A DNA stretch of 63,164 nt, filler included, from Klebsormidium nitens (taxonomy: Eukaryota; Plantae; Klebsormidiophyceae), in NCBI GenBank assembly GCA_000708835.1. It is 7 parts of 7 records of this genome, joined end to end, with 100 filler letters (N's around TTAATTAATTAA, not from the genome) between each part and the next. Parts side by side here need not be neighbours in the genome. Positions count along the whole stretch, not along the records: positions 14,720 to 37,873 come from DF237651.1; positions 37,974 to 47,736 come from DF238078.1; 5 more parts are not named here. One strand, 5' to 3'. Numbering within the stretch: the stretch's first letter is position 1; every line of letters starts with the position of its first letter. A program made the translations under genes and the position numbers. Below the pieces are notes generated by a model. The model had not been told where the DNA came from. It did no database searches and was given only the letters and a program-made list of their open reading frames with translations. Positions 1 to 63,164 of the stretch are shown here, piece after piece.

Positions 1-477
1 GACTTGACCTCGGGCGAGCGCCTCGTGGTGAGATGCGTTCGCAGCAGGGGTGGTCGAGGCGACGAGCACGACGCCTGAGGGCTCTTTCTCGACACGGGAC
101 GCCGTCACGAAGTTCATCCTGGCACCAAAGTAAAATCTGTGAGTTTGAGCCGGCCTCGATCGCCCTAAGTCCGAACGACACCTTTGAGGAGATGGAAATC
201 TGCTCATCCATGATAGAGCCCGCCATATCTCTAGCTCCTCAAGGAGCTCGACGACTCCATTCAAGGACAAGTGTTTCTTTGCGACTGCATTCTTTGATGC
301 GCCTTGCATGCTCCTGGCTTGCTGACCAATTAGACCGTCAGGATGTGCGCAGTTATGCATGATGAGAGTTGGCATGGGCCGGCAAGGACTACCAGACGTT
401 CCCAGATGTAGAGAAGTGGCTCTTCACGATTGCAATTCAACCCGTTTGCGGAGAAAGTGCGCGGTTCGGATTCAAAG

Positions 478-2200
478 CCCGGCCCCTGACAATTTGCATA
501 GGCTGTTCTTTACATTTAGATTTGTCATATAGTGCAAATTGACAAGCCTCACCAATCGACTATAACACCGTTCAGAAAAGGCACGGCTTTGGGGTCGAAG
601 ACCTGCCCCTGACAATTCGCACAGGCTTTCTATACATGAAGAATTTTCAACCAATGCAATTTGATAAGCCGGCCATCAAAGCCTCAACAAAGAGCACAGC
701 TTGGGGTCAAATTCGTAAGCCTCGCAAGTCTTCAAGCAGTGCAGATTGACAAGCCCCACCATCGACTCCAAGACTCCCCCCAGAAAGCGCGCGGATTGGA
801 ATCGTTTTTAGGTCGCAACTCTCGCCCCTGACAATTTGCACAGACCGTTCTATACATGAAAAACTCTCAACGGATGCAAATTGACAAGCCCCACCATCGA
901 CTACAATACCCTTCAAAAAAGCGCACGGCTTAGCTCGAAACTCGTACGCCTCGCCCCTGACAATTTGCACAGGCTGTTCTATACATGAAGAATCTTCAAG
1001 CAGTGCATTTTGACAAGCCCGCCAATAATAGAACTTCCAAGAAANNNNNNNNNNNNNNNNNNNNNNNNNNNNNNNNNNNNNNNNNNNNNNNNNNNNNNNN
1101 NNNNNNNNNNNNNNNNNNNNNNNNNNNNNNNNNNNNNNNNNNNNNNNNNNNNNNNNNNNNNNNNNNNNNNNNNNNNNNNNNNNNNNNNNNNNNNNNNNNN
1201 NNNNNNNNNNNNNNNNNNNNNNNNNNNNNNNNNNNNNNNNNNNNNNNNNNNNNNNNNNNNNNNNNNNNNNNNNNNNNNNNNNNNNNNNNNNNNNNNNNNN
1301 NNNNNNNNNNNNNNNNNNNNNNNNNNNNNNNNNNNNNNNNNNNNNNNNNNNNNNNNNNNNNNNNNNNNNNNNNNNNNNNNNNNNNNNNNNNNNNNNNNNN
1401 NNNNNNNNNNNNNNNNNNNNNNNNNNNNNNNNNNNNNNNNNNNNNNNNNNNNNNNNNNNNNNNNNNNNNNNNNNNNNNNNNNNNNNNNNNNNNNNNNNNN
1501 NNNNNNNNNNNNNNNNNNNNNNNNNNNNNNNNNNNNNNNNNNNNNNNNNNNNNNNNNNNNNNNNNNNNNNNNNNNNNNNNNNNNNNNNNNNNNNNNNNNN
1601 NNNNNNNNNNNNNNNNNNNNNNNNNNNNNNNNNNNNNNNNNNNNNNNNNNNNNNNNNNNNNNNNNNNNNNNNNNNNNNNNNNNNNNNNNNNNNNNNNNNN
1701 NNNNNNNNNNNAAAAAAGCGCACGGCTTGAGGTCGAATTCGTAGGCCCCGCCCCTGACAATTTGCACGGGTTTTTTATACAGGAAGAATCTTTAACATGT
1801 GCAGATTGACAAAGCCCCACCATCGATTACAACACTCTCCCCAAAAACAGCGCGCAGATTGGAGTCGATCTGAGTCGCAAAGTCTCGCCCCTGACAATTT
1901 GCACAGACTTTCTATACATCAGTGAAGAATCTTCAAGTAATGCATTTTGACAAGCCCCCGCGGCCGCCACACTAGTCCACTAGGTACTCTCCATTAAGCG
2001 CGCGGCTTGGAGTCAAAATTGTCACGTCTTGCCCAGGCGCCGTCAAAGTGCACAGCCTGCTTTATACATCCAAAAATTTTCACCTGTAGCAGATTGACAA
2101 GCCCCACCATCGAGAACAACCTCTTGAAAAAAGGTGCAGGACCCGGGGGCCAAGCCTAGCTGGCCCGTGACAATTTGCACAATCTGTTCTATACATCAAG
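478..2200. repeat. Degenerate tandem satellite, ~120-130 bp unit, interrupted by an N gap
   Basis: Core GCCCCTGACAATTTGCACAG...TTCTATACATGAAGAAT...GCA(G/A)ATTGACAAGCCCCACCATCGA recurs at ~484, ~606, ~825, ~954, ~1751, ~1868 and ~2165. There are no unique spacers. Confidence 0.85.
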
Positions 2201-3448
2201 AGAATTCAACCTATCATATGCAGATTGACTGGCCTCCATCTCGTGTACAGCTCATTTCAAGCCTGAAACGCGCCCAGTGCGGCATGGCTTCAGTGGATGC
2301 GAAGACGTGTCGACGACTTTTGATGCATTGGCTTGACTTGCCATATGAGACTGTCAGTACGTCAAAAAGTTACTCACTCAAGAGCACGTCAACCTACTCT
2401 ATTGGAGTTTTCCACAACACCACAACATCTGAGCACCCGCAAGAGACCTGAATCAGAGAAATGGCAAGCTGCATACACATACACACCTTAGATTGCACAC
2501 CAGGAGCTACTGGAGCTGGGACGGGCTGCGGCGCGACCAGCTCCCTAGTCGTTTTCTTTCAGGCTTGCTCCCACTCCCATCGGAAAGGCGCTCAGGCCCC
2601 GGCAATTCTGCCCTGCAGTGACACACTATCACACTGGTTGTACTGCATGGGGTTTGAAGGTGGCCCAGCGTCCATAGCGTATGGTTATCGGGCCAAACCG
2701 GGCACTTTCCGTTCGGTTCAGCTAAATCCTAGATCGACGGCGCCCGGATGAACCCGGCCCATCGGACGGCTGAGAAAGTTGGGGGGAATTGGAGACTCGC
2801 GCCGCCCCGTATGAACGCGGGCCCGGCCGGCGGCCGGCCGGCTTCCAGCGCGTGACAAACCCTCGCAGATTTATCGTACGGTCAGGATTGACTGGTCAGA
2901 GCCGGTTATGCAGCGCATGGACGGTTACAGATGGACCACTGGATAACCTCGACTTTGAAGCTGGAGTCAACGTGGGTTCCACTCAACCGCAAGCTACGGT
3001 AGCTGCTACCCTGTGGACTCTGGTTAAGCATATTCCTCTATCCGAACTTGCTCGATGGCAAACTCAATGCTATTGGAATGAGGCAAACAACCTTCCATCT
3101 GCCGCAGAGGACTGTGGTAAAGAGGAAGGAAGAAGGAAGAAAGAAGGAGGTGGTTGACCTTGAAGTTCCTCCAGTTCCGCGATTGACCGACTTTCTTGGG
3201 CTACAGAGAGGCGCCCGTGGTTAGACCAGGTTAGCGCAGGACAACGACCAGGAAGCAGGTTCAAAAGTGAACTCGAGCCCCAGCTGCATTGGAAGGGTGG
3301 ACGTTACTGTCCAGTGTCAGCCAGTGTTTGGGGAGGTATCCATCTGTTTGTTGTGAGTCAGGTTGTACGCAGGGGCAAGTAAATCTTGCATCGCATTCTT
3401 ATCGGCATTTTCTTGTTGACTCGAGGTTCTGCGTCTGCTAGTGCCTCA

Positions 3449-6383
3449 ATGGCTGCTCCAGTGGATGAGCACCTTGCTCTCAAGGTGCAGGACATTCCCC
3501 CTGCCCCGCCATTCCAGAATCTGGCAGGTAAGGGACATGTTTTCTTTACTATATTGGTTGAAAGCTGGTGGTGCTCTTCTAGGATTTGCATGCAAACAGG
3601 ATGAGCAGAGGCAATGCAATGACTCATGAAAGTACTGCTTTGAGTGTGAAGAGACCTGGGTGCAACATGTCAGTCCTATTCTGATGGCCCTAAGCACACT
3701 TTACTCTAGCTGTTTGAGTAGGGGGAGGCGGAAGAGACGGCAGTAGTGTCGGGCCTTTGTGAAGAACAGGCGTACTTTATTCGTGCATTAGCAACTAGAA
3801 ACGGCAGCTTGTACTGAAGGGTTAGTAGGTAGGTAGTGGGGTCTACCTGATACCTTGTCTTAATCACATACTTTAGTAAGGAGTTTTAGCTATGTGCCAG
3901 AGTTGCATGACTGTCACGAGGCACGGCCTTGTTGCAGGCTCCTGACACAAAAACTTGCGCAAGAGTACTCTTTTCCCCTGCAGTCATCCCAGAAGCGGGC
4001 ATGCTTGAGAAGAGGCCGCACTGGGGGGCCTGCAATAAGAACCATGCTCTCAGGTCAGGTGCACCGTACGCGGTTGATGGATGCACAGAGTTCCTGCCCC
4101 TGTCTTTGGACCCTTCTGCTCCAGAGCACCTGGTGTGTGCTGCCTGCGGTGAGTGCTCTTACTGCTTGAGTGGCCCACCCAGGGGTCTCTTTACCCATCA
4201 TCTTGGTTGGGGCCAAAGAGCAACTGCTGACAACTTCCTAAGCCAGGTCAGCACATCCTTTTGGCCACGAAGGCAAGACACAGTGACAATCTCTGTTTGA
4301 TGTGCGCTGTGGACCTTTAATTATTCGTTCTGGACATTGTGAACTCGATGTCCACTGTGCTCTCAAATTAGATTGGATTTGTAAGTCAAGGAGAGGATTT
4401 TCCGACAACGACAGATTCAAGCTTGATACCACAGCTTTGCCACCTCATCCTGTGGTGGTTTGTTGCAACGTGGACGCAGACCCATCCAAAAGTGCCTCAG
4501 GGTTGATTCGATATATGATCTGTCTTGCTTCTGCTGCTGCCTGAGCTTGTTGGTGTTACACTGCGCTTATCTTTTTCCTGCAAAACCGGTTGAACAGATT
4601 TGCTCAATGAGACCTCTCTGTCCACAAAGTTATGCATGGCGGACCATATCACTACCTGGATGTTCTGAAGTAATAGCAGCTTTGCAGCTCTGTTTGACTT
4701 TTGGGATGTTTGGAGCTACCTCCTGGAAACCTCTACTCTCCAGAATGCAACTGTGTCTTTGCTTCTTCTTGTAAGATGCTGCTTTTAACATATTAATATC
4801 TCCTCTTGTAGGGTGCCACCGAAATTTCCATCTCAAAGATGGACAGAGGCCGATCCTCTATGCCACCATTGCGCCAAAAGCGGTGAGTTGCCATCTTCAT
4901 GAATGCAGAATCACTCCCAGCATCTTCAAAGCTTCATCAGAAAAGGTCCTGAATGGAAGTTGGCAGGCTCTTAGTGGATCAATATACCAAAGATGGATTG
5001 GCCAGTAGGTTGCAAAATGCACAAGGTTGTTGTAAAGGCATTGTACGGTTTTCGACGTCCTCTATTTCTGCATCTTTGGCGAATCCATCCAATTGTCATC
5101 TTATTGTCTGATTGGCAATCTAAGATGCAAGCTCCATCTACACTGCTAATTACAACATTTCTCAGGGCTTCAAGAAGGGCAAGGGGGCTGGGGGAGCAGG
5201 CGCTGCGCCGTTTGACTCAGTCGCAGGGCAGAAGCGGAAGAGGAGTCAGTTCACGCCAGAGCAGGTAAAAATGGCAACTTATGTAGGCTCTTACGGCTTG
5301 CCTAATAGCAGAGGACTTCATTTCAGAGTGGCTCCAGAGGGTTGTGAAACGCAGGATTGTTGTTCCGTCAGACCGCCTTTTCATTCTACCAAGCTTTTAG
5401 GCCTGATCTTTTCGTACAAGGTTGATTCTGTCTAGACAAACTTTTTGGAAAGGGCAGTCCGGGCTTACATATGAGAAGGCCTCCGCTCGTGCTTGACACA
5501 AGGTCGTTCCCATTGGGTTCTCAACAAGTCAGTTGCTGCAAACTGAACAATATGTACTAAAACGCACCAGGAAAGGCAAATCAGAATGGCCGGGTCTTCA
5601 ATCACAGAGCCAAAGACAGTTGGCCCGGTTTTCTCAGCAGCCCGGACGTGTGCCTCCATGGATGGAAGGATAGGTGTGTATGCCACTGCAATATCAAAAG
5701 AGTACCATGAGTGAGGTTGCTTTTGATGTTTGAGAATCGAAGATAACCTGTAGTTCTCTTTCGATCGCACTGTGCTCAGCCAAAGGTGGATCGGGTATTC
5801 AAAGGGTCTGTGTCGAAAACGGACTCAACGTCCCTGTGGTGTGCAGCGGGATGCCATGCTTCGATTTGCGGAGAGCATCAACTGGACCACGACGAAGCAG
5901 GACAAGTCGGTCATCCAGCAGTTCTGCAGCCAGATTGGCATCGACAAGAGCAATTTCACGCACTTCCTGCACAACATGTAAGTTCGCGCTCCATTGCTCA
6001 GGGCATGAAGTGCTTTTTAGTATATGCTCGCAAAGCCAAGTGTTAGCTTGTATCCTTCCATACTTTGTGTGTGACTGGTGGGGAGTGCCGCTGTACACCG
6101 ACCCTGATGGTAACTAGAATCCTGTTGTGAGTCCTAGAGATGTGAATCGTCTGAGAATTTTGTTAAGTTCCCTTGAGGCTTGGCGCAGTCCCCTTCAGTG
6201 CTAGAGAGGTGAATTATTCGAGAGCTTGGCGCAGTTCAGGCTTGTCCAGGAGTTTGCAATCAGGTCTAGCTATGTTCCAAGGCATGAACGGGAAGTTTGA
6301 GTTTCTGCAGAAAGAAGAAGAGGTCAAAGCAAGCGCAACCACAACAGGCGGCGGGTCAAGTACCATATGCGACAGGTCCGTAA
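3449..6383 (+). CDS. ZHD: ZF-HD (zinc finger-homeodomain) transcription factor, 6 exons, ~205 aa
   Basis: Exons read by eye, all GT-AG with consistent phases (618 nt total): 3449-3527, 3984-4148, 4812-4882, 5166-5264, 5847-5977, 6311-6383. The product has the ZF-HD dimerisation finger (CNKNHA...AVDGCTEF...LVCAACGCHRNFH) and the ZF-HD homeodomain (KRKRSQFTPEQRDAMLRFAESINW...IQQFCSQIG...FLHN). Confidence 0.9.
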
Positions 6384-7619
6384 GGTTTGATTAGCTATGT
6401 ACAGTGAATAACGTGATGCACAAAAGGAATATCGAGATCTGAACAGTCAATTTCTAAGTACAGGACGGTGCTAAGTTTGCTTTTTCCCCCGATGGTTCTG
6501 GAAGGAATTTGATGTACTTGAAATAGGGCCATTCCAAAGCACGTGTGACTTTGTAAGTGTGGTACGGAGTCCGAACGCTTGTGTTCTGACGTTGGATGGG
6601 ATGTGGCAGGCAGATTGCTGTGGTTCAGCTTATAGGTGCGTATTGCATGATGGTCGCATAATTAGTGGAGCTAGACTCACTGAGTCAGCTAGGGCTGCCT
6701 AATACTCAGGGTTGTCGGAGCATATTGAAGGATAACACCGATGGACATGTTCCTTTGTGGCGCCACTGACCGGCGCTAAGTATGTGTTCGTACTCGGTTA
6801 GCTAGGTTGTTAACACGCATTTCACATGCATGCGACTGTGTGATGGAACTTGGAAGTGTACAGTGAGTAGTGTACCGTGCGGATCTCTGCCAGGTCATAC
6901 ATGTGGTCGAGTCCGACTGCGCCGAGACGGCCTATTGTATAATACATAGCAGGCTGCATGGGCACTATAGCGCCTACCTTCAATAAGGCTTCTACAAGCA
7001 GTGACTGCACACATGATGCCCTGGCATGTCGGATAATGCAAGTCCATATACGGTAGGTAGGTATATATGTTCGAGATATATATAATCACTAATAAGTCAT
7101 GCATGCCTGGCTGCGCGGGTATATACGTACATGCAGCTCAGATATGTACTAAGCGAACTCAGCTACGTGTATCACTGTCATAGTAGCCGGTTAGTATATA
7201 GCTAGAGGTATAGCGTGCATGTGCGCGGAGCCTGGCGGCACATATATCTAGTCCGACACTGAGTCCAACTTATACATATGCATATAAGGTCATTGAATGC
7301 GATTGAAATGGGATAAGACAGTCCAATCGATTGGGCGCTTGGCAGGCAAGTTTGAAGCATGATAGTTCACTGAATCGTTGCGACCAAGACGTATTAACTT
7401 TCTAAGTTAGCCCAACATTACTAATGATACCTCGGGGCCAGGCCGTTAGACATTAGACACATGGCATGCAAATTATATTTACGAGCGACTCCCTATAGGT
7501 GGCGTCAGAAACAACATCAACTGGACAGATTCAATGTCAATCTACTACGCTGTGTCACCTTTCATTGCAAGTCCGTGCGTTGAGCGCGTGCTTTAGAACC
7601 ATTTCTAGTCTCATGTCCC

Positions 7620-13540
<5,921 letters not shown>

Positions 13541-14379
13541 GCTCACAACTGGGGGGGCCCGGCAAGCAAAGTCACCTTTGTACTGCCGCACTAGTGCTGA
13601 GAGAACAGGGTTTCTTGACCTTGGTGACAGCAAACCCTTTCTCCAACTTGGGTCTTGGCTCTCCTCTGGCAGAAAGCTCGGGTTTCAAGACTGTGGGTTC
13701 AGCCTACTGCTTGGCCTTGCCATGGTTTTCTCTAAGCGATGTTTACGGTGGGTGACAAACTTGGAGTAACAGGATCAGAGGACCTTCGCATTGAGTGCAG
13801 CAGGCAGTCGGCAAGCTGGGCGCTCCACTTGTGCAACCTGGGCTCAAGAGTAAGACTTCGTTCTGGGTGGTTCCTTGCACGAAACCCTAAAAGGAACTCA
13901 CGATCTGCACCACCATTCACTGTAAGTGTTCGCAAAGTTTCCTCCGTTAGTCTCTACAATTCTGCAAGAACACGCTGATCTTCCACTGTCTAAACCTCCT
14001 TGCCTTGCCTGCTGCTTTTGCACCACAAGGGTGCCATTGCCATTGGACACTTCGTATTATTGTTGAACACCAACTCAATGTCCAATGGCAATGCACTTTG
14101 GTGTCTTGCATTCAGGAATGAATGCAGCATGATGGAACTTGGAAGGAACTTGGAAGAGACGACCGACCTGGCTGGGCGTCGGCCTCGGAGGGTGGTGTTC
14201 CTGGGCAACGCAAGCTTCACCCCGGGGCAATTTCCCGGGTAGCTCGAGTGCGTCGCATGTGCCCGGTGCAGCGATCCCCGGTAGATAACTACTCTTATCG
14301 CCCGTCCGGGTTTTTCGCTCAGCCATTTTGCCGGGATATATTTCTCGTATCCAACCGGCCTTGCCAGGCGTTGAAGCCG

Positions 14380-14550
14380 GTACGTGGTATATCAGGCCGC
14401 GGTACCCACTCAGGGGTATATCAGCTTGATATACCCCGCGCCGGCCGGGGGTATATCAGACTGGTACCTACCGGACGGGTATTTTAGCCGGCAATTGCCT
14501 GCCTGGTACCCACCGGGAAGTTCCTGTTAGCCTGATATACCCCAGCTTGG
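14380..14550. repeat. Cluster of a GGGGTATATCAG motif in both orientations, with GGTACC sites
   Basis: GGTATATCAG at ~14386, ~14416 and ~14449; reverse complement (C/T)TGATATACCCC at ~14426 and ~14532. It sits next to a gap and resembles transposon subterminal repeats. Confidence 0.55.
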
Positions 14551-14719
14551 GTACCAGACGGTGCGCACCGCCAACATTGACACCAGATCGCCGGATAGCG
14601 CTCAGCCGAGCACGCCGCTNNNNNNNNNNNNNNNNNNNNNNNNNNNNNNNNNNNNNNNNNNNNTTAATTAATTAANNNNNNNNNNNNNNNNNNNNNNNNN
14701 NNNNNNNNNNNNNNNNNNN

Positions 14720-16895
14720 TTAGCCGGCTGTGCCGTCTCGGCACAGCAATCCACCTCCTACCCATAGCCTATTCTACTCGTCCTGCCGCTTGAGCTGCCG
14801 CTCTTCCCAAGCATCTAGCAGCTTCTCAGCCCACTTGCGGCCCTCCTCCTCCTTCTCCCTCTGCGCGCGGTAGGCATCGTACTCCGCGCAACGGGCCTTG
14901 TACTCTTCATCTTCAAAGGCTGCGTCCATCGGGTGCTTGGCACCCTGGGCACTGTATGCGGCACCGACTGCAGGCTGAAACAGGCGCCTTGTTAGTCTGA
15001 GTGGCCTGCAAATACTGTTGGTGAGATGCAGCCACATACGCGGGGTCGCTGGTGTCAACGACCTGCCAATCCCGCTCAAGATCATACGTGGGCGGCGGTC
15101 GTGCACCTAATGCACCGTATGCAGCTGGCGTCGAGTCTAGGGCGCCAGCGCCCTCATCATCAGAGCCGGCGGAGGGTCCAGGGAGTGCAGCTTGGTGCGC
15201 GTTGCCAACCCGGCGGCCCTGCACAAGGGTGGCCATTTGAAGGGTCAGCTTCTCGACCTGAGCTGCTAGCGCATCCAGGCGCTGGGAAAGCCCTCGCTCC
15301 TGGCTACCGCTGCTCTTACCATCGCTCGTCCAGTCGGGTTTGAGCTCAGGGTGCGTCGTCCAGCAAACTGCTTCGGTGTGACCGCGCTTGTGACATGCCT
15401 GGCAGCGGCTGTCCGTGCCAGGGCACCTGTTGGCCTGGTGGCCGGGGTGCCCACACCTGTAGCAAGCAGAGGAGTCGGCAGCGCTGGCTGCATGAGCAGA
15501 TGCATGCTTGGTCTTAGGCGGGCCAGCCTCTGCCCACCCGCGCATCCCAGCAGCATAGGCCTGCGCAAGCTCAACACGCTCAGCAGCCTGCGCAGCATCA
15601 TCCAGGCTATAAATGCCACTGGGGCTTTTTGCCCAGAGGATCGGCTCAATGCGTTCACGCAAAGCAGGCGGCAGGGCATTCACAAACGTCATTGCCTGCT
15701 CACGCGCGTTCAGCAAACCTGTTTCTTCAGCGAGGCGCTCCAGACGGCTCCTTAGCATCCTGCAGGTCTCGTCCTCGCGCTTCTTCAAGGTCTGCAGCTC
15801 GCGCACCTTCGCTGCACTAGCAACGCCGAAGTGCTCCTTAAAGAGCGCAATAACGTCAGCGATGGGATCCCAGTCCCTGTCAGAGGCGCCCTCAGGCTTT
15901 GTGAGAATATCCTTCCTGCGCTTGCGCCAGAGCTGCAGCGCTTCATGCTCAAGATATGCTGGCAATTGAAGCAGAAAGTCCGCCTCAGTTAGCTTTTTAT
16001 CTTTAGACTTCGCTTTTGCATAAGCAGCCAGCAGTCTGTCTTCGAAATCCTCAACCGACTGGGTGCCTGGTCGCCCACTGAACAATCCAACGGAGCTCGA
16101 TGGCCCCGCAAGCAGGGCTGCCCCACCATACTCGCTGCCGATCATTACCAAGTGGACGAGCGCAAGCCAGCGAAACACACCAATCACGGACAAACCCATT
16201 TTGCCGCGGGCAGCTGACAATGATCCTGAAAGATAAGGCGCTGAAAAGCACGCAGTGAACACCCTCCCTGAGGTGCCGAACCAGGTCTCACCGTTTTATC
16301 CTTGTGCTCGGCCGCGGGGTGCAACATACAAGCGCTCACCTGACGGAGGCGCTTACAGAAACCACCGGCGCACACACAAAGGGGGGCCTGCCGGGAGCTC
16401 ACTCGCGTGGGGAGCTCTAATATGGCGCGCTCAACAGTCGCACAGCTGGAGCGTTGCCTCCTGCCTGGCGGCCTGCGCACCAGCAGTTTTGCTGGGGGGC
16501 TCTGCCACAATCCCCGTGCCTCAGGCTGCTCTTCTGGCGACGTGCGCCTCAGCCTGAATTTCTGGCGCACGGCACCTCAGCTTGTTGACGCGCGCTGCGC
16601 CCCTTTATGCTGAACCACCGGCCCTTTTGGGCTGATCCACTTAAAGTGCAGCTCCTTTGAGCTTTTCCTCCGCCCCTTTGGACTGAACTGCTGCCCCTTT
16701 GGACTTGCAGCTGGGCTCCTTTGAGCTCTCACTCCGCCCCTTTGGACTTTGGCTTCAACTCAGAACCCCTTTGGGCTACTGTCCTGCAGGTTGCTCACAG
16801 TACTACCTGCAGCAACTCTTTGTATGTAATGTTTAGCTCCGTTTAACGTGCGAACTCATCACACGGAACTCAATGTTATGGCTGCTGTGAGGACA
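14720..16895 (-). mobile_element. Ty3/gypsy-like LTR retroelement fragment (gag plus probable 5' LTR)
   Basis: ORF 14913-16262 is gag-like with two CCHC knuckles (CYRCGHPGHQANRC, CQACHKRGHTEAVC). The upstream region has CCCCTTTGG(A/G)CT repeats and starts TGTCCTCACAGC at 16895 on the minus strand (LTR-like TG start, inferred). Confidence 0.7.
14913..16262 (-). CDS. gag: Retrotransposon Gag-like protein with two zinc knuckles
   Basis: 449-aa ORF with a capsid-like helical region (F...LP..LR..I) and two C-X2-C-X4-H-X4-C motifs. The true start is probably downstream of the annotated one. Confidence 0.75.
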   Translation of the reverse strand: MFTACFSAPYLSGSLSAARGKMGLSVIGVFRWLALVHLVMIGSEYGGAALLAGPSSSVGLFSGRPGTQSVEDFEDRLLAAYAKAKSKDKKLTEADFLLQLPAYLEHEALQLWRKRRKDILTKPEGASDRDWDPIADVIALFKEHFGVASAAKVRELQTLKKREDETCRMLRSRLERLAEETGLLNAREQAMTFVNALPPALRERIEPILWAKSPSGIYSLDDAAQAAERVELAQAYAAGMRGWAEAGPPKTKHASAHAASAADSSACYRCGHPGHQANRCPGTDSRCQACHKRGHTEAVCWTTHPELKPDWTSDGKSSGSQERGLSQRLDALAAQVEKLTLQMATLVQGRRVGNAHQAALPGPSAGSDDEGAGALDSTPAAYGALGARPPPTYDLERDWQVVDTSDPAYVAASHQQYLQATQTNKAPVSACSRCRIQCPGCQAPDGRSL

Positions 16896-17146
16896 CCGAA
16901 TTGGCAGCCATGAAAGGCGCCAACACTTATTCCTTGTGTATCAGCAAACATACAAAGAGTTGCCTCAGCAACTCACTCGCAGGTCCTAGTACTAGCTCAA
17001 TTGTAGGTATCTCGAAAGTTCGACTTCATCTACGGCTCAGATTGTTCGTACTCATTATCGACGGTCGAAATTACTTGACGCTAGCAAAAGGATAGTAACT
17101 AGCATGGGCCTCGATATTGCCCTGCACCGATGACTTGTAGCATGAC

Positions 17147-18504
17147 ATGTCTGATGAGGAGGTCGCAGCTCTGCTCGCTTGCCTTTCCGGGGATAACCCT
17201 GAGATGTGGCATCGTGTTCCCGGGGAGCGCCTGCGGGGAGTGGTGGGAAGGGTCCTCTTCGAGTTGTTCAGCAATGAGGTCCCTCCGAGTGTCTCGGAGA
17301 TCTATGCCCGTCTCGTTTTCCCGGAGAAGAGCCTGAAGAAAACCCCTGACGAGGCCACCCTGAGACGCCCCCGTGCAGCGAGCAGAATCTTTACCAGAGC
17401 GCATGGGATCAGAGCCTGGGGGAGGCATTGGCCGGTTCCGTGCAGATCGGAAAGTGGGGATGGGGTAAGCAGTCCCTAGATGGCCTCGTCGCTGCCCCGG
17501 ACAAGCATCGGGAGCAGGTCTTCGTGTCCACGTGTTCGCAGCCCGTCCGAGTCAGCGTGCAGAGGGCGCAGCCCCTGGCCAAGCTCTCCAAGTGTTGGCT
17601 CTGCAACAGGAAGCTGCACGATTCCAAATCGGTCCTCGGGAGCACTTGCCGGCAGCACATCCTGAGGATGCTGAGGGCGCTGGAGTTGAAGAAGGAGACT
17701 TTCGACGACCTCCGGGCGCTCATGCACACCGATCCAGCTGAGTTCAAGAAGGTGTTCGCCGACAAGGGGTACGATGCGACCTTGAAGGAATTGAAGGCAG
17801 AGGTGCGGGACGCCCTGAGGGAAGGGACCGGGGAGAACGAATATGAGGTGAGGCACTCGAAAGAACCACTGAAATGTCCCCCTTGCCTGTTGCCTTCAGA
17901 TTCCCTGGTGGCGAAGAGGAGCTATGTGATTTGTAAAGTTTGCGACAACGTACTCAGCAACTTCCACGCCTCTCTTTTCAGGAGCCTGCTCTGCAAACGG
18001 ACATGGGCGACGACGACGACTTCATCGACGACGCAGACCTCTCAGGAGAGGTAAGTCTTACAAGTCAGAGAAGCAGCTGTGACAATGGAAGGCTCGGATG
18101 CAAAGCCGGTCATATTGCTTCGGACATCCAGAACCTCTAGTTTCTCATACTCTTTTCATCTGCTGCAGGACGCTGTAGACTCAGAGGCCCGTGAGGAGGA
18201 CGATTCGGACGATTCTGACGACGAAGTGTCAGTGAGGAACTGCCCTTGCTCGTGCCAAAGCCCCCTTTGCAGCACTTTGGATGCAGATCTAGCGTATGTC
18301 GCCGTGATTCTTCATCTTTTCTCATGGCGAAGCTTGTGCTGGATGCAGGAGGACGATGAAGGGGATGACGGAAAGTTCAGAGTGCATTACACGGGCAGCC
18401 TTCCTCCCCGTGAGAAGAGGGCCAGAAACGGCGGGCGAAGACTGAGCTATGTAGAGGTAGATTCTGCTAGTGATAACGAACTCGTCAGCGAAGAAGATAA
18501 GTAG
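17147..18504 (+). CDS. Hypothetical protein with C2C2-type Zn motif and acidic tail; three spliceosomal introns, one probable frameshift
   Basis: Phase-0 GT-AG introns at 17848-17981, 18051-18168 and ~18232-18348 join in frame to TAG at 18504. Motif CWLCNRKLHDSKSVLGSTC. A one-base frameshift near 17360 is needed to join ORF 17147-17479 to ORF 17428-18054. Confidence 0.5.
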
Positions 18505-18590
18505 GAAAGATGGCGTAGATTCGAGAGTGGATGCGAGTGTAAGAAATGGAGACAGAGACTCGAGAAGTTGTCCGTTGCTTTCGCAGACTT

Positions 18591-18690
18591 TTGTGCTCCG
18601 TTATACGGAGAGTTGTCGCCCTACTTGTGTATCCAAATCATTGTGCTCCGTTATAGGGAGAGGAGTTGTCCTACTTGTGTATCCAAATCA
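18591..18690. repeat. 50-bp tandem duplication immediately upstream of a viral-type ORF
   Basis: TTGTGCTCCGTTATA..GAG..GTTGTC..CTACTTGTGTATCCAAATCA at 18591-18640 and 18641-18690. Confidence 0.8.
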
Positions 18691-18696
18691 TCCAAG

Positions 18697-19428
18697 ATGG
18701 AATGGTCTTACTATGATCTAGTGTCAGATTTCGATGTCTTCAAGGCTGCATGGGACACACCAGTCGTGCAACGACAGCTCGAGGAGGATCTGTCGGAATG
18801 GTGCGATGCTGATGGGCTTCCACGTTGGAAGCGAGGGGATCCCATCTGGAACCTGTATAAAGATGGTGTAGACGATCAATGGGATGACATTATAGATGAG
18901 AGAGCGGCCGAGAGAACCGCAAACTTGCTACATGTAGATAATGCTGCAAAGTACTTTCAAGCGAGCATGAGCAGAGCTTGTGGAAAGACATACCGGGATC
19001 CGGATTCTGCGATATTCGAGATGCTCCATTCGAGATTGTTGGAAGAGTGCAGACCGCGATCGAATTCTTACGAGAGTCTGGTGCTCATCGGAGGTGGTTA
19101 CTGCCTCACGAACGCACTCCTGAAGACGGCTGTGATACTATATCCAGATGACCCGATCGAGATACGAGGAGTGGGACCTCACGATGCGATCGTGCTCCCG
19201 AATCGAGGCTTGGTGATCGACATCCTGGGGTTCTTTTACTGGTACGAGTTGGGAGATAAGGACTTTGCACCGGAGAACTTGTACTTCTCGGATTCAGAGT
19301 CGGACGAGGAGGAAGACTACATTGTTGAGCTCGAATACCATTCTCAGGACGAGTCCATGCGGGTAGAAGTCTGTACCTGCGACGAATGTACGTACTTTGA
19401 TGACGAAGGGTTGCCTGGACTCTTTTAA
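18697..19428 (+). CDS. Hypothetical protein (viral-type, acidic C-terminus)
   Basis: Intronless ORF with ATG at 18697 (MEWSYYDLVSDF...). Its stop abuts the helicase stop tail-to-tail, as in compact viral genomes. Confidence 0.65.
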   Translation: MEWSYYDLVSDFDVFKAAWDTPVVQRQLEEDLSEWCDADGLPRWKRGDPIWNLYKDGVDDQWDDIIDERAAERTANLLHVDNAAKYFQASMSRACGKTYRDPDSAIFEMLHSRLLEECRPRSNSYESLVLIGGGYCLTNALLKTAVILYPDDPIEIRGVGPHDAIVLPNRGLVIDILGFFYWYELGDKDFAPENLYFSDSESDEEEDYIVELEYHSQDESMRVEVCTCDECTYFDDEGLPGLF

Positions 19429-21128
19429 CACTTCAAGCACTTTTGCTTCGCAACGGCATTCCAGTCCAGGACCTTTTTGAGGAACTTGCGAGTGATCTCG
19501 TCCTTGGTCTCGCTGAAACGTCTCAAGATCTGATCGGCCGACCAATTCTGTAGCATGCCAAAGCCGTTTGCATTCGGAGACGTCGTCGCATTCATGATTG
19601 CATAGTACTTATAAACGGTCACGTGCTTCTTCGGAGTGTCCGTGTGAGACCCTCTGCGCCGCGCACGGCCGATGACTTGCTCGACACGCGGCGAATTGAA
19701 TGCCGGTTCCATGATATGCACGTGGTTCGTCCCTTTGAGATCGTGTCCCTCTCCACCGGCCGAGCTGAGCAACAACACCTTGATTCGGCCTGCGTTATAC
19801 TCATCGATCGCCTGCTGCTTCTTCGCTTTCGATTCCTTTCCCGTGACCATGAGATGCTTGATGTGCGCATCTTTGAGCATGTCAGAGAGGATCTGAACCC
19901 CAGCCTCCAAGAAGTTGCTGTAAGCTATACTCTTCTCGCCTTTCGCATGGGCGGCCTTTATCCGCTGCAGCGCTTCGACGAATTTCGGGGCGTCGGAAGG
20001 CTGACCATGTTGTCGGATGATGTTCGCCGTCCGTCGGGGAGCCGAAAAGAAAGTCATGATGTTCTTTTTCTCGTGGACGATGTCGTCGAGCTCGATGTTC
20101 GGGTTGGCATTCGCAAAGTCGAGCTGAGCTTGCCGTTGCCTCTCCGTCATCTTGACTTCCACGTTCTCCGTGGATATGGAAGGGTACTCTGGGTCGCTCG
20201 AAGAGGGTGCGTAATATAGCATGCAGCATTCCAGAGCTGACTTCAAGGTCGCTTGATCGCTCTCCAGACCGGTCGCTCCGAAATGAGCATCAAAGCTCTC
20301 CTTTGTATTTGGTATGGCGTTGTGCTTCCTGAGCATGTTTGCCAACGGTGCGATATCCGAAGGAGCGTTCTGGACCGGGGTCCCCGTCAGAAGCAACACT
20401 TTCGTCGCACCCTTGGCCTGTGCGAAGATGGCCTTGGACCTCTGCCCAGCGGCGTTACGAAGGTTGTGAGCTTCGTCCACTACCAGGAGTTTGTCCTTGG
20501 TGAGAAACGTACCTCCTTCTGCTTTCTTCGTGAAGTTTTCGAACGACATGACGTTGTACTTGTCGGCCTTGGCGTGAAACTTGCTCAGCTCCTTCTTGTA
20601 GTTTGCTATAAGCGACGCAGGGGTGACCACCACGATAGACTTTACTATCCCATGATTCATGAGAGCCTCTGCGGCTGCCATGCTGCTCAGCGTCTTTCCG
20701 GAACCCACTCCAAAGTAAAGGATGAGCCCTCGGATGCAAGGATTGAGCATCCTCTCTGCGACTTCGATCTGGTGAGGCATCAGAGGGACGCCAGGGAACT
20801 TGGAACCGCCCGCAAAGAGCTCTTTCGTCTTGGATTTCGACGGTCGAGACCTCGGCTTCGGTACGTTCGCCAGGGTAGCACCTTCTTTGCCGATGGGCAC
20901 CTTGGTGGTTGGAATCTTCTTCGTCGTCGTCTTCTGTCTGGTCATGTCTACGTCGCTGTGCTTCATCGCCAGAGCCTTGCACAGCGCGGCTTTATTCTTG
21001 TATGTGGTCCAGTTGGGCAATCCAGAGGCACGTGCCAGCACGACCAGCTCGTCCTTCTTCCACGCGTTATTACTCTTCGTCTTCCTCACGGAGCACGGCC
21101 TCTCATCGAAGCGAATGTCTTCAGGCAT
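19425..21128 (-). CDS. Superfamily 2 (SNF2/D6-D11-like) helicase/ATPase
   Basis: Motif I LYFGVGSGKT, motif II LVVDEAHN, motif III LLTGTP, motif V LLLSSAGGEGHDL, motif VI EQVIGRARR. 567 aa, intronless. Confidence 0.9.
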   Translation of the reverse strand: MPEDIRFDERPCSVRKTKSNNAWKKDELVVLARASGLPNWTTYKNKAALCKALAMKHSDVDMTRQKTTTKKIPTTKVPIGKEGATLANVPKPRSRPSKSKTKELFAGGSKFPGVPLMPHQIEVAERMLNPCIRGLILYFGVGSGKTLSSMAAAEALMNHGIVKSIVVVTPASLIANYKKELSKFHAKADKYNVMSFENFTKKAEGGTFLTKDKLLVVDEAHNLRNAAGQRSKAIFAQAKGATKVLLLTGTPVQNAPSDIAPLANMLRKHNAIPNTKESFDAHFGATGLESDQATLKSALECCMLYYAPSSSDPEYPSISTENVEVKMTERQRQAQLDFANANPNIELDDIVHEKKNIMTFFSAPRRTANIIRQHGQPSDAPKFVEALQRIKAAHAKGEKSIAYSNFLEAGVQILSDMLKDAHIKHLMVTGKESKAKKQQAIDEYNAGRIKVLLLSSAGGEGHDLKGTNHVHIMEPAFNSPRVEQVIGRARRRGSHTDTPKKHVTVYKYYAIMNATTSPNANGFGMLQNWSADQILRRFSETKDEITRKFLKKVLDWNAVAKQKCLKC

Positions 21129-21175
21129 GTCCGATTGATGTGTGAGTATGTTAATTTACACTCGAGAATAAAATC

Positions 21176-21406
21176 TCAAGCCGAGATGAACCAGTTCCAC
21201 ATGTGAGAGAACCAGCTCGACGTACGTTCTATCTTCACGCTACCTTGTGACATTCCGATCGAATGCGATTCCGATGCCTTTTCTGAGGGAGGGGTGCCTT
21301 CTGAGAGCACCGCTTTACCTGGGAGTGGCTTCTCGACGCGAGATGGGAGAGGCGGCTCGACCGGTTTCGGCGGCTTTTGCGCGATGGTCTCGCGTTTCTC
21401 ATCCAT
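21176..21406 (-). CDS. Small hypothetical protein
   Basis: 76-aa ORF co-oriented and closely packed between viral-type genes; no domain recognised. Confidence 0.3.
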   Translation of the reverse strand: MDEKRETIAQKPPKPVEPPLPSRVEKPLPGKAVLSEGTPPSEKASESHSIGMSQGSVKIERTSSWFSHMWNWFISA

Positions 21407-21432
21407 CTCTGCATACTATATAGCCACGAAAA

Positions 21433-21885
21433 TCATTCATTTGGGATCTCGGGACTCTTTGCATTGGAGCTGACGCTGGGCCAAGGGAAACTTCGAAATT
21501 TCGAAACACCACCCTGAATGGTGTTTCCTTCCCTCTCGAATCTGGACCACGGCAGGGTGGCCGTTCCGCCCTCGAACGGCACCACTTCGAGGGGGGCAGG
21601 AACCTTTGCCTTTTCTCGCACGGGCTCGCCCCGGACGTACTTCCGTGCGTCGTCCTTCTCCTTCGGCTTCGCGTCATCTCCGCTCGCCATCACTCGAACC
21701 TCGACGAGGGGGCTCGCGAAGACCGTCTCTCTGACCGTTGGGATGGGAGGCGAAGGGGGCTCGCGGCTCGAGGCGGCCGGCGGTGCACTCGGCCTCTTCT
21801 CTTCGTACGATTCGAGCGGTTCGTACTCGAAAGCATCGCTTTTCGCTGGTATCTGGAAGCAGCAGAGTAGTCGGACGAGGTTCAT
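21433..21885 (-). CDS. Hypothetical proline-rich protein
   Basis: 150-aa ORF (MNLVRLLCCF...) divergent from the SET gene; no domain recognised. Confidence 0.45.
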   Translation of the reverse strand: MNLVRLLCCFQIPAKSDAFEYEPLESYEEKRPSAPPAASSREPPSPPIPTVRETVFASPLVEVRVMASGDDAKPKEKDDARKYVRGEPVREKAKVPAPLEVVPFEGGTATLPWSRFEREGNTIQGGVSKFRSFPWPSVSSNAKSPEIPNE

Positions 21886-21944
21886 GTTCGCCTTGAGAGA
21901 TCCACCTAAAACTTTCGAGCATCTGCGACGCGCGCGTTCGAATT

Positions 21945-22568
21945 ATGTTGGCAGTAAGATATGCACTTTCGCCAAGCATGTCGTTTGCGTTCCACTACCG
22001 AGGCAAGTCCGGAACGAGATTCGATTGCGACTTGAAGTGCGAAGGTTGTGCTGGGAAGCTCGAGGACGGACGCCGGTGCACACGCACCGTATGCATAGGG
22101 TTACCTTTTTGCTGGCAACATCTCATGACGTGCAAGGACGACGAACACGGTCTCAAGATTAAGAAGTCGCCTATAGCAGGCAAGGGGTTATTCGCATGGA
22201 GCAAGAAGGGAGGCAGGGATATCGTGTATAAGCCACGCAAAACCATCACAGGATACGAAGGCGAACGGCTCACTATATCTCAACTGACAAGACGATTCGG
22301 AAGCGACACGGCACCATATGCGATCGGTCTGAGTCGCGGAATAGTGCTAGATGCTGCATGCAGGAGAGGTGCTGGCGCTATAGCCAACGCTCCTCGGAAC
22401 GAGAGAGAAGAGAACGCGGCGTTTAGGATACGCGAGAGAGGTGGAAAGCATATAGTGGAACTGGTGGCTCTCAGAAACATCAGACACAACCAAGAGATCC
22501 TGTGCGATTACGGTGATGAGTATTGGAAGCACGCACAGGGTAAGCATTATACGAGAGGAAAACTGTGA
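21945..22568 (+). CDS. Viral SET-domain protein-lysine methyltransferase with N-terminal Cys/His finger
   Basis: LKIKKSPIAGKGLFA (SET motif I), AIANAP (where SET proteins usually have NH), LVALRNIRHNQEILCDYGDEYW (C-terminal E-x-x-x-D-Y-G motif). N-terminal C...RC.....G...C..H finger. Confidence 0.85.
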   Translation: MLAVRYALSPSMSFAFHYRGKSGTRFDCDLKCEGCAGKLEDGRRCTRTVCIGLPFCWQHLMTCKDDEHGLKIKKSPIAGKGLFAWSKKGGRDIVYKPRKTITGYEGERLTISQLTRRFGSDTAPYAIGLSRGIVLDAACRRGAGAIANAPRNEREENAAFRIRERGGKHIVELVALRNIRHNQEILCDYGDEYWKHAQGKHYTRGKL

Positions 22569-22679
22569 TAGTCGCATATGTTATCGTATTTTACACAAAA
22601 TTACAAATACTGCGTCTCTTATTCTGCTACCGGTAGTCTTGCAAAGGACCTAGTCGTTCAGGTCGTGCGAGAATGACGG

Positions 22680-23072
22680 CTCAACAACCAGCTGACCCGT
22701 CTTTTCGCGCACGCCAAGGCGTTCAAGAACGACATCGAGTTCCTGGGGGCGTACAGGAATAACGCGCAGTGGAAGGAGTGGAAGCTGCTGGTGGAGAGCG
22801 TAGACGAACTTCGAAAGAAGCCGATCGACGAGATTCCCATGGAGGACATAGTGGTCACTCTGGATGAGATCGTGGAGGTTGATGAGGTCGTGCGGGCAGA
22901 AGTCGATAGGGTCAAGGCAGAAGAGAAGAAGAGAAAGAGAGAAGAGGCAGAGGAGGAAGAGAGGAAGAGGCAGAGAGAGGAGGAAGATGAGGAGGAGGAG
23001 GAGGAGGATGAGGAGGAAGATGAGCAGAATGAGGAGGATGAAGATGAGAATGGAGAAGAAGAAGAGTTTTAA
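22680..23072 (+). pseudogene. Acidic/coiled-coil protein, 5' end disrupted or unclear
   Basis: The frame RLNNQLTRLFAHAKAF...EEEF* is open from ~22678 but follows an in-frame TGA with no ATG. Long poly-Glu/Asp tract. Confidence 0.35.
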
Positions 23073-23247
23073 GTTAGATTGTGAATAGTCAGTGGCAGAT
23101 GAGGAAAAGAAACTGAATAGTCTTGGCCTGTTGAGCCTTGTCTCGCCTTATACTAGTGATTGACAAGATGTAAAGTATTCGCGTACTGCTATTTACATGA
23201 GTTCAATATGAGTAATGTACTTCACTGGTTTGTCTCTATCTCGGAAT

Positions 23248-24537
23248 CTAAGTCTCTCCTACTCCTGAATTGTTCAGCCTAGGAGCATTCTGTACACCAT
23301 GTATACGAAGCGCAGCCTCGTCGTATGCTCGACCCGCTTCCTCGGCTGTCTCGAATGTTCCGAGATGCACCTTCATGCCTTGGTCTCTGATTTGGGCCAC
23401 CCACTTGTCTCCAACCTTCGAGCATCCGACTATTTCTGTGTCTCTCTCCTTCCTCTTCTTGTTCACCTGAGGGCCTGTCGACTGCGAATTCGTCGATCTG
23501 GGCGCGTAGCACAAGTTCTCAGCGCGGTTATCCTCGTTCTTCCAGTTCTTGTGATGTATGATCATGCCACTGTTCTCAGCTTCGTCCACCTCTTCCACTG
23601 TCTTCTTCTTCCTCATCACGTAGTCGCTCAGGTTCTGCTTCGTGCTGTTGAAATATACGTTTCCCCCGCGGGCACTGTTCGCGCTGAGTCCGGTCGCTTT
23701 GCCATCATCGTTGACCATCAGTTCCACGAATACGTCATCGTCTACCAGCACATCGATTGTCTGCTCGCGGGTGACTTTCGCCTTCAACACCGCTGCTCCC
23801 ATCTCGTTCCGCGAGATCACGAGGTTCTCTCTCTGAGTCCTGACGTACTCTGCCAGGGCTTTCTCGCACGCCTCCTCGGCCTCCGAGAAGGTTTCGTAGG
23901 TACCCTTGGCTAGAACCTGACCGTTCCTCTTCATATTGTGAATGAAGAACTTCTTCCCACTCGGCTTGATCGGGAATCGCTGCTGCTTTTTGATGCCCGA
24001 TTTTGCATCGATGTCTGCGAAACCCTCCGGCTCCTCGACGCCATTCAAGTGCGCCTGGTCTCCATATGCTCTCTTGCAGAGGTCGTACTTGTAGGCGGCC
24101 ATGGCTTCTTCTGGATAGTAACCCAAGACCTCGCCGTTCAAAGTCGCGCGCCATCTCCTCTCTGGCTTACCCTCCTTCATCTCGAAGACGCCCAGGTATG
24201 CAGAGGTTCCAGAAGCCTCCTTTTTCTTCATCGCGTGTGCAGCTGCAGGCGTGCAGATCTTCAAGTTCGATTTCGTGAGGTTGAGGTGATCGCCATCTAC
24301 GAAGGTTACCACGTCCGACCCCTTTGGCTGCTGTCCGATTACCATGTGACTCAATCTGGTGAAAGGGTCTTCCAGGGTCTTGGACTTGACCACATACTTG
24401 GAGCTCTTGTTTCCTTCTGTGGCATACCTCCAGCAGAAGGGCCTGACGCGGTCCTCGTCCTCCTTGTCCACGATTGCGTAGACAGACTCTTTACCATCCT
24501 TGACCTCGATGAGCGCCGTAGATGAGGAGCTTGCCAT
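23248..24537 (-). CDS. HNH endonuclease with AP2 DNA-binding domains
   Basis: HNH-like segments [16 protein letters not shown] and [16 protein letters not shown]; AP2 domains ([24 protein letters not shown]; [32 protein letters not shown]). Confidence 0.85.
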
Positions 24538-24763
24538 GGTTGAGACAGTTGACTTTTTATGAGGCCGGAAGACGCAGAAAGCTTGCTTTTATAGTCTGTC
24601 CAGAAGGAGATTGCACGCGACAAAATGAGCGTCCGAAAGCAAGCACCCGAAAAACATGCGTCCGAAACGTTTTCGGATGCTGACATTTACCAGACAGGGC
24701 CACTCTCGCATTGTTCGGACACGTTCTTCGGGCGCGAGTCACTTCCCTTCTATATAGGAAGCG

Positions 24764-25627
24764 TTGCACCCGTCCGAAATCAGGCAGGTAAAGATCATGA
24801 TGAATACTTGTCAAGCTACGATCGCGCAAAACGAACGCGCGGGGCAGCGTTGTAGGACTAAGGCATCCTGTGGAAAGTATTGCGGGAAGCACTTCAAGTT
24901 ACACAGCCAGCTTGACATCATCAAGGAACGGGGACAGACCCCGTGCAACAACATACGCAGAAAGTTCAACAAAGGCTGTCAACTCGTAGTGCCTCCCGGG
25001 TCGAGGCGTTCGTATTGCAAGACATGTTGCGACGACGTTCGGGCGAAAGATCAGATGAGAGAACAGAAGAAACGCGCAACTTCCCCCGGCGAAGCACTGC
25101 AAGAAGGCCTCTTGAGATGCAATAACGCCCGTTGCTTGAAGCTTTATCCAGTGGACAAGTTCGTTGTTCGGGATGGGACGGGCTGGTGCGAAGATTGTCG
25201 CATTCACAGGCAGGCCCAATACAAGGAGATGATCGAGGCCAACATCAACTTTCGTCTCAGTCGAGCCCTTCGCTCGTACGTGAAGACGACATTCAAGAGA
25301 GTCCCCGGTGTGAAGAAGTCCAGCAAAGGAGAGGAACTCCTCGGATGCACTCACGCTTTCGCAAAGGCCTGGATAGAGAACCAATGGGAAGAAGGGATGA
25401 ACTGGACCAATTACGGAACGACGGACGGTTGGTGCATTGATCACATCAGACCAGTCGCCTCCTTCGACCTGAGCGACGATGAGCAACAGAAGCAGTGTCT
25501 CCACTACACGAACATGCAACCGCTGTGGGCGAAAGAGAATAGGGAGAAACACGATCAGGTAGATTGGGAGGGTGCACAGCATCAAGCTCAGCAACGGGTG
25601 AAGTTCTTCGCATCGCAGGTCTCATAA
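24764..25627 (+). CDS. HNH endonuclease (phycodnavirus/phage type) with N-terminal Cys-rich fingers
   Basis: WCIDHIRPVASFDL...CLHYTNMQPLWAKENREK is a typical HNH core. The likely start is the MMNTC ATG near 24797. Confidence 0.8.
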   Translation: MHPSEIRQVKIMMNTCQATIAQNERAGQRCRTKASCGKYCGKHFKLHSQLDIIKERGQTPCNNIRRKFNKGCQLVVPPGSRRSYCKTCCDDVRAKDQMREQKKRATSPGEALQEGLLRCNNARCLKLYPVDKFVVRDGTGWCEDCRIHRQAQYKEMIEANINFRLSRALRSYVKTTFKRVPGVKKSSKGEELLGCTHAFAKAWIENQWEEGMNWTNYGTTDGWCIDHIRPVASFDLSDDEQQKQCLHYTNMQPLWAKENREKHDQVDWEGAQHQAQQRVKFFASQVS

Positions 25628-25718
25628 ATGAGTCACTGGCATGACTCAGATCTGAAACGGTGAATATTGTTTTTATTCAGCACGCAGTGCCCGTGCTGAG
25701 ATTTCGATGGATAACGAC

Positions 25719-27833
25719 TTAATTGGAGTAGGCGAGACCAGCCATTCCCGTTTCCGCCGCGGAGTGTTCCTCCGCGGACCGATCGTCCCTTGCGCTCGCT
25801 CCGGCTGACTAGGCCCTCACTGCGAACGGGTGGCTTTGCGACCTGTGACGTTGATCGTACCGCAGCTTCGTCGTAGCGCTTCGGTCGACCTAACAAGCGG
25901 ATCACCCATCGTCGAGACTCTCGCTCGCGCATCCGACGAACTTTTCCCATACCCAAGTGGTTGTCTTGGCCACGGTCCTCTCGCGAGGAGCCGCTTGGGG
26001 TCGTCGGCGTCAGGGCTTCCCTGCTACCAGCACACCTTGCAAACATATATTCACTAGCACATGGCCATCGGTCGGCTGTATAACCGGCGGGGGCAAAACG
26101 GCTTTTTCGCAGATAAGAGCCCGAATTATCTGCGCCGTGTGCTTTTTCGAGCAGCATTTTACTCATGATCCTCAAAATGTTAAAGTTAATGGCAATAATC
26201 TTGCACCTTGCGGCCACCATATTCGGCGGGAAGGTGAGATATAGGGTGGAATTATCGATGCGAGAGAAATTAGTTGATCCACTTGGTTGATGAGATGACG
26301 CCTCCAGCGAAAATGAGTACACGTAGACGTGCTTCTTGGGCACGCGAGGATGGTGCTGATATGGCTGCACCAACCTGTGATATGTGCCGGGCCTCTCGCT
26401 GTACCTGTCGTGCCCGTTCAGCATCAGCTTCGCACTCTGCACGTAGTCCACGCCTGCGACCTCGCCGAAATCGAAGATCATATTTCCGGTCTTGGAGTTG
26501 ACGGCTGCGGAGCTCTCTGGGGTCACTACCCAGATCAGCTCCTTCACGGGGTGGTTGAATGACAGCCGGATCTTCTGAGTGCTGGCCGAGATGCTGGCAG
26601 GGATCGATTCGTCACCCGTGAATTGTACCTGCTCCACGAGGAATTCGTGGGACGAGGAAGCGAACTTTCGGCGCTCATCCGTATCCAAATAGATATAATC
26701 GACGTAAAGAGAGCAATCGATCAGAGAAAGGGGTGCACCGTTGGAGGTAGGGGTCACCACGTTGATATCTGACCTGACCAGGGCTGCTGCCGGAGCCAGT
26801 TCTACATTAAGCTTAATTTCATGGTATTGCAGCGCGATAAGCGGAAGAGCGTTGCCAGGGAGCTTGTTGAACCAGAACTTGAGGGGGATATAATACGTGC
26901 GCTGGCCGGTCTGCGTATGGAGCTGCCCGCCCTCGTAGTTGTCCGCCTCGTTGTACTTGCCGATCATCTCCCGCAGTCCACCCTCCTTCTCGGCGGGGAC
27001 CGTGAGCTCGTCGTCGATCTCGTAGTAGGCATCAAAGTGCTTGTCGATGCGCTGACCGCCGATCTCGATTTCCACCGATTTAAGGAGGGCGTGGCCGACC
27101 GCATTTACGTACCTGACATAAGTGGAAGTGGAGCCTCCTACCGTGACCGTCTGATCCAGTGCAGGAAGCGTGACTTGCAACCACATATTCGTAATCAAAT
27201 CTCCATTTCGGCTGATATTGAACGTGGATTTACGATTTAAATCGCACGTGCCGTTTGATGTCTGCGCGATGGATTCCATAGCAAAGTTGGTATGCCTCCG
27301 GTAGACCAACCTGAAGAAAGTGATCTGAGGTGTCCCGGTAAGGTAGGCATCCTGAGCTCCGATAGCGACCAAAGAAAGCACTTCTATACAGCCCAGAGCA
27401 TTTCGCTGAGGGACGGACTATACCTTAAGGGTTCAATGCCGGTGGCTACCCGACTCCCCCCCAACTCCTCCTAGTCTCTGAACCGTCTTCCTCGCCCTGG
27501 CCGGAACGGGCGTAGGAAGCTTGGCTGCAGATCACCCAATCTCGAGCTGTTTTACCGTACGCGAGGCGATTAACCTGCTGCCTGCGGTCCGATCTCTCGG
27601 ACGAGGTGGTCGCGTCGAGCTTCAGGATGTCCCCGCAATTCGAAGTTGTCGCGGGATCCGGACGAGGGCCGTGTGCCCCCTAATCGATTTCCCACTAGCC
27701 AGTTTTATCGACGCGCTCGGACGGAGAGCGCGCCCCACGAGACTTACACCGTTTGCCCTCGAGAGTGGTCCGTGGAACTCGACCGAGGCGGCTGACTGTT
27801 GAGGACTGCTTAATTCGTTAATCCTCCTGACAT
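25719..27833 (-). CDS. mcp: NCLDV major capsid protein, 3 exons separated by two group I introns, 420 aa
   Basis: Exons 27833-27821 (ATGTCAGGAGGAT), 27380-26161 and 25748-25719 total 1263 nt (420 aa + stop). The protein starts [37 protein letters not shown] and ends QPSGSTNFSRID...NFNILRIMSGMAGLAYSN*, matching both canonical NCLDV MCP termini. Confidence 0.95.
25749..26160 (-). ncRNA. Group I intron (412 nt, no ORF of its own) before the last 9 codons of the MCP CDS
   Basis: The 5' exon ends ...AUGAGU and pairs with IGS GCUC (U-G); the intron ends ...CGGAAACG. R-like UCACAGGUCG and S-like AAGGGACGAUCG form P7 C(A)GGUCG/CGAUCG. P3 GGUGUGC/GCCACC; P9 hairpin CCGCGGAG-GAACA-CUCCGCGG. Removal restores ILRIMS|GMAGLAYSN*. 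Confidence 0.88.
27381..27820 (-). ncRNA. Group I intron (IC1-like, 440 nt, no ORF) after nt 13 of the MCP CDS
   Basis: The 5' exon ends in U and the intron ends in G. IGS AAGCAGUCCUC pairs with the 5' exon GAGGAU (U-G at the splice site) and with the 3' exon UGCUU (P10). P AAUUGCGGGGA, Q GAUCUGCAGCC, R UUCAGAGACUA, S AAGGUAUAGUCC; P3 CAACUUC/GGAGUUG. Confidence 0.92.
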
Positions 27834-28095
27834 CTCGACTGACCCGTCACCGAGAATATACGTTACCCTGAGAAAAAAAATCTCGATGAACGCGGGTGCA
27901 GCAGGAGTCGTACTCATACCATGATCGAGAGGCCAAGTGCATTCACGAATTCGTCTGCATGGGGAAAGTAAGTTGAACTTACTGTCGTGCCACTTGACCG
28001 ACGAGCAAGCTCGGATCGTCTGATCGTAGGAGGCGCGTTCAGATGACCAACAATATTTCATAGGAGTATAGGAGTAATGTCCGTTCTCGAACACG

Positions 28096-29707
28096 ATGGA
28101 CGTGTTCCGAGCATTCGTCGTCAACGGGAAGACTTACGATGTACAGATGGTCTGGGAAGACACCAAACCACTCTTCAGAGCCAAAGATGTAGGCGATGTC
28201 TTAGGTTTGACCAATGTACGGGTTTCTATACAAGCCTTCGACCAAGATGAGAAGGTTGTCATCTCGAGTAACACTCTCGGTGGCTGTCGGGAAAGTATTT
28301 TTTTGACCGAACGGGGCCTATACCGTCTCCTCATGCAATTTCGAAAGCCCATCGCAAGGCCTTTCCAGAAGTGGGTCGCTGAAGTGATCGAATCCATCCG
28401 CGAAAAGGGACACTATGAACTACGTCAAGCGGTCGAAGAAGGAAAGAAAGCCATCGAGCGAGTTCGGGAAGAGACAGCTGCAGAGATCGCTGATGTATTG
28501 GCAGAGCAAGGCGCTCTATCGCAACGTGCGGTCAACGAAGCCCGACACACGGCATTGATCAACTCCTTCCGCAACGGTCTGTATGTCGTCTACTTCGGTC
28601 GCATCAGACTCCAATACGATGGAAGATGGCTCATCAAGATCGGGAGCACGAAGGACCTGCAGGACCGAGTTCCAGGTCTCGTCAAGGAATTCGGCGGCAT
28701 GCAGATCTTCGAGGTCTTTCCCGTGGCCCTGTCAAGACAATTCGAGGAGTTTCTGAAGACTCACCCGAAAATCTCGAAGTTGGCATTCAAGGACGTCATC
28801 CACAACGGTCATAGGTCGCATCGCGAGGTTTTCAGCATGACGGAGGAGGATATACAGATGACCGTCAACATCGCCAAGAGACACGCCCCCGCTTACAACG
28901 ATCAGGCGACTACCGCACAGCTCGTGGAGTTGGAACTCCAAAGATACAAATCAGCCCAAGCAATACCACAAGATCTTTCTCCTCAGATCGTTGTGTCATA
29001 TTACGTCCCACCCGACGAACATCGGTTTACACAGGCGCGAGGTTCGAAGATCCAGCGTTATTCAGAAGATGGGAAGACGCTCTTGCGAACGTATCCAGGT
29101 TGCGGAGAAGCATGTAGGGATCCGACGTCGCTGCACCTGCTGCAGCTCTGATTCGAGAAGCAGCTGCGAAGAGAACAATCTACAAAGGCTTCAGATGGGC
29201 TCAGCTCGACCGATCGCTGTCAGATGACACGTTTCAAGACATCGGGGACACCGTGGAGAGCAAGACGTTGAACAAAGGCTTCATAGCGATGCTGGATCTT
29301 CGTCAACGACGCATAGTGGAGGTCTTTGCAGACATGAAGAAAGCGTCTGAGGACCGCTCCGAGGCATGGCATCGATATGCACATCTATCAAGAAGGGCAC
29401 GAGATGCAGCGGGCATTATTTCAAGATGTGGCGCGACTGCAGCGAGGAGCTCCAAAGGGAATATCTTTCGAGACGTGAGCTCCCACAACGGCCGATACGA
29501 GCAAACGGAGAACCGGTCGAGCAGATTCACGCGATCACGAACGAGGTCGTGAAACGCTTCTCTTCGATAGCCCACGTGCAGACGGAGATGCGGATTGCGC
29601 GAGCATCACTTCAACGTGCACTGGCTGACGGTGGCATATTGAAAGGTTACAAGTGGAAACGCTACGATCCGTCTGCAATAAACACAGAGGAACCCTGTTA
29701 CGATTAA
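28096..29707 (+). pseudogene. Bro-N + T5orf172/GIY-YIG-like + NUMOD1-like repeat protein, two frameshifts
   Basis: Bro-N (KPLFRAKDVGDVLGL...FLTERGLYRLL...ARPFQKWV), then VVYFGRI...LIKIGST. The NUMOD1-like tail continues in other frames (LIREAAAKRTIYKGFRW from ~29150; MASICTSIKKG...GYKWK to 29707). Confidence 0.7.
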
Positions 29708-29784
29708 GAACTTCAGCTACACCCGCGCTTGTTGTCGTAGAAGATATATGCCAGCTCTCTCTAGGGCTGACGGGAAGGGTTAGG

Positions 29785-30483
29785 ATGGAAGCTCGCAACC
29801 TCTCGCCGAGTCAACTCCGCCGCCTGCAGCGAATGTACACCGAGCGCTTCTACGTCTTACACACAGAGTACGACGAGGCCACGCAGAGCGGCCACTTCAA
29901 GGTCAGTGGATCTACGGGGTCTGTATACACGGTCGGCTTGAACGGCGCAGGAGCGTTCGACTGCGACTGCCCCGACTCCATCGGACGCTTATCCCACGAG
30001 CCGGACCTGATCTGCAAGCACAGGTGCTTCGTCCTCTACAAGGTCTCGAGATGCGACGTAGAAACCGTCTCTCCCAGCCCGCGCCTGCGGGGTTCCGCGC
30101 TGAAGAGGGTGCGGCAGCGCTTGAGAGACTCGTCGGTGGATCCAAGCACGCTGAGCGCGAACGTGTCCGACCCCGCCCTGCGTGCCAACTACGAACGCAT
30201 CGTGGGAGCTGTCGAGGAGCTCATTTCCGGGCCTTCGTTCGAGGCACCCCCGCTGCTCGGAGACCAGGCGGATGATTGTGCTGTCTGCTACGACAGTCTA
30301 GCCGAAGGTGCGAGGCTGGGGTGCCCCGATTGTCGAAACTCGATACACAAGGACTGCATGATGCGGTGGGTCCGATCGGGCAAGATCACGTGCCCCTTCT
30401 GCAGATCCAAGTGTTGGGAGAGGTTGGATCCTCGGACGGGTCGGACGAAGCCTTTGCAGTTCTACGTGAACGTCTTCGTGTAG
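29785..30483 (+). CDS. SWIM zinc finger + RING finger protein (putative E3 ubiquitin ligase)
   Basis: FKVSGSTGSVYTV...CDCPD...CKHRCFVL (SWIM); CAVC...CPDCRNSIHKDCMMRW...CPFCRS (RING). ATG at 29785. Confidence 0.85.
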   Translation: MEARNLSPSQLRRLQRMYTERFYVLHTEYDEATQSGHFKVSGSTGSVYTVGLNGAGAFDCDCPDSIGRLSHEPDLICKHRCFVLYKVSRCDVETVSPSPRLRGSALKRVRQRLRDSSVDPSTLSANVSDPALRANYERIVGAVEELISGPSFEAPPLLGDQADDCAVCYDSLAEGARLGCPDCRNSIHKDCMMRWVRSGKITCPFCRSKCWERLDPRTGRTKPLQFYVNVFV

Positions 30484-30623
30484 CATCATCGATGGTTTCG
30501 GACGCCATTTTTCGGACGCTTCGTAGATATAGGAAGAGCACCTCCACCTGATAATAGCGACATTCGGACGCGCTCGTCGATATAGGAAGAGCACTCTCCC
30601 TTAGCAGTCAGTTCGCTTACTCG

Positions 30624-31733
30624 ATGGAGCCCACTGGCGCGAAGCGAAAGCGACAGACGTACGAGCCACCCACCGAGCTGGGTCGGTACCTCCACCATCC
30701 CGTCCAAAAGGAGTACGTGGGCTACCCTGACGGAAGCATCTGGTCGAAGAAGAGTGGCGCTTTCATTCAGGGGAGCTTGAACGGCGAATACGTGCTGATA
30801 AATCTTGGGGACAAAAACGTTTACAGGCATAGATTCATCTTCGAGATCGCCAATCAACGAGTTATTCAACCCCTAATGCACGTCGACCATATCAACGCAG
30901 ACAAGACTGACAACTCTTGGACCAACCTTCAGGAATTGACGAGCCAGGCACACGCGATGAAAACATCTGCGGATAATCCCAAGCGTGGTGCGAAGTGTGG
31001 AGTGACTTTGGGCCAAAAACTTGTCGCCACACACATTGGCACTGGAGAAAAACTAAGTTTCAATTCCCAATGGCATGCAGCGAGGGAGCTGGGTCTTCAC
31101 CAAAGCAACATCGGCAAACAACTGCGAGGCAAGTTGAAACGAGTGGGGCAGTATACTTTCGAGGTGGCTTCTGCATACATGGATCAGCAGCGGGACCTTC
31201 CGGGGGAGCAGTGGGAGGACGTGCCGAAGGACCTCGCAGTCGAGTACGGCTTCCAGCCCGGCATCATGAAGGGGATCCGCATAAGCAATCTCGGACGCAT
31301 TCAAGACAAGATGGGGAGACGCACCTTTGGATTGGAGGTACCCTCGAAATTCCCTGGCGACTGCTACATGAGCACCTTCGTTGGTGGGCAAAAAAGACGC
31401 GTGACAGTCCACGTCCACGTCCACGTCCTATGTGCCTTGACTTTCGTCGGACGGCGTCCGAGTCCCACTCACACTGTTGATCACATCGACGGACGCAAGA
31501 AGAACAATGCCGCCTCCAATCTGAGGTGGTATACGCCGAACGAACAAGGACAGAATCAGAGGTCGAATCGGGCAGTGCACCAGCTGGACTCAGAGACTGG
31601 ACGCGTGCTTCGGACGTTCGCCACGATAGCAGAGGCCGCCCGAATCACAAAGTGCCCGAAAGCGGGTATAAATATGGTATGCTTGGGCACGAGGGCAAGA
31701 TCGGGCGGCTTTTCTTGGAAGTACGCGACTTAG
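30624..31733 (+). CDS. HNH homing endonuclease with two HNH_3 cores and NUMOD-type domains
   Basis: HVDHINADKTDNSWTNLQ and TVDHIDGRKKNNAASNLRW; NUMOD1-like C-terminus (AVHQLDSETGRVLRTFATIAEAARIT...GGFSWKY). Confidence 0.85.
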   Translation: MEPTGAKRKRQTYEPPTELGRYLHHPVQKEYVGYPDGSIWSKKSGAFIQGSLNGEYVLINLGDKNVYRHRFIFEIANQRVIQPLMHVDHINADKTDNSWTNLQELTSQAHAMKTSADNPKRGAKCGVTLGQKLVATHIGTGEKLSFNSQWHAARELGLHQSNIGKQLRGKLKRVGQYTFEVASAYMDQQRDLPGEQWEDVPKDLAVEYGFQPGIMKGIRISNLGRIQDKMGRRTFGLEVPSKFPGDCYMSTFVGGQKRRVTVHVHVHVLCALTFVGRRPSPTHTVDHIDGRKKNNAASNLRWYTPNEQGQNQRSNRAVHQLDSETGRVLRTFATIAEAARITKCPKAGINMVCLGTRARSGGFSWKYAT

Positions 31734-31773
31734 GGCAGCACAGTTATTCGTCAGGAACAGTAACGTCGTAGAT

Positions 31774-32496
31774 ATGACAGGGTCGTCGGTGCAAGGTCAG
31801 GGTATCATCAGCTGCAACATCGCGAGCGGCGAGAAGAAGAGATTTGCTTCTCAGTCTCAGGCAGCAAAGGAGTTGGGGTTATTTCAGAGCAATATCTCCC
31901 TGTGCTTGAAAGGGAAACTCGCAAGTACAGAAGGGTATACTTTTGAGAAGGATGCAGATTATGAAAATGACCAGGCAGACCTGCCTGGAGAGGAGTGGAG
32001 GAAGATACCGGAAGACGTAGGGATAGCTCAGGGCTTCTCGTCCAAGATGCTGGCCGGCATGCAATTCAGCAGCGCGGGGCGGGTGCGAGACAAGCGCGGG
32101 CGCAGGACCTTCGGCACCGACCTGGGTTCGCACAAGGTGGTGAAGGTGGCCGACGGGCCCCTGAGCAAGAAAGCACGCGTCCACGTCCTCTGCACACTAG
32201 CATTCCACGGCCCTCCCCCCGGCAAGGATCACATAGTCCAGCACATCAACGGCGAGAACAGCGACAATAGCCGGGAGAACCTGACCTGGGTCCACAAGAC
32301 TGCACCAAGCGATAGGCGTGGGACGGTCAAGGCGGTGCAGAAGATAGATCGTGAGAGCGGGGCCGTCCTGGCGACCTATCAGAGCATCATGGAGGCAGCA
32401 GAAGCGAATAATATAGCCCACAGGAATCAGATTTCGGACGTCATTGCAGGCAGGAAGGCCACAGCAGGTGGCTACGGCTGGCAGTTTGCAGATTGA
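31774..32496 (+). CDS. HNH endonuclease, tandem paralog of the C-terminal two-thirds of 30624-31733
   Basis: FASQSQAAKELGL, DLPGEEWRKIP, VHVLCTLAFHGPPP..HIVQHINGENSDNSRENLTW, NUMOD1-like tail. Confidence 0.8.
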   Translation: MTGSSVQGQGIISCNIASGEKKRFASQSQAAKELGLFQSNISLCLKGKLASTEGYTFEKDADYENDQADLPGEEWRKIPEDVGIAQGFSSKMLAGMQFSSAGRVRDKRGRRTFGTDLGSHKVVKVADGPLSKKARVHVLCTLAFHGPPPGKDHIVQHINGENSDNSRENLTWVHKTAPSDRRGTVKAVQKIDRESGAVLATYQSIMEAAEANNIAHRNQISDVIAGRKATAGGYGWQFAD

Positions 32497-32511
32497 CTAT
32501 GGGTTATTCGC

Positions 32512-33304
32512 CTACTCCAACGAGGGCACGAGATCCAGATTGTGGAATCTTTCCGAGGTATCTTCTTCGTAGTCCGCGAACGATTGCAATATGCTACGAC
32601 CGATGTGCTCTGCTAGCTTCGGAGGGACTGCGTTGCCGATCTGCGTGTAGACTGCTATACGTGGACCTTTCCACAAATAAGTCGTAGGAAAGGACTGAAG
32701 AGCGGCACACTCTTGTTCCGTCAACATCCTGCAAGATCCATCATCATACAAGACCAAAGCTTCAGCCCCGCGATTCTTTAAATATCCAGCCCTCACGGTC
32801 CTCGAGGGTCGTTCAATATCCACAAACATCGCATAGTGGGCATTTTGCTCGTGTTTTCTCATGTAATATGCGGTCTTCTCCGGCCTCATCCAATAAAAAG
32901 CGGCTATGTCGCTTTTGTCTTTCAGTACACTTCCGATCGTCTGAGGTAAGTCCTCTGTGGAAGGCGAGGGAAAATTGAACGTCATGACGGGATGATGGGC
33001 AACGATGAAGAGGCGTTTTCTGCTCTGAGGGATGCCATAATCGAGGGCAGTCAAATATGTATGTTTCACCACATATGAAGAATGTTCCAAACTTGTGCAC
33101 AAGTTCTGCAAGTGTTTACCACCGTCTTTCGTAGCAAACCCCGTCACGTTCTCCATGACAACCATTTTGGCATCGCACCATGCAGCTATTCGTACGACGT
33201 ACTCATACAGATCATCGCGTGCATCTCCACGGCACCTTCTACCTACCATCGAAAAACTCTGACAAGGAGGGCTCGCAACGACGACATCAATCACTGTGCC
33301 TTTA
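32512..33304 (-). pseudogene. C5 DNA cytosine methyltransferase, C-terminal part (motifs IV-X), interrupted by a transposon
   Basis: DVVVASPPCQSFS (IV), VVMENVTG (VI), PQSRKRLFIV (VIII), RMLTEQECAALQSFP (IX), YTQIGNAVPP (X). The ORF-track start MGENGN lies in the transposon TIR. Confidence 0.9.
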
Positions 33305-33470
33305 TTACCATTTTCGCCCAAACTGTCGCCCGTACCGGGCGCTTATTCGGACGGAAAATGAATAATAATACCGGATTAGGTCCATACGAGTACGGACTGG
33401 TACCGGCTATCCGCGAACCGCCGGGTTATAGGTTCGAAAGCCTCCGGTATCCGCGAATAATCCTCAAACT
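33305..33470 (-). ncRNA. Putative Fanzor omegaRNA scaffold (guide expected in the flanking MTase sequence)
   Basis: ~165 nt between the Fanzor stop and the transposon end, with several stem-loops (GTCCGTAC-TC-GTATGGAC; TACCGG/CCGGTA) and a TTCGCGGATA-(G)CCGG direct repeat. The position matches TnpB/Fanzor guide-RNA loci. Boundaries are inferred. Confidence 0.6.
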
Positions 33471-35298
33471 AGCGGCAGAACTCAGCCGGCCGAACTCTTC
33501 CTCCCAGCCTGCTCTGGAGCAGCCTCAAGATGTTCCGGGCGGCGTTCACGTCGCGGTTCACCGTCATGCCATAACAGCCACTGTTTCTGCAGTGGAGCAC
33601 ACTGTGAACTTTTACGGTCTTCACCACCCCATCCTTGCACCGCTTCTCCGAGTACTGGTTGTGCAGCTGCGTCTTGCAGTCGAAGTGGAGCTTGCTCGTC
33701 CTAAATTCGTCTACCGAGACCACCCTGCAGTGCTTGCGGAGCTCCCGCTCCAGCCGCTTCACGGGCCCAGAGGGTGATCCTCTTATAATCCCGGCAGCGT
33801 CCTTGTTGGACCAGTCTCCGAACCCCACGACTGTCCTCTTGCCCATGCGCTTGGTGATACCCTTGCAGATCTCGTGCAACTTCTTCTGTGCATAGATGTA
33901 CCGCTTGGACTTGAGACCCCTGAACCCCTTCCTCATGTGGAAGCTCAGGAGCATATCCAGGCGGGGAAGCATGAAGCGCACGTAGTCTAGCAGCTTGGAG
34001 CTCTCAGGCGTTTTCTTGCTGGGCATGTTGCGGATCGCTTCGAGGACCTCAGGACTCTGCTCGTACCAGTGCCTGATCCTTGCGTTGCTGAGCTTGTACT
34101 TGGCATCGTGGTAGAATTCTCGCGTCGAGCAAGACAACTTCTCGCCTTGCTCGTTCATCATGACGAACAAATCCCGCCTCCTCCCCGGGTCAAGGCCCCA
34201 CAGCTCCTCGTCACCGGTGAGATCAGGAAGCACCCCCTCTCCAGCGGAAGACCTTGGTTTGGGCTTCCTCAACACCATGCACACGGCCTTTCCATCCGTG
34301 AGGATCTCACCCGCAAACTTTCTGTTGCACGTCTCAAACTTCTCGAGGTTGAACAGCTGTCTCCAGTAGTCGTCTGCCACCTTCCTGAACTCCGGTCCAA
34401 ATGCTGGCAGCTTGGCGCCTCCTCTCTTCAACAAGCCATATAGGCCATTCGTGCACATCTTTAGGTGACTGCACTCGAAGCCGCTCTTGGTGGGAAGGAG
34501 GCTAAAGAGTCTCAGCTGCTTGCCCTTCTTCAACTCAGCTTCCGACAGAGGATGGTGCGACTCCATGTAGCGCAGGAACATGAATTGCATGGGCATGAGA
34601 AGGTGAGGGGTGGAGTCTGCTCGTCCGGTCGTGGCTTTTGGAAGCATTGCACGGTACTCCAGGACCAACGGGTCATCACCGTTGTACTCCTCTGTCAGCA
34701 TGTGTCTCATCTTTGCATAGCATGCTGAGCCATCGAGCGAGTACTTGTGCTTTAGATATCGCTTGAAGCGCCGGTAGAAGTTCGTAGCAACAGAGTTTCG
34801 GGTGCAAGTCGCCATCTGGAGGCTTGCATTCTGGTACCAGCCGGAGGCGAGGTTCTTGCTGTCCGGTGGCACATACTCAGCGGGGCGTGATGATACATAG
34901 AGTTCCACCGTCTCCCTGAAGAAGAGGTCTTTGATTGCGCTCTTCTGCCTCCCGGTGACACTGACGGCTGACAAGCATCCATAGAAGAAGGACTGATCGA
35001 GAGGTGGTACTTCTCTATCGAGCTCACACATGCGCAATACATGCAGGTTGGCGAGAAGGTAGGCCTCGCAGATGGCCTTGTTCACTTCCTTGAGCACACT
35101 CTCGAGAGGGAGGGCCTTCGCAGCCTCCTTGCAGAAGCTGTTCCAGCTGGTCTTTACGACTGTACACTCGGTCTCCCTGTTCCTCTGAGCACGGAGTTTG
35201 ACATCTTCGCGAGTTCGAGTGGGGTCCCTGAAGAGCTTGCATATGTAGCGCAGACATTCGTGCTCGAGAGCGATGTCTGGGGGCTTCTTAGGCGGCAT
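33469..35298 (-). CDS. Fanzor: Fanzor1 (eukaryotic TnpB-like RNA-guided RuvC nuclease), 609 aa, intact
   Basis: ATG at 35298 (MPPKKPP...). RuvC-I LWGLDPGRR, Fanzor1-type VVGFGDWS, shifted catalytic Glu in VVSVDEFRTSK, Zn finger (HFDC...LHCRNSGC), RuvC-III NRDVNAARNI. Confidence 0.92.
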   Translation of the reverse strand: MPPKKPPDIALEHECLRYICKLFRDPTRTREDVKLRAQRNRETECTVVKTSWNSFCKEAAKALPLESVLKEVNKAICEAYLLANLHVLRMCELDREVPPLDQSFFYGCLSAVSVTGRQKSAIKDLFFRETVELYVSSRPAEYVPPDSKNLASGWYQNASLQMATCTRNSVATNFYRRFKRYLKHKYSLDGSACYAKMRHMLTEEYNGDDPLVLEYRAMLPKATTGRADSTPHLLMPMQFMFLRYMESHHPLSEAELKKGKQLRLFSLLPTKSGFECSHLKMCTNGLYGLLKRGGAKLPAFGPEFRKVADDYWRQLFNLEKFETCNRKFAGEILTDGKAVCMVLRKPKPRSSAGEGVLPDLTGDEELWGLDPGRRRDLFVMMNEQGEKLSCSTREFYHDAKYKLSNARIRHWYEQSPEVLEAIRNMPSKKTPESSKLLDYVRFMLPRLDMLLSFHMRKGFRGLKSKRYIYAQKKLHEICKGITKRMGKRTVVGFGDWSNKDAAGIIRGSPSGPVKRLERELRKHCRVVSVDEFRTSKLHFDCKTQLHNQYSEKRCKDGVVKTVKVHSVLHCRNSGCYGMTVNRDVNAARNILRLLQSRLGGRVRPAEFCR

Positions 35299-35345
35299 GA
35301 ACGCCACCTTATAGACTACTTTTAAGAAAAAAAGTCTCGGAGATT

Positions 35346-36248
35346 TTACGCGCCTGGGCCTAGGACTCTCTGGAACAGTCTGGAGCACACGGCGGGGGTG
35401 AGCTTCTGCAAGCCATCCTCTAGAGCGGCCCTGAGGTCTGCCTCGTTCCTGGGCGCTACCCCACTGATGTGAGTCCTGAGGATATTGAAGCAGAGCTCTA
35501 CCGGGTTGAGATGTGGTGCATAGGGAGGCAGGTACTCCAGGTCGATTGCAAGTTCGCCTGCCGCTTCTGCAATCGTAGGCAGCCCTCTGCGCTTGAGAGC
35601 GTTGGTGCTCTTGTGGATGGCAGCGTTGTCCAGGACGATCTTGGAGCCCATAGGCAGCTCTTGTAGGAACCTCAGAAACCTGACAGCGTCCACAGAGCCC
35701 TGGTAAAGGTTCCACTTGACCACCCCAGTGGAGCTGATGCAGAGGAGGAGTGAGAACTTCTTGCCCCTAGGGCCAGGTCTCCTTACCACTGCTCTGGACC
35801 CACGCTGGCTCCATGCATAGCCGCGGATATGATTCATGAAGAAGCCACACTCGTCCAGAGAGAGGACATGCGGTCCCAGATCAGCTTGGATGTCATTCAG
35901 GAAAGCCTGACCCCTAGCCTCGTTGAACTCGCAGTAGGCCTTGGTTGCTTTCTTGAAGGAGAGAGTGGAAACTGCAACTCGCACATTGTGTTCGTCTCTC
36001 AGGAACTGTGCAGCTTGCTCGAGTGTGGTGGTTGGATTCTGCTGCATCTATGCTGCCAGGCTGATCATTACCAGTGGAGAGAGCTTTCGGAGGTGCGCAG
36101 TGTTGCGCTCCCGGTCTTGCAGTCTAGGGCTTCTGATCCACCTCTGGATGGTGCGCTTGGACCTCTGCAGAGATTGGCCTATAGCATCATCATCCATGCC
36201 AGACGCCAACATCTGCCTGAGGAAGGCACGCTTCTCGCTCATCTTCAT
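35346..36248 (-). pseudogene. IS630/Tc1-like DDE transposase with an in-frame TAG at 36048-36050
   Basis: HTH N-terminus (MKMSEKRAFLRQ...IGQSLQRSKRTIQRW), then VLSLDECGF, IVLDNAAIHK, YLPPYAPHLNPVE. It reads LAA*MQQ where the second copy reads LATYMQQ. Confidence 0.88.
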
Positions 36249-36500
36249 GGTGGCATGTGGTGAAAGTGACAAGCTCATGCTTGAAGGGATGGTACATGAG
36301 TAGGTATAGCTTACAGGGATACACTTGGTCATATAGTGTACCGTTATGTCGTAATGATTTGATTAATACGAAAAAAATAGGTCCCAACCTCGCGGTTTCG
36401 CGCGACACTTTTGGCAAAAAAAGGTTAAAAAAGGTGGCAGAAAGTTTGGAACCGGTGAGAGGCGCCATTCCCTTCCGAACCAACCAAAAAATACTGCGAG

Positions 36501-37037
36501 ATGGCGGCAGATGAGGCGAGCAAGAAACAAAGACTGGCGCAGCTGAAAACAGAGTGGCAGGAGTATGCGAAGGAGATACCTGCAGAGGGGAGCAGTGACA
36601 CCACTGAAGACATCTGCATGCGCCTTATGGCATCTGTCATTCTGGCAGAAAACCCAGAAGCGAGAGAAACTGACATATTGCGCCACTTCTTTGACCCCAC
36701 CCTCGGTCTTCGGGTTACGGCCTATGTAGAGGACTACGTGCTCTGGTTCCAATATCGTTTTGGGTACATTGCTGATGCCTACAAGAACGAAGACAAAAAG
36801 GACTTCAAGAGATTCATGAGCTACAAGAGGCACAATCCATATGTAAGCGAGCGTGGTCGGAAGGTAAATCTCAACAATGGCCATTTCTTGACACAGCCAG
36901 GTGAACAGAACCAGAGGTTTGGAGCAGACTTTATCGTAGGAGACGTTGGGTTAGACTTTATTTGGGAGTTTACGGATTACCTGCTCAAGGCAGAGTATCC
37001 AAACAAGCCAGGTACCAAGACTCCTAGTACTAAATGA
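36501..37037 (+). CDS. Hypothetical cargo protein (178 aa) inside the composite transposon
   Basis: Clean intronless ORF (MAADEASKKQRL...) between the inner transposon end (~36428) and the second partial transposase copy; no family recognised. Confidence 0.6.
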   Translation: MAADEASKKQRLAQLKTEWQEYAKEIPAEGSSDTTEDICMRLMASVILAENPEARETDILRHFFDPTLGLRVTAYVEDYVLWFQYRFGYIADAYKNEDKKDFKRFMSYKRHNPYVSERGRKVNLNNGHFLTQPGEQNQRFGADFIVGDVGLDFIWEFTDYLLKAEYPNKPGTKTPSTK

Positions 37038-37171
37038 GGGGTTGTTCGTTAGTTGAAACAATGCTTCTCATTGAACATGAGCTAGAGCTGCATGAGTGGT
37101 CTTTACTTCCAATCTTCAACCTGCTTCACCTGCTCTTAGCTGCGCAGAGACAGCACATGTTCGCAGCTGCT

Positions 37172-37596
37172 TCAAGTGACAGCAAGTCGCACACTGTTAT
37201 CAACTCCCAGTTCCTGTGCAGCTTGCTGGCGTGTGGTGGTTGGATTTTGCTGCATGTATGTTGCCAGGCTGATCATTAATAGTGGAGAGAGCCTTCTGAG
37301 GTAGGTAGTATTCAGCCCCTGGTCTTGCAGTCTAGGGCTTCTGATCCACCTCTGGAAGGTGCGCTTGGACCTCTGCAGAGATTGGCCTATAGCATCATCA
37401 TATACGCCAGAGCCAGCAGCTGCCTGAGGCTTTTTGCTCATCTTCATGGTGGCACGCCATACATACTCGGGTATGTATGGCTTGCAAGGATGCACATGGT
37501 CATATCACGACACTTTTATGATGTAATATAGGTTTGATGAATTAAAATATGTCCCAACCGGGCGGTTTTGCGCGACACTTCCGACAAAAACCGTAA
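37172..37596 (-). pseudogene. Diverged second copy of the transposon 5' end and transposase N-terminus
   Basis: MKMSKKP...DDAIGQSLQRSKRTFQRWIRSPRLQD...MQQNPTTT parallels 36248-35990. The end sequence GTCCCAACC..GCGGTTT.GCGCGACACTT occurs at both ~36381 and ~37547. Confidence 0.8.
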
Positions 37597-37740
37597 TAAT
37601 GATCGATTGTAGATAATCTGCCGTAAGAGTACGAACGTCACAGCAAAAAGTTGTCTTGGCTCCATGATTGGCCTCGTATGTTGCGAGTGCATGGGTGTCA
37701 ATGTCAATACCGACCGAATGGACCAAACCGGCTTTTACAG
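37597..37740 (-). pseudogene. C5 methyltransferase N-terminal part (motifs II-III)
   Basis: KAGLVHSVGIDIDTHALATYEANHGAKTTFCCDVRTLTADYLQSI joins in frame to KGTVIDVVVASPPC when 33305-37596 plus one TA is removed. Motif I (FxGxG) was not found upstream. Confidence 0.8.
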
Positions 37741-38232
37741 TTTGTCCAGAATAAAATGGCAGACGAGAAATCGGCGTCCGAAGGTCTCGTCCGAGAGCTT
37801 GGGAGCATCGGAGCATCCGAAAGGCATATCACAGCGGAAGCATCCGAAAGCAAGTATCCGAAACAAGTATCCGNNNNNNNNNNNNNNNNNNNNNNNNNNN
37901 NNNNNNNNNNNNNNNNNTTAATTAATTAANNNNNNNNNNNNNNNNNNNNNNNNNNNNNNNNNNNNNNNNNNNNCCGCTTATGTTGATTGCAGGGGCGATA
38001 GATAGGAGCACAGTGTCCTCGTCACTCAGATAAAAGGTGTTCTCTGATGGAATTCTCTTTATTTCGTAGACGAGCCAGTCAAGTGTATTCTGATGCTGAC
38101 CGTGAACCGCCAGCACGAGACGGCTCGTGCTGCGGGCCATCATGCCCAGGGTATCTTGAATGAGATCAAACATTTGAGAGCGGTTCATAAATGTGCTTAT
38201 ATAGTCAACTATTTTCCTAGCTCTGACGTAGG

Positions 38233-39219
38233 ATGGCAGGGGTTACAGCTTCCTCCGTTTATGCTATCACGTGCATGTTCAATCCTTGTGGATATCGTGT
38301 ACGGTCCGAGCTCCACAAGAAGTTCGCTGCACACATCGAGTCTCTCGGGATCCCACTCATAACGGCAGAGTGCGCCACAGGCGACCAGGAGTTTGTGGTG
38401 ACTCTTCCAAATGAGCCGAACCATGTGCAGGTGAGGAGCCGGTCAGCACTTTTCCTTGAGGAGAACCTTCTTAACTTGGCATTGAAGAGACTCCCCCCCT
38501 CCTGCGAGTATGTGATTTGGACGGACGACGACCTCACATTATACTCTGAGGACCTGAAGGAGAAGACCATTGATGCTCTGCAGAAGCACCCAGTCGTTCA
38601 ACTGTTTGAGACTTGCAAGGACCTCGATGCAGACGGGGACGTAATGAAGCTGCACAAGAGCTTCGCGGCGGCCTACAGGGACGGCGAGCCCCTGTTTAAG
38701 CCTGCGTTCCGTGCCCCGTGGGCTAACATGTCCCACACAGGCTACTGCTGGGCGGCGCGCCGCTCCGTGCTTGACGCTTGCGGGGGTTTTCTTGAGACAG
38801 CCATCCTTGGCAGCGCGGACGGGTTGATGGCACGCGCAGTAATCGGAGAGGTGGGAGCCGGGATCGCAAAGGGCTTGAGTGACGGATACAGTAGACCAAT
38901 TCTTGAGTGGCAAGAGCGGGTATTGAAGGCCATGGACGGAGGCACGCTGGGGTGCGTTGTAAGCGAGGTCGGACATCACTACCATGGGAGCAAAGCTTCG
39001 CGACAATACTCAACACGTGGCCAAATTCTGATCAAGCATGCATTCGATCCGAGCACGGACCTGATAAAGAACGACTATGGTGTGTGGGAGTTCAAGCACG
39101 ATCACAAGCCCAAGCTAGAAAGAGATATATGGAAATATTTTCAACAACGTCGAGAAGATGACGGAGCCAGGTTCGATGAAACCCCATTATCTCCATTCAC
39201 ACCTACTCTTGATCGGTGA
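38233..39219 (+). CDS. Putative glycosyltransferase-like protein (giant-virus type)
   Basis: EENLLNLALKRLP...YVIWTDDD (DxD-like), PVVQLFE, HTGYCWAARR...GGFLETAILGSADGLMA. Family assigned by motif resemblance only. Confidence 0.6.
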   Translation: MAGVTASSVYAITCMFNPCGYRVRSELHKKFAAHIESLGIPLITAECATGDQEFVVTLPNEPNHVQVRSRSALFLEENLLNLALKRLPPSCEYVIWTDDDLTLYSEDLKEKTIDALQKHPVVQLFETCKDLDADGDVMKLHKSFAAAYRDGEPLFKPAFRAPWANMSHTGYCWAARRSVLDACGGFLETAILGSADGLMARAVIGEVGAGIAKGLSDGYSRPILEWQERVLKAMDGGTLGCVVSEVGHHYHGSKASRQYSTRGQILIKHAFDPSTDLIKNDYGVWEFKHDHKPKLERDIWKYFQQRREDDGARFDETPLSPFTPTLDR

Positions 39220-39600
39220 TGGTACATTTGAGTAATTCATATCCTTGAAGTTCACAGATGCTAGAGGCCCGTACAGGACCAGGGCCGCCTTGTCGTATGC
39301 ATCGGCAACTTGGACCGCATCCTTGAAGGAGCCGAGATCGTAGCGCTTGCCCTTGCTAATGTATGCCCGAAACCTACCAGTCATCTTATTCTTACAGACA
39401 CCCTTGTACTCGCAAGAAAAATCGTCAATATGCTAGTCGATTGCAGATACTCATCAAGCATTCGTTTGACCCGTACAAGGATCTCGTCAAGAATGAGGAC
39501 GGTGTGTGGGAGTTGCCCGACCACAAGGCAGCGCTGGCAAGAGATATGTTGAAGTTCTTCTACAATCGCCGCGAGGACGACGGACTCATGGATGAACCTC
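39187..39600. pseudogene. AP2-domain fragment (minus strand) followed by a duplicated fragment of the glycosyltransferase C-terminus (plus strand)
   Basis: FRAYISKGKRYDLGSFKDAVQVADAYDKAAL (AP2). RLQILIKHSFDPYKDLVKNEDGVWE...RREDDG parallels RGQILIKHAFDPSTDLIKNDYGVWE...RREDDG. Confidence 0.65.
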
Positions 39601-39602
39601 CA

Positions 39603-41156
39603 CTACCCGGAAAACTCCTTCAAAGATAGGCCCACATAGCCCCGGCAGCGCTTCGAGTTGCGAATAAACTCCTTTGCCCTGAATTGCTTGTGCATAAACA
39701 CTCCGACACGTCTCATGCTGAGGACATCTTCGCTCTCGTTTGTGATGGCCAGCAGACGATCGCGGAAATCTTTCGAAGTAACATACTTTGACTTTTCAAG
39801 GATGCAGTGCTCTTCGATGAAGCGGCTGATCAAACCCTCTGCATAAGCTGCAATGGTGGTCTGTGCCCCCTCTGTCACTGTGCCCTCTCCATCCTCCTGA
39901 ATTTCGGGTGTAACCTCCTGAAGCTCAGGAATAGTATCAACATGGGGAACTTGAGCAAGCTCCTGAGCCCCGTGAAGCTCATGGGTCTCACTTGCCTCCT
40001 CGTCCACAGGCTCTTCAACATCAGGGGCGATCAAGGGCTCTGTCACTTCTGGCACAAAATCCTCTGTGGCACTGTGCTCACTTGCATCAAGCAAAGACTC
40101 CCCGTACTGTGTAACAATCTGAAGTCCCTCTGTCATCTGAGCATCCCCTGCCTCGGTGGCAGTGACGAGTCTCGTCCTTCTCCCGGTCTGCTTCGGAGCG
40201 CACTTGAGCCTCAGCTCTTCCATCTTCAGTTCATGATCTAACTCCGCCAGTCGCACTTTGGCCTGAATGTCAGCTTGCCGGGTCTTCTCCTTGGCTAGCA
40301 AGACCTCCTTGCTCTTCTCGTCGTTGGAAGAGCCTCCAACGTAAAGGTGTTGAATCGTATTTTGTGTCTTGTGAGCCGCCCGCTCTGCAATTGCTAGGAC
40401 AATGCCCTTGTCGACGTGATCAGGTAGGCGGATAATCTCTCTGTGCACAGTACCCCCAATCTCAACCTCTTGGTGGATCTCTTTTATCAGCGGGTCACCC
40501 TTGAAGGTATCCTCTGCATCGCGCGGCCGATCAGCCTTCCATGCCATCTCCAGCCTATACGAATAAGGAGGCTTGAAGTGATTCCGGTGGGCCAGATTGC
40601 GCTTTGGGAGGTTGGTGCTGCAGCCGTACTTGTACAGCTTCGAAGTCTCGTGGATGCAAGCGAGATACAGACAGCCCTGCCCCTCGAACAGCAACTCAAG
40701 CGCCTTCTCACGCGACAGTTGTTGGCTTGGGGGGGTGGTAGTTAACTCCACGTATGCGTCCCGAATGGCCCTGAAGAATGCTCTGACCCGGTCGCCGGCC
40801 TCTGTGCGTGCCTCCATTGCAAAATTCTCGAACGCATCAGTCGTCAAGTAGTACTTGTCAGGGGCTGGCCCCTTCCGAGGTACCTCCACACTCGGTGGGG
40901 AGTAAGCTGAGCTGCCGTCAACAAACGTGTAATCGGTGTTCTCCGTAAAATGGGCCTTTAGGGTACGGAGAGCACTATCCTTCCTCCCATACTGCAGCCA
41001 CACGTGTGCTTCATCGAAATCAATCGGGAAGCGCTGACCCTTGTCGTCAAAGGCCTTTACAAACACGGAAGCTAGCTGCTGGTAGCCCTCCAACTGACTC
41101 ACATCGATCGCATGAACACGGGAGTGTCCCAAGACACGGCTCGTCAAGCTTGCCAT
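39603..41156 (-). CDS. AntA/MSV199-like N-terminal domain + GIY-YIG/T5orf172-like domain + D5-like C-terminal winged helix
   Basis: FPIDFDEAHVWLQYGRKDSALRTL...TDY...YYLTTDAFENFAM; CLYLACI...YKYGCSTNLPKR; C-terminal RFIEEHC...VTSKDF...RGYVGLSLK. Confidence 0.65.
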   Translation of the reverse strand: MASLTSRVLGHSRVHAIDVSQLEGYQQLASVFVKAFDDKGQRFPIDFDEAHVWLQYGRKDSALRTLKAHFTENTDYTFVDGSSAYSPPSVEVPRKGPAPDKYYLTTDAFENFAMEARTEAGDRVRAFFRAIRDAYVELTTTPPSQQLSREKALELLFEGQGCLYLACIHETSKLYKYGCSTNLPKRNLAHRNHFKPPYSYRLEMAWKADRPRDAEDTFKGDPLIKEIHQEVEIGGTVHREIIRLPDHVDKGIVLAIAERAAHKTQNTIQHLYVGGSSNDEKSKEVLLAKEKTRQADIQAKVRLAELDHELKMEELRLKCAPKQTGRRTRLVTATEAGDAQMTEGLQIVTQYGESLLDASEHSATEDFVPEVTEPLIAPDVEEPVDEEASETHELHGAQELAQVPHVDTIPELQEVTPEIQEDGEGTVTEGAQTTIAAYAEGLISRFIEEHCILEKSKYVTSKDFRDRLLAITNESEDVLSMRRVGVFMHKQFRAKEFIRNSKRCRGYVGLSLKEFSG

Positions 41157-41439
41157 GGTGGCTGAAACAGTGCAATATACAACATACGCTTGTCCCTAAG
41201 TAAGAACGTACGCGATGTGCATCCACGTAACCGGTGCAATGGCCGCGGTGAGATCGCGCGCGACACGTCGGCCGCGAAGAGTTGCGAGGGATCCCTTCCG
41301 GAGCGATACGTGAGGGTAAGCCGCCCGCGACAAAGTTTTGAGGGATCCCTCCGGTGCGCGATAACAAGGGTACGCCGCCCGCGATAGAGAAGCGGGAGCC
41401 GCGCGCGATGTTGTGGTTTGTCTATGCACCCACTGAACA

Positions 41440-42300
41440 CCATCGATTTGGAATCTCACACCGTCCGATTCACTCGGTACTGGAGATCCCCCGTGCTTGA
41501 TGGGCAGGCACCCAAAACGTGGATTCGAACTTCGAAAGCAGGCACCCATCTAAAAAAACGTCGAATTGCGCCGCCGATATTCTAATATGTGCTGCAATGT
41601 CACTGGTTCTTCGGTAACCGGAGATCTTCAGTGCTTGAAGGGCAGGCACCCACTAAAAAGTGCTGACATAGGAACGGGACGGCTGACACCACCTTAAACC
41701 CGTCCATATTGGACGGAAAAGCCGGCACCCACTCAAACCGTGAATTCTAAATTCGAAGGCAGGCACCACATAACACCGTCGATTTGCACAGCCGTCCGAT
41801 ACATAAAAAGTAATATTTGCTGCTACGTTGTTGGTTTCTTCGATACCGGAGATCCCCCATGCTTAAAGGGCAGGCACCCACCAAAACCGTCGATATTGGA
41901 TGGAAAGGCTGGCAACCCGTGGAATTGCAACACTCGAACTTGGAAGGCAAGCACCCATCTGTCACCGTTGAATTGCACAGCCGGACCGTCCGATATTTTA
42001 ATATATGCTGCAATGTTACTGGCTTATACGGTCCCGGAGATCCTCTGTACTCGAGGGCAGGCACCCATCTTACACCGTGAAATTGCACAAGCGTACCGTC
42101 CGATATTCGAAATGTGCTGCAATCTTATTGGTTTCTCCGGTACCGGAGATCATCTATGCTTAAAGGGTAGGCACCCATCTTACACCGTCGACTTGAACAT
42201 CCAAACCGTCCGATAAAGTCGTTTGTGTGACAATGTCACGTGTTTAGACGTTCCAGAAGATCCTCCGTAATTCAAAGGCAGGCACCCACTGGACACCGTC
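41440..42300. repeat. Degenerate modular satellite at the right edge of the viral block
   Basis: Recurrent GGCAGGCACCCA (about ten copies or variants), CCGTCCGATA, GCTGCAAT and ACCGGAGATC modules. Confidence 0.8.
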
Positions 42301-42410
42301 GATCTGCACAGCTGTACTCCGGCGTGTAGCTTAAAACCGCGGAGTTAAACTGCAGATTTGCTTACAGTGTGATTACTTAAAACTGTCTTGAGGGAAGCAG
42401 TGCCAGCTAG

Positions 42411-43127
42411 ATGGACCTTGAATCGCCGAAGTCTCACAGGCAGGTAATGTTGGTGTTGAAATTCCTCCAAGATGGCCGCTTCCTTGTGGTTCTGGGCATA
42501 CAAGATTTGTGCTTATACTCGCCCCTTGCCCTCTTCGGACTCTGCAAACTGGGGAGCATCTACTTCCCTCCAGCTGCGATGGATTGGGCGGCTGTTCGCT
42601 TGAGGTATAAGCTTGGCGCTGAGGCGCAGCCTCACTCGCAGTTCTGGGATGAAGCTGGGAACTTGCATGACTCATCTGGGGCTACAGGGTCTCGGTGTAC
42701 GCAATGTTTATCTCCATCAACTAACATGAGGGGGGAGGCACAGATGGATGCGGGGTTGCGAGCATACATCCAGCAACTGAAGGGGGAACTGATCGCTGAA
42801 AGACGAGCTGCGGACGAGCGATTGAAGGAATGCCATGCTTTCCTTCGTCAGCAGTTGGCGTGGCAGAAGGAGTCTTTTGAGAGGCAGAGGGAGGATCACG
42901 TGCGGAACTTGCGGTCGGTGATTGCGGAAAGGGATGCCATCCAGGCGGAGGCTAATGCGTACAAAGAGCGAGTGAATGGTGAATTGCTGCAGCTCAAGTC
43001 TCAAGTGACACTGGTTCAACGGATGATGCTTTGGGCGAGAATTGTTGACATGGAATGCCCCAATGTAACACCACAGTCTGTTTTAACTGTTAGCGGGGTA
43101 GAGGGTGAGGGGTCCTCGTCTGTGTAA
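42411..43127 (+). CDS. Hypothetical coiled-coil protein
   Basis: 238-aa ORF whose C-terminal half is heptad-like (AYIQQLKGELIAERRAADERLKE...); start uncertain. Confidence 0.35.
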   Translation: MDLESPKSHRQVMLVLKFLQDGRFLVVLGIQDLCLYSPLALFGLCKLGSIYFPPAAMDWAAVRLRYKLGAEAQPHSQFWDEAGNLHDSSGATGSRCTQCLSPSTNMRGEAQMDAGLRAYIQQLKGELIAERRAADERLKECHAFLRQQLAWQKESFERQREDHVRNLRSVIAERDAIQAEANAYKERVNGELLQLKSQVTLVQRMMLWARIVDMECPNVTPQSVLTVSGVEGEGSSSV

Positions 43128-43912
43128 CTGGCGCTGCTGCTGCCTGCTGCCTGCTGCCTGATGGTTTCCTATAGTTTTAGCTGACAAGAGATCAGTAGGG
43201 TTCCAGTTTAGGGCTTATTTAGTCTCTCTCTGCACGTCGTGGATTGTACCCTAAAAACACTTGTTCTGTAGTTTCAAGGCTTTCCTACACGCATACGCGG
43301 AGCGCAAGGCTTTTCCAAGCTTGCCCCTATAGAGGCTAAGTCGACATATTTTGTTTTCACAGACCTTTGGAAATTTGCTTGTTATCCGCGTATGCGCGCA
43401 GCGTCCTCAGCGATGATCATGTTCTGGTTTGATCCTCTTGTTGATCTGATTTTGATAACAGAGTGTAAGCGGTGACCATGGTAGAGATTATACGGAGCAT
43501 ATACCATAAAGCCTGGAGCCTGGTAGCCAAAAAGAAAATCCGTCTTCCTCTTCCTCCAGAACCGCTCGAACGTTCGTCGTCTTTTGTCGTGGGCGGTGAC
43601 CCTATTTTATATCATCAAAGGCGAATATTGGATAGTAATCTGTAAAGGGCAGTTCATGCTCTAGGTTCCTCAATCATAGGTTCAACCTCTCCCTTGTCAA
43701 AAACATGCTTTTCTTTTGGAGCAACAGCTGAGACTATGTCATGGTATCACAATGAAGCCCCGGCTTCAGGCTTCAGGTCCATCAGTTCCTTTATCAGTCA
43801 CTAATCAAGTATGTGCCATGCCACTATGTATATCTTATAGAGGATGCTTTCGTATTGCCTGTGTATGTGCCGCGGAGGAGACCATCCCCTCCTGCTTTGT
43901 CCTATGAGTACC

Positions 43913-44427
43913 TTGTAGTTGACAGTCGACACAGATGAACAGGAGCACAAGCAATTTGAAAGCCTTCTCTATATGACGTAACTCTGCATTTTCATTCTGA
44001 CCAAACCTTTTGAAAATTGCATGTTATCCGTGTATATGCGCGGAGGCCATACCCTCTATTTTGCTTTATAATCAATGACATACTAGCCATCCCTATATTG
44101 ATATTTTGTAGTTGACAGTCGACACAGATGAACAGGAGCACAAGCAATTTGAAAGCCTTCTCTATATGGTGTAACTCTGCATTTTCATTCTGACCAAGCC
44201 TTTTGAAAACTGCATGTTATCCGTGTATATGCGCGGAGGCCATACCCTCTATTTTGCTTTATAATCAATGACATACTAGCCATCCCTATATTGATATCTT
44301 GTAGTTGACAGTCGACACAGATGAACAGGAGCACAAGCAATTTGAAAGCCTTCTCTATATATTGTAACTCTGCATTTTCATTCTGACCAGACCTTTTGAA
44401 AATTGCCTGTTATCCGTGTATATGCGC
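43913..44427. repeat. 193-bp tandem repeat, ~2.7 near-identical copies
   Basis: TTGTAGTTGACAGTCGACACAGATGAACAGGAGCACAAGC starts at 43913, 44106 and 44299. A diverged partial copy lies near 43340-43400. Confidence 0.9.
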
Positions 44428-44577
44428 TCTATAATCGATATAATGAATAACTTGATGGTCTTTTTCAGATTGGAGAAATGAGTTGGAGACAGGGTGGTCG
44501 AGCTGAAACGAACTATGCTGTCCCCATCCATGCTGTCCCCTTTGCCAGATTCACTTTGTGCAAGTCCACTCAGACCT

Positions 44578-45720
44578 TTATACGAGACTTGCAATGGACG
44601 ATAAGTATATGTATCTACAAAACCTCCATTTCCATGGATTTCGAATCTTATCACAACCAAGGCAATTTGCAGACAGCCCTATCTTTCCAGCCAAGTCACC
44701 AGGTATCGACCATCTCTTGAGCACGCACGCGAGCGCCACCTGCCTACGGTAGACTTCCTGGGCACGTGCCCTCGACTCCGGGTCCAAGCACTCTTTCTGT
44801 GTGCGCGCGTACCTTGCGCACCTGGGTCCCGGGACAGAGAGGCCGGGTCTTAGAACCCTGCCAAACTGGCCCCCCTTCAGCAGCACCTTGAATAGCTCCA
44901 GCTGGTCCTCGCGCAAAACCTTGGAACAGAACTCCTTGCTAAGGTGGAGGTCTGGCAGCTTCTCGAGGTACTGGGCCACCCTCTCCTGGTGTCCAGAGCT
45001 CGCGGCCTTGAAGAGACGTAACTCGAAATCATCCCGAATCCGCCTCGCGTTTGCACCCCCTTCTTCCAAAAAGGAGAGCACCTCCCAATGCCCCCCTCCG
45101 AGCGCCATGCGAGCACAGGCGTGGGCGTTCATCAGACAGGAAGGGCCCTGCGCTCTCGCCCAGCGCAGCACGTGCAAGTGTTCAGCTTGAACTGCAACCG
45201 CACACACCGTAGCATCCCACTGCAAGCTGGGAATGTGCGACCAACCCCACTGTAGAGCCCTCAGCTGACCCAATGATGCCGCCGTCAGACAAAATCTCCT
45301 TGGGCACCGTTTTGCCACATACTCTGCCATCAGGTGGTTCCCACTTTCTGCAGAATCTACTGCAAGGTATGCAACATTGTCAATTGATTTAATTGACCAG
45401 GGGCATGGTGGCTTCTGGGATAGCATCCATGCCAGCATGTCTGACCTGCCACTGAAAATTGCCGTATTGCTCACAGTCTCATCCCAATGCAGGGGAGGGT
45501 CTAGGGAGCAGGCCCACTTCAGACCATCTAAAGAACCTGCAATAACGGCGGCACTGCAGCAATGCCTGGCTATTTCATTGTCACGCTCCACAATCAGCTC
45601 TATTACAGCGTGCTGGCGATTGTGAAACAAGCGGGCCAACTCCCCTAGCCGCTCCTTCAACGGTCTATCTTTGTGGAAGCCCCCCTGCCTGATGCTGTTG
45701 CTCAGCTCGGTGTCATCCAT
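44578..45720 (-). CDS. Ankyrin-repeat protein of the alga/pandoravirus type
   Basis: Repeats such as CSAAVIAGSLDGLKWA, CAVAVQAEHLHVLRWARAQG and WD..V/CPW spacers. 380 aa, intronless. Confidence 0.7.
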   Translation of the reverse strand: MDDTELSNSIRQGGFHKDRPLKERLGELARLFHNRQHAVIELIVERDNEIARHCCSAAVIAGSLDGLKWACSLDPPLHWDETVSNTAIFSGRSDMLAWMLSQKPPCPWSIKSIDNVAYLAVDSAESGNHLMAEYVAKRCPRRFCLTAASLGQLRALQWGWSHIPSLQWDATVCAVAVQAEHLHVLRWARAQGPSCLMNAHACARMALGGGHWEVLSFLEEGGANARRIRDDFELRLFKAASSGHQERVAQYLEKLPDLHLSKEFCSKVLREDQLELFKVLLKGGQFGRVLRPGLSVPGPRCARYARTQKECLDPESRARAQEVYRRQVALACVLKRWSIPGDLAGKIGLSANCLGCDKIRNPWKWRFCRYIYLSSIASLV

Positions 45721-46172
45721 TCATCTTGCAACTGCCTGCGAAACCCTAAACTACTCAGCTGGCGCTAGTCCTGAGATCTTCTGAAAACCACAGTAAGGTT
45801 GGGGGGGTGCAATGCCAACGAAATATGCCTACCGAGTTTCGGCCACAATGCCACAATCCTGCAGCATCAGCCTCCGCTGCATTACCATCAGACAGGAAGC
45901 ATTGTGAAGCAGCCCAACCTTCAATGCAAAGCGGTGCCTCTTGGGACTGGCACATATACACATGGGCGCCGGTAACGGCCCGAAGTTCGGCGCAGGTCTG
46001 CTGCAGTCTGTAATCCAAACGAGCTGCATAGCGCAACGTAAGGGAAGCGGCCGCGCCAAGGGTGTTGCGGAACTTGCAGTGCACATGGTATCCACGTGGC
46101 AGACATCACGACTCCGGGTTGCAATTTGGCACGTGTGCTACCGAAGCTACCGGAACATAGTATGTACGTACG

Positions 46173-46650
46173 TATTCGTCACTTTCCTTGGAAGAAACAG
46201 AATCGTACTACACCTACTGTTATAATTTTCTTACACAAAAGTCGGTATATACATATTCGCTACTTTCCTTGGAACAAACAGAATCGTACTACACCTACTG
46301 TTATAATTTTCTTACACAAAAGTCGGTATATACATATTCGCTACTCCTTTGAAAGCAAAGGTTAACACACTATGCGTACTGTTATAAGAATCCCCCACAC
46401 ACTGTGTGTATTTTTTATAACAGTAGTGTAGTACGGCTTTTCGGACATCTGGGGAGGTTGAGGAATCTGTATGTATGTACTCTCTCATATCCGAACCGAA
46501 AGGGCGGGCGCCCTTCACCCTCATCTGAGCAAAACCCTTATCCCTAAGTGCCAACTCTGCAGAAAATGTGTGTAATTTTTATAACAGTAGTGTAGTACGA
46601 CTTTTCGGACATCTGGGGAGGTTGAGGAATCTGTATGTATGTACTCTCTC
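46173..46650. repeat. 81-bp direct repeats followed by inverted copies of the same core
   Basis: 81-bp period at 46173/46254/46335. The core CGTACTACAC(C)TACTGTTATAA recurs as its reverse complement at ~46415 and ~46578, within a second duplicated ~85-bp unit. Confidence 0.8.
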
Positions 46651-47836
46651 TTATGCTCAAAAAGACTGAGAGGCAGGGCGCCTCTTTCTGAATTACCGAC
46701 CTACCGAAACTGGAAATGAATCCGAAAAGACGAATATGATGCCTTTTATAGTCCGAATTTCAGCGCAGGTCGGCTCCAGTCTATAATTTTAACGAGTTGC
46801 AGCCTAGACCGCAGCCTAGACTGCCCAGACCGCTTAGACTGCAGCCTAGACAGCAGCCAAGACAGGGTGACGTTGCCGATACGTGTCAGGTTGTGATTCG
46901 TCAAGGTTAAGCATTGTGACACGTGGCAGAGTATAATGGCGACAAGTGTCAATGTATCTGACGTAGCAACGCACTGTGACTTTGGTATTGCGCGCGCGAA
47001 GTCCGCGCTGTTGAGGGAGGCCGACGCGGGCGCCGAGCGACATTGGGGCCGACGCGGCCGGGGCGCGACAATAGGCAGGTGCGCACACGCGCGATATTAT
47101 ACTTGAGAGGCTGACGCGCGCGGTCAGGCGCCAAAATGCCGCGGCGGCAACGATTCGCGACATGTTGGTATGTACCTTAAAGGTACCGGGGGGCGATATG
47201 GGTACCTGAGCTAGTGACCGTACACGTGGAGCATGATCTATCAGCTACATTCTCGGAGGACCAATCACATTGCACTTATGGATTCTCCAAGAGGACGGGG
47301 GATGTGGTTTGTACCGTCAGGGGCAGAAGTAGTGACGGTGCGTACCTACTTAAGGATTTGAGGGTACCGGGGGTCGCCACGTCCCTAAGTTTCGACGCCG
47401 AAGCTTTATACTTAGGCACTTGAGCGTACCGTCGGCGGTCTAGTCCCTAAGTTCGGTCGGTGGTCGTTGTAGTTGACAAACCCTAAAACGCCCCGTATAA
47501 GGACATGATTCGATTTCGATGTTTATGACCCTAAGGTAGGCAACACCCCCTAAGGTGGGGTAGGGGGCCACAATGGCAGGGATTGTGGACCCAATCGGCC
47601 TCATGGCCGGAATCTTCTCTTTTTTCGTCTCTTCTGCTGCCTTCTTTCGAGCAGCATTGTGGGCGGAAATGTCGTAGTTGCAACCCTCACAAGTATTCCT
47701 TCGGATATGATTGATAGACTGTGCTGGGCAGCCCCGNNNNNNNNNNNNNNNNNNNNNNNNNNNNNNNNNNNNNNNNNNNNTTAATTAATTAANNNNNNNN
47801 NNNNNNNNNNNNNNNNNNNNNNNNNNNNNNNNNNNN

Positions 47837-50690
47837 ACAGGGGGTTATGTTGGCGATGCACGTCAGTTTTTCAGGGACACTATGATTCGGGGCTATGGTC
47901 TACGTACCCCCATTCAGTCCTATTGGGATACCTGGAACAAGTTGTCCCAGGGGTCCAAGAGTGTGGACGACTACAACATCGAGTTCGAACAGGCTCTGGT
48001 GAACCTGCGAGCTGAGATTACGGATGAGGCTGTTAAGATCGAGAGGTATCGATCTGGCCTACAGGCCGATGTTAGGGAGATGTGTCGTACGTCGCCCACT
48101 GGTCAGCGTTGGGGCACTCTGAATGAGTTGGCTGAGTATGCCACTCTTATGTGGCCCGTTGTGGAAACGCGTTTGGCCAAGCGGAAGACTTCCCAGCCTG
48201 CCAAGTCGGTGGCTGGAAAGCGTAAGGCTACTGGGGGTGGTTCTGGACGTTCCCAAGGCCAAATTGTCGGCAGCTCTTACTGATGAGCAGTATGCCAACG
48301 ATATGGAGAACCGCCTCTGCCATATCTGCCACAAGCCAGGCCATATTGCACGTGACTGCGAGGAAGGTCCTCCCAGTGGAAGCAAGAACAAGGGCCAAGG
48401 CCAGAAGAAGGGCAAGAAGTAGGAGAAGGGTTTTCAGAAAGACTAGCCAACGTAGGACAGTTGCCTAGTCAGGAGAACTCTGTATTGGATCTGACAGAAC
48501 AGGACTTCCTGAATATTTCAAATCTTACTGGTCGTATCTTTGAAATGGGAGTTCAACGTTCAGAAGATTCCATCTCTACAGATGTATGTCCTAGCTCAGT
48601 CTTTCTGTCATCGTCTATGGCAAGCAAGCATGTATGGATAAATGCGAGTACAGCTAAGGATGTTACTGAACGTCTTAGGCACATGCACTCTGCATTAGTT
48701 GAGAACCCTACTTCTACGTCTGCTTGTGTGTTAGTACGTGATAGCATGCCGGTTGCATTGCCATTACTGAAGGATTTTCGTGTTGTGCTGACAGTTCCAA
48801 AAGGTGGGTTGGTTCGACAGTTGCAGTCAGATAACATGTGGGCTGTTGTGCGAAGTTCTGAGAAATTGCGAGTTCTATATCTTGCTTCTGTTGCTGACAA
48901 AGTGTCTGTTGAAGCAGGTTTGCTGACAAGCAAGATTCTCGCAGCTTCACGAAAGGGCTCAGCTAAGTTGCCACGAATGATGTTTTCCGGTAAGGCAGCT
49001 GCTCAGAAGGCCAACATCTTGTTTGATTCTGGAGCATCAATGAATTTTGTCTCTGCCAAATTTGCTAAGCAGACATGCATAACGGTAAGTCCTATTGCTC
49101 AGAAAGTTCGTCTGGCAGATGACGTTGTTGGCNNNNNNNNNNNNNNNNNNNNNNNNNNNNNNNNNNNNNNNNNNNNNNNNNNNNNNNNNNNNNNNNNNNN
49201 NNNNNNNNNNNNNNNNNNNNNNNNNNNNNNNNNNNNNNNNNNNNNNNNNNNNNNNNNNNNNNNNNNNNNNNNNNNNNNNNNNNNNNNNNNNNNNNNNNNN
49301 NNNNNNNNNNNNNNNNNNNNNNNNNNNNNNNNNNNNNNNNNNNNNNNNNNNNNNNNNNNNNNNNNNNNNNNNNNNNNNNNNNNNNNNNNNNNNNNNNNNN
49401 NNNNNNNNNNNNNNNNNNNNNNNNNNNNNNTGAAGCAGGTTTGCTAACAAGCAAGATTCTCGCAGCTTCACGAAAGGGCTCAGCTAAGTTGCCACGAATG
49501 ATGTTTTCTGGTAAGGCAGCTGCTCAGAAGGCCAACATCTTGTTTGATTCTGGAGCGTCAGTGAATTTTGTCTCTGCCAAATTTGCTAAGCAGACAGGCA
49601 TAACGGTAAGTTCTACTGCTCAGAAAGTTCGTCTGGCAGATGACGTTGTTGGCGAGATCCTGGGTGAGGCAACTGTGTATGTGCAGTTAGGAGCGTTTCA
49701 CAAGCCTGTGAAATGCTATGTCATGAACCTGTTGTTCGAGGTTGATCTTATCTTGGGAGATGAGTTCATGACTAGATATAACTGCATTCTGCATTATGGC
49801 AAAAGTGTTGTCATGATCCAGAAAGGGAAAAGACATTTGACTGTGCGAAGTCCTCCTCTTCTTCGTTCACGTTCTGACGATGATGAGAAGTCTAATCCCG
49901 ATGTGTTGTCACATTCGCAGCTGAAGCGGCTGATGAAGCGTGGCGCAAGCGTGTACCTGGCATCATTGAAGCCGATTGGTCCAGACGCTGCCACGTGTTC
50001 TACTGCTGCCACGTGTGCTACCAGTACCGTAGCAGGCTCTGGAATTGGGGGCAACCAAGATCATGCCACTACTCTGTCTGAGCCAACCGTACAACCAGCC
50101 CAACCGAGCGACCCAGTCTCAAGTGAGAAGAAATGGGTTTCTGATTTGCTGTCTGAGTTTTCTGACGTGTTTCAGGATCCTCTTCCGGTTGGTCTGCCTC
50201 CTGAACGTGCAGAAGGTCATAGTATTCCTGCTGAGCCAGGGCATCCACCTACGTTTCGGCAGATGTACCGTTTATCTCCGTTGGAATATCGTGAGTTGGA
50301 AAAATAGGTCACTGCGTTTTTACAAGCGGGAATTCTGGAAGTGCCTCAGTCCCCGTATGGTGCGCCTGTGTTGTTTGTCCCTAAGCCTAACGGGCGTGGT
50401 CTTCGTCTGTGTGTTGATTATCGAGCGTTAAACTCGATAACTGTGAAGAATCGCTGTACGATTCCTCGCATTGACGATCTGTTGGATGCTATAAGTGGTT
50501 CGCAGTATTTCACCTCATTGGATCTGACGTCAGGTTATCATCAGATTCTGATTTCTGAGGAGGATCGTCCGAAGACAGCGTTTCGTACGCCTTTCGGGCA
50601 CTTTCAGTTTAAGGTGTTGATTGAGAGTCTGACGAATGCTCCGGCGACGTTTCAGACTGTTATGAATTCTGTAACGATTACGACTGGTTA
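47837..50690 (+). mobile_element. Degenerate Ty3/gypsy retrotransposon (gag, protease, partial RT)
   Basis: Gag (SVDDYNIEF...YRSGL) and knuckle CHICHKPGHIARDC; protease ILFDSGAS; RT LRLCVDYRALN...YFTSLDLTSGYHQI...KTAFRTPFGHFQF...NAPATFQ. Frameshifts and premature stops; truncated before the YxDD motif. Confidence 0.92.
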
Positions 50691-51072
50691 AGCCTAACCT
50701 CGTTCTCGACAAGATTTCGTTGACCACGAGTTAGCGAAACGGCGGTGGTTACGTCTTAACGACGCACTGCGTGGCTGTCTGCAAGATGGCGTAATATCCC
50801 GGATGGATCGGCTTCTGTGAGCCGATGTCACCGTTCAGGATAAGTTGTGTTCGGCTTCGCCGTTCGATGCAGCCAAGCTTATCTGTGTTCTGCACAGCTT
50901 GCGTGGCTGGTCTTGTCAAAGGTAGTGGACAAGAGAGAGCTATACGATTAGCCGCATAATCCACGTTGTATGNNNNNNNNNNNNNNNNNNNNNNNNNNNN
51001 NNNNNNNNNNNNNNNNTTAATTAATTAANNNNNNNNNNNNNNNNNNNNNNNNNNNNNNNNNNNNNNNNNNNN

Positions 51073-52890
51073 GCACGGGAGCGCGTGGCACGCAAGAAGG
51101 TCGCGTTCGCGTACTGCAGGGCGGAGGACATGAAAGGCGGACATCATGATCAAGGCGCTGGCACCGGGCAAGTTCAAGAAGTGCAAGAGCGAGATAGGAA
51201 TCGCATAGTCATTAGTATTTGGGAGATTAATGACATACGGGCATTTACTGACCGAATCTCTGAATGATTCTGGGTTTTAGGATCACGACGTCGACGGTAA
51301 TTCGACGGTAACTTGTAGTTACGGTTACACGGTTAAATGCGCGCGGGTTACAGTGTTACACCCGGATGACTTCGCGATAACCGTCGGCATTGTCTAGGTT
51401 CGATAATAGCCGTCGAAGTACGATATAGAGTGAAACTTTCGGACTTACTAGGTGACGGTCCACTGAGCCTACTAGGCTAGAGTGTAGATCTAGAGATAGG
51501 CCGTGACTCGGAACACTCCATATACATCGGGTGAACTTGATTGATTGAGTGTCACTTCGGAAAGCGTTGTGTTTCGACGGATTATGCCGAAGCTTTTTGG
51601 CGCATGAGCAGGGGTTTGTGGAGTCGCCCAAGGAAAAGGGCGATGGTGGGTCGGACTCCGCAGTGGCCTATGTGGCCGGGCGGAAAGGGAAGGAGAAACT
51701 TTACGGCAAGTATGAGAGCCGGGGCAAAGGGCCCAAATGCTATGATTGCGGGGATTTCGGTTCCATTGCCCGGAAGTGCAGCAAGCCGAACAAGCGGGAG
51801 CACAAGCGGGAGAAAAAGAAGGGGGATAAACCTTTAAAAGGTGTGGCCTTTGGCGTTATTGAGGTGTGTCTCCCGACGAGTGGCTCGTCGATTCGGGTAC
51901 CTATTAACACTTAACTGGGGACAAGAGCTATTTGAGAACCTCGAAATGTTCCGAGGGAGTGGCCGAGAATTCACGTTCGGGGACAAAGGAACCCTATAGG
52001 CAAAGGGGAGCGGCTTGGTAGGCCTGCGGTGTGCGACACCGACTGGAGAAAGTCTGGTCACTCTGCAGAACGTGATGTATGTTCCGTGGGTGACGGCGAA
52101 TTTGATTTCGGTAAGCAAGGCCATTGTGGTTGCGTCAGTGCTACTCAAGAAGAACGGCAACTACGAACTTGAGGTTGACGGGGAGGTAGTCCTTGTCGCT
52201 CGGAGAGTGAAGGGGGTCTATGTGAGGAATCGGGCGGAGAGGGACACGTGCTTCCTTGTGAAAATGCCGGAAACAGCAGAATTGTGGCACCGACGTTGGA
52301 ATACGCCCGGTACGACTTGGCGAAAATGGTCAGGGCGACCTCGTGAAAGGGGTCGGGGTGAAACCGAGTGCGTTTCGGGCGCTCGAAAGCTCGGTGTGTG
52401 AATCCTGCATAATGTGGACGCAAACCAGGCTCCCCTTCCCCGAATCGGTGAGCACGGAGTCTCTTGAGCTAGTAGTCCACATGGACGTCTGCGGGCAAAG
52501 CCAGCAGCCGCCTTAGGGGGAAGCCGGTACTTTGCCACATTCTTCGACGACTACAGCAAACTCTCGGTTGTAATCCCCATGAAGCAGAAGAGCGAGGTGG
52601 CCAAGGTCACTGAGCACGTGATCAACCGCTTGGAGTTGCAATTGGGGACTTTGCTCAAGTTGGTGCGGACGGACCGGGGGCAAGGAGTACCTCAACAATG
52701 CCCTTGAAGACATTTACGGGGGTAAGGGGACGGTACACGAGAAAACCGCCCCCTACAGTGCCGAGCACAATGGGTCGGCGGAACGGATCAACCGGGATTA
52801 GGAGGAGAAGACCCAAGCAATGCTTGAGGACTCGGGGTTGGCCAAAGAGTTGTGGGCGGAAGCCGTAGTGACGGCCAACTACCCCGGAAC
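51073..52890 (+). mobile_element. Degenerate Ty1/copia retrotransposon (gag knuckle, protease, integrase)
   Basis: CYDCGDFGSIARKC, WLVDSG, NVMYVP...NLISVS, ELWHRR, VHMDVCG, FFDDYSK, VRTDRG, APYSAEHNGSAER...LWAEAVVTANY, spread over several frames. Confidence 0.88.
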
Positions 52891-54549
52891 CTGACGCCTG
52901 TGAGCGCCTTTCAAGTCAAGCACAAGTACTAGGAATGAGTGACGTACATAAGTCAATGGTCCAAGTAATGAATTCGTGGCTAGGTCTATTTGGTCGAGTC
53001 CAACTCTAGCTTTATGTGAGTTAGCTCAAATATCAACGGCCTAGGGGGTAAATACCACTACTAGAGGTAACTGCCAGTGAAGTAGGTGCCAATGGGGTAA
53101 TTACCAGTGGGGTAAATGCGAGTGGGTAATTACCACTCTATCAAACTCAATGAAACGGTAACGAAATCATCTAGGATCTTAGGGCGTACTCACACAATAG
53201 TGGTACTACCTAAATCCAACAACAACAACATCAAACCAATTCTGTATGCATTTTACCTCGGGTTGGGTCGCCGTAATTGGCTCGATAGCCGGTTTTCGAA
53301 AATGACCATTATATTTTCTAATGAAACGAGGTAAATGCAATAGCAGCTTTTGTATTCGGCCCCAAATCTGTGAGATTCATAGTACGCATGACGAAGCTCT
53401 GGCAGCTCTCCTCAATTTCGAAACTGATAAAAGCTCCCGGCCTCGATAAAATTCTCATACGAGACACCGAAGAAAGGTGGTCAACTGATATTTTCTTTAG
53501 CCTAAGTCTTATCGAATCTTATCCTACACTTGCATGTAGGCTCGCCAGTCTAGCAACAAACTATGATTCTTCCAATCTTTGACGAAGGTGGGCTTGAGCC
53601 TCTCAAGGCTTAGCTCATTTAGGCTAAAACATCACTAACATTTTGCGCCGTCTAAATTATGTGACAAAGTTTTGCTGCATCGCATGGAGATTTGGAACGT
53701 TCTACAAAAGGAGCAGGCCGGCTTCCGAAAAAAAAATGTTGTACACTTCAGCAAGCCTTTATATTACTTCGGGAGAGATCCTTTGTTAAAATCCTAACAG
53801 AAGAACGATCAGATGCTGTACGCCCTTATATATATGCCTCATCGTCCGCAGGTGTGATTCGTAGGTGTGATGCATAATATTGACCGTAAGATTGTGGATC
53901 TACTCGGTAGTATATCAAATGTAAGATCGTGGAGTTGCTACATTTGATTGGCCGTACGACACGGTATTTTTTCAACTGTAGGATCGCAAGGTCATGCATG
54001 AGATCAGCCGTACGATCTTAAACTTGCATATTACTATTCCCACTGCAGGGAGTAAACTGTACGATCGTAACTTGAGTAGTACCAGTGGTAATACACTTTC
54101 GTGTAGCCGTCATGCATGCCTTGCAACAATTTTCTATGATGGTCTTCTTTAGTACACCGTAGTCAATGCGGCCATAGGCTTCTCATGGCATACAAGTTTG
54201 TGTTTTTGAGCGATTGAGTGGATTTAAGGCACAGACGAGTTACATCGAGATTTGCATGCGTGCATCCCCTCAGGTGTGACTTGTGCTGGATATTCCCAAA
54301 CAAAGTCGCGCAAATGAAGTATTCCTTGAACAACACACCAGGTGGCAAAGAAATATTATTGGTTTGGAGAAAAGTCACATCGTCGAATGTTCATGTAGCG
54401 CTCAAGTTCATTCATGGTTCAAGGTATGCACAAATACCGCAATTCGTGCTGGTCTTTAGGGATTTTACGGATTCACATAATTATTGCTCATGATAGCTCA
54501 TGAAGGGTGTTGTTACCCTTAGCTCGTGCGTGTGACAACTTGGAAAAAT

Positions 54550-57500
54550 GTCGTGACCTACTTTCGAATCATCAAAGACGAAGCTCGATGAACGAGACTT
54601 AGTAGTAATTCTGTTGAAACTCATGGAGAGGGACTCGTAGTGTAAAAAAGTTCTTCGTCATCGGGTCTTCTCGTCTTGGCCGGCACCCATTGCCATCATT
54701 CATTGATGACAGTCATGCATCCTAAAAGGAACACACGAAGCGCATCACAAGCGGCTTCCTTTCCCTACATTCTCTTAGAATGATGTATCACATCAATATA
54801 ATTTCTCTCCGCTATTGTATCATGGGTGTCCCAAGTTGCACTAGGCTCACTAGCCTCCTAGGCTTACTAGCCTAAATCGAATACTACTAGGCTTACTAGC
54901 CTAGCTCACAATCACACTCAATCTAATCATCTACGGCTTACACTGACGGTCGCTCTCAACGCCTAACCTCCGAATCGCCTAGCGCTCTAACCGCCTAACG
55001 GCCGTGCAAGCACGCCGGCGCTCATCAGTTCAAATCCTAACTTGAGTCGAACCCTAAGCACTTAGTAATTTGGCTGACCATGATCACCTAATTCAAACAC
55101 TCCCATTCAGACGAATCACTTTAAGCCTCTAATCCGTCATGCTTTTCTTGCGGTCTGTCTTCTTCGCCTTTGGTATCACCCACACGCCTCCACGATGGCC
55201 ACCACCGCTCTCCTGGTGCCGCACTGCGTCGCTTTTCCCTGACGACGTCTTCTCCACCCCGTGCCCCAGCTCTTCGGCTCCCACGGCTTCCGTTGCTGCG
55301 CTAACGTTCGCTTGATACCACTATTGTAAGTACGGACCGTGATGACGTCACGAGTCCCGTACTTAAATCAAGCGCGCTACCAACTAGACTATCCTCGCCT
55401 TTTTGCGCAGCCAGTCGCAAAACTTTTCGTTCTCGCTGGGAATCGAACCCAGTCCGGTCGCCGCATCTTTGTTAAAAGTATTAACGCGCTGCCACCGGCG
55501 CCAGTGTAGCCCGAGTGGCAGTGCGCAAATAGTTTCTAACAACCACTCGGCCGGCTCCTGTCGCACTTTCGCCAGATATCTTCCCAACTCATGGGACTCC
55601 ACTACAGGCTTCTTCGTTGCCTGTTCCACATTGGCGGGCTTGCTTTCTACTGCCGTTGCCGTGCGTTATGTGGCTATTGCCGGTCCTCATCGGGTCCAGC
55701 GGAACGCAATGAACTCTGAGTCCGGAGAGGCGAGTCATGTCGCACTCCGGCGTTCCCTCTGGTACTATCTCTCCGCATCTAGCCATGCAAAAATATTTTG
55801 GCGTAAAACGGCTAGGACCCGCGATTACGCTCTCACTTAAATGCCACGTAATGGCGCAACAGTATGGTGCTTGCTCAATGGATAGTCATGGATAGATAAA
55901 ACATAATAGCACGTGCATTCCACACCATGCTATGACTTCTCACACATTGCTCCGGCCCCAATGACTCGCATGCCAAGAAGACACCCATGCCAAGCCCGTC
56001 ATACTCACATCCCCGGTTGCTGAATGCTCACGTCCTTCTCACATTCTCGGGCCATTGTCCTTACAAGGAAGCTCGAGGAGAACTTGCAACTTGGGAAGTG
56101 GGTCACACCAATCTTGAAGCAAGTAGATATACTACTACTACCACCTAGCCGGAGGTTCAATCACTCGGCTACAGATTTACTCGACTGGAGGTCTGGCTAC
56201 TGGCCGAAGGTCAACTACTATCAACCCTTGCATGAGGTCTCCTGTTGGATCATCTGACCTCGGTATAGCTTAGCCTAGGATGGCGGCATGATACATGGTT
56301 CGCTCCATGTTCGCATTCTCTTGATTTCGCATTCGCATCAAGAAAGAGAATTTTATCATAGACATTACATGCACATTTCATTCGCTATTGGGATATGTGA
56401 AGATCGTTTGTTCAAATGAATATGCAGCAATCACAATGGGATGGGCATTCGCCATCACCCTCGGGATGATGCAAAGCACGTTCACANNNNNNNNNNNNNN
56501 NNNNNNNNNNNNNNNNNNNNNNNNNNNNNNTTAATTAATTAANNNNNNNNNNNNNNNNNNNNNNNNNNNNNNNNNNNNNNNNNNNNACAAGGTGAATCTC
56601 AACAATGCGCCAACGTCCAGCCGATGCATGGAGGCGTGGATCGCTACCCAATCAGCAGCGGCCGCGCAGCTGTGCAGCTTGGCGCAGGCGCTAACTCAAG
56701 ACCAGTCACCTAGTGTACTTGCTAGATTACAACTAGGCAGATTGCCAGCCTAGCTCATTCTCAAACTCTGCTTGCAAGTTGAATTCAACTTGAGCATAGA
56801 GATTGTTTTGCCCGCCCGCCGCTCCCAAACATTCGGATCATGGGGAATTGTGGTGAGTTTCCGACTGCGGTGGAGTTAGAGTAGTAGAGCTTAGGTGTAA
56901 GATCCTGAGCGATGCGAGTACGATAACCCTTAAAGGAGGTCCGGCATGCTTCAAGGGAAGGGCGGATTTTTTTGCTCTAGCGCACCGACGCGGGAGCATG
57001 AGTGGTGCTCGAGGGGAGAACCGCGCGCGCAAATTGAAACAGATGGCGCCAGTCCATATGAAGGCAGTCAAGCGTGGAGGACTGTCGGACATCTTGACCG
57101 TGGGACGGCAGAGGGCATTGAGGACCGGTCAAGAAGGACTAGGTGTGCGCAACGGCAGGGAGGCGGTAAAAGCGGAAAGCCTGGTGCAAAGGACGGTAAA
57201 GGTCGTGGAGATCGACTAGACGGGTCGCACGACGAGAATTGGGGCGTCAAACGAAAGCAGGAAACCTTTGTGCGAGGGGATGAGGTGCCGCGCACAGATT
57301 CACAAAAGTTCAAAAATGGGGCGGAGTTTGAAAGGACGCGCGAGAGAGTCGCACTTGCGCCGCGCCGCATGCACAGATTCAAAAGTAGGCCAATGTGGGT
57401 CGATTTGGAAGTGATGCGCGAAGTTGTCACGGAGTCCAATGACATTCAAATAGGCAACAAGAGCTCAGAGACGGCGGTAGACAGCGAGCCCGCCGGTGTG

Positions 57501-60440
57501 CAACGGAGACGCTTGTAGTGGAGTCTTGAAAAATGGGACATCGTCGTGAGAGTGCGACAGGAGCCCGCCGAGTGGTATTGGACACATGTGGGCGCACCGA
57601 CCGAAGGCGTGGGAGCCAGACAGTCGGAGCACGGAGTGGGAAAGACGTCGTCAAAGAAAAGCGACGCAGTACGCAGTAAGCTTAGAGAGCGAGGTTTATC
57701 AAAAATGGAGGCGTGTGGGTGACGCCAAAAATCAAGAAAGCGGCCCGTAAGTGCAGCGCGAGCAGGACTTAGAGTAGTCGTCTGAATGGGAGTTTTTAGA
57801 ATTCGGTGATTATGGTCAGCCGAATTTCTTTGTCATTAGGGTTCGACCAAAATAAGCTTCAAACGCCGGTATGCGTGCACGACGATTAGGCGATGAAACC
57901 GTCAAGCAGTTCGGAGGTTAGGCGGTTGAGAGGACTGTCAATGTAAGCCGCAGATGAAATTTTCGAAAGCTAGATTGAGCGGCTGCACCGAATAGAGAAG
58001 CGCGCTTTATGGCGGCTGTTGGGCTGGCCCTCAGCAGGTGGTAGATGGAAGACCCTTGTTTTTTTCAACAAAGTACGCTCCTGGCTGCTGTTCATTGAGT
58101 GTCCCTTGCCATTGCCCGGAGTTGCTCCCCGCTGCTATTCTATCTAAAAGGTGTTGCCCCATGAGAACCATGAAATTAAAGCGTGCTTTGATGGCTACTC
58201 TTCATTGAGTGTCCCAAGAAGCTCCGTTTGTACTTTGCTATGATGTAAAGCGTTTCTGTAGATGCTCTTTGTTGAGTGTCCATTAGTATGATAAAGCTCT
58301 CAATAAACATGTGATCTCCTCATTGTTGTTCTAGGTTTCAGCAGACCTTTTCCACAGCGTTCTTTCAACTGGTTTCAATGCTTTCAGTCAAGCCTACCAG
58401 CTTGCTGTTCTTGCTCAGCCCGCCAAACCTGTCGCATTCAAAACATTGCTATTAAGCAGTCAAGCTGAGGCATATTCAAGAATGACGAACATTCAAAGTT
58501 TGCTTTTCAAATTGAGCCTCTTGCAAAGATTCAGTCTTGATCAACAGTTCTTCACGATGGGGTGCGCGAGTATCTTGTATCGAAGGGAGGGGCCGGGGCA
58601 AGTGCTCGGAGTTTTCCCCTGTACCACAGAACCTCAAGTTGGTCATCCAAAGTGGGGCGTCAGTTAGGGGTTCGCCCTTCCTGCCTGCGGGCGAAGGGGC
58701 TTTGATAGACTCCCAAACGTCAAAGCTAGATTTTAGCGTCCTCTGAGCTAGGTTAGTGAGCTTGGTAGTGTGTGACCAAGGCCAGTGAGCCAAGTAGGCT
58801 AGTGAGCCTAATTTGGAACGGGAGAGACCCGTAAAACATATAGTGGTGGAAACTACTAATGTGATACATCATTCCGAGAGAAGTTTGTAAGCAGAACGAA
58901 GCTGCTTGTTAGGCGCTTCGTGTGTTTTTTTGAGGATGCATGGCTGCCATCAATCAGTGATGAGCATGGGTGCCGGGCAACACGATAAGACACAATGACG
59001 ATTGATTTCAACTACACTACGATTGCCTTGTTGAGAAACGGAGTTGATTGACGGCCAAATTTGCGTTAGGCTTGATAATTTTGAGCCGTAGATCCTGAGT
59101 TGTTGTCGTGTAATCTTGACCGCAAGATTGTGGTTTGAGTCGTGTACTTTCGACCGCAGAATCATAAGTTTGTGTCGTTGAGTATCGACCGTCGAATTGC
59201 GTGTTGACTCGAATTGTGGATCGTTGATGTGAGTCGACTCGAATAGTAAACCCCGACCACTAACAGTACGGTACTACCAACCACTAGTAGTATAGTGCCC
59301 CAATCACAAAGTCCCAGTGGAATACAGGACCGTATTGTGAGTACTAGAGTGACCGGTTCATGGAAAGGAGTCCATATAGTGAACCGACTAGTGGGTGGTG
59401 GAAGTAGACCCGACTTAGGCTACAGTACACTAAGCTACGGGATTGAAGTGACCTTGGACTCATGTCATGTGATGATATTCATTCTAAGAGATGCTTGAAT
59501 GGAGAAAGGCGCTTCTTTGTGAGGGCGCTTACGGGTGAGGGTGGTTAGACTCTAGCTTGTGACAAGCATGAGGAAATGATTTCAAAATGCCTCACCATGA
59601 GTTTCAACACCAACCAATTCAGACCCCCTCGAAGACGCATTCTATTGTTCATATGGTGATAAAAAAATCGATGCTAACTCGCAAATCGTACCGTCGATCA
59701 TCGGACCTCTAGTCTCAATCGACCCGCTCCAAACAACCAAACGATGTCATGGCGTACTTAGCGAGTATTTTGCGGGAGTCCAACAGATTGAGAAGGGTTG
59801 AATAATACCCCCTAAAAGCGAGTGGTTAGAAAGGGTCGGATGCAAGCGAGATTGTCGTTTTGGAGAGTGTTGAGACATAGGGTAACTTGACAGCTAAATC
59901 TGTAAGATCTTTGAGCGGATTGGCTACGCTACTTCTGCTCTAGTACCCCTCACTCAATCTGGCCGATTGGCCGTGGTTTGAGGTCCAATGATCGACGGTA
60001 CGAATTGCGGGCTATTTGTTAAGTTCTATGTTTTTTATGAACCATAGGATGCGTCTTCCGGTTAGTCCCGATGTTGTCCGGATTGAAACGAATTGGCACG
60101 ACTTGCTACGAGCGTCTTATTGACGATCAATACTTGAGGATGGAAGTTTCCGGATTTACAATGTATCAGATTGTGTGGGCCCTTAGATTGAATCTTGGCA
60201 AATCCACGAGATTTGTTTCAAGTGTGCCAATGCGTGCCAAAGCGTTTCTCAATAATACTTGTTAGAATCCGGTGATTATGGTCAGCCGGATTACTCCGTG
60301 ATTAGGGTTCGGACCGAGTTAGGGTTTGAACTAGTGAGCGCCGGCGTGCGTGCACAGCGGTTAGGCGGTTGACCTTGGAGGTTAGGCGGTTGAGAGGGCC
60401 GCCGATATGGAGCCGTAGATGAGGATATCGATAGCTATGA
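54550..60440. repeat. Dispersed non-coding repeat family in opposite orientations
   Basis: 54900-55300 is a diverged reverse complement of 57590-57980 and of 60265-60440 (GGTGATTATGGTCAGCCG, ATTAGGGTTCG, GGAGGTTAGGCGGTTGAGAG). 54700-54790 mirrors 58860-58950. Confidence 0.7.
59679..60009. mobile_element. MITE-like element bounded by ~30-bp inverted repeats
   Basis: CGCAAATCGTACCGTCGATCATCGGACCTC versus the reverse complement of GAGGTCCAATGATCGACGGTACGAATTGCG (2 mismatches). No coding capacity; TSD not established. Confidence 0.5.
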
Positions 60441-60687
60441 TTNNNNNNNNNNNNNNNNNNNNNNNNNNNNNNNNNNNNNNNNNNNNTTAATTAATTAANN
60501 NNNNNNNNNNNNNNNNNNNNNNNNNNNNNNNNNNNNNNNNNNTCGGGGCTCAGACACTTAGGGAGAGGCCGTCGAGTCCAGAAGGCAAGTTCGAGGGCCC
60601 GGGAAATACGGGCCGGGTAGCAGGAGGCAGGTGGAGGCGCACGGGACTTAGGAAGATCCGGCCCCCTCAGAGTAGGCCAAGGAAGGG

Positions 60688-63164
60688 GTGGTAACCATGG
60701 AGTCTCGAGCTAGTCTTGGGCATTTCAGCGGTGGGCTTGGCCACATTGAGCAAGGTAGCCTCGAAGGGATCACCTCAGGTGAAATTAGGGTTGGCATTGA
60801 GAGTTGCAAGGAGCGGGTTGCTTTCAAGTGTCTCACTTGCGCTCACCGCATCTGGGTCAGGAGCAAAAAGCCTGCTGGCCTCATGACGCTCGCATGGCGC
60901 AAGAGTGACCGCGGCGTGCTGATGGGCTACCTGATCAGTGCTGGACTTCCGAAGAGCAAGCAATGCAAGCAAATTGTGTGCTTGAGTTGCGTCCATAACC
61001 TGCTCGGCGTGGTGGCAGAGAGCGCAGATGGGTTGTTGGTCACGTTAAGTGGCAGGAAAGATGGTGGGCAAGACACGCCCATCTTGCGGCGGCAGAGGGG
61101 GGAAGGGCCTTGGAGCCAAAGCTTCGAGCTCACGCACGAAGTGCTGAGCTTCTTCTATCGAGAGAACGCAACGACGGGACTGGAGCAGAGGCCAGTGGCC
61201 ACGGCGGCAACCCAGATCGGCGAGCGAGGCATGGCGAAGGGTGTGCGGCCGAGAGAGAAGGGCGCCTCAGAGGAGACGAGCACTGAGGTGAGCTTGCACA
61301 TCCTTTTTTTCTTGTTTACTATCAGAACAAAATGTCTGGCACTGCAGTCACCTGTTGTCCAGCTCGTTCTAAATGCCATCGATGCTACATAGCACGGGCG
61401 AGTCGTCGGCAGCGACATGGGAGGGAGTTTAAGATTCTGCTGAAGTTGCTCTACAACGACTCTGAATTGTGCGGTCACAAGGTATCTCAATTGTTTGAAT
61501 CCAGAGACACTGACTCAATGGGCTCCATACTTGTAACACTGCCTGACAATGGCAAGGAGGTCCGTCTGAAAGACCTGCTCCCGCCTTGTGTTGCAGGGGG
61601 CGGCTTCACGCATAAAGGAGCAGGCGGTGCGCTACCTCGTGATGATGACGTCTCCCCAGGAGTCGGTTCGCGTCTTCTTGCCGGCAGGGTCGGCTTCTCC
61701 CCCGCTTAGGCTCTACATGTCGGCATGGGATCACAACGGAGAGGGCCGGCCAAAAGGGCTTGGGAAGCCATCCAAGACCGACGCGCTCCCAGAGACCGTC
61801 TGGTGGAGCACGCTTGGCGAGCTCTGCTGCACGTGCAACCGGGGACGGCTGATGGAGGACGCGCCGTGCGTGCACAAGTTGGCACTCGCGGCCCTCAGCG
61901 AAAGCTGGAGCTCGACGGCGGAGCTGCCTATCCAAGAGTCGCTCGGCAGAGGAGCGAGGGTGGAGCGGGTTGGCTCGGATGAGACGGGAAGCTACTTTGC
62001 GTCGGCCGACAACCTCCAAAGACCTCCAAGCCCTCAGAGGCGCATGGTCTTTTGCAGCAGCAAGGGGGCTTGGTATTGCGAGGGGAAGCGCGACGGGTGC
62101 CCGAGCCTCACCGACTGCTCGCACGTTATAGCGGCAAAGGCAGCTCTGAGGAACGAGGGAGACCTTCCAGTTGCCGATCAGATGGTTCTGAGGCTCTCGG
62201 AGCCGCTATCGGAGGCTGCGCTGGGCTGGCTCGAGCGGTGGAACGGCGAGTTGCCAAAGATTGGGATACCCCCCGCCGTGGGCACCCCCTCGCAGGGGGT
62301 AGCCAGTGATGCGGGGCTGTCGGAGGAGGAGCGGTATCTTGTTGGCTTGCTGGAGCGGCGGCCCCATGAGCAAGCGACCTGCGCCGGCGACTCGTGCTTT
62401 TGTCGTCAGCACGATCGCCTCTTTGGAGAGGCCGCCGTCGCACAAATTTCCAACGATCGGGAGAGCAATGGGGGCGATCGTGGCAGGGAAGGGGGGTCGG
62501 CTGAGGAGGAGGCGCCCCCTCGCAAACGGGCGAGGCGCAGTAAGGCTTTTTGGGAGGCACACAAGCAAGGCTCGCAAGGTCCAGCCACAAGAGTGGGGTG
62601 GGGCGCTCGGCCGCCGGCGGAAGCGAGGGGCAAGGAGGCAATTCGAGGCTGGGTGGACGCGTGCACGAGCTGTTCGGTTGCCTCCTTGGCAGCCTTGAAC
62701 GGCGGGTGCGAGCATGGAGAGGCCTCGAAGGTTCGCACCCCCGTCATGCTCCTGACGACTGAGGCCGTCCAAGTTACAAAGCCCAAGCTGGCACGATTGA
62801 GCGATGCGCACGCCGTCCACGACCCGCTCGTGACTTTGCTCGACCGCCCCGTTCCTGTGAGCAAGCTGAGGGATTGCCACTTTCAGGAGCTATCGGAGAA
62901 GGGGCTGTTGAGCGCGCCCCGCCCCATCGAATCGCCGGCGTGCGGCGGCTCGTGGATCGAGGCATGGATGGAGGCCGACGTGACGGCCGCCCAGTGGAGC
63001 CAGCGGGTGCGGGTGCGGATCTACCACTGCCAATGCCCTGACGAGGCGCACACAATCCACTTTGACGGCGAGCACCTGGGGTTGTACACGTGGAATCGGC
63101 GGACCCTCTTCGTCCAGGAGAGCTTGCAGCTGCTCTTGCGGGGGATGCAGCACGGGCACAGTTT
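60688..63164 (+). CDS. KDZ/Zisupton-like transposase N-terminal part (SWIM-like fingers + CxC cysteine cluster), spliced, runs off the window
   Basis: Frame 1 is open from the acceptor TTGCAG at 61596 to the window end (~520 aa). It contains CCTCNRGRLMEDAPCVHKLAL, WYCEGKRDGCPSLTDCSHVIA and YHCQCPDEAHTIHFDGEHLGLYTWNRRTLF. A probable upstream exon ends GAG|GTGAGC at 61287. Confidence 0.6.

Follow-up and report, generated by a model that had tools for sequence, protein, structure and literature searches.

How does a giant-virus capsid gene come to lie in the genome assembly of a streptophyte alga, and does the DNA around it belong to the algal chromosome? The window considered here is a stretch of 63,164 nucleotides from Klebsormidium nitens, made of seven joined pieces. 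We hold it about 80% probable that positions 17148-37873 are a piece of a nucleocytovirus genome, likely a recent insert in a K. nitens chromosome and one that methylation has probably silenced, with a major capsid protein (MCP) gene split by two introns predicted to be self-splicing.

Extent and gene content of the viral block

All six 100-base gaps in the window are the same N44-(six-frame stop 12-mer)-N44 sequence, and are therefore artificial linkers across which no joining is demonstrated. The MCP-bearing block thus occupies 20.7 kb between the linkers of one piece. A satellite at 41474-42328 lies beyond the 37874 linker on a different piece from the MCP, and the spliced host gene of the window is on a piece unlinked to the block. 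The initial annotation had pointed to gaps at 14620 and 37874, which are present as linkers with nothing shown joined across them, and had let satellite DNA adjoin the viral genes on the right; that host junction is a linker artefact. The block and the neighbouring piece hold the following features, apart from the capsid gene and the mobile elements listed below.

17148..18600, plus strand: unassigned DNA containing short ORFs and GT/AG-like motifs that may be spliceosomal signals, without a Pfam match
18697..19428, plus: ORFan of 243 aa, no family found
19425..21128, minus: intact SNF2-type superfamily II helicase, 567 aa (PF00176, PF00271)
21945..22568, plus: SET-domain protein (PF00856, E 3.6e-4, slightly below the curated cut-off), without a PDB match
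23248..24537, minus: AP2/HNH endonuclease, 429 aa (PF13392, PF00847)
24797..25627, plus: endonuclease-like ORF on the 3' side of the MCP gene and convergent with it (tblastn to viral contig L050, E 4.5e-14)
28096..29707, plus: Bro-N/T5orf172 gene spanning three frames (PF02498, PF10544)
29785..30483, plus: RING-finger protein, 232 aa (PF13639), with a SWIM-like motif read by eye
30624-31733 and 31774-32496, plus: two NUMOD/HNH endonucleases (PF13392, PF22083)
37874..37973, no strand: artificial linker; the same linker stands at 14620, 47737, 50973, 56487 and 60443
38233..41156, no strand: separate piece with virus-like genes, on the far side of the linker from the MCP block
38233-39219, plus: GT2-like ORF of putative viral origin (Pfam E 0.008 only)
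about 39215-39630, on the separate piece: AP2 and GT fragments
39603-41156, minus: MSV199/T5orf172-like ORF (Atlas 0.89, a lead only)

Annotated K. nitens models match the helicase, the AP2-HNH gene and the MCP at 99-100%, and these matches place the locus within an annotated K. nitens record; its assignment to a streptophyte algal genome stands. Profile and sequence searches recognised, within 17148-41200, the MCP and 13 other giant-virus-type or virus-associated mobile genes: the SNF2 helicase, SET, AP2-HNH, the ORF at 24797, Bro-N/T5orf172, RING, two NUMOD-HNH genes, a C5 methyltransferase, a Fanzor, an IS630 transposase, and the GT2-like and MSV199/T5orf172-like genes. The earlier estimate of about 15 viral-type genes was fair, and most frames are intact as it had stated: 11 of the 14 are unbroken, the MCP being counted after intron removal. 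The exceptions are Bro-N, the transposon-split methyltransferase and the larger transposase copy, which has an in-frame stop; across the broken Bro-N frames, a contig of sample X1 runs with 0 differences.

The helicase is contained in annotated model GAQ90916.1 and has a full-length relative at 89% (P0182); a helicase scan for contigs gave no relative. Families for PolB, A32, D5, VLTF3 and RNA polymerase gave 0 matches in all 67 of the 67 stop-free frames of at least 140 aa. The MCP is the sole hallmark gene, and the block is therefore a fragment: "largely intact", as it had been described, holds for the reading frames and not for the viral genome. As for the GT2-like piece, the collection copy of its gene (P0137) is on a 14,560-base record and the MCP and helicase models are on one of 44,696 bases, a difference that fits placement of this piece and the MCP block on separate records.

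A capsid gene with two predicted group I introns

The capsid gene combines PF16903 with PF04451, the double jelly-roll MCP by which Nucleocytoviricota are recognised, and the hallmark reported by the initial annotation is thereby confirmed. Its closest solved relatives are PBCV-1 MCPv1 (PDB 8h2i, E 7e-110) and the major capsid protein of entries 3kk5/5tip (E 1.6e-82). The gene is laid out in five parts.

27821..27833, minus: exon 1, 13 nt; the predicted N-terminus equals that of relatives P0131, P0005 and P0006 over 9-10 residues
27381..27820, minus: intron 1, an ORF-less group I intron of 440 nt (matched by Rfam RF00028 with 36.1 bits, E 6.4e-7, short of the gathering score, which is 50)
26161..27380, minus: exon 2 (PF16903, PF04451)
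25749..26160, minus: intron 2, 412 nt, ORF-less group I, with U at the 5' splice site and a terminal G
25719..25748, minus: exon 3, the last 9 codons and the stop, matching the C-termini of P0005 and P0006

With both introns removed, a frame of 420 aa without stops results, which is colinear with the intron-less relative P0131 and identical to it at 304 of 420 positions without a gap. Intron 1 shows the pairings of a group I intron, with P1 (U.G at the 5' site), P10, P3, P4 and P7 fully paired, and a terminal G. Intron 2 likewise has P1 with U.G, P8 and P9 pairings, a P3/P4/P7 core and a terminal G. Its core is 97.7% paired, with one mismatch in P4, and two-sided changes occur in 7 of 19 pairs across seven introns, in a structure that was read from these same sequences. 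We take intron 1 to be IC1-like; intron 2 is presumably IE-like. Intron 2 has no Rfam match, nothing anywhere in the window reaches the Rfam gathering level, and the folding z-scores of the two introns are weak (0.15 and -2.0). Spliceosomal removal was rejected, since neither intron begins with GT. From boundaries and pairings, the MCP is thus predicted to be split by two group I introns that may splice themselves.

Environmental sequences hold comparable arrangements. Viral contig L405 has an intron of the same type at the same MCP codon as intron 2, and P0001 does not have intron 2. In IMG/VR, MCP sequence is present at 27 of the 125 loci that have the core motif of intron 1, and in the 27 loci inspected the insertion site of intron 1 was not seen; the motif of intron 2 occurs at 16 loci, of which 10 are introns inside MCP genes or next to them, five of these being identical. 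One further intron 2 search pattern gave 0 matches, and the 120 loci found with another included none with blastn similarity to intron 2.

The introns explain the error in the public gene model: GAQ90918.1 has the MCP truncated and fused to the AP2/HNH endonuclease. Capsid genes of this kind can be scored as broken owing to their introns though they are unbroken. If the MCP message is transcribed, two ribozyme splicing steps would yield the 420-aa capsid protein, and a message with intron 2 unspliced would acquire a long junk tail. A "fail-safe" back-up tail is absent from intron 2, where read-through gives a frame of 548 aa. The initial annotation had missed both introns, as well as the Fanzor insertion described next.

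Mobile elements, relatives and the origin of the block

Two mobile elements lie at or near the ends of the piece.

14720..17147, minus: 5' part of an LTR retrotransposon, truncated where the piece ends; gag with a CCHC knuckle at 14913-16199 (zf-CCHC, E 0.002)
32512..33304, minus: 3' part of a C5 cytosine methyltransferase (PF00145, E 6.5e-43)
33305..37596, minus: composite IS630/mariner-Fanzor insertion, 4292 bp, with imperfect inverted ends (PF07282, PF13358)
33469-35298, inside the insertion: Fanzor (SpuFanzor1 structure match, E 3.9e-9)
35346-36332, inside the insertion: transposase with one in-frame stop at 36048-36050
36501-37037, inside the insertion: ORFan
37179-37590, inside the insertion: 5' fragment of a second transposase
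37597..37873, minus: methyltransferase 5' part, in which the first motif is missing or degenerate; the piece ends in a 14-bp repeat

The insertion has what defines a Fanzor1 in an IS630-Tc1-mariner element, namely RuvC D/E/D residues, a Zn finger, a linked DDE transposase, inverted ends and a TA duplication (33303-33304 and 37597-37598), and its site is empty in X5, a soil metagenome. Its 5' flank ends in TTA and its 3' end is structured (z -2.9). The Atlas clusters closest to the Fanzor are 56-93% viral. Literature searches found no report of such an element in a viral methyltransferase of this alga.

Do these elements mark a host junction? The initial annotation had the viral genes adjacent without a gap to a host-type retroelement, and the junction 17147/17148 is real: it is gap-free within its piece, which is nevertheless bounded by linkers at both ends, and the LTR ends in CA on the plus strand. 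In X1, X3 and X6, other copies of the LTR extend past 17147 into another flank, with a summed depth over the LTR of 43-96, and the ends of the Fanzor element run into other flanks in X1 and X3; both elements are thus multicopy in the sample. Contigs across 17147 hold only 28 letters on the LTR side, below the 31-letter bar. X1 contig depth is 14.4-16.2 over viral sequence and 14.8-18.9 over gag, an equality that says little because the contigs adjoin and X1 or X3 may be the window's source. An active Chlamydomonas endogenous giant virus (GEVE) contains LTR retrotransposons and Fanzor-mariner elements (bioRxiv 2024.09.03.611062), so the LTR element alone is no proof of a host junction and, given also the viral Atlas clusters, neither element need be host-derived. 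Counting against our reading, the block lacks any sequence link to a single-copy host gene.

Integration in the host genome is likely all the same, and other evidence bears on its age and state. X5 contains a relative of the block, 93-99.6% identical per piece (99.6% over 17197-18136), with both MCP introns present and balanced transitions (A>G plus T>C 111, C>T plus G>A 98). In this relative the 24797 ORF is replaced by other sequence (joint 24654-25566), Bro-N is absent (joint 28023-29719), and ends of the same transposon family occur at other flanks (33296, 33331). Cover in X5 is nil or nearly so over the gag region (14720-16720) and at 22724-23390, 28060-29393 and 30728-32061, and only joints and loose ends were counted as evidence. 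CpG observed/expected is 1.08 over 18697-33302, and the mobile elements have 0.69-0.77; because of this ratio and of the high identity to X5 with balanced transitions, we take the insertion to be recent.

Sample X6, from another study under the same species label, covers 30 of 30 bins of 14720-34719. Its changed places are C>T or G>A in 549 of 580 cases, a bisulfite-like spectrum from which the library type was guessed, and in 8 of 8 pieces among the matches listed the number of differences (15-45) stays below that of the non-CG cytosines on either strand and is about equal to the CHH count, a reading limited to these eight pieces and to an 88% filter that favours unconverted ones. The pattern is compatible with protected CG and CHG methylation, and K. 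nitens genes of viral origin are reported to be enriched for methylation (PMC12344493). Neither the soil relative nor this pattern was found in literature searches.

We envision that a Klebsormidium-infecting virus, with both MCP introns and several free-standing HNH genes already aboard, left DNA in the host nucleus; that an LTR retrotransposon then inserted at 17147 and the IS630/mariner-Fanzor element at a TA within the viral methyltransferase; that Bro-N and the transposase acquired breaks; and that the host marks the viral DNA by CG and CHG methylation.

Alternatively, the insert may be old and vertically inherited, with X5 and the close relatives representing the same insertion in other Klebsormidium strains and their differences arisen in the host. 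We regard this as possible though doubtful, and it would alter the age and the meaning of X5, not the endogenous nature of the block. The stretch shared with X5 at 17197-18136 may be host flank, and the transposon-family ends at other flanks suggest host DNA in that sample. However, the clean gene swaps in X5 and the relative without intron 2 look like viral strain variation, the full-length helicase at 89% suggests selection, and a C-to-T bias is absent.

Somewhat more tentatively still, the recent insert could be a snapshot of a giant virus that still circulates among streptophyte algae, X5 and the 89-99% JGI/ENA/Logan proteins being strains that trade HNH genes and capsid introns. Because the Fanzor is preceded by a TTA motif, its guide would be directed at the uninterrupted viral methyltransferase allele, and the nuclease might cut incoming virus or home into it; if so, RNA-guided interference would originate from an endogenous viral fragment.

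A complete, latent and inducible provirus, broken up by short-read assembly with its remainder on other records, is improbable. The 11 open frames of 14, an MCP restorable by splicing, the undiminished CpG, the close relative in X5, a Chlamydomonas provirus with the same cargo beside its MCP (LTR element, Fanzor-mariner, HNH genes; bioRxiv 2024.09.03.611062) and the presence of every core gene except D5 in the assembly (PMC5294986 Table 1) would suit it, against which stand the broken Bro-N and methyltransferase (both probably dispensable), the methylation-like pattern in X6, and, in the consulted parts of PMC5294986, a D5 not listed for the species and a gene order highly rearranged between inserts. 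Very improbable is a free or persistently infecting virus co-sequenced with the culture and carrying both elements: virus-borne Fanzors and LTR elements are known, the block lacks a link to a host gene and near-identical sequence occurs in soil, but the block recurs, with a pattern of the silencing type, in a sample from a second study, its broken genes are confirmed by the X1 contig with 0 differences, single-copy viral genes have several divergent copies in the assembly (PMC5294986), and one MCP clade holds three named K. nitens types.

That clade comes from a quick MCP tree of the kind the initial annotation had called for, of 69 rows (the window, 15 close relatives and P0008-P0060, four rows trimmed; P0003, P0123, P0124, P0126, P0128, P0130, P0132 and P0061-P0120 left out) and without named viral references. 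It has 16 proteins, the three named types and 13 further records. Environmental MCPs outside this Klebsormidium clade reach 45-57% identity at most, and MCP scans of viral and metagenome contigs gave nothing above 52-53% among the best 80 of 533 and of 509.

Comparison with known systems

That an endogenous giant-virus segment resides in this streptophyte alga, as the initial annotation proposed, is the best reading, and it had already been published for the species, which limits the surprise. In K. flaccidum (= nitens), five DNA polymerase, six ATPase, six MCP and five VLTF3 genes were read as distinct inserts and not contamination, the assembly has every core gene except D5, and a host-virus juncture was seen on only one contig (PMC5294986 and its Table 1). 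The present locus probably accounts for one of these six MCP genes, sharing with those inserts the species, a Phycodnaviridae-like MCP (a label taken from that paper and from the nearest PDB matches), viral-gene-dominated contigs and the occurrence of several distinct inserts; group I introns, the Fanzor insertion and environmental relatives, which are features of the locus here, go unmentioned in the consulted parts of PMC5294986. The same parts state that, as of 2017, streptophyte algae, the sister lineages of land plants, were without a reported NCLDV. The soil relative hints that the virus may still circulate, and, with the 16-protein MCP clade and the near-identical soil sequence, an attempt to isolate an NCLDV of these algae has concrete primers and a habitat to start from.

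The Punuivirus GEVE of Chlamydomonas reinhardtii likewise combines an LTR retrotransposon with IS630-Tc1-mariner + Fanzor1 elements, which show TA duplications, and with free-standing HNH genes next to the MCP (bioRxiv 10.1101/2024.09.03.611062). It is 617 kb, contiguous, with virions shown and in a chlorophyte host, whereas the locus here is a 20.7-kb fragment with one hallmark gene. KnFNuc, a Fanzor1 of K. nitens with the reported TAM TTA, is a similar intron-less Fanzor1-like nuclease, multicopy in K. nitens, and its TAM equals the last three letters of the 5' flank of the insertion (PMC10530073); its N-terminal motif was not found in the supplements of that paper that were searched, and the Fanzor here is likened to it, not equated.

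Literature searches, with most subscription journals, bioRxiv supplements and Figure S5 of PMC5294986 outside their scope, listed no paper that treats group I introns of viral inserts in Klebsormidium. Self-splicing-type introns in MCP or other core genes are described from faustovirus E12 (MCP; PMC6247863), mimivirus (L425; PMC2688009) and chloroviruses (TFIIS and other genes; PMC7019647). The capsid gene of K. nitens resembles these and differs in having two ORF-less introns, both at its extreme ends with outer exons of 13 and 30 nt, in an endogenous copy within a streptophyte.

Joined pieces and viral gene content

The six 100-base gaps in the window are identical: a 12-mer that puts stops in every one of the six frames stands between two runs of 44 N. 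They are an artificial linker. This makes the window seven pieces, and their order is no evidence for linkage; two further N runs, of 667 and 298 bases, resemble normal scaffold gaps. The viral finding is distributed over piece B and the left part of piece C.

8400-13700, minus strand: spliced uridine kinase/UPRTase gene (exons PF00485, PF14681), candidate host gene; piece A
14720-37873: piece B, carrying the MCP block (17148-37873, viral-type genes around the major capsid protein gene)
37974-47736: piece C; its left part belongs to the finding
41474-42328: satellite, 110-bp unit; piece C

The satellite need not adjoin the viral block on the right, as the initial annotation had it: it sits on piece C and the MCP on piece B, with a linker between. 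The spliced host gene is likewise on a separate piece (A versus B), parted from the block by the linker that the initial annotation noted, and need not be linked to the capsid gene either. Elsewhere, tandem or dispersed repeats form four unrelated families (479-2230, 41474-42328, 43912-44427 and 46159-46387; about 135, 110, 193 and 81 bp); piece D has a Ty3/gypsy-like gag and protease (47837-50428), and its 298-N gap is flanked on both sides by duplicated 223 bases. An open frame of 531 aa (61570-63162, plus strand) has a SWIM-like Cys/His motif by eye and no Pfam match.

By Pfam, piece B encodes MCP, SNF2 helicase, SET, AP2-HNH, Bro-N/T5orf172, RING, two NUMOD-HNH, C5 methyltransferase, TnpB-type nuclease and DDE_3 transposase, and ORF 24797 matches a viral contig. 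Piece C has a weak GT2-like ORF and another whose nearest clusters in the Atlas protein resource, a lead only (0.89), are nucleocytovirus MSV199/T5orf172 proteins. The two pieces thus hold 14 genes that can be recognised, of which 11 have an unbroken frame, in keeping with the roughly 15 mostly intact viral-type genes first claimed; nucleases and transposon genes make up six of the 14, and MCP is the sole hallmark. PolB, A32, D5, VLTF3 and RNA polymerase are absent from all 67 window frames of at least 140 aa. Annotated K. nitens models match helicase, AP2-HNH and MCP at 99-100%; the model for MCP is cut short and runs together with AP2-HNH, and the viral helicase (P0302 / GAQ90916.1) carries a host label, 'chromodomain helicase DNA binding protein 8', in a model fused with the ORFan upstream of it.

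A capsid gene with two group I introns

The long MCP ORF (25633-27279) does not have the usual start, and its last part is a foreign tail. Its missing ends lie past two insertions, 27820-27381 (intron 1, 440 nt) and 26160-25749 (intron 2, 412 nt), each preceded by U and ending in G. Taking them out leaves a frame of 420 codons, stop-free, that aligns gap-free with the relative P0131 (420 aa, intron-less; 304 positions identical) and has the same two termini as P0005 and P0006. Rfam RF00028 matches intron 1 at 36.1 bits (E 6.4e-7), under the gathering score of 50, and the intron pairs fully in P1, P10, P3, P4 and P7. The P1 and P10 pairings define the two splice sites; together with the terminal G, this is a group I architecture, and self-splicing is predicted. 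Intron 2 has no Rfam match and aligns along its core with the MCP intron of viral contig L015, to which Rfam gives 30.1 bits. In a set with six viral-contig introns (of 16 pattern matches, 10 were genuine and 6 of these distinct), P3, P4 and P7 are 97.7% paired, with two-sided change in 7 of 19 pairs. None of 500 shuffles reaches this; slid controls give 24-43%, a lenient comparison because the structure was read from the compared sequences themselves. The codon that holds intron 2 is interrupted by the same type of intron in L405. Intron 1 is IC1-like and intron 2 IE-like.

The reading frames of P0121 and P0122 run into intron 2, which P0001 lacks; the P0001 C-terminus departs from the normal ending a few codons after the site, resembling read-through into another intron (cf. 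L189 and L203). The free-standing endonuclease-like gene at 24797-25627, convergent on the 3' end of the intron-bearing MCP, is swapped in the soil metagenome X5, where intron 2 is retained; the gene could be a homing partner. Group I introns of such kind are common in giant-virus capsid genes, since MCP sequence accompanies the intron 1 core motif in at least 27 of 125 loci (a lower bound, as 45 had short flanks) and cases are published for faustovirus (PMC6247863) and mimivirus (PMC2688009); those of chloroviruses (PMC7019647) lie in genes other than MCP. Across L145-L269 and L390-L405 they cluster at many sites within the first and last codons of the MCP genes of giant viruses, and some loci, several in number, have more than one.

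In a quick midpoint-rooted tree of 69 MCPs, window exon 2, the K. nitens types P0127 and P0007 and 13 JGI, ENA and Logan proteins, which may be host-derived, lie together on one side of a branch with SH-aLRT 98, a group picked after the tree was seen. It falls into three subgroups, all of which include a K. nitens sequence; the subgroups may represent three viruses or paralogues within a single virus type. One 39,255-base Logan record yields both a helicase, full-length and at 89%, and an MCP that carries intron 2, at 99%, probably on one syntenic contig.

Inserted elements and sequencing runs

A 4292-bp element (33305-37596) interrupts the C5 methyltransferase; its inverted ends are imperfect, and a TA is duplicated at the site. 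The element encodes a 609-aa nuclease with RuvC acidic residues and a Zn finger, nearest in the PDB to Spizellomyces Fanzor1, and an IS630-type transposase with one stop. At 36330-37596, an ORFan is surrounded by a nested pair of 5' ends and by a pair of transposase starts that are 75% identical over 454 bases, which suggests that a mariner copy landed within another copy or next to it. In X5 the site is empty: a contig goes from 33304 straight to the letters of 37599 onward.

Part of 18001-28000 is present in nine runs from four studies, four of which (X1, X3, X5, X6) were compared over 14720-34719. X1 and X3, one sample and possibly the source of the window sequence, give long contigs with 0-1 differences, so that the Bro-N frameshifts are real; both carry two extra bases at 14976, and the end of the gag frame may thus be an assembly error. 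X6 comes from another study and bears the same species label. It covers all 30 bins, and C>T or G>A accounts for 549 of its 580 changed places, from which we infer a bisulfite-type library. Given that library type, its pattern is compatible with CG+CHG protection: in all eight listed pieces, the number of differences comes close to the CHH count and stays under the total of non-CG cytosines, although the 88% filter favours pieces of the protected type.

The X5 relative, at a depth of about 5-7 and with 93-99.6% identity across the eight listed pieces, has both MCP introns, lacks Bro-N (joint 28023-29719) and has the 24797 region replaced. Ends of the same transposon family lie at other flanks in X5, which may therefore contain host; the relative may be free virus or another host strain. 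That it represents the same old insertion in another strain, a separate question, seems rather doubtful.

Probable integration and known systems

We consider the MCP block, at roughly 80% probability, a fragment of a Klebsormidium giant virus that integrated recently and is probably methylated. That it is part of a latent complete provirus is improbable, and free virus, co-sequenced with K. nitens, is more improbable still. As first annotated, a retroelement adjoins the block on the left: an LTR element ends at 17147, and its other copies continue into a different flank.

The core of the finding is already known, and a fragment of this kind has been reported for the species. PMC5294986 lists five DNA polymerases, six ATPases, six MCPs and five VLTF3 genes, Phycodnaviridae-like, and argues for several inserts, with a host-virus juncture on one contig only. 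PMC12344493 describes methylation enrichment on K. nitens genes of viral origin, PMC11244446 mentions giant-virus endogenization in Klebsormidium, and PMC5890265 describes silent transposons with CHG and CHH methylation. This analysis adds a capsid gene split by introns yet restorable, a dated Fanzor insertion together with the empty allele, and a close relative from soil.

According to bioRxiv 2024.09.03.611062, LTR and Fanzor-mariner elements also lie within an active giant endogenous viral element of Chlamydomonas, and the nearest Atlas clusters of the Fanzor are mostly viral; both kinds of element therefore indicate a shared nucleus at best and do not establish a host junction. The 5' flank of the Fanzor insertion ends in TTA, the same motif as the TAM that PMC10530073 gives for the K. 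nitens Fanzor1 nuclease KnFNuc, a likeness by flank motif.

Follow-up and report, generated by a model that had tools for sequence, protein, structure and literature searches.

A compact group I intron with a variant P7 near the 3' end of a giant-virus capsid gene in a Klebsormidium nitens assembly

Introduction

Introns have been described in several groups of large DNA viruses and their relatives. Faustovirus carries 12-18 of them in its gene for the major capsid protein (MCP) (PMC7290515, PMC6247863), self-splicing introns have been published for chloroviruses (PMC7019647), and introns have also been published for polinton-like viruses (PMC12220804). The chemistry of group I introns is well established, with a guanosine attacking at P1 and the exons then being ligated at the terminal G of the intron (PMC3679873). 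A C.A pair is the second most reactive pair at the splice site, and it gave accurate splicing in an engineered Tetrahymena construct (PMC11417360). The guanosine pocket of the Tetrahymena intron has been described as four base triples, A263-C262-G312, G-G264-C311, A261-A265-U310, and A306-C266-G309 (PMC10020454), and variants of the guanosine site are known among the IC1 introns of myxomycetes (PMC8395846). The diagnostic features of subgroups IC1 and IE used below were taken from PMC3699495.

Results

The window analysed here is a 63,164-nt stretch of a K. nitens assembly (GCA_000708835.1), and positions are counted along it. It resembles a eukaryotic scaffold, with a UPRTase fragment, retroelement-like ORFs, and N gaps, and at about 17.6-41 kb it holds a block of giant-virus genes (SNF2 helicase, SET, HNH/AP2, Bro-N, and DNA methylase). 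The flanking retroelements and assembly gaps suggest that this block is an endogenous virus of the alga, and the host genome of the capsid gene is likely algal. A TnpB-like ORF (33469-36047, minus strand) with a Cas12f1-like_TNB match below cut-off also lies within the viral block and adjoins a DDE_3 transposase; it looks like a Fanzor-type element. Three more free-standing HNH nuclease genes, one with AP2 and two with NUMOD, are found near the capsid gene at 23248-24537 and 30624-32496.

The MCP gene encodes an NCLDV major capsid protein in three exons on the minus strand (27833-27821, 27380-26161, and 25748-25719; 420 codons by length). The first exon reads ATG TCA GGA GGA T, the main exon carries Capsid_N and Capsid_NCLDV domains whose best solved relatives are the capsid proteins of chlorovirus PBCV-1, and the last exon encodes GMAGLAYSN and the stop codon. 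Intron 1 (27381-27820, minus strand) is a 440-nt IC1-type group I intron with J3/4 AAU and P7 G(A)GACUA/UAGUCC. A contig of run X7, aligned at window position 27375, passes from MSGGLL straight into the main exon; it represents an allele without intron 1 and confirms that junction. Intron 2 (25749-26160, minus strand) is a 412-nt ORF-less insert at ILRIMS|G. The upstream exon ends in ATC ATG AGT at 26161 (INFNILRIMS), and the tail GMAGLAYSN* follows in another frame, exactly at the coordinates given in the first-pass annotation.

That annotation had read the insert as a second group I intron unrelated to intron 1, and both points are borne out, by structure and covariation in the one case and by the lack of any BLAST similarity between the two introns in the other. 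The insert starts after U and ends in G. Our model, all on the minus strand, contains P1, P10, P2, P2.1, P3, P4, P5abc, P6, P6a, P7, P8, P9.0, and P9, which takes in the helices that had been proposed. P1 (26148-26165) joins exon UGAGU (26165-26161) to the guide GCUCG (26152-26148) in 5 bp with U.G placed at the 5' splice site; P10 forms 4 of 5 bp. P2 (26093-26142) is a long stem with an A-rich internal bulge, followed by P2.1 (26038-26059; GCUAGU...GCAA), a weak stem that accepts 3-nt insertions in relatives. The 5' strand of P3, GGUG(U)GCU, and J3/4 GGU lie at 26026-26036, with the P3 partner AGCCACC at 25835-25829; the 5' strand of P4, AGC(A)GG (26020-26025), pairs with CCGCU at 25900-25896. 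The 5' strand of P5 and P5abc (25908-26016) include P5a, a GNRA-capped P5b, P5c, the A-rich bulge, and an extra hairpin of ~22-25 nt at the J5a/5 hinge. P6 (UGUU/AACG), P6a, and J6/7 UCA occupy 25846-25895. The 5' strand of P7, C(A)GGUCG (25839-25845), supplies the equivalents of C262, bulged A263, and G264. P8 (CGUUCGC/GCGAGCG) lies at 25793-25828, J8/7 CAAGGGA and the P7 3' strand CGAUCG at 25780-25792 (the latter at 25785-25780), and P9.0 (GU/AC), the P9 hairpin, and the terminal G at 25749-25779, without P9.1. The intron thus has a terminal G with P9.0, a bulged P7 with the G264-C311 site, and the P3-P7-P8 and P4-P5-P6 domains in correct order, with covariation.

Rfam does not recognise this intron. 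A search of the window against Rfam gave no match at gathering score, and the group I model RF00028 gave none to intron 2 at E<=10; the same model finds window intron 1 at 36.1 bits and recognises two introns of another giant virus, introduced below as B and C, at 30.1 and 47.2 bits, under its 50-bit threshold. As modelled, the core of intron 2 is nonetheless complete for a group I intron, although Rfam misses it. The core exceeds chance by a generic, sequence-agnostic group I core descriptor that two controls pass, window intron 1 (IC1) and the IE intron of the viral contig L105. It matches 272 of 168,056 dinucleotide shuffles, and 39 of 168,056 once P9.0 is required; a looser descriptor matches 5,068 of 150,176 (3.4%). 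The folding energy itself is unremarkable (z -1.64, mildly stable only). The minimum free energy fold lacks P4 and P7 and differs from the group I model, at -160 kcal/mol free vs -135 to -147 kcal/mol constrained. The P7 motif GGUCG/CGAUC also occurs in P6a of this copy, so a swapped misfold is possible; the repeat is absent from the relatives of intron 2.

P7 itself forms as the first-pass annotation had drawn it, C(A)GGUCG/CGAUCG, a compensated variant with five Watson-Crick pairs and one G.U. Its description as changed around the G-binding site holds for the lower layers of the site (G265.U310 and U266-A309), whereas C262-G312, bulged A263, and G264-C311 are the unchanged residues of the Tetrahymena type. 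The changes are confined to the third and fourth triple layers and the two distal pairs, and they are likely tolerated. Intron B has GAUCG/CGAUC at this place and intron C the ordinary GACUG/CAGUC, so the swap is drift within one lineage, for which GACUG to GAUCG to GGUCG would be the simplest order. The U266/C267 swap also occurs in two GISSD IB4 introns (GAUCA); because of this, and because the P7 of C is ordinary, no subgroup can be defined by P7 alone. In the literature covered, neither this P7 nor the lineage is described; Li and Zhang 2005 or the GISSD P7 table could already list this P7.

Introns B and C belong to the capsid gene of another giant virus (L022:2482-4988, plus strand). Three group I introns interrupt that gene: A follows YGA, B follows YRRH, and C lies in the tail. 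Its capsid is 54% identical (185/345) to that of the window, and as the four IMG/VR contigs L021-L024 are identical over 3001-4700, they were counted as one virus. Intron C (L022:4536-4972, plus strand) interrupts the Leu codon of GMGGL; it starts by re-encoding L-S-Y-A-N-stop, with the true last exon, A-Y-S-N-stop, lying 3' of it. A covariance model built from the 3' 162 nt of intron 2 scores B at 73.1 bits and C at 61.5 bits, against 13.8-19.5 bits for IC1-type introns and 6.3 bits for the IE intron of L105, a spread to be read in light of the fact that a single-sequence model favours close kin. It also aligns window intron 1 in the correct P6/P7/P8 register. Identity to intron 2 is 52% for B and 49% for C, which occupy other sites of the capsid gene. 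In a plain MAFFT alignment, 61 of 62 cells of helices P3, P5a, P5c, P7, and P8 are paired, as are all 29 double changes, for five helices chosen after an earlier alignment in which MAFFT misregistered P2, P4, P5, and P9 and showed broken pairs there. Slid-register controls for the same five pair only 22-31 of 60-62 cells and 6-12 of 15-25 double changes. J3/4 reads GGU in intron 2, GGA in B, and UGU in C.

Further members of the lineage were sought with the same model, which gave no match in two giant-virus records and nothing in 94 of 98 loci; three weak matches (E 0.07-0.42) were set aside. DNA patterns of the P7 core gave chance matches only (6 in viral contigs, 27 in JGI metagenomes, and 0 and 5 in prokaryote genomes), the GAUCG variant of the pattern had 0 matches in viral contigs, and a phage BLAST returned one 31-nt chance match. 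As the P7 patterns fixed C262 and intron B has G262, they could not have found B, and their emptiness says little about the range of the lineage.

At the insertion site of intron 2, RxxS-G is continuous and free of any insert in 125 of 125 tail motifs from 71 viral MCP loci. Protein P0002, identical to the main exon at 367 of 407 positions (90%), reads RIMS-GMAGLA and is an empty allele. The insert is present in frame in P0003 and P0004 (98-99% identical) and in P0001 (64%), so close relatives are polymorphic at this site. Precise removal of intron 2 restores the host gene at the level of DNA and protein. Giant-virus MCP genes were also scanned for breaks at ILRIMS|G, as the first-pass annotation had proposed, with 0 and 3 matches and no intron.

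Intron 2 is present in contigs of runs X5, X6, X8, and X10. Among 21 listed substitutions from close-strain contigs, 1 breaks a pair in the final model where 5.8 would be expected (P 0.004), a value that rests on a model with two helix registers adjusted after seeing the variants; a stricter count gives 3 pair breaks against 5.4 expected (P 0.14). None of these substitutions falls within P3, P6, P7, or P9, and one change in X10 disrupts the first pair of P4 unless the partner base, which is unseen, changed too. In an allele shared by X5 and X8, the exon ends in AGC and the guide is ACUCA, which places C.A at the 5' splice site; X8 carries the U.G allele as well. A 59-nt contig of X8 (depth 2) at window position 25785 runs from the P7 3' strand across a shared GATC into sequence resembling 26478 onward, and is either a deleted copy or a chimera.

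The intron of P0001 was read back through its codons from the protein sequence. Where both sides of a pair changed, pairing stays possible in 5 of 5 cases (against a random rate of 0.50, and with 1.8 such cases expected, P 0.025). Pairing is likewise possible for 12 of 15 one-sided changes, and core positions changed at 3 of 58 compared with 47 of 216 elsewhere (Fisher P 0.0035). This reading implies A265-U310 and also G264.U311, so that at least the P0001 copy looks decayed. Its last exon appears one codon short, and of the 48 single-letter changes that are forced, 10 are of CpG type. The sequence suggests that P0001 is a decaying endogenous copy.

The junction of ILRIMS with GMAGLAYSN across intron 2 was absent from the contigs of six runs, one of them RNA. 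In run X13, a soil metatranscriptome (RNA), a 239-nt contig lies inside the intron only (window 25830-26043); it may stem from excised intron RNA or from DNA carry-over. Eight runs under the same species label, guessed to be RNA, had next to no shared words, which is no proof of silence.

A 582-aa ORF does exist in the DNA; it opens with a GTG, the G being the final base of intron 1, and continues 175 codons past RIMS. We agree with the first-pass annotation that this is a spurious read-through, an artefact of the open frame. Protein searches with the read-through gave nothing beyond P0001 and the cluster of P0002; four other matches cover only short multi-hit stretches, and a search with the P0001 read-through found no locus.

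A free-standing endonuclease VII-like ORF (24797-25627, plus strand) is convergent with the capsid gene, its stop lying 122 nt from the 3' splice site, and is a candidate mobiliser of the intron. It matches the PHROG endonuclease VII at E 7e-11, as well as unnamed viral clusters; its single-sequence fold was unusable (pLDDT 38.5). Homing in trans via this neighbour is a candidate route by which the intron may have spread between viruses, and we see the odds as evenly balanced. X5 keeps intron 2 while most of the endonuclease region is replaced (465 other letters for 911), and a homologue lies near an intron-less MCP in L057.

We also compared intron 2 with the diagnostic features of the described subgroups. 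It has the extended P5 (P5abc with A-rich bulge) and the bulged A in P7 of IC1 introns, together with J3/4 GGU rather than AAU and a P6 in which UG is paired to CG rather than GC to GU. Its J3/4 starts with GG, as in IE. At 265-310, it has G.U (A-U in relatives) rather than C265-G310, its P5 insert exceeds 100 nt, and only 31 nt follow P7, without P9.1, compared with 103 nt in L105, so that the P9/P13 expansion of IE is absent. Over 61 core positions, intron 2 agrees with the IE intron at 29 and with intron 1 at 24, and the IE intron agrees with intron 1 at 23. The L105 intron (L105:623-958, plus strand) is a textbook example of IE, located within a protein gene of a 481-kb viral contig, and Rfam misses it too. 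An IE identity was dropped on the mismatches at 265-310, P5, and P9/P13, the 6.3 bits of L105, and the difference from all 23 IE2 rows seen. An ID identity was dropped as well: the ID core motifs (P7 GACUG/CAGUC, GAAAACGG, and a short P5) are lacking in intron 2, and all 13 of the 17 GISSD ID rows compared (PMC6125680 supplement) differ from it.

Discussion

We conclude, with a probability of roughly 85%, that intron 2 is an ORF-less group I intron of a lineage also present in another giant virus's capsid gene, and that its predicted two-step, guanosine-initiated self-excision would rejoin ILRIMS to GMAGLAYSN. Free guanosine would bind at G264-C311 in P7 and attack P1 at its U.G (or C.A) site, after which the terminal G, kept in place by P9.0 and P10, would take the place of the free guanosine for exon ligation. 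Since intron 2 does not re-encode the tail, splicing would be needed for the normal C-terminus, and unspliced RNA would yield a 175-residue junk tail. The copy in the window has probably been endogenised, and it may now be silent.

One alternative differs in classification and not in mechanism. Intron 2 may be an ordinary member of a described subgroup, most likely IC1, with its variation covered by the literature, and we would put this at an even chance. Its P5abc with the A-rich bulge, J5/4, and J6/7 match those of window intron 1, P7 is ordinary in its relative C, the MCP gene of a punuivirus has an annotated IC1 intron (PMC13692296), and variation at the guanosine site of IC1 introns is already known (PMC8395846). 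Against this, J3/4 GGU and the U.G/G-C start of P6 do not fit the IC1 criteria (PMC3699495), and IC1-type introns fall well short of the lineage members under the intron 2 model, with the leaning towards close kin noted above. We class intron 2 as group I, within a giant-virus lineage related to IC1, and not as IC1, IE, or ID. The first-pass suggestion of a divergent subgroup is left possible, if unproven, by this mixed IC1/IE feature set, but it can no longer rest on P7. Its fullest form, which we consider rather unlikely, would be an undescribed subgroup of group I ribozymes, spread among giant-virus capsid genes, that combines an IC1 scaffold with an IE-like J3/4-P6 triple helix, whose alleles switch A265-U310 to G.U, C266-G309 to U-A, and the splice-site U.G to C.A while still splicing, and which the endonuclease VII-type neighbour mobilises in trans.

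It is improbable, in our view, that intron 2 is group I by descent but that this copy is dead or dependent on host factors, with G265.U310 and the duplicated P6a/P7 motif as signs of decay. The G.U does replace the A-U of P0001, B, and C, the surroundings point to an endogenous element, and divergent-core myxomycete introns need host factors (PMC8395846). However, the G265 allele is common to X5, X6, X8, P0003, and P0004, the gene has kept its capsid exons and its two introns intact, with CpG o/e of 1.06-1.31, and X5 is unchanged over 25735-25921, yet has 16 listed changes in 25598-25734. Translation of the insert as a 175-residue capsid C-terminal extension, with incidental RNA structure, is already largely refuted and hardly credible: an uninterrupted frame is found in the window, P0001, P0003, and P0004, and all observed indels come in multiples of three, but the X6 allele has a stop at read-through codon 80, the indels of intron 2 cluster at one loop, the substitutions track base pairs and are unlike protein drift (R to C, W, and Q), the read-through has no Pfam family and only P0001 matches it full-length among 1.84 billion representatives, the canonical MCP tail is preserved out of frame, and L022 carries homologous RNA at two other sites.

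Introns like intron 2 escape RF00028, and as a result gene callers add false tails of 120-175 residues to capsid proteins (P0001, P0003, and P0004), and endogenous giant viruses may have their capsid genes wrongly taken as broken. A single lineage here offers a natural series at the guanosine pocket (GACUG/CAGUC, GAUCG/CGAUC, and GGUCG/CGAUC) and U.G versus C.A at the splice site, so the tolerance of the four-layer triple sandwich can be tested with natural sequences. Should the GISSD models reject the lineage, one subgroup would be added to the 14 described there.

Comparison with known systems

Among described subgroups, IC1 introns (the Tetrahymena type, the punuivirus MCP intron, and window intron 1) share with intron 2 P2.1, P5abc and its A-rich bulge, J6/7 UCA, C262-G312 with bulged A263, G264-C311, P9.0, and a viral capsid host gene. 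In contrast to them, intron 2 has J3/4 GGU, a P6 starting U.G, G-C, changed P7 layers at 265-268, and an extra hinge hairpin, lacks P9.1 and P13, and is missed by RF00028. IE introns (GISSD IE2, PMC6125680 supplement, and L105) share GCUAGU...GCAA before P3, a bulged 7-bp P3 ending in U-A, J3/4 GGU, G216, and the distal P7 pairs C267-G308 and G268-C307, but their GUA.AC.GC(A/G)CG (all 23 rows seen), short P5, and long P9 with P13 set them apart. Among mitochondrial introns, ID shares P7 GACUG/CAGUC with relative C, and two IB4 rows show the U266/C267 swap (GISSD alignments, PMC6125680 supplement; PMC7595605); unlike intron 2, the ID introns have a short P5 and, in most rows, GAAAACGG at J3/4-P4, and GAUCG or GGUCG occurs in P7 of 0 of the 13 ID rows seen.

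Two group I introns in one capsid gene had been called unusual, which does not hold in view of the 12-18 introns of the Faustovirus MCP gene and the three in L022. Like the window gene, the MCP genes of Faustovirus and Kaumoebavirus (PMC6247863, PMC7290515) have several group I introns that were gained or lost between strains. Those introns are large and some carry their own GIY-YIG nuclease, whereas intron 2 is compact and ORF-less; the comparison covers gene and intron architecture.

The pairing of an ORF-less intron with a free-standing nuclease bearing an endonuclease VII-type motif resembles the psbA intron of cyanophage S-PM2, which reportedly undergoes collaborative homing with F-CphI. 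Homing of that pair was shown in phages, whereas intron 2 and its neighbour are known here from sequence, with cleavage and co-transfer hypothetical, and X5 has the intron with the nuclease region largely replaced.

Follow-up and report, generated by a model that had tools for sequence, protein, structure and literature searches.

A window of 63,164 nucleotides from Klebsormidium nitens, assembled end to end from parts of seven records, very probably contains a Tc1/mariner transposon (DDE_3, TA-duplicating) that carries a Fanzor1 nuclease together with an omegaRNA and that entered a T|TA|A site of a viral C5 cytosine methylase gene, within a giant-virus insert (GEVE) of this alga. In the present copy the transposase is dead, the insert is rearranged and the methylase is decayed; only the Fanzor and its RNA scaffold are intact. 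The element is a well-preserved member of an already characterised family and does not call for a new category. Of the interpretation proposed in a first-pass annotation of this DNA, the Fanzor1, its scaffold, the TTA TAM and the suspicion that the family might already be characterised (it is of the KnFNuc type, PMC10530073) all held, while the immune role found no support and homing is simply the standard model for such elements.

The Fanzor1 gene lies on the minus strand at positions 33469..35298 and encodes 609 aa (ORF 35298..33472, stop codon at 33471-33469) with zero internal stops. The three RuvC acids that the first-pass annotation had recognised in this uninterrupted frame, in the motifs GLDPG (D370), VDEFRTS (E531) and NRDVNA (D583), are unchanged in 24 out of 24 family members and align with the catalytic D383, E541 and D606 of SpuFz1, as in a split RuvC domain. 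The protein matched the SpuFz1 structure 8gkh (E 3.9e-9), and Foldseek placed its AlphaFold model (pLDDT 84.8) with SpuFz, GtFz and PpFz at TM 0.59-0.66 (E 1e-18 to 1e-23), whereas Fanzor2, TnpB and Cas12f reached only TM 0.2-0.3, so the predicted model has a Fanzor1 fold. The zinc-ribbon/TNB profile PF07282 scored 25.1 bits, below its cut-off of 26.3, and many relatives have a precomputed match to it. A single-residue insertion beside the first catalytic motif is unique to the window Fanzor, being absent from 23 relatives. The dN/dS of the Fanzor across copies was 0.09-0.13, and that of the DDE piece of the transposase, the comparison suggested by the first-pass annotation, was 0.10. On the window's own Fanzor branch, which has diverged by about 2% (38 substitutions), we counted 26 synonymous vs. 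12 non-synonymous changes. These sequence comparisons, with those of the RNA scaffold presented below, indicate that both Fanzor and scaffold are under purifying constraint. The sub-family of this copy shows 82% protein identity to the commonest K. nitens cluster (KFL_016210020), which comprises at least five near-identical copies, and a protein search identified oomycete Fanzor1 relatives at 45-50% identity. No relatives were found among prokaryotic genome contigs or among the viral contigs searched, and one metagenome scan with the Fanzor retrieved distant relatives only (21-35% identity).

From the Fanzor stop to the right element end there are 164 nt (33305..33468, minus strand) that we predict to be the omegaRNA (fRNA) scaffold, in agreement with the structured segment of about 165 nt described previously. 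They fold with -69.8 kcal/mol (z = -3.56), a value equalled by 0 of 200 shuffles. Their identity to four other copies was 97, 92, 87 and 80%, the highest value being that to the closest relative, and they are far more conserved than the synonymous sites, which differ by up to 59% among copies. In an alignment fitted to the model, comprising just 7 sequences, 94% of the cells were paired and 13 pairs were altered on both sides, with 0 of 500 shuffles equal, and a covariance model placed the scaffold at the same position in relatives that are 55-60% identical. No Rfam family was assigned to it, the single match being a sub-threshold snoRNA. On the minus strand the scaffold is followed by TA (33304-33303) and then by the methylase, as had been claimed, and the 18-mer of the methylase quoted in that claim occurs once in the window. 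The predicted guide part of the RNA corresponds to the first ~20 nt of the right flank (33283..33302, minus strand), that is, the start of the second methylase piece; this assignment is based on its position after the scaffold end and on analogy with KnFNuc and SpuFz1, and its ~20-nt length is an estimate. Conservation, fold and paired changes therefore suggest a structured 3' guide RNA reaching into the flank, as in Fanzor1 systems, and lend support to the earlier reading that such an RNA would extend into the methylase.

Upstream of the Fanzor, a spacer of the same strand (35299..35345) separates its start from the transposase stop; the alignment showed that it is conserved also in transposase-less copies. 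It is a candidate promoter. The transposase gene itself (35346..36248, minus strand) is of the Tc1/mariner-IS630 type, with profile matches to Pfam DDE_3 (E 3.7e-19) and HTH_23 (E 1e-4). It is broken by 1 in-frame stop, the TAG seen in the first-pass annotation, and also by 1 in-frame deletion relative to an intact 320-aa homolog (L010), to which it is 81% identical. The order transposase-then-Fanzor is common to three copies (L010, L017 and L018).

Comparing the six copies available, some of them from K. nitens and the others from metagenome contigs of virus-like character, defined the family ends as TTACC...GGTAA, and 5 left and 6 right junctions defined a T|TA|A target with a TA duplication. 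The right terminal inverted repeat (33305..33332, minus strand), located within the scaffold and aligned to the left ends, is about 28 nt long and imperfect, and homology among the copies ends there; in the complete non-autonomous copy L020, 23 of 28 positions of the repeats agree. Such imperfect repeats were resolved only through the comparison of copies, as a plain inverted-repeat search gave none. The right copy of the target-site duplication is the TA at 33303..33304, and L020, like the window copy, has TA at its two junctions. On the left, the outer junction reads TTA (37597..37599, minus strand), consisting of the left TA copy (37598-37597) and the preceding T, and is the predicted TAM. 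TTA precedes TTACC at five of five clean, independent left junctions (the truncated copy of the window described below, L003, L009, L010 and L020). This agrees with the TAM that the first-pass annotation had derived and with the published TAM of the K. nitens nuclease KnFNuc (PMC10530073), which is the Klebsormidium Fanzor1 to which it had correctly ascribed a TTA TAM. The seven bases ending in TTA recur once within the complete copy, where they could be mistaken by eye for the junction.

The interrupted gene encodes a C5 cytosine DNA methylase (32512..37816, minus strand) that is broken by the composite insertion (37596..33305) and by 1 in-frame deletion. Its second piece matches PF00145 (E 6.8e-43, profile positions 62-323) and contains the catalytic core with the PCQ motif. 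The first piece gave zero Pfam matches and, in an alignment with five natural homologs, lacked the glycine-rich AdoMet-binding motif I; the methylase is thus decayed beyond the insertion. The two pieces, each aligned on its own to natural homologs (P0118-P0123), lie directly next to each other, and their reading-frame phases fit a 2-bp duplication; the absence of a duplication, or one of 3 bp, is ruled out by the frame phase. The closest methylases showed 51-54% protein identity.

The first methylase piece borders on a second, truncated left end, 1.2 kb beyond that of the complete copy, and not on the complete copy itself. The complete copy (copy B) ends on the left with a 5' region and a degenerate inverted repeat (36249..36428, minus strand) that has no clean TTA junction. 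The truncated copy (copy A; 37175..37596, minus strand) retains a left inverted repeat, with 89-91% identity to the L009 and L020 repeats, the 5' region and the initial third of a degenerate transposase gene, which blastx delimited at 37453..37175 by its match to residues 10-105 of the L010 protein. Copy A is 86% identical to the corresponding part of copy B. Between the two left ends lies a filler (36429..37174) with no detectable similarity to the element and with a viral-type gene of 178 aa (36501..37037, plus strand). This gene has no Pfam match, and its homologs come from the K. subtile transcriptome (75%) and from an Amoeboradix gromovi contig (51%). As this viral-type gene separates the two left ends, the insert is a rearranged 4.3-kb composite, a new observation. 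The filler being cargo of the element was ruled out, since no other copy has a counterpart and its homologs are viral-type. The composite looks as if a break had been repaired aberrantly with a second copy as the template.

The Fanzor element comes from K. nitens scaffold DF237651.1, and this stretch is a phycodnavirus-like giant-virus insert; such inserts were reported earlier in K. nitens (PMC5294986). Profile matches identified Capsid_N and Capsid_NCLDV, SNF2, Bro-N and HNH/AP2 genes beside the element, so that NCLDV hallmark genes, capsid among them, are clustered within a host assembly. The NCLDV capsid gene near the element has an aberrant tail and is probably damaged. A gag-like CCHC gene at the GC-rich scaffold edge belongs to a multi-copy K. 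nitens family and is the sole hint of a junction with the host chromosome. The source was identified through this gene, as exact matches to the proteins of the window Fanzor and of the SNF2 gene were absent; a 449-aa gene of L010, considered as the counterpart of the gag-like ORF, has equal length but an unrelated sequence. Because the locus is on a scaffold of the K. nitens nuclear assembly, the term heritable used in the first-pass annotation is plausible.

The characterised relatives suggest a mechanism for the family. The transposase would shift the element between TA sites, and transcription of the 3' non-coding 164 nt would continue across the right inverted repeat and over ~20 nt of the flank to yield the RNA. 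KnFNuc binds an RNA made from the 3' non-coding region next to the right end and requires a TTA TAM (PMC10530073), and RNA-guided, TAM-dependent DNA cleavage has been demonstrated for it and for SpuFz1. By analogy, the RNA-loaded Fanzor1 would recognise TTA plus the flank, that is, the vacant version of its own insertion site, and cut there, after which repair from an occupied genome copy would insert the element, resulting in homing or retention, a model transferred from IS605 TnpB (10.1101/2023.03.14.532601). The occupied site would be spared, since ATA rather than TTA precedes the match on its 5' side. Such copying of the element would suit viral genomes, which replicate and recombine. Fanzor1 genes within TA-flanked mariner elements, Fanzor-only derivatives included, have been described (PMC3627910), and similar element types are present in an algal endogenous giant virus (10.1101/2024.09.03.611062). 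The homing drive put forward in the first-pass annotation is the standard model for TnpB and Fanzor rather than a novelty.

Two alternatives concern the structure of the locus. The K. nitens assembly is fragmented, with collapsed repeats, and the two left ends are repeats, so the duplicated left end and the filler could be a short-read assembly artefact and the true locus a simple 3.1-kb insertion. We regard this as quite unlikely, since the left ends are only 86% identical, the filler is a real gene, and the left repeat of the complete copy lacks a TTA junction, whereas that of the truncated copy joins the methylase in the correct phase. It is also conceivable that the 164 nt are no more than an inverted repeat and a sub-terminal region to which the transposase binds, with no guide RNA scaffold, as the right inverted repeat does lie within them and sub-terminal repeats are common among DNA transposons. 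However, the right end is conserved much better than the left sub-terminal region of the same copies, the right-side helices are kept through two-sided changes, with one helix cleanly deleted in L009, and the 164 nt are conserved in the transposase-less copies L001, L002 and L020. As RNA of such a region, moreover, was purified together with KnFNuc (PMC10530073), we find this explanation extremely unlikely.

The remaining alternatives refer to what the element does now. The entire insert, Fanzor included, might be an inactive relic too young to have decayed. This explanation agrees on the identity of the element and differs from the one we prefer only as to present activity, and we give it a chance only slightly short of even. 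The dead transposase, the rearranged insert, the decayed methylase and the aberrant tail of the capsid gene all favor it, and so do the unique residue insertion beside the catalytic Asp, the low branch divergence, which makes an intact Fanzor ORF unsurprising, and a report that K. nitens genes of viral origin are enriched for repressive methylation (PMC12344493). On the other hand, 26 synonymous against 12 non-synonymous changes on this branch depart from neutrality, the scaffold and its closest relative share 97% identity, and K. subtile transcribes a homolog of the adjacent viral gene. At the opposite extreme, the first-pass annotation had envisaged a single-spacer immune locus, a heritable antiviral device in which a host-expressed Fanzor would cut the intact methylase of super-infecting relatives. 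Its arguments would be that Fanzor and scaffold have stayed intact beside a damaged transposase, a damaged methylase and a probably damaged capsid gene, that the Fanzor branch is still under purifying selection, that the locus is on a host assembly scaffold, and that a published study has suggested competition among viruses through the Fanzors that GEVEs carry (10.1101/2024.09.03.611062). Nevertheless, an intact Fanzor is unremarkable at this divergence, the selection signal may predate endogenisation, and the repressive methylation just mentioned would also weigh against expression by the host. A guide that reads into a viral gene follows from where the element landed; it is no evidence of immunity, because every TnpB or Fanzor insertion has a guide matching its uninterrupted site, and it is set by the insertion and not renewable. 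The sister copies, whether in K. nitens or in virus-like contigs, are no less intact, sit at unrelated sites and are directed each at its own flank. An uninterrupted methylase allele with the target was not found among methylase relatives, at most 54% identical, or in IMG/VR, where the 18-nt target gave chance matches only, none with TTA; the K. nitens genome and most metagenome DNA were outside this search. The proposed cleavage of a related virus thus had no matching foreign replicon among the sequences covered, and the immune locus, a speculation, is in our opinion very unlikely.

The mobile Fanzor1 element that we favor resembles several known systems. KnFNuc (Jiang et al. 2023, PMC10530073) is likewise an intronless, multi-copy Fanzor1 of K. 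nitens; its RNA stems from the 3' non-coding region directly at the right end, and its TAM is identical to the TTA of our left junctions. This comparison is with its published description; the 5 copies given in that paper fit the K. nitens cluster of at least five copies. In contrast to KnFNuc, the window copy keeps a (broken) adjoining transposase and sits in a viral methylase gene. The Punuivirus Fanzor families A-C, from the Chlamydomonas reinhardtii GEVE (10.1101/2024.09.03.611062), also combine a Fanzor1 with an IS630/Tc1/mariner transposase, have variants with only Fanzor and right-end guide, and are common to virus and host; free-standing HNH endonucleases adjoin the capsid gene there too. 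They belong to another virus of another alga, ours being a streptophyte, and their copies are >99% identical and expressed, whereas ours have diverged (73-94%) and show partial decay. In PUl-1, PUl-4 and PGv-1 (Bao and Jurka 2013, PMC3627910) a mariner-like transposase is found upstream of Fanzor1, with TA duplications, and Fanzor-only derivatives bear identical inverted repeats; that work preceded the knowledge of guide RNAs and did not cover Klebsormidium. SpuFz1, GtFz1 and PpFz1 (PMC10432273, PMC11423790) share the fold (TM 0.59-0.66), the catalytic residues and a TAM ending in the TA of the transposon (CATA, TTAAN), even though sequence identity is only 15-19% and the RNA scaffold is different. 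In IS200/IS605 (Meers et al., 10.1101/2023.03.14.532601) the guide likewise comes from the right flank and the TAM lies 5' of the left end, and TnpB cuts the vacant site so that recombination restores the element; the partner here is instead a cut-and-paste DDE enzyme with TA duplication, and homing would apply by analogy.

In summary, this locus adds a Fanzor1/mariner element with clear boundaries, located in the GEVE of a streptophyte alga, to the known examples, with exact ends, target, predicted TAM, RNA scaffold and the base that would mediate self-avoidance. It shows one Fanzor family moving between virus-like genomes and K. nitens, and links a characterised nuclease of the KnFNuc type to a viral reservoir. 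If the antiviral reading were true, it would represent immunity derived from an endogenous viral element by means of an RNA-guided transposon nuclease, comparable, in eukaryotes, to the transition that led from TnpB to CRISPR-Cas12. In any case, it offers a concrete locus for asking whether such nucleases remain active after endogenisation.

On the minus strand of the DF237651.1 piece, the order is a DDE_3 transposase gene, a 47-nt spacer, a 609-aa ORF, 164 non-coding bases, a TA and the part of a C5 DNA methylase gene that carries the PCQ motif. Judged by sequence and modelled structure, the product of the ORF (35298..33472; 33469-35298 including the stop) is a Fanzor1: it matched the solved Spizellomyces punctatus Fanzor (8gkh) with an E-value of 3.9e-9, and its AlphaFold model (pLDDT 84.8) superposed at full length on SpuFz, GtFz and PpFz (TM 0.59-0.66), while its superposition with Fanzor2, TnpB and Cas12f was weak. 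The first-pass annotation had described an uninterrupted frame retaining three RuvC acids, and this proved correct; the three motifs it named carry D370, E531 and D583, which align with catalytic residues D383, E541 and D606 of SpuFz1 and are unchanged in all 24 relatives. A one-residue insertion lies directly beside the first catalytic motif of this Fanzor (33469-35298, minus strand) and occurs in 0 of 23 aligned relatives. The spacer preceding the start codon (35299-35345, minus strand) is kept even in K. nitens copies devoid of the transposase (A2 alignment) and may be the Fanzor promoter. Among the retrieved proteins, P0013 is a 55% identical Fanzor1 labelled as a transposase from a Thermoplasmata archaeon MAG; misbinning of a eukaryotic or viral contig is a likelier explanation than a Fanzor in archaea. 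In three annotated K. nitens gene models (P0266, P0270 and P0042) Fanzor copies are merged with either a ThyX thymidylate synthase or a kinase-like gene; such fusions are probably artefacts of gene modelling within viral inserts.

The copies compared with the window (n = 5) were drawn from K. nitens (L002, L003 and L020) and from virus-like contigs of JGI samples 3300060284 and 3300060285 (L001, L009 and L010, the latter equal to L011). Homology at the right end stops at the identical base in every copy, with the sequence beyond differing from copy to copy; right junctions read GGTAA-TA-A in 6 of 6 and clean left junctions T-TA-TTACC in 5 of 5, which implies that the element targets T|TA|A and duplicates the TA. 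A DDE_3 (Tc1/mariner-IS630) transposase should produce such a duplication, which has likewise been described for Fanzor1 mariner elements (PMC3627910). The termini form an imperfect inverted repeat of ~28 nt. A TTA TAM had been predicted and also attributed to a Klebsormidium Fanzor1; the left-junction TTA is indeed the experimentally determined TAM of KnFNuc, a Fanzor1 of K. nitens (PMC10530073), and the family has probably been characterised already, as had been suspected. In the occupied site the guide match is preceded on its 5' side by ATA, and a single base would thus separate self from vacant site (ATA vs TTA). L009 contains four more TTATTACC-type termini at 13560-14420, arranged as two pairs ~70 nt apart and accompanied by a weak hit of the RNA model; they may represent miniature versions of the element. 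The L020 copy is flanked by a glycosyltransferase on one side and an intein-bearing ribonucleotide reductase on the other.

The 164 nt between the Fanzor stop and the TA (minus strand), a putative guide RNA scaffold, corresponded to the structured segment of ~165 nt noticed earlier and showed a strong fold (z -3.56). Their identity to L001, L002, L010 and L009 was 97, 92, 87 and 80%, respectively; the synonymous sites of the adjacent ORF differed by 17% (L001) and 59% (L002), and the left sub-terminal region was hardly alignable across copies whose right 164 nt is conserved. L009 cleanly lacks one helix. A covariance model built from five copies located the equivalent place in relatives 55-60% identical in protein, where the match lies partly over the ORF's 3' end and terminates in GGTAATA or GGTTATA. 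Across the seven aligned sequences, pairing covers 94% of cells and 13 pairs changed on both sides, values reached by 0 of 500 shuffles (slid controls pair at 37-47%); as this alignment is model-fitted and small, the covariation is support short of proof. Rfam held no family for this scaffold.

The transposase and methylase pieces were searched separately. The transposase gene (36248..35346, minus strand) is broken, as first proposed, with one in-frame stop and one in-frame deletion relative to an intact 320-aa homologue. Its DDE part gave a dN/dS of 0.10 against L010, which implies that the lesions are recent; the values for the Fanzor, a comparison suggested at first reading, were 0.13 (L001) and 0.09 (L002). 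When two K. nitens copies served as outgroups, the branch of this Fanzor bore 26 synonymous and 12 non-synonymous changes, arguing against neutral drift for most of that branch, yet with only 38 changes an intact ORF is unremarkable in itself. Copies that pair an intact Fanzor with no working transposase are frequent in this family: L001, L002 and L020 have intact Fanzors and lack the transposase altogether, and L010 exhibits the reverse pattern.

The insertion is composite. The first methylase piece (37816..37599), which lacks the cofactor motif, adjoins a second, truncated left end (copy A, 37596..37175) and not the complete copy (copy B), whose left repeat is degenerate and without the TTA junction. 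Copy A is 86% identical to the matching part of copy B and ends inside the transposase gene. The ~750 bp between them hold a 178-aa gene on the opposite strand (36501-37037, plus). Homologues of it occur in a transcriptome of K. subtile (75%) and in a contig of Amoeboradix gromovi (51%); they indicate a viral-type gene and rule it out as element cargo, and the former implies that related viral genes are transcribed in a sister species. Aligned separately to natural homologues, the two methylase pieces abut. With 218 nt (remainder 2) on one side and 2 nt from a split codon on the other, the frame phases leave room for exactly one 2-bp TA between them. Together, these results imply that the left end of copy A and the right end of copy B bound the original insertion, the interior having been rebuilt later, and aberrant break repair copying a second element plus its flank would account for it; misassembly of the duplicated left end is a minor alternative.

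At the left scaffold edge, where GC rises to 62%, a gag-like CCHC gene (14913-16262, minus strand) is 100% identical to KFL_007020010, on the 44.7-kb K. nitens scaffold DF237651.1. The gene is one of a multi-copy family present in K. nitens and JGI contigs; it probably represents a retroelement that lies within or alongside the viral DNA. The remainder is giant-virus-like (NCLDV major capsid, SNF2 helicase, SET, Bro-N/T5orf172, RING and several HNH/AP2/NUMOD endonucleases), with no junction to an ordinary host gene within the piece. Since phycodnavirus-like inserts in K. nitens were published in 2017 (PMC5294986) and this identity places the locus in the host assembly, the description of the locus as heritable is plausible. 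The capsid ORF (25633-27381, minus strand) has complete Capsid_N and Capsid_NCLDV domains followed by ~170 residues without a recognisable domain, which suggests damage towards the end of the frame. In the K. nitens gene model the capsid gene is joined to the neighbouring HNH/AP2 gene. Three genes for free-standing HNH_3 endonucleases that also carry AP2 or NUMOD-like domains (23248-24537, minus; 30624-31733 and 31774-32496, plus) surround the capsid gene and adjoin the methylase, an arrangement of endonucleases beside the capsid gene also found in a Chlamydomonas endogenous giant virus (10.1101/2024.09.03.611062).

The first-pass annotation had proposed that the guide directs cutting of the uninterrupted methylase allele of a related virus, as a single-spacer immune locus or a homing drive. 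The searches turned up no such target: the closest methylases among 5.8 billion proteins were 51-54% identical, and the 18-nt start of the flank, searched as it stands, occurred four times in IMG/VR, in one unrelated lineage, without TTA or further similarity. Elements combining Fanzor1 with a mariner transposase, variants that keep only Fanzor and a right-end guide, element sharing between virus and host and the idea of inter-viral competition had all been reported for an algal endogenous giant virus (10.1101/2024.09.03.611062), and viral-origin genes of K. nitens are reported to be enriched for repressive methylation (PMC12344493). Given these precedents, this methylation and the standard vacant-site mechanism, a guide-based immune role stays a low-probability speculation. 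The homing proposal fits that standard mechanism and nothing beyond it.

The element is genuine and well preserved, a rearranged member of a known family, and the best-supported reading, by analogy, is that the standard TnpB/Fanzor mechanism applies to it. The guide would match the site of the element's own insertion as it reads when vacant, and the nuclease would cut that vacant form, after which recombination would copy the element in, as in the TnpB model of vacant-site cutting and restoration (10.1101/2023.03.14.532601). Such copying-in would suit genomes that replicate in many recombining copies, such as those of viruses.

Follow-up and report, generated by a model that had tools for sequence, protein, structure and literature searches.

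Elements that combine a Fanzor gene with a mariner-type transposase have already been described in giant viruses and as endogenous copies, and the element analyzed here is not a new system. Published Fanzor1-mariner elements of algal giant viruses resemble it in their TA duplications, terminal inverted repeats (TIRs), extra passenger ORFs and chimeric make-up. Passengers reported for those elements are nucleases or methylases located 3' of the transposase, whereas here an uncharacterized passenger lies 5' of the transposase between two left ends, and a methylase is the target rather than the cargo. Families A–C of Fanzors from an endogenous giant virus of Chlamydomonas reinhardtii are also reported to pair Fanzor1 with an IS630-Tc1-Mariner transposase and to show TA duplications, non-autonomous forms and exchange with the host genome (bioRxiv 10.1101/2024.09.03.611062). 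By contrast with the C. reinhardtii copies, which are more than 99% identical and expressed, the copies here have diverged and the transposase is broken; the portion of that preprint covered here makes no mention of a composite with two left ends.

In Klebsormidium nitens itself, KnFNuc is a multicopy Fanzor1 (five copies) with a measured target-adjacent motif (TAM) of TTA (Jiang et al. 2023, PMC10530073). The Fanzor studied here is also a multicopy Fanzor1 of this species, and the same TTA forms its 5' flank. A paralogue that is 80% identical to it, KFL_006580070 (P0155, 736 aa), has the start and length of Data S1 entry Fanzor50_0626 in the published Fanzor census (PMC10530073), and we infer that KnFNuc belongs to the same subfamily. 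What differs is that the transposase, ends, target duplication and passenger are not described in the covered part of PMC10530073. SpuFz1, from a fungal host, is more distant in sequence. Its solved structure (PDB 8GKH; Saito et al. 2023, PMC10432273) was the only solved match and aligns with the RuvC half over residues 308–609 (E 3.9e-9); its TAM, CATA, ends in TA as TTA does, and the first zinc ligand in our protein is His (HFDC). We found no published description of this locus in the literature searched, which left Repbase, subscription papers and the supplement of PMC10530073 outside.

We analyzed a window of 63,164 nucleotides of K. nitens DNA, in which the stretch from 14720 to 37873 is free of gaps and ends at assembly gaps on both sides (Table 1). 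The original prediction had proposed an IS630/mariner transposon carrying Fanzor1, flanked by a duplicated TA and inserted precisely into a giant-virus C5 DNA methyltransferase, and these parts of it were supported. TA adjoins both ends of the element, at 33303–33304 and 37597–37598, as read directly from the sequence. The predicted TIR match was reproduced, the 25 bases from 33305 being identical to the reverse complement of 37572–37596 at 18 positions. When all 25-mers of the window were scanned on both strands, one unrelated site (11227, + strand) also scored 18/25 and the inner left end scored 17/25 without gaps, so that the end match is weak alone; it gains strength because the ends coincide with the break in the methylase gene. 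Between 33000 and 38000, the end core GCGACA was found nowhere besides the right end, the inner left end and the outer left end. These repeats are imperfect, yet both ends are also the boundaries of other copies.

Table 1. Positions in the window of the element, its predicted RNA features and the genes around it.
Feature	Position	Strand	Remark
Major capsid protein, giant virus	25633..27279	-	PF04451 and PF16903; same gap-free stretch, 14720-37873
C5 cytosine methyltransferase, C-terminal part	32512..33304	-	Motif IV SPPC onward; 263 codons, stop-free
Predicted Fanzor guide	33283..33302	-	Methylase coding sequence past the TA; length assumed; by published Fanzor1 RNA layout
TA target duplication, right-end side	33303..33304	.	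Other copies agree through 33302 or 33301, then diverge
Right end (TIR)	33305..33329	-	Predicted 3' strand of last RNA stem
Predicted Fanzor RNA scaffold	33305..33520	-	5' limit chosen, not measured
Fanzor1 ORF, 609 aa, open	33469..35298	-	RuvC D370, E531, D583
IS630/Tc1-type DDE transposase, broken	35346..36248	-	TAG at 36050-36048 (codon 67) and likely deletion of about 27 bp
Inner left end	36402..36428	-	Two one-base insertions relative to right end; no TA outside
Passenger ORF, 178 aa, small uncharacterized family	36501..37037	+	Homologue search; no domain match
Second related transposase, frameshifted 5' fragment	37179..37444	-	Limits approximate
Outer left end, abutting methylase	37572..37596	-	18/25 relative to right end; X1 and X5 copies agree through 37599
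TA duplication (37597-37598) and methylase middle part	37597..37737	-	Homologue residues about 19-65
End of second multicopy repeat	37738..37873	+	Follows a TA and runs into assembly gap; methylase homology ends here

Comparison with other copies in contig sets X1, X3, X5 and X6, which had been suggested as a check, revealed the same ends and a shared TA duplication. Because these copies have both ends in common but unlike flanks, the target is T-TA-A. Right-end copies with unlike flanks occur in at least five contigs of X1, at least five plus three of X3, at least four of X5 and at least two of X6 (24 of 197 loose-end rows), and their flanks agree with the consensus at 0.48–0.63; left-end copies in X1 and X5 agree through the TAA. 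The duplication itself is deduced from the spacing of homologues rather than from an observed empty allele, and the empty site (33304 joined to 37597) is absent from the 15 of 16 contig joints listed. To the literature on K. nitens Fanzors, at least as far as it was covered, these data add the exact ends, the T-TA-A target and the type of partner transposase.

The Fanzor ORF has the features of Fanzor1, in which RuvC carries D-E-D and the glutamate lies about six residues ahead of a zinc finger (PMC13565253). Here six residues separate E531 from the zinc finger HFDC, and the protein is homologous to characterized Fanzor1 proteins. Judged from its sequence, it is likely an RNA-guided nuclease. 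This copy may be inactive because an extra Arg directly follows RuvC D370, a residue present in none of the 48 homologues that could be parsed among the top 50. Close paralogues are 80–94% identical over long stretches (n = 7), with P0003 at 73%; compared with K. nitens paralogues, identity is 80–82%. A named K. nitens gene model is identical to this locus. A public gene model that splices the transposase to Fanzor is probably a prediction artefact; paralogous models start at Fanzor's own Met.

The transposase contains HTH_23 and DDE_3 domains, with PF13358 above its cut-off; against NF033545 the truncated piece scored 96 bits (E 2.5e-27; cut-off 100). Its catalytic residues are D132, D207 and E251, the last two separated by 43 residues. 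The original prediction had called the element complete, but it proved to be composite and non-autonomous: it has two left ends, and the stop at codon 67 breaks the transposase frame. An in-frame deletion of about 27 bp before the catalytic domain is also likely from sequence comparison: the site has 157 letters in the window versus 184 in a paralogue, and alignment with a transposase adjoining a Fanzor relative at another locus (L018) leaves a 10-residue gap. No intact transposase of this family turned up: the paralogue contigs are partial, and, apart from the model identical to this locus, a set of 172 retrieved proteins contained none.

The composite holds within it an inner left end, the passenger ORF and the start of a second, frameshifted transposase. 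The inner left end matches the right end in 21 of 27 columns, no worse than the outer end with its 18 of 25, and is flanked by AAAAGG on the + strand rather than by TA. In the second transposase, 201 of 233 bases are identical to 35971–36203, with an 8-base gap near the start, and the segment 37038–37178 resembles no part of the element beyond what shuffled sequence gives. The passenger is 76% identical to a protein from a Klebsormidium subtile transcript and had nine matches among 1.84 billion representatives; searches of Pfam and NCBIfam gave no match. Comparison of its structure model (pLDDT 87.9) with PDB and with viral libraries gave nothing at E <= 0.001. The best fold match, YkuJ (Z 6.5, rmsd 3.5, 79 aligned), is within background, which is not proof of a new fold.

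The methylase halves abut the ends of the element, since C5-methylase homologues align to 37738–37598 and resume from 33303 to 32575. The C-terminal part matches PF00145 (E 7.7e-43), scores above the cut-off for TIGR00675 and has 25 homologues at 38–54% identity. Insertion had also been proposed to have knocked out the viral methylase. However, knockout is not attributable to the Fanzor element alone because the second repeat starts at 37738 and motif I (cofactor binding) is missing from the window, all six frames of which gave chance hits only. Excision would thus not restore a whole gene. With two interruptions and no motif I in the window, the methylase lacks the make-up of a functional C5 cytosine methyltransferase, and it is inactive either way because it is also cut off by this repeat. 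The summed contig depth of the second repeat in X1 is 238 versus 15, loose ends fall before 37730 and 37735, and its junction with the methylase is bridged by X1 and X4 contigs.

Giant-virus genes have been reported in Klebsormidium (PMC5294986), and the viral context of the insertion was confirmed. The best solved match of the capsid protein is PBCV-1 MCPv1 (E 8e-92), and the same gap-free stretch carries SNF2 helicase, Bro-N and HNH genes, so that the hallmark of Nucleocytoviricota is present. It is likely that the host DNA of the insertion is a giant virus integrated in the alga. Methylase relatives in viral contigs are only 24–38% identical (best 80 of 526); therefore, it is the context that points to a viral origin for the methylase. 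No close relatives of Fanzor were found in viral or metagenome contigs with a single-sequence query, and none of the transposase, the passenger (alignment query) or the capsid protein in viral contigs. With a Fanzor alignment as query, 22 loci at 25–61% identity were recovered, 7 of them viral and 15 from metagenomes. An IS630 transposase adjoins the Fanzor relative in 1 of these 22 (L018), and none of them has a passenger or methylase match.

Base composition separates the element from its surroundings. The CpG observed/expected ratio is 0.69 in the element versus 1.01 in the flanking viral genes. C before G at codon boundaries is avoided in all three element ORFs (0.70, 0.44 and 0.28; pooled p 3.6e-9), whereas 10 of 11 flanking genes have ratios of 0.85–1.73; the CpG-poor exception is 31774–32496 (0.70). 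This depletion suggests an origin in methylated DNA, and the element likely came from a CpG-methylated donor, although CpG avoidance could instead be a long-standing property of this family of elements. The original prediction placed the insertion in the viral lineage or soon after endogenization, a timing that our data do not support; the CpG contrast would lean toward arrival from a methylated donor site. In endogenous giant viruses, such an abrupt change in CpG level at the ends provides an inexpensive means of telling recent insertions from long-established ones.

Taken with its TA flanks in the methylase, its broken transposase, Fanzor1, two left ends and passenger, the 4.3-kb stretch 33305–37596 is best read as an IS630/Tc1-mariner element that was probably already composite when it inserted, mobilized as a single unit by transposase from another copy. 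A reading that moves each end inward by three bases, to 33308 and 37593, and has the family inserting into a 10-base palindrome is very unlikely. Those ends are the only others that keep the methylase in frame, they too have TA on both sides, and the bases concerned are common to other copies. However, they give an NHG-to-SPPC distance of 36 residues across the break, which occurs in 0 of 16 parsed homologues, whereas 33305 and 37596 give 34, the distance in 5 of the 16 including the three closest (range 25–37; 25 homologues surveyed, 9 unparsed). A duplication of 2 bases combined with a preference for 4 also fits more simply. Misassembly of several repeat copies would be consistent with a multicopy Fanzor body, the many gaps in the window and the fact that no single contig covers the whole element, but we consider it scarcely credible. 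Misassembly would not be expected to place both parts of a gene at the correct distance, and separate contigs with 0 differences, at depth 15–19, cover 32000–33328, 35349–36142, 36164–37350 and 37372–37792. One of these, in X1, spans the inner end, passenger and outer fragment (36164–37350). The outer left junction is bridged in X1 (37372–37792, 0 differences) and X4 (37321–37792, 1 difference); at the right junction, contigs with 0 differences reach 24 letters into the element, below the 31 letters required for bridging. Sets X1, X3 and X4 are one sample, possibly the window's own source.

There is a smaller, though real, chance that the composite was assembled within the methylase: a simple element bounded by the outer left end would have inserted first, and gap repair or recombination with another copy would later have added the passenger, inner end and inner transposase. 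Set X5 includes a simple form whose left end is of the outer type (36355 joined to 37540), internal deletion forms in X1 and X3 (33334 joined to 35641) indicate that Fanzor elements rearrange, and the unmatched 37038–37178 is as expected of a non-homologous junction. Such assembly nevertheless requires one homologous and one non-homologous junction, and the inner end is no poorer a match for the right end than the outer end is. The passenger has the CpG depletion of the element in common and does not resemble the local viral genes in this respect, although a distant donor fits both readings. Arrival as one unit would imply a donor site at which a truncated relative contributed a left end and, some 1.2 kb downstream of that end, there followed a simple element of about 3.1 kb made up of the inner left end, the transposase, Fanzor and the right end; the passenger would have occupied the interval. 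Because the simple element's own left end was presumably damaged, transposase would have used the upstream left end together with the right end, so that the passenger was mobilized as well. Neither this donor locus nor an empty methylase allele was seen in the contigs examined. The two-left-end layout offers a simple possible route for capture of passenger genes by Fanzor-IS630 elements.

In Fanzor1, the TIR and target duplication are reported to be part of the RNA scaffold (PMC10711439). The predicted scaffold here has a minimum free energy of -87.9 kcal/mol (z -2.92), with 2 of 200 shuffles as stable. The right end and the outer left end differ at seven bases, every one of which is paired in this single-sequence fold; substituting the left-end base would disrupt five of the seven pairs. 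A transcript through the right end and the TA would take about 15–20 methylase bases as its guide, and Fanzor would then be predicted to cut a TTA-plus-guide site, which is the uninterrupted methylase allele (homing). No such site occurs in the window, and the best elsewhere has 4 mismatches in 15 (L001/L010). A broader idea, which we regard as speculative and rather improbable, is that Fanzor-IS630 elements with damaged left ends are rescued by a neighbor's left end, bring passengers out of older methylated DNA to giant viruses that have only recently integrated, and on insertion redirect Fanzor to the gene they break; in the present case the virus's own DNA methylase would be the target of an RNA-guided drive. 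The 5' half of the T-TA-A target equals the published TTA TAM, making this a tidy case in which target preference matches the TAM.

The original prediction gave the element a TA duplication and an 18/25 terminal match, and both were reproduced, with TA present at 33303-04 and 37597-98. When all 25-mers of the window were scanned, one unrelated 25-mer also reached 18/25, and therefore the end match counts only together with the break in the methylase gene. Homologues of the methylase align to 37738-37598 and then to 33303-32575, and neither part contains a stop codon. As had been proposed, removal of the element rejoins the halves in frame. The frame is preserved with either of two boundary choices: the proposed ends put 34 residues between two motifs, matching close homologues, and the alternative puts 36. 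Among the 16 of 25 methylase homologues that were parsed (9 unparsed), the 34-residue spacing occurred in five, including the three closest, and the 36-residue spacing in none.

Part of the stretch is present in 9 of 24 sequencing runs, five of which were compared (X1, X3, X4, X5, and X6), with X1, X3, X5, and X6 in one set of copy comparisons and X1, X4, X5, and X6 in the other. X1, X3, and X4 are one sample and may be the source of the window itself. Contigs at the right end agree through 33302 or 33301 and diverge beyond; those with differing flanks numbered at least five in X1, at least five plus three in X3, at least four in X5, and at least two in X6 (24 of 197 loose-end rows). Left-end copies in X1 and X5 agree through 37599. 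Because of these limits of agreement, the target is T-TA-A. Other copies have the same ends, share the TA, and differ in outer sequence. X1 contigs had no differences from the window over 32000-33328, 35349-36142, 36164-37350, and 37372-37792. At the right junction contig overlap was below the bridging rule, no single contig among the runs compared spans the whole element, and no empty-site joint was among the joints listed (15 of 16). The element is real and precisely bounded, as first read, but its structure is more complex and more decayed. The papers listed by literature searches include no account of this locus. In X6, differences from the window over 32000-37873 are chiefly C>T (159 places) and G>A (198 places), a pattern that chemical conversion of the DNA or decay of methyl-C could produce.

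On the minus strand, the outer left end is followed by a frameshifted transposase start, 140 unmatched bases, a passenger ORF, the inner left end, the transposase, the Fanzor, and the right end. Codon 67 of the transposase is a TAG stop (TAC in the outer fragment), and the gene is about 27 bases shorter than a paralogue, with a 10-residue gap relative to the metagenome locus L018. The passenger has nine relatives among 1.84 billion representatives, the closest being a K. subtile transcript protein (76%); its structure prediction was confident, and family and fold searches gave no match.

Features of the element and its surroundings (window positions)
Feature	Position	Strand	Remarks
Element	33305-37596	-	
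Right end	33305-33329		
Outer left end	37572-37596		
Frameshifted transposase start	about 37444-37179	-	201/233 bases identical to inner copy
Passenger ORF	36501-37037		strand opposite to the element's other genes
Inner left end	36428-36402	-	21/27 columns shared with right end
Transposase, part downstream of the TAG	35346-36047		43 residues from second Asp to Glu of triad, nine above L018
First HNH gene	23248-24537		
Second HNH gene	30624-31733		
Third HNH gene	31774-32496		
Second repeat (its end)	37738-37873		
Aspartyl protease ORFs, retrotransposon-type (n = 2)	48545-50307		separated by 298-base gap
Spacers, 100 bases	14620, 37874, 47737, 50973, 56487, 60443		N runs around six-frame stop word; neighbours across each possibly non-adjacent

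The inner left end has two one-base insertions relative to the right end and an outside flank without TA. In X1 it has no further contigs, whereas the outer-type end has additional copies. X5 contains a simple form in which 36355 is joined directly to 37540. We think it probable that the element moved as a composite unit, with a transposase acting in trans; that the composite was assembled in place seems rather unlikely. X1 and X3 also contain an internal deletion form joining 33334 to 35641 (two contigs per run), which retains 30 right-end bases and has lost the Fanzor and its RNA.

The Fanzor reading frame is open, with catalytic residues D370, E531, and D583, but it has an extra Arg directly after D370, which occurs in none of 48 parsed homologues. 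Its 3' region has a predicted fold (z -2.92). The right end and the outer left end differ at seven bases, all paired in the fold model, and the left-end base would disrupt five. This modelled pairing would fit the inclusion of TIR and TSD in Fanzor1 RNA (PMC10711439, in part). TTA is the TAM of the published K. nitens Fanzor, KnFNuc (excerpt of PMC10530073), and a section of the review PMC13565253 assigns the 5' TSD to the TAM and describes restorative homing. Here, the guide is predicted to be taken from methylase sequence, so that the Fanzor would cut at TTA plus guide, the uninterrupted methylase allele. The window contains no TTA-plus-guide site.

Algal giant viruses were already known to carry mariner-Fanzor1 elements that have TA duplications and passengers (PMC3627910, in part), and the element is of this kind; this copy is newly characterised. 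Excerpts of other reports describe Fanzor families inside an endogenous giant virus (bioRxiv 2024.09.03.611062) and SpuFz1 (PMC10432273), and at least two entries in the portion seen of Data S1 of PMC10530073 belong to this Fanzor subfamily. In an AT-rich metagenome contig (L018:463-3258), a related Fanzor (28%) lies immediately downstream of an intact IS630 transposase, which matches the gene order of the element.

The element lies in a gap-free stretch (14720-37873) that codes for a giant-virus major capsid protein, SNF2 helicase, Bro-N, RING, SET, and HNH (30 proteins scanned); the top solved-structure match of the capsid protein is PBCV-1 MCPv1 (E 7.7e-92). Giant-virus genes have been reported from Klebsormidium (PMC5294986 and PMC11244446, each in part). 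Because the nearest named relatives of the Fanzor are K. nitens proteins and the public gene model KFL_007020080 (P0154) is letter-for-letter identical to this locus over 227 transposase residues and the last 571 Fanzor residues, the host is taken to be an alga. P0154 fuses transposase to Fanzor via a predicted GT-AG intron (35185-35366), probably a prediction artefact. Named K. nitens models in Fanzor clusters (P0163, P0167, P0172, and P0042) are labelled thymidylate synthase or kinase, hinting that Fanzor copies adjoin viral-type genes. Three free-standing HNH endonuclease genes lie near the capsid gene; two of them, in tandem, adjoin the methylase.

The CpG observed/expected ratio is 0.69 in the element (208 vs 302) and 1.01 in the adjoining 18.6 kb of viral DNA. 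Codon-boundary C-before-G ratios indicate avoidance in three element ORFs (0.70, 0.44, and 0.28) and none in 10 of 11 flanking genes (0.85-1.73); the third HNH gene is CpG-poor like the element (0.70). Because the element is depleted and the flanking viral DNA mostly is not, we infer from base composition that the element and its passenger spent longer in CpG-methylated DNA than their neighbours, which leans toward arrival after, or apart from, the presumed integration of this virus. The avoidance could instead be a family-level codon trait. An excerpt of PMC12344493 reports that methylation is enriched on viral-origin genes in K. nitens, but it assigns silencing in streptophytes to CHG, which is not depleted in the element.

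Methylase homology stops at 37738 (homologue residue 18-20), and a search throughout the window did not find motif I. There, preceded by a TA, a different multicopy repeat breaks into this methylase 139 bases from the Fanzor element; its summed depth is 238 vs 15 in X1. Loose contig ends occur before 37730 and 37735, and the methylase-repeat junction is bridged. Motif I may lie beyond this second repeat, inside the assembly gap. The first bases of the repeat, CAGT, may resemble Tc1 ends. The stretch present is the repeat's end, bearing short CATCCGAA-like subterminal repeats.
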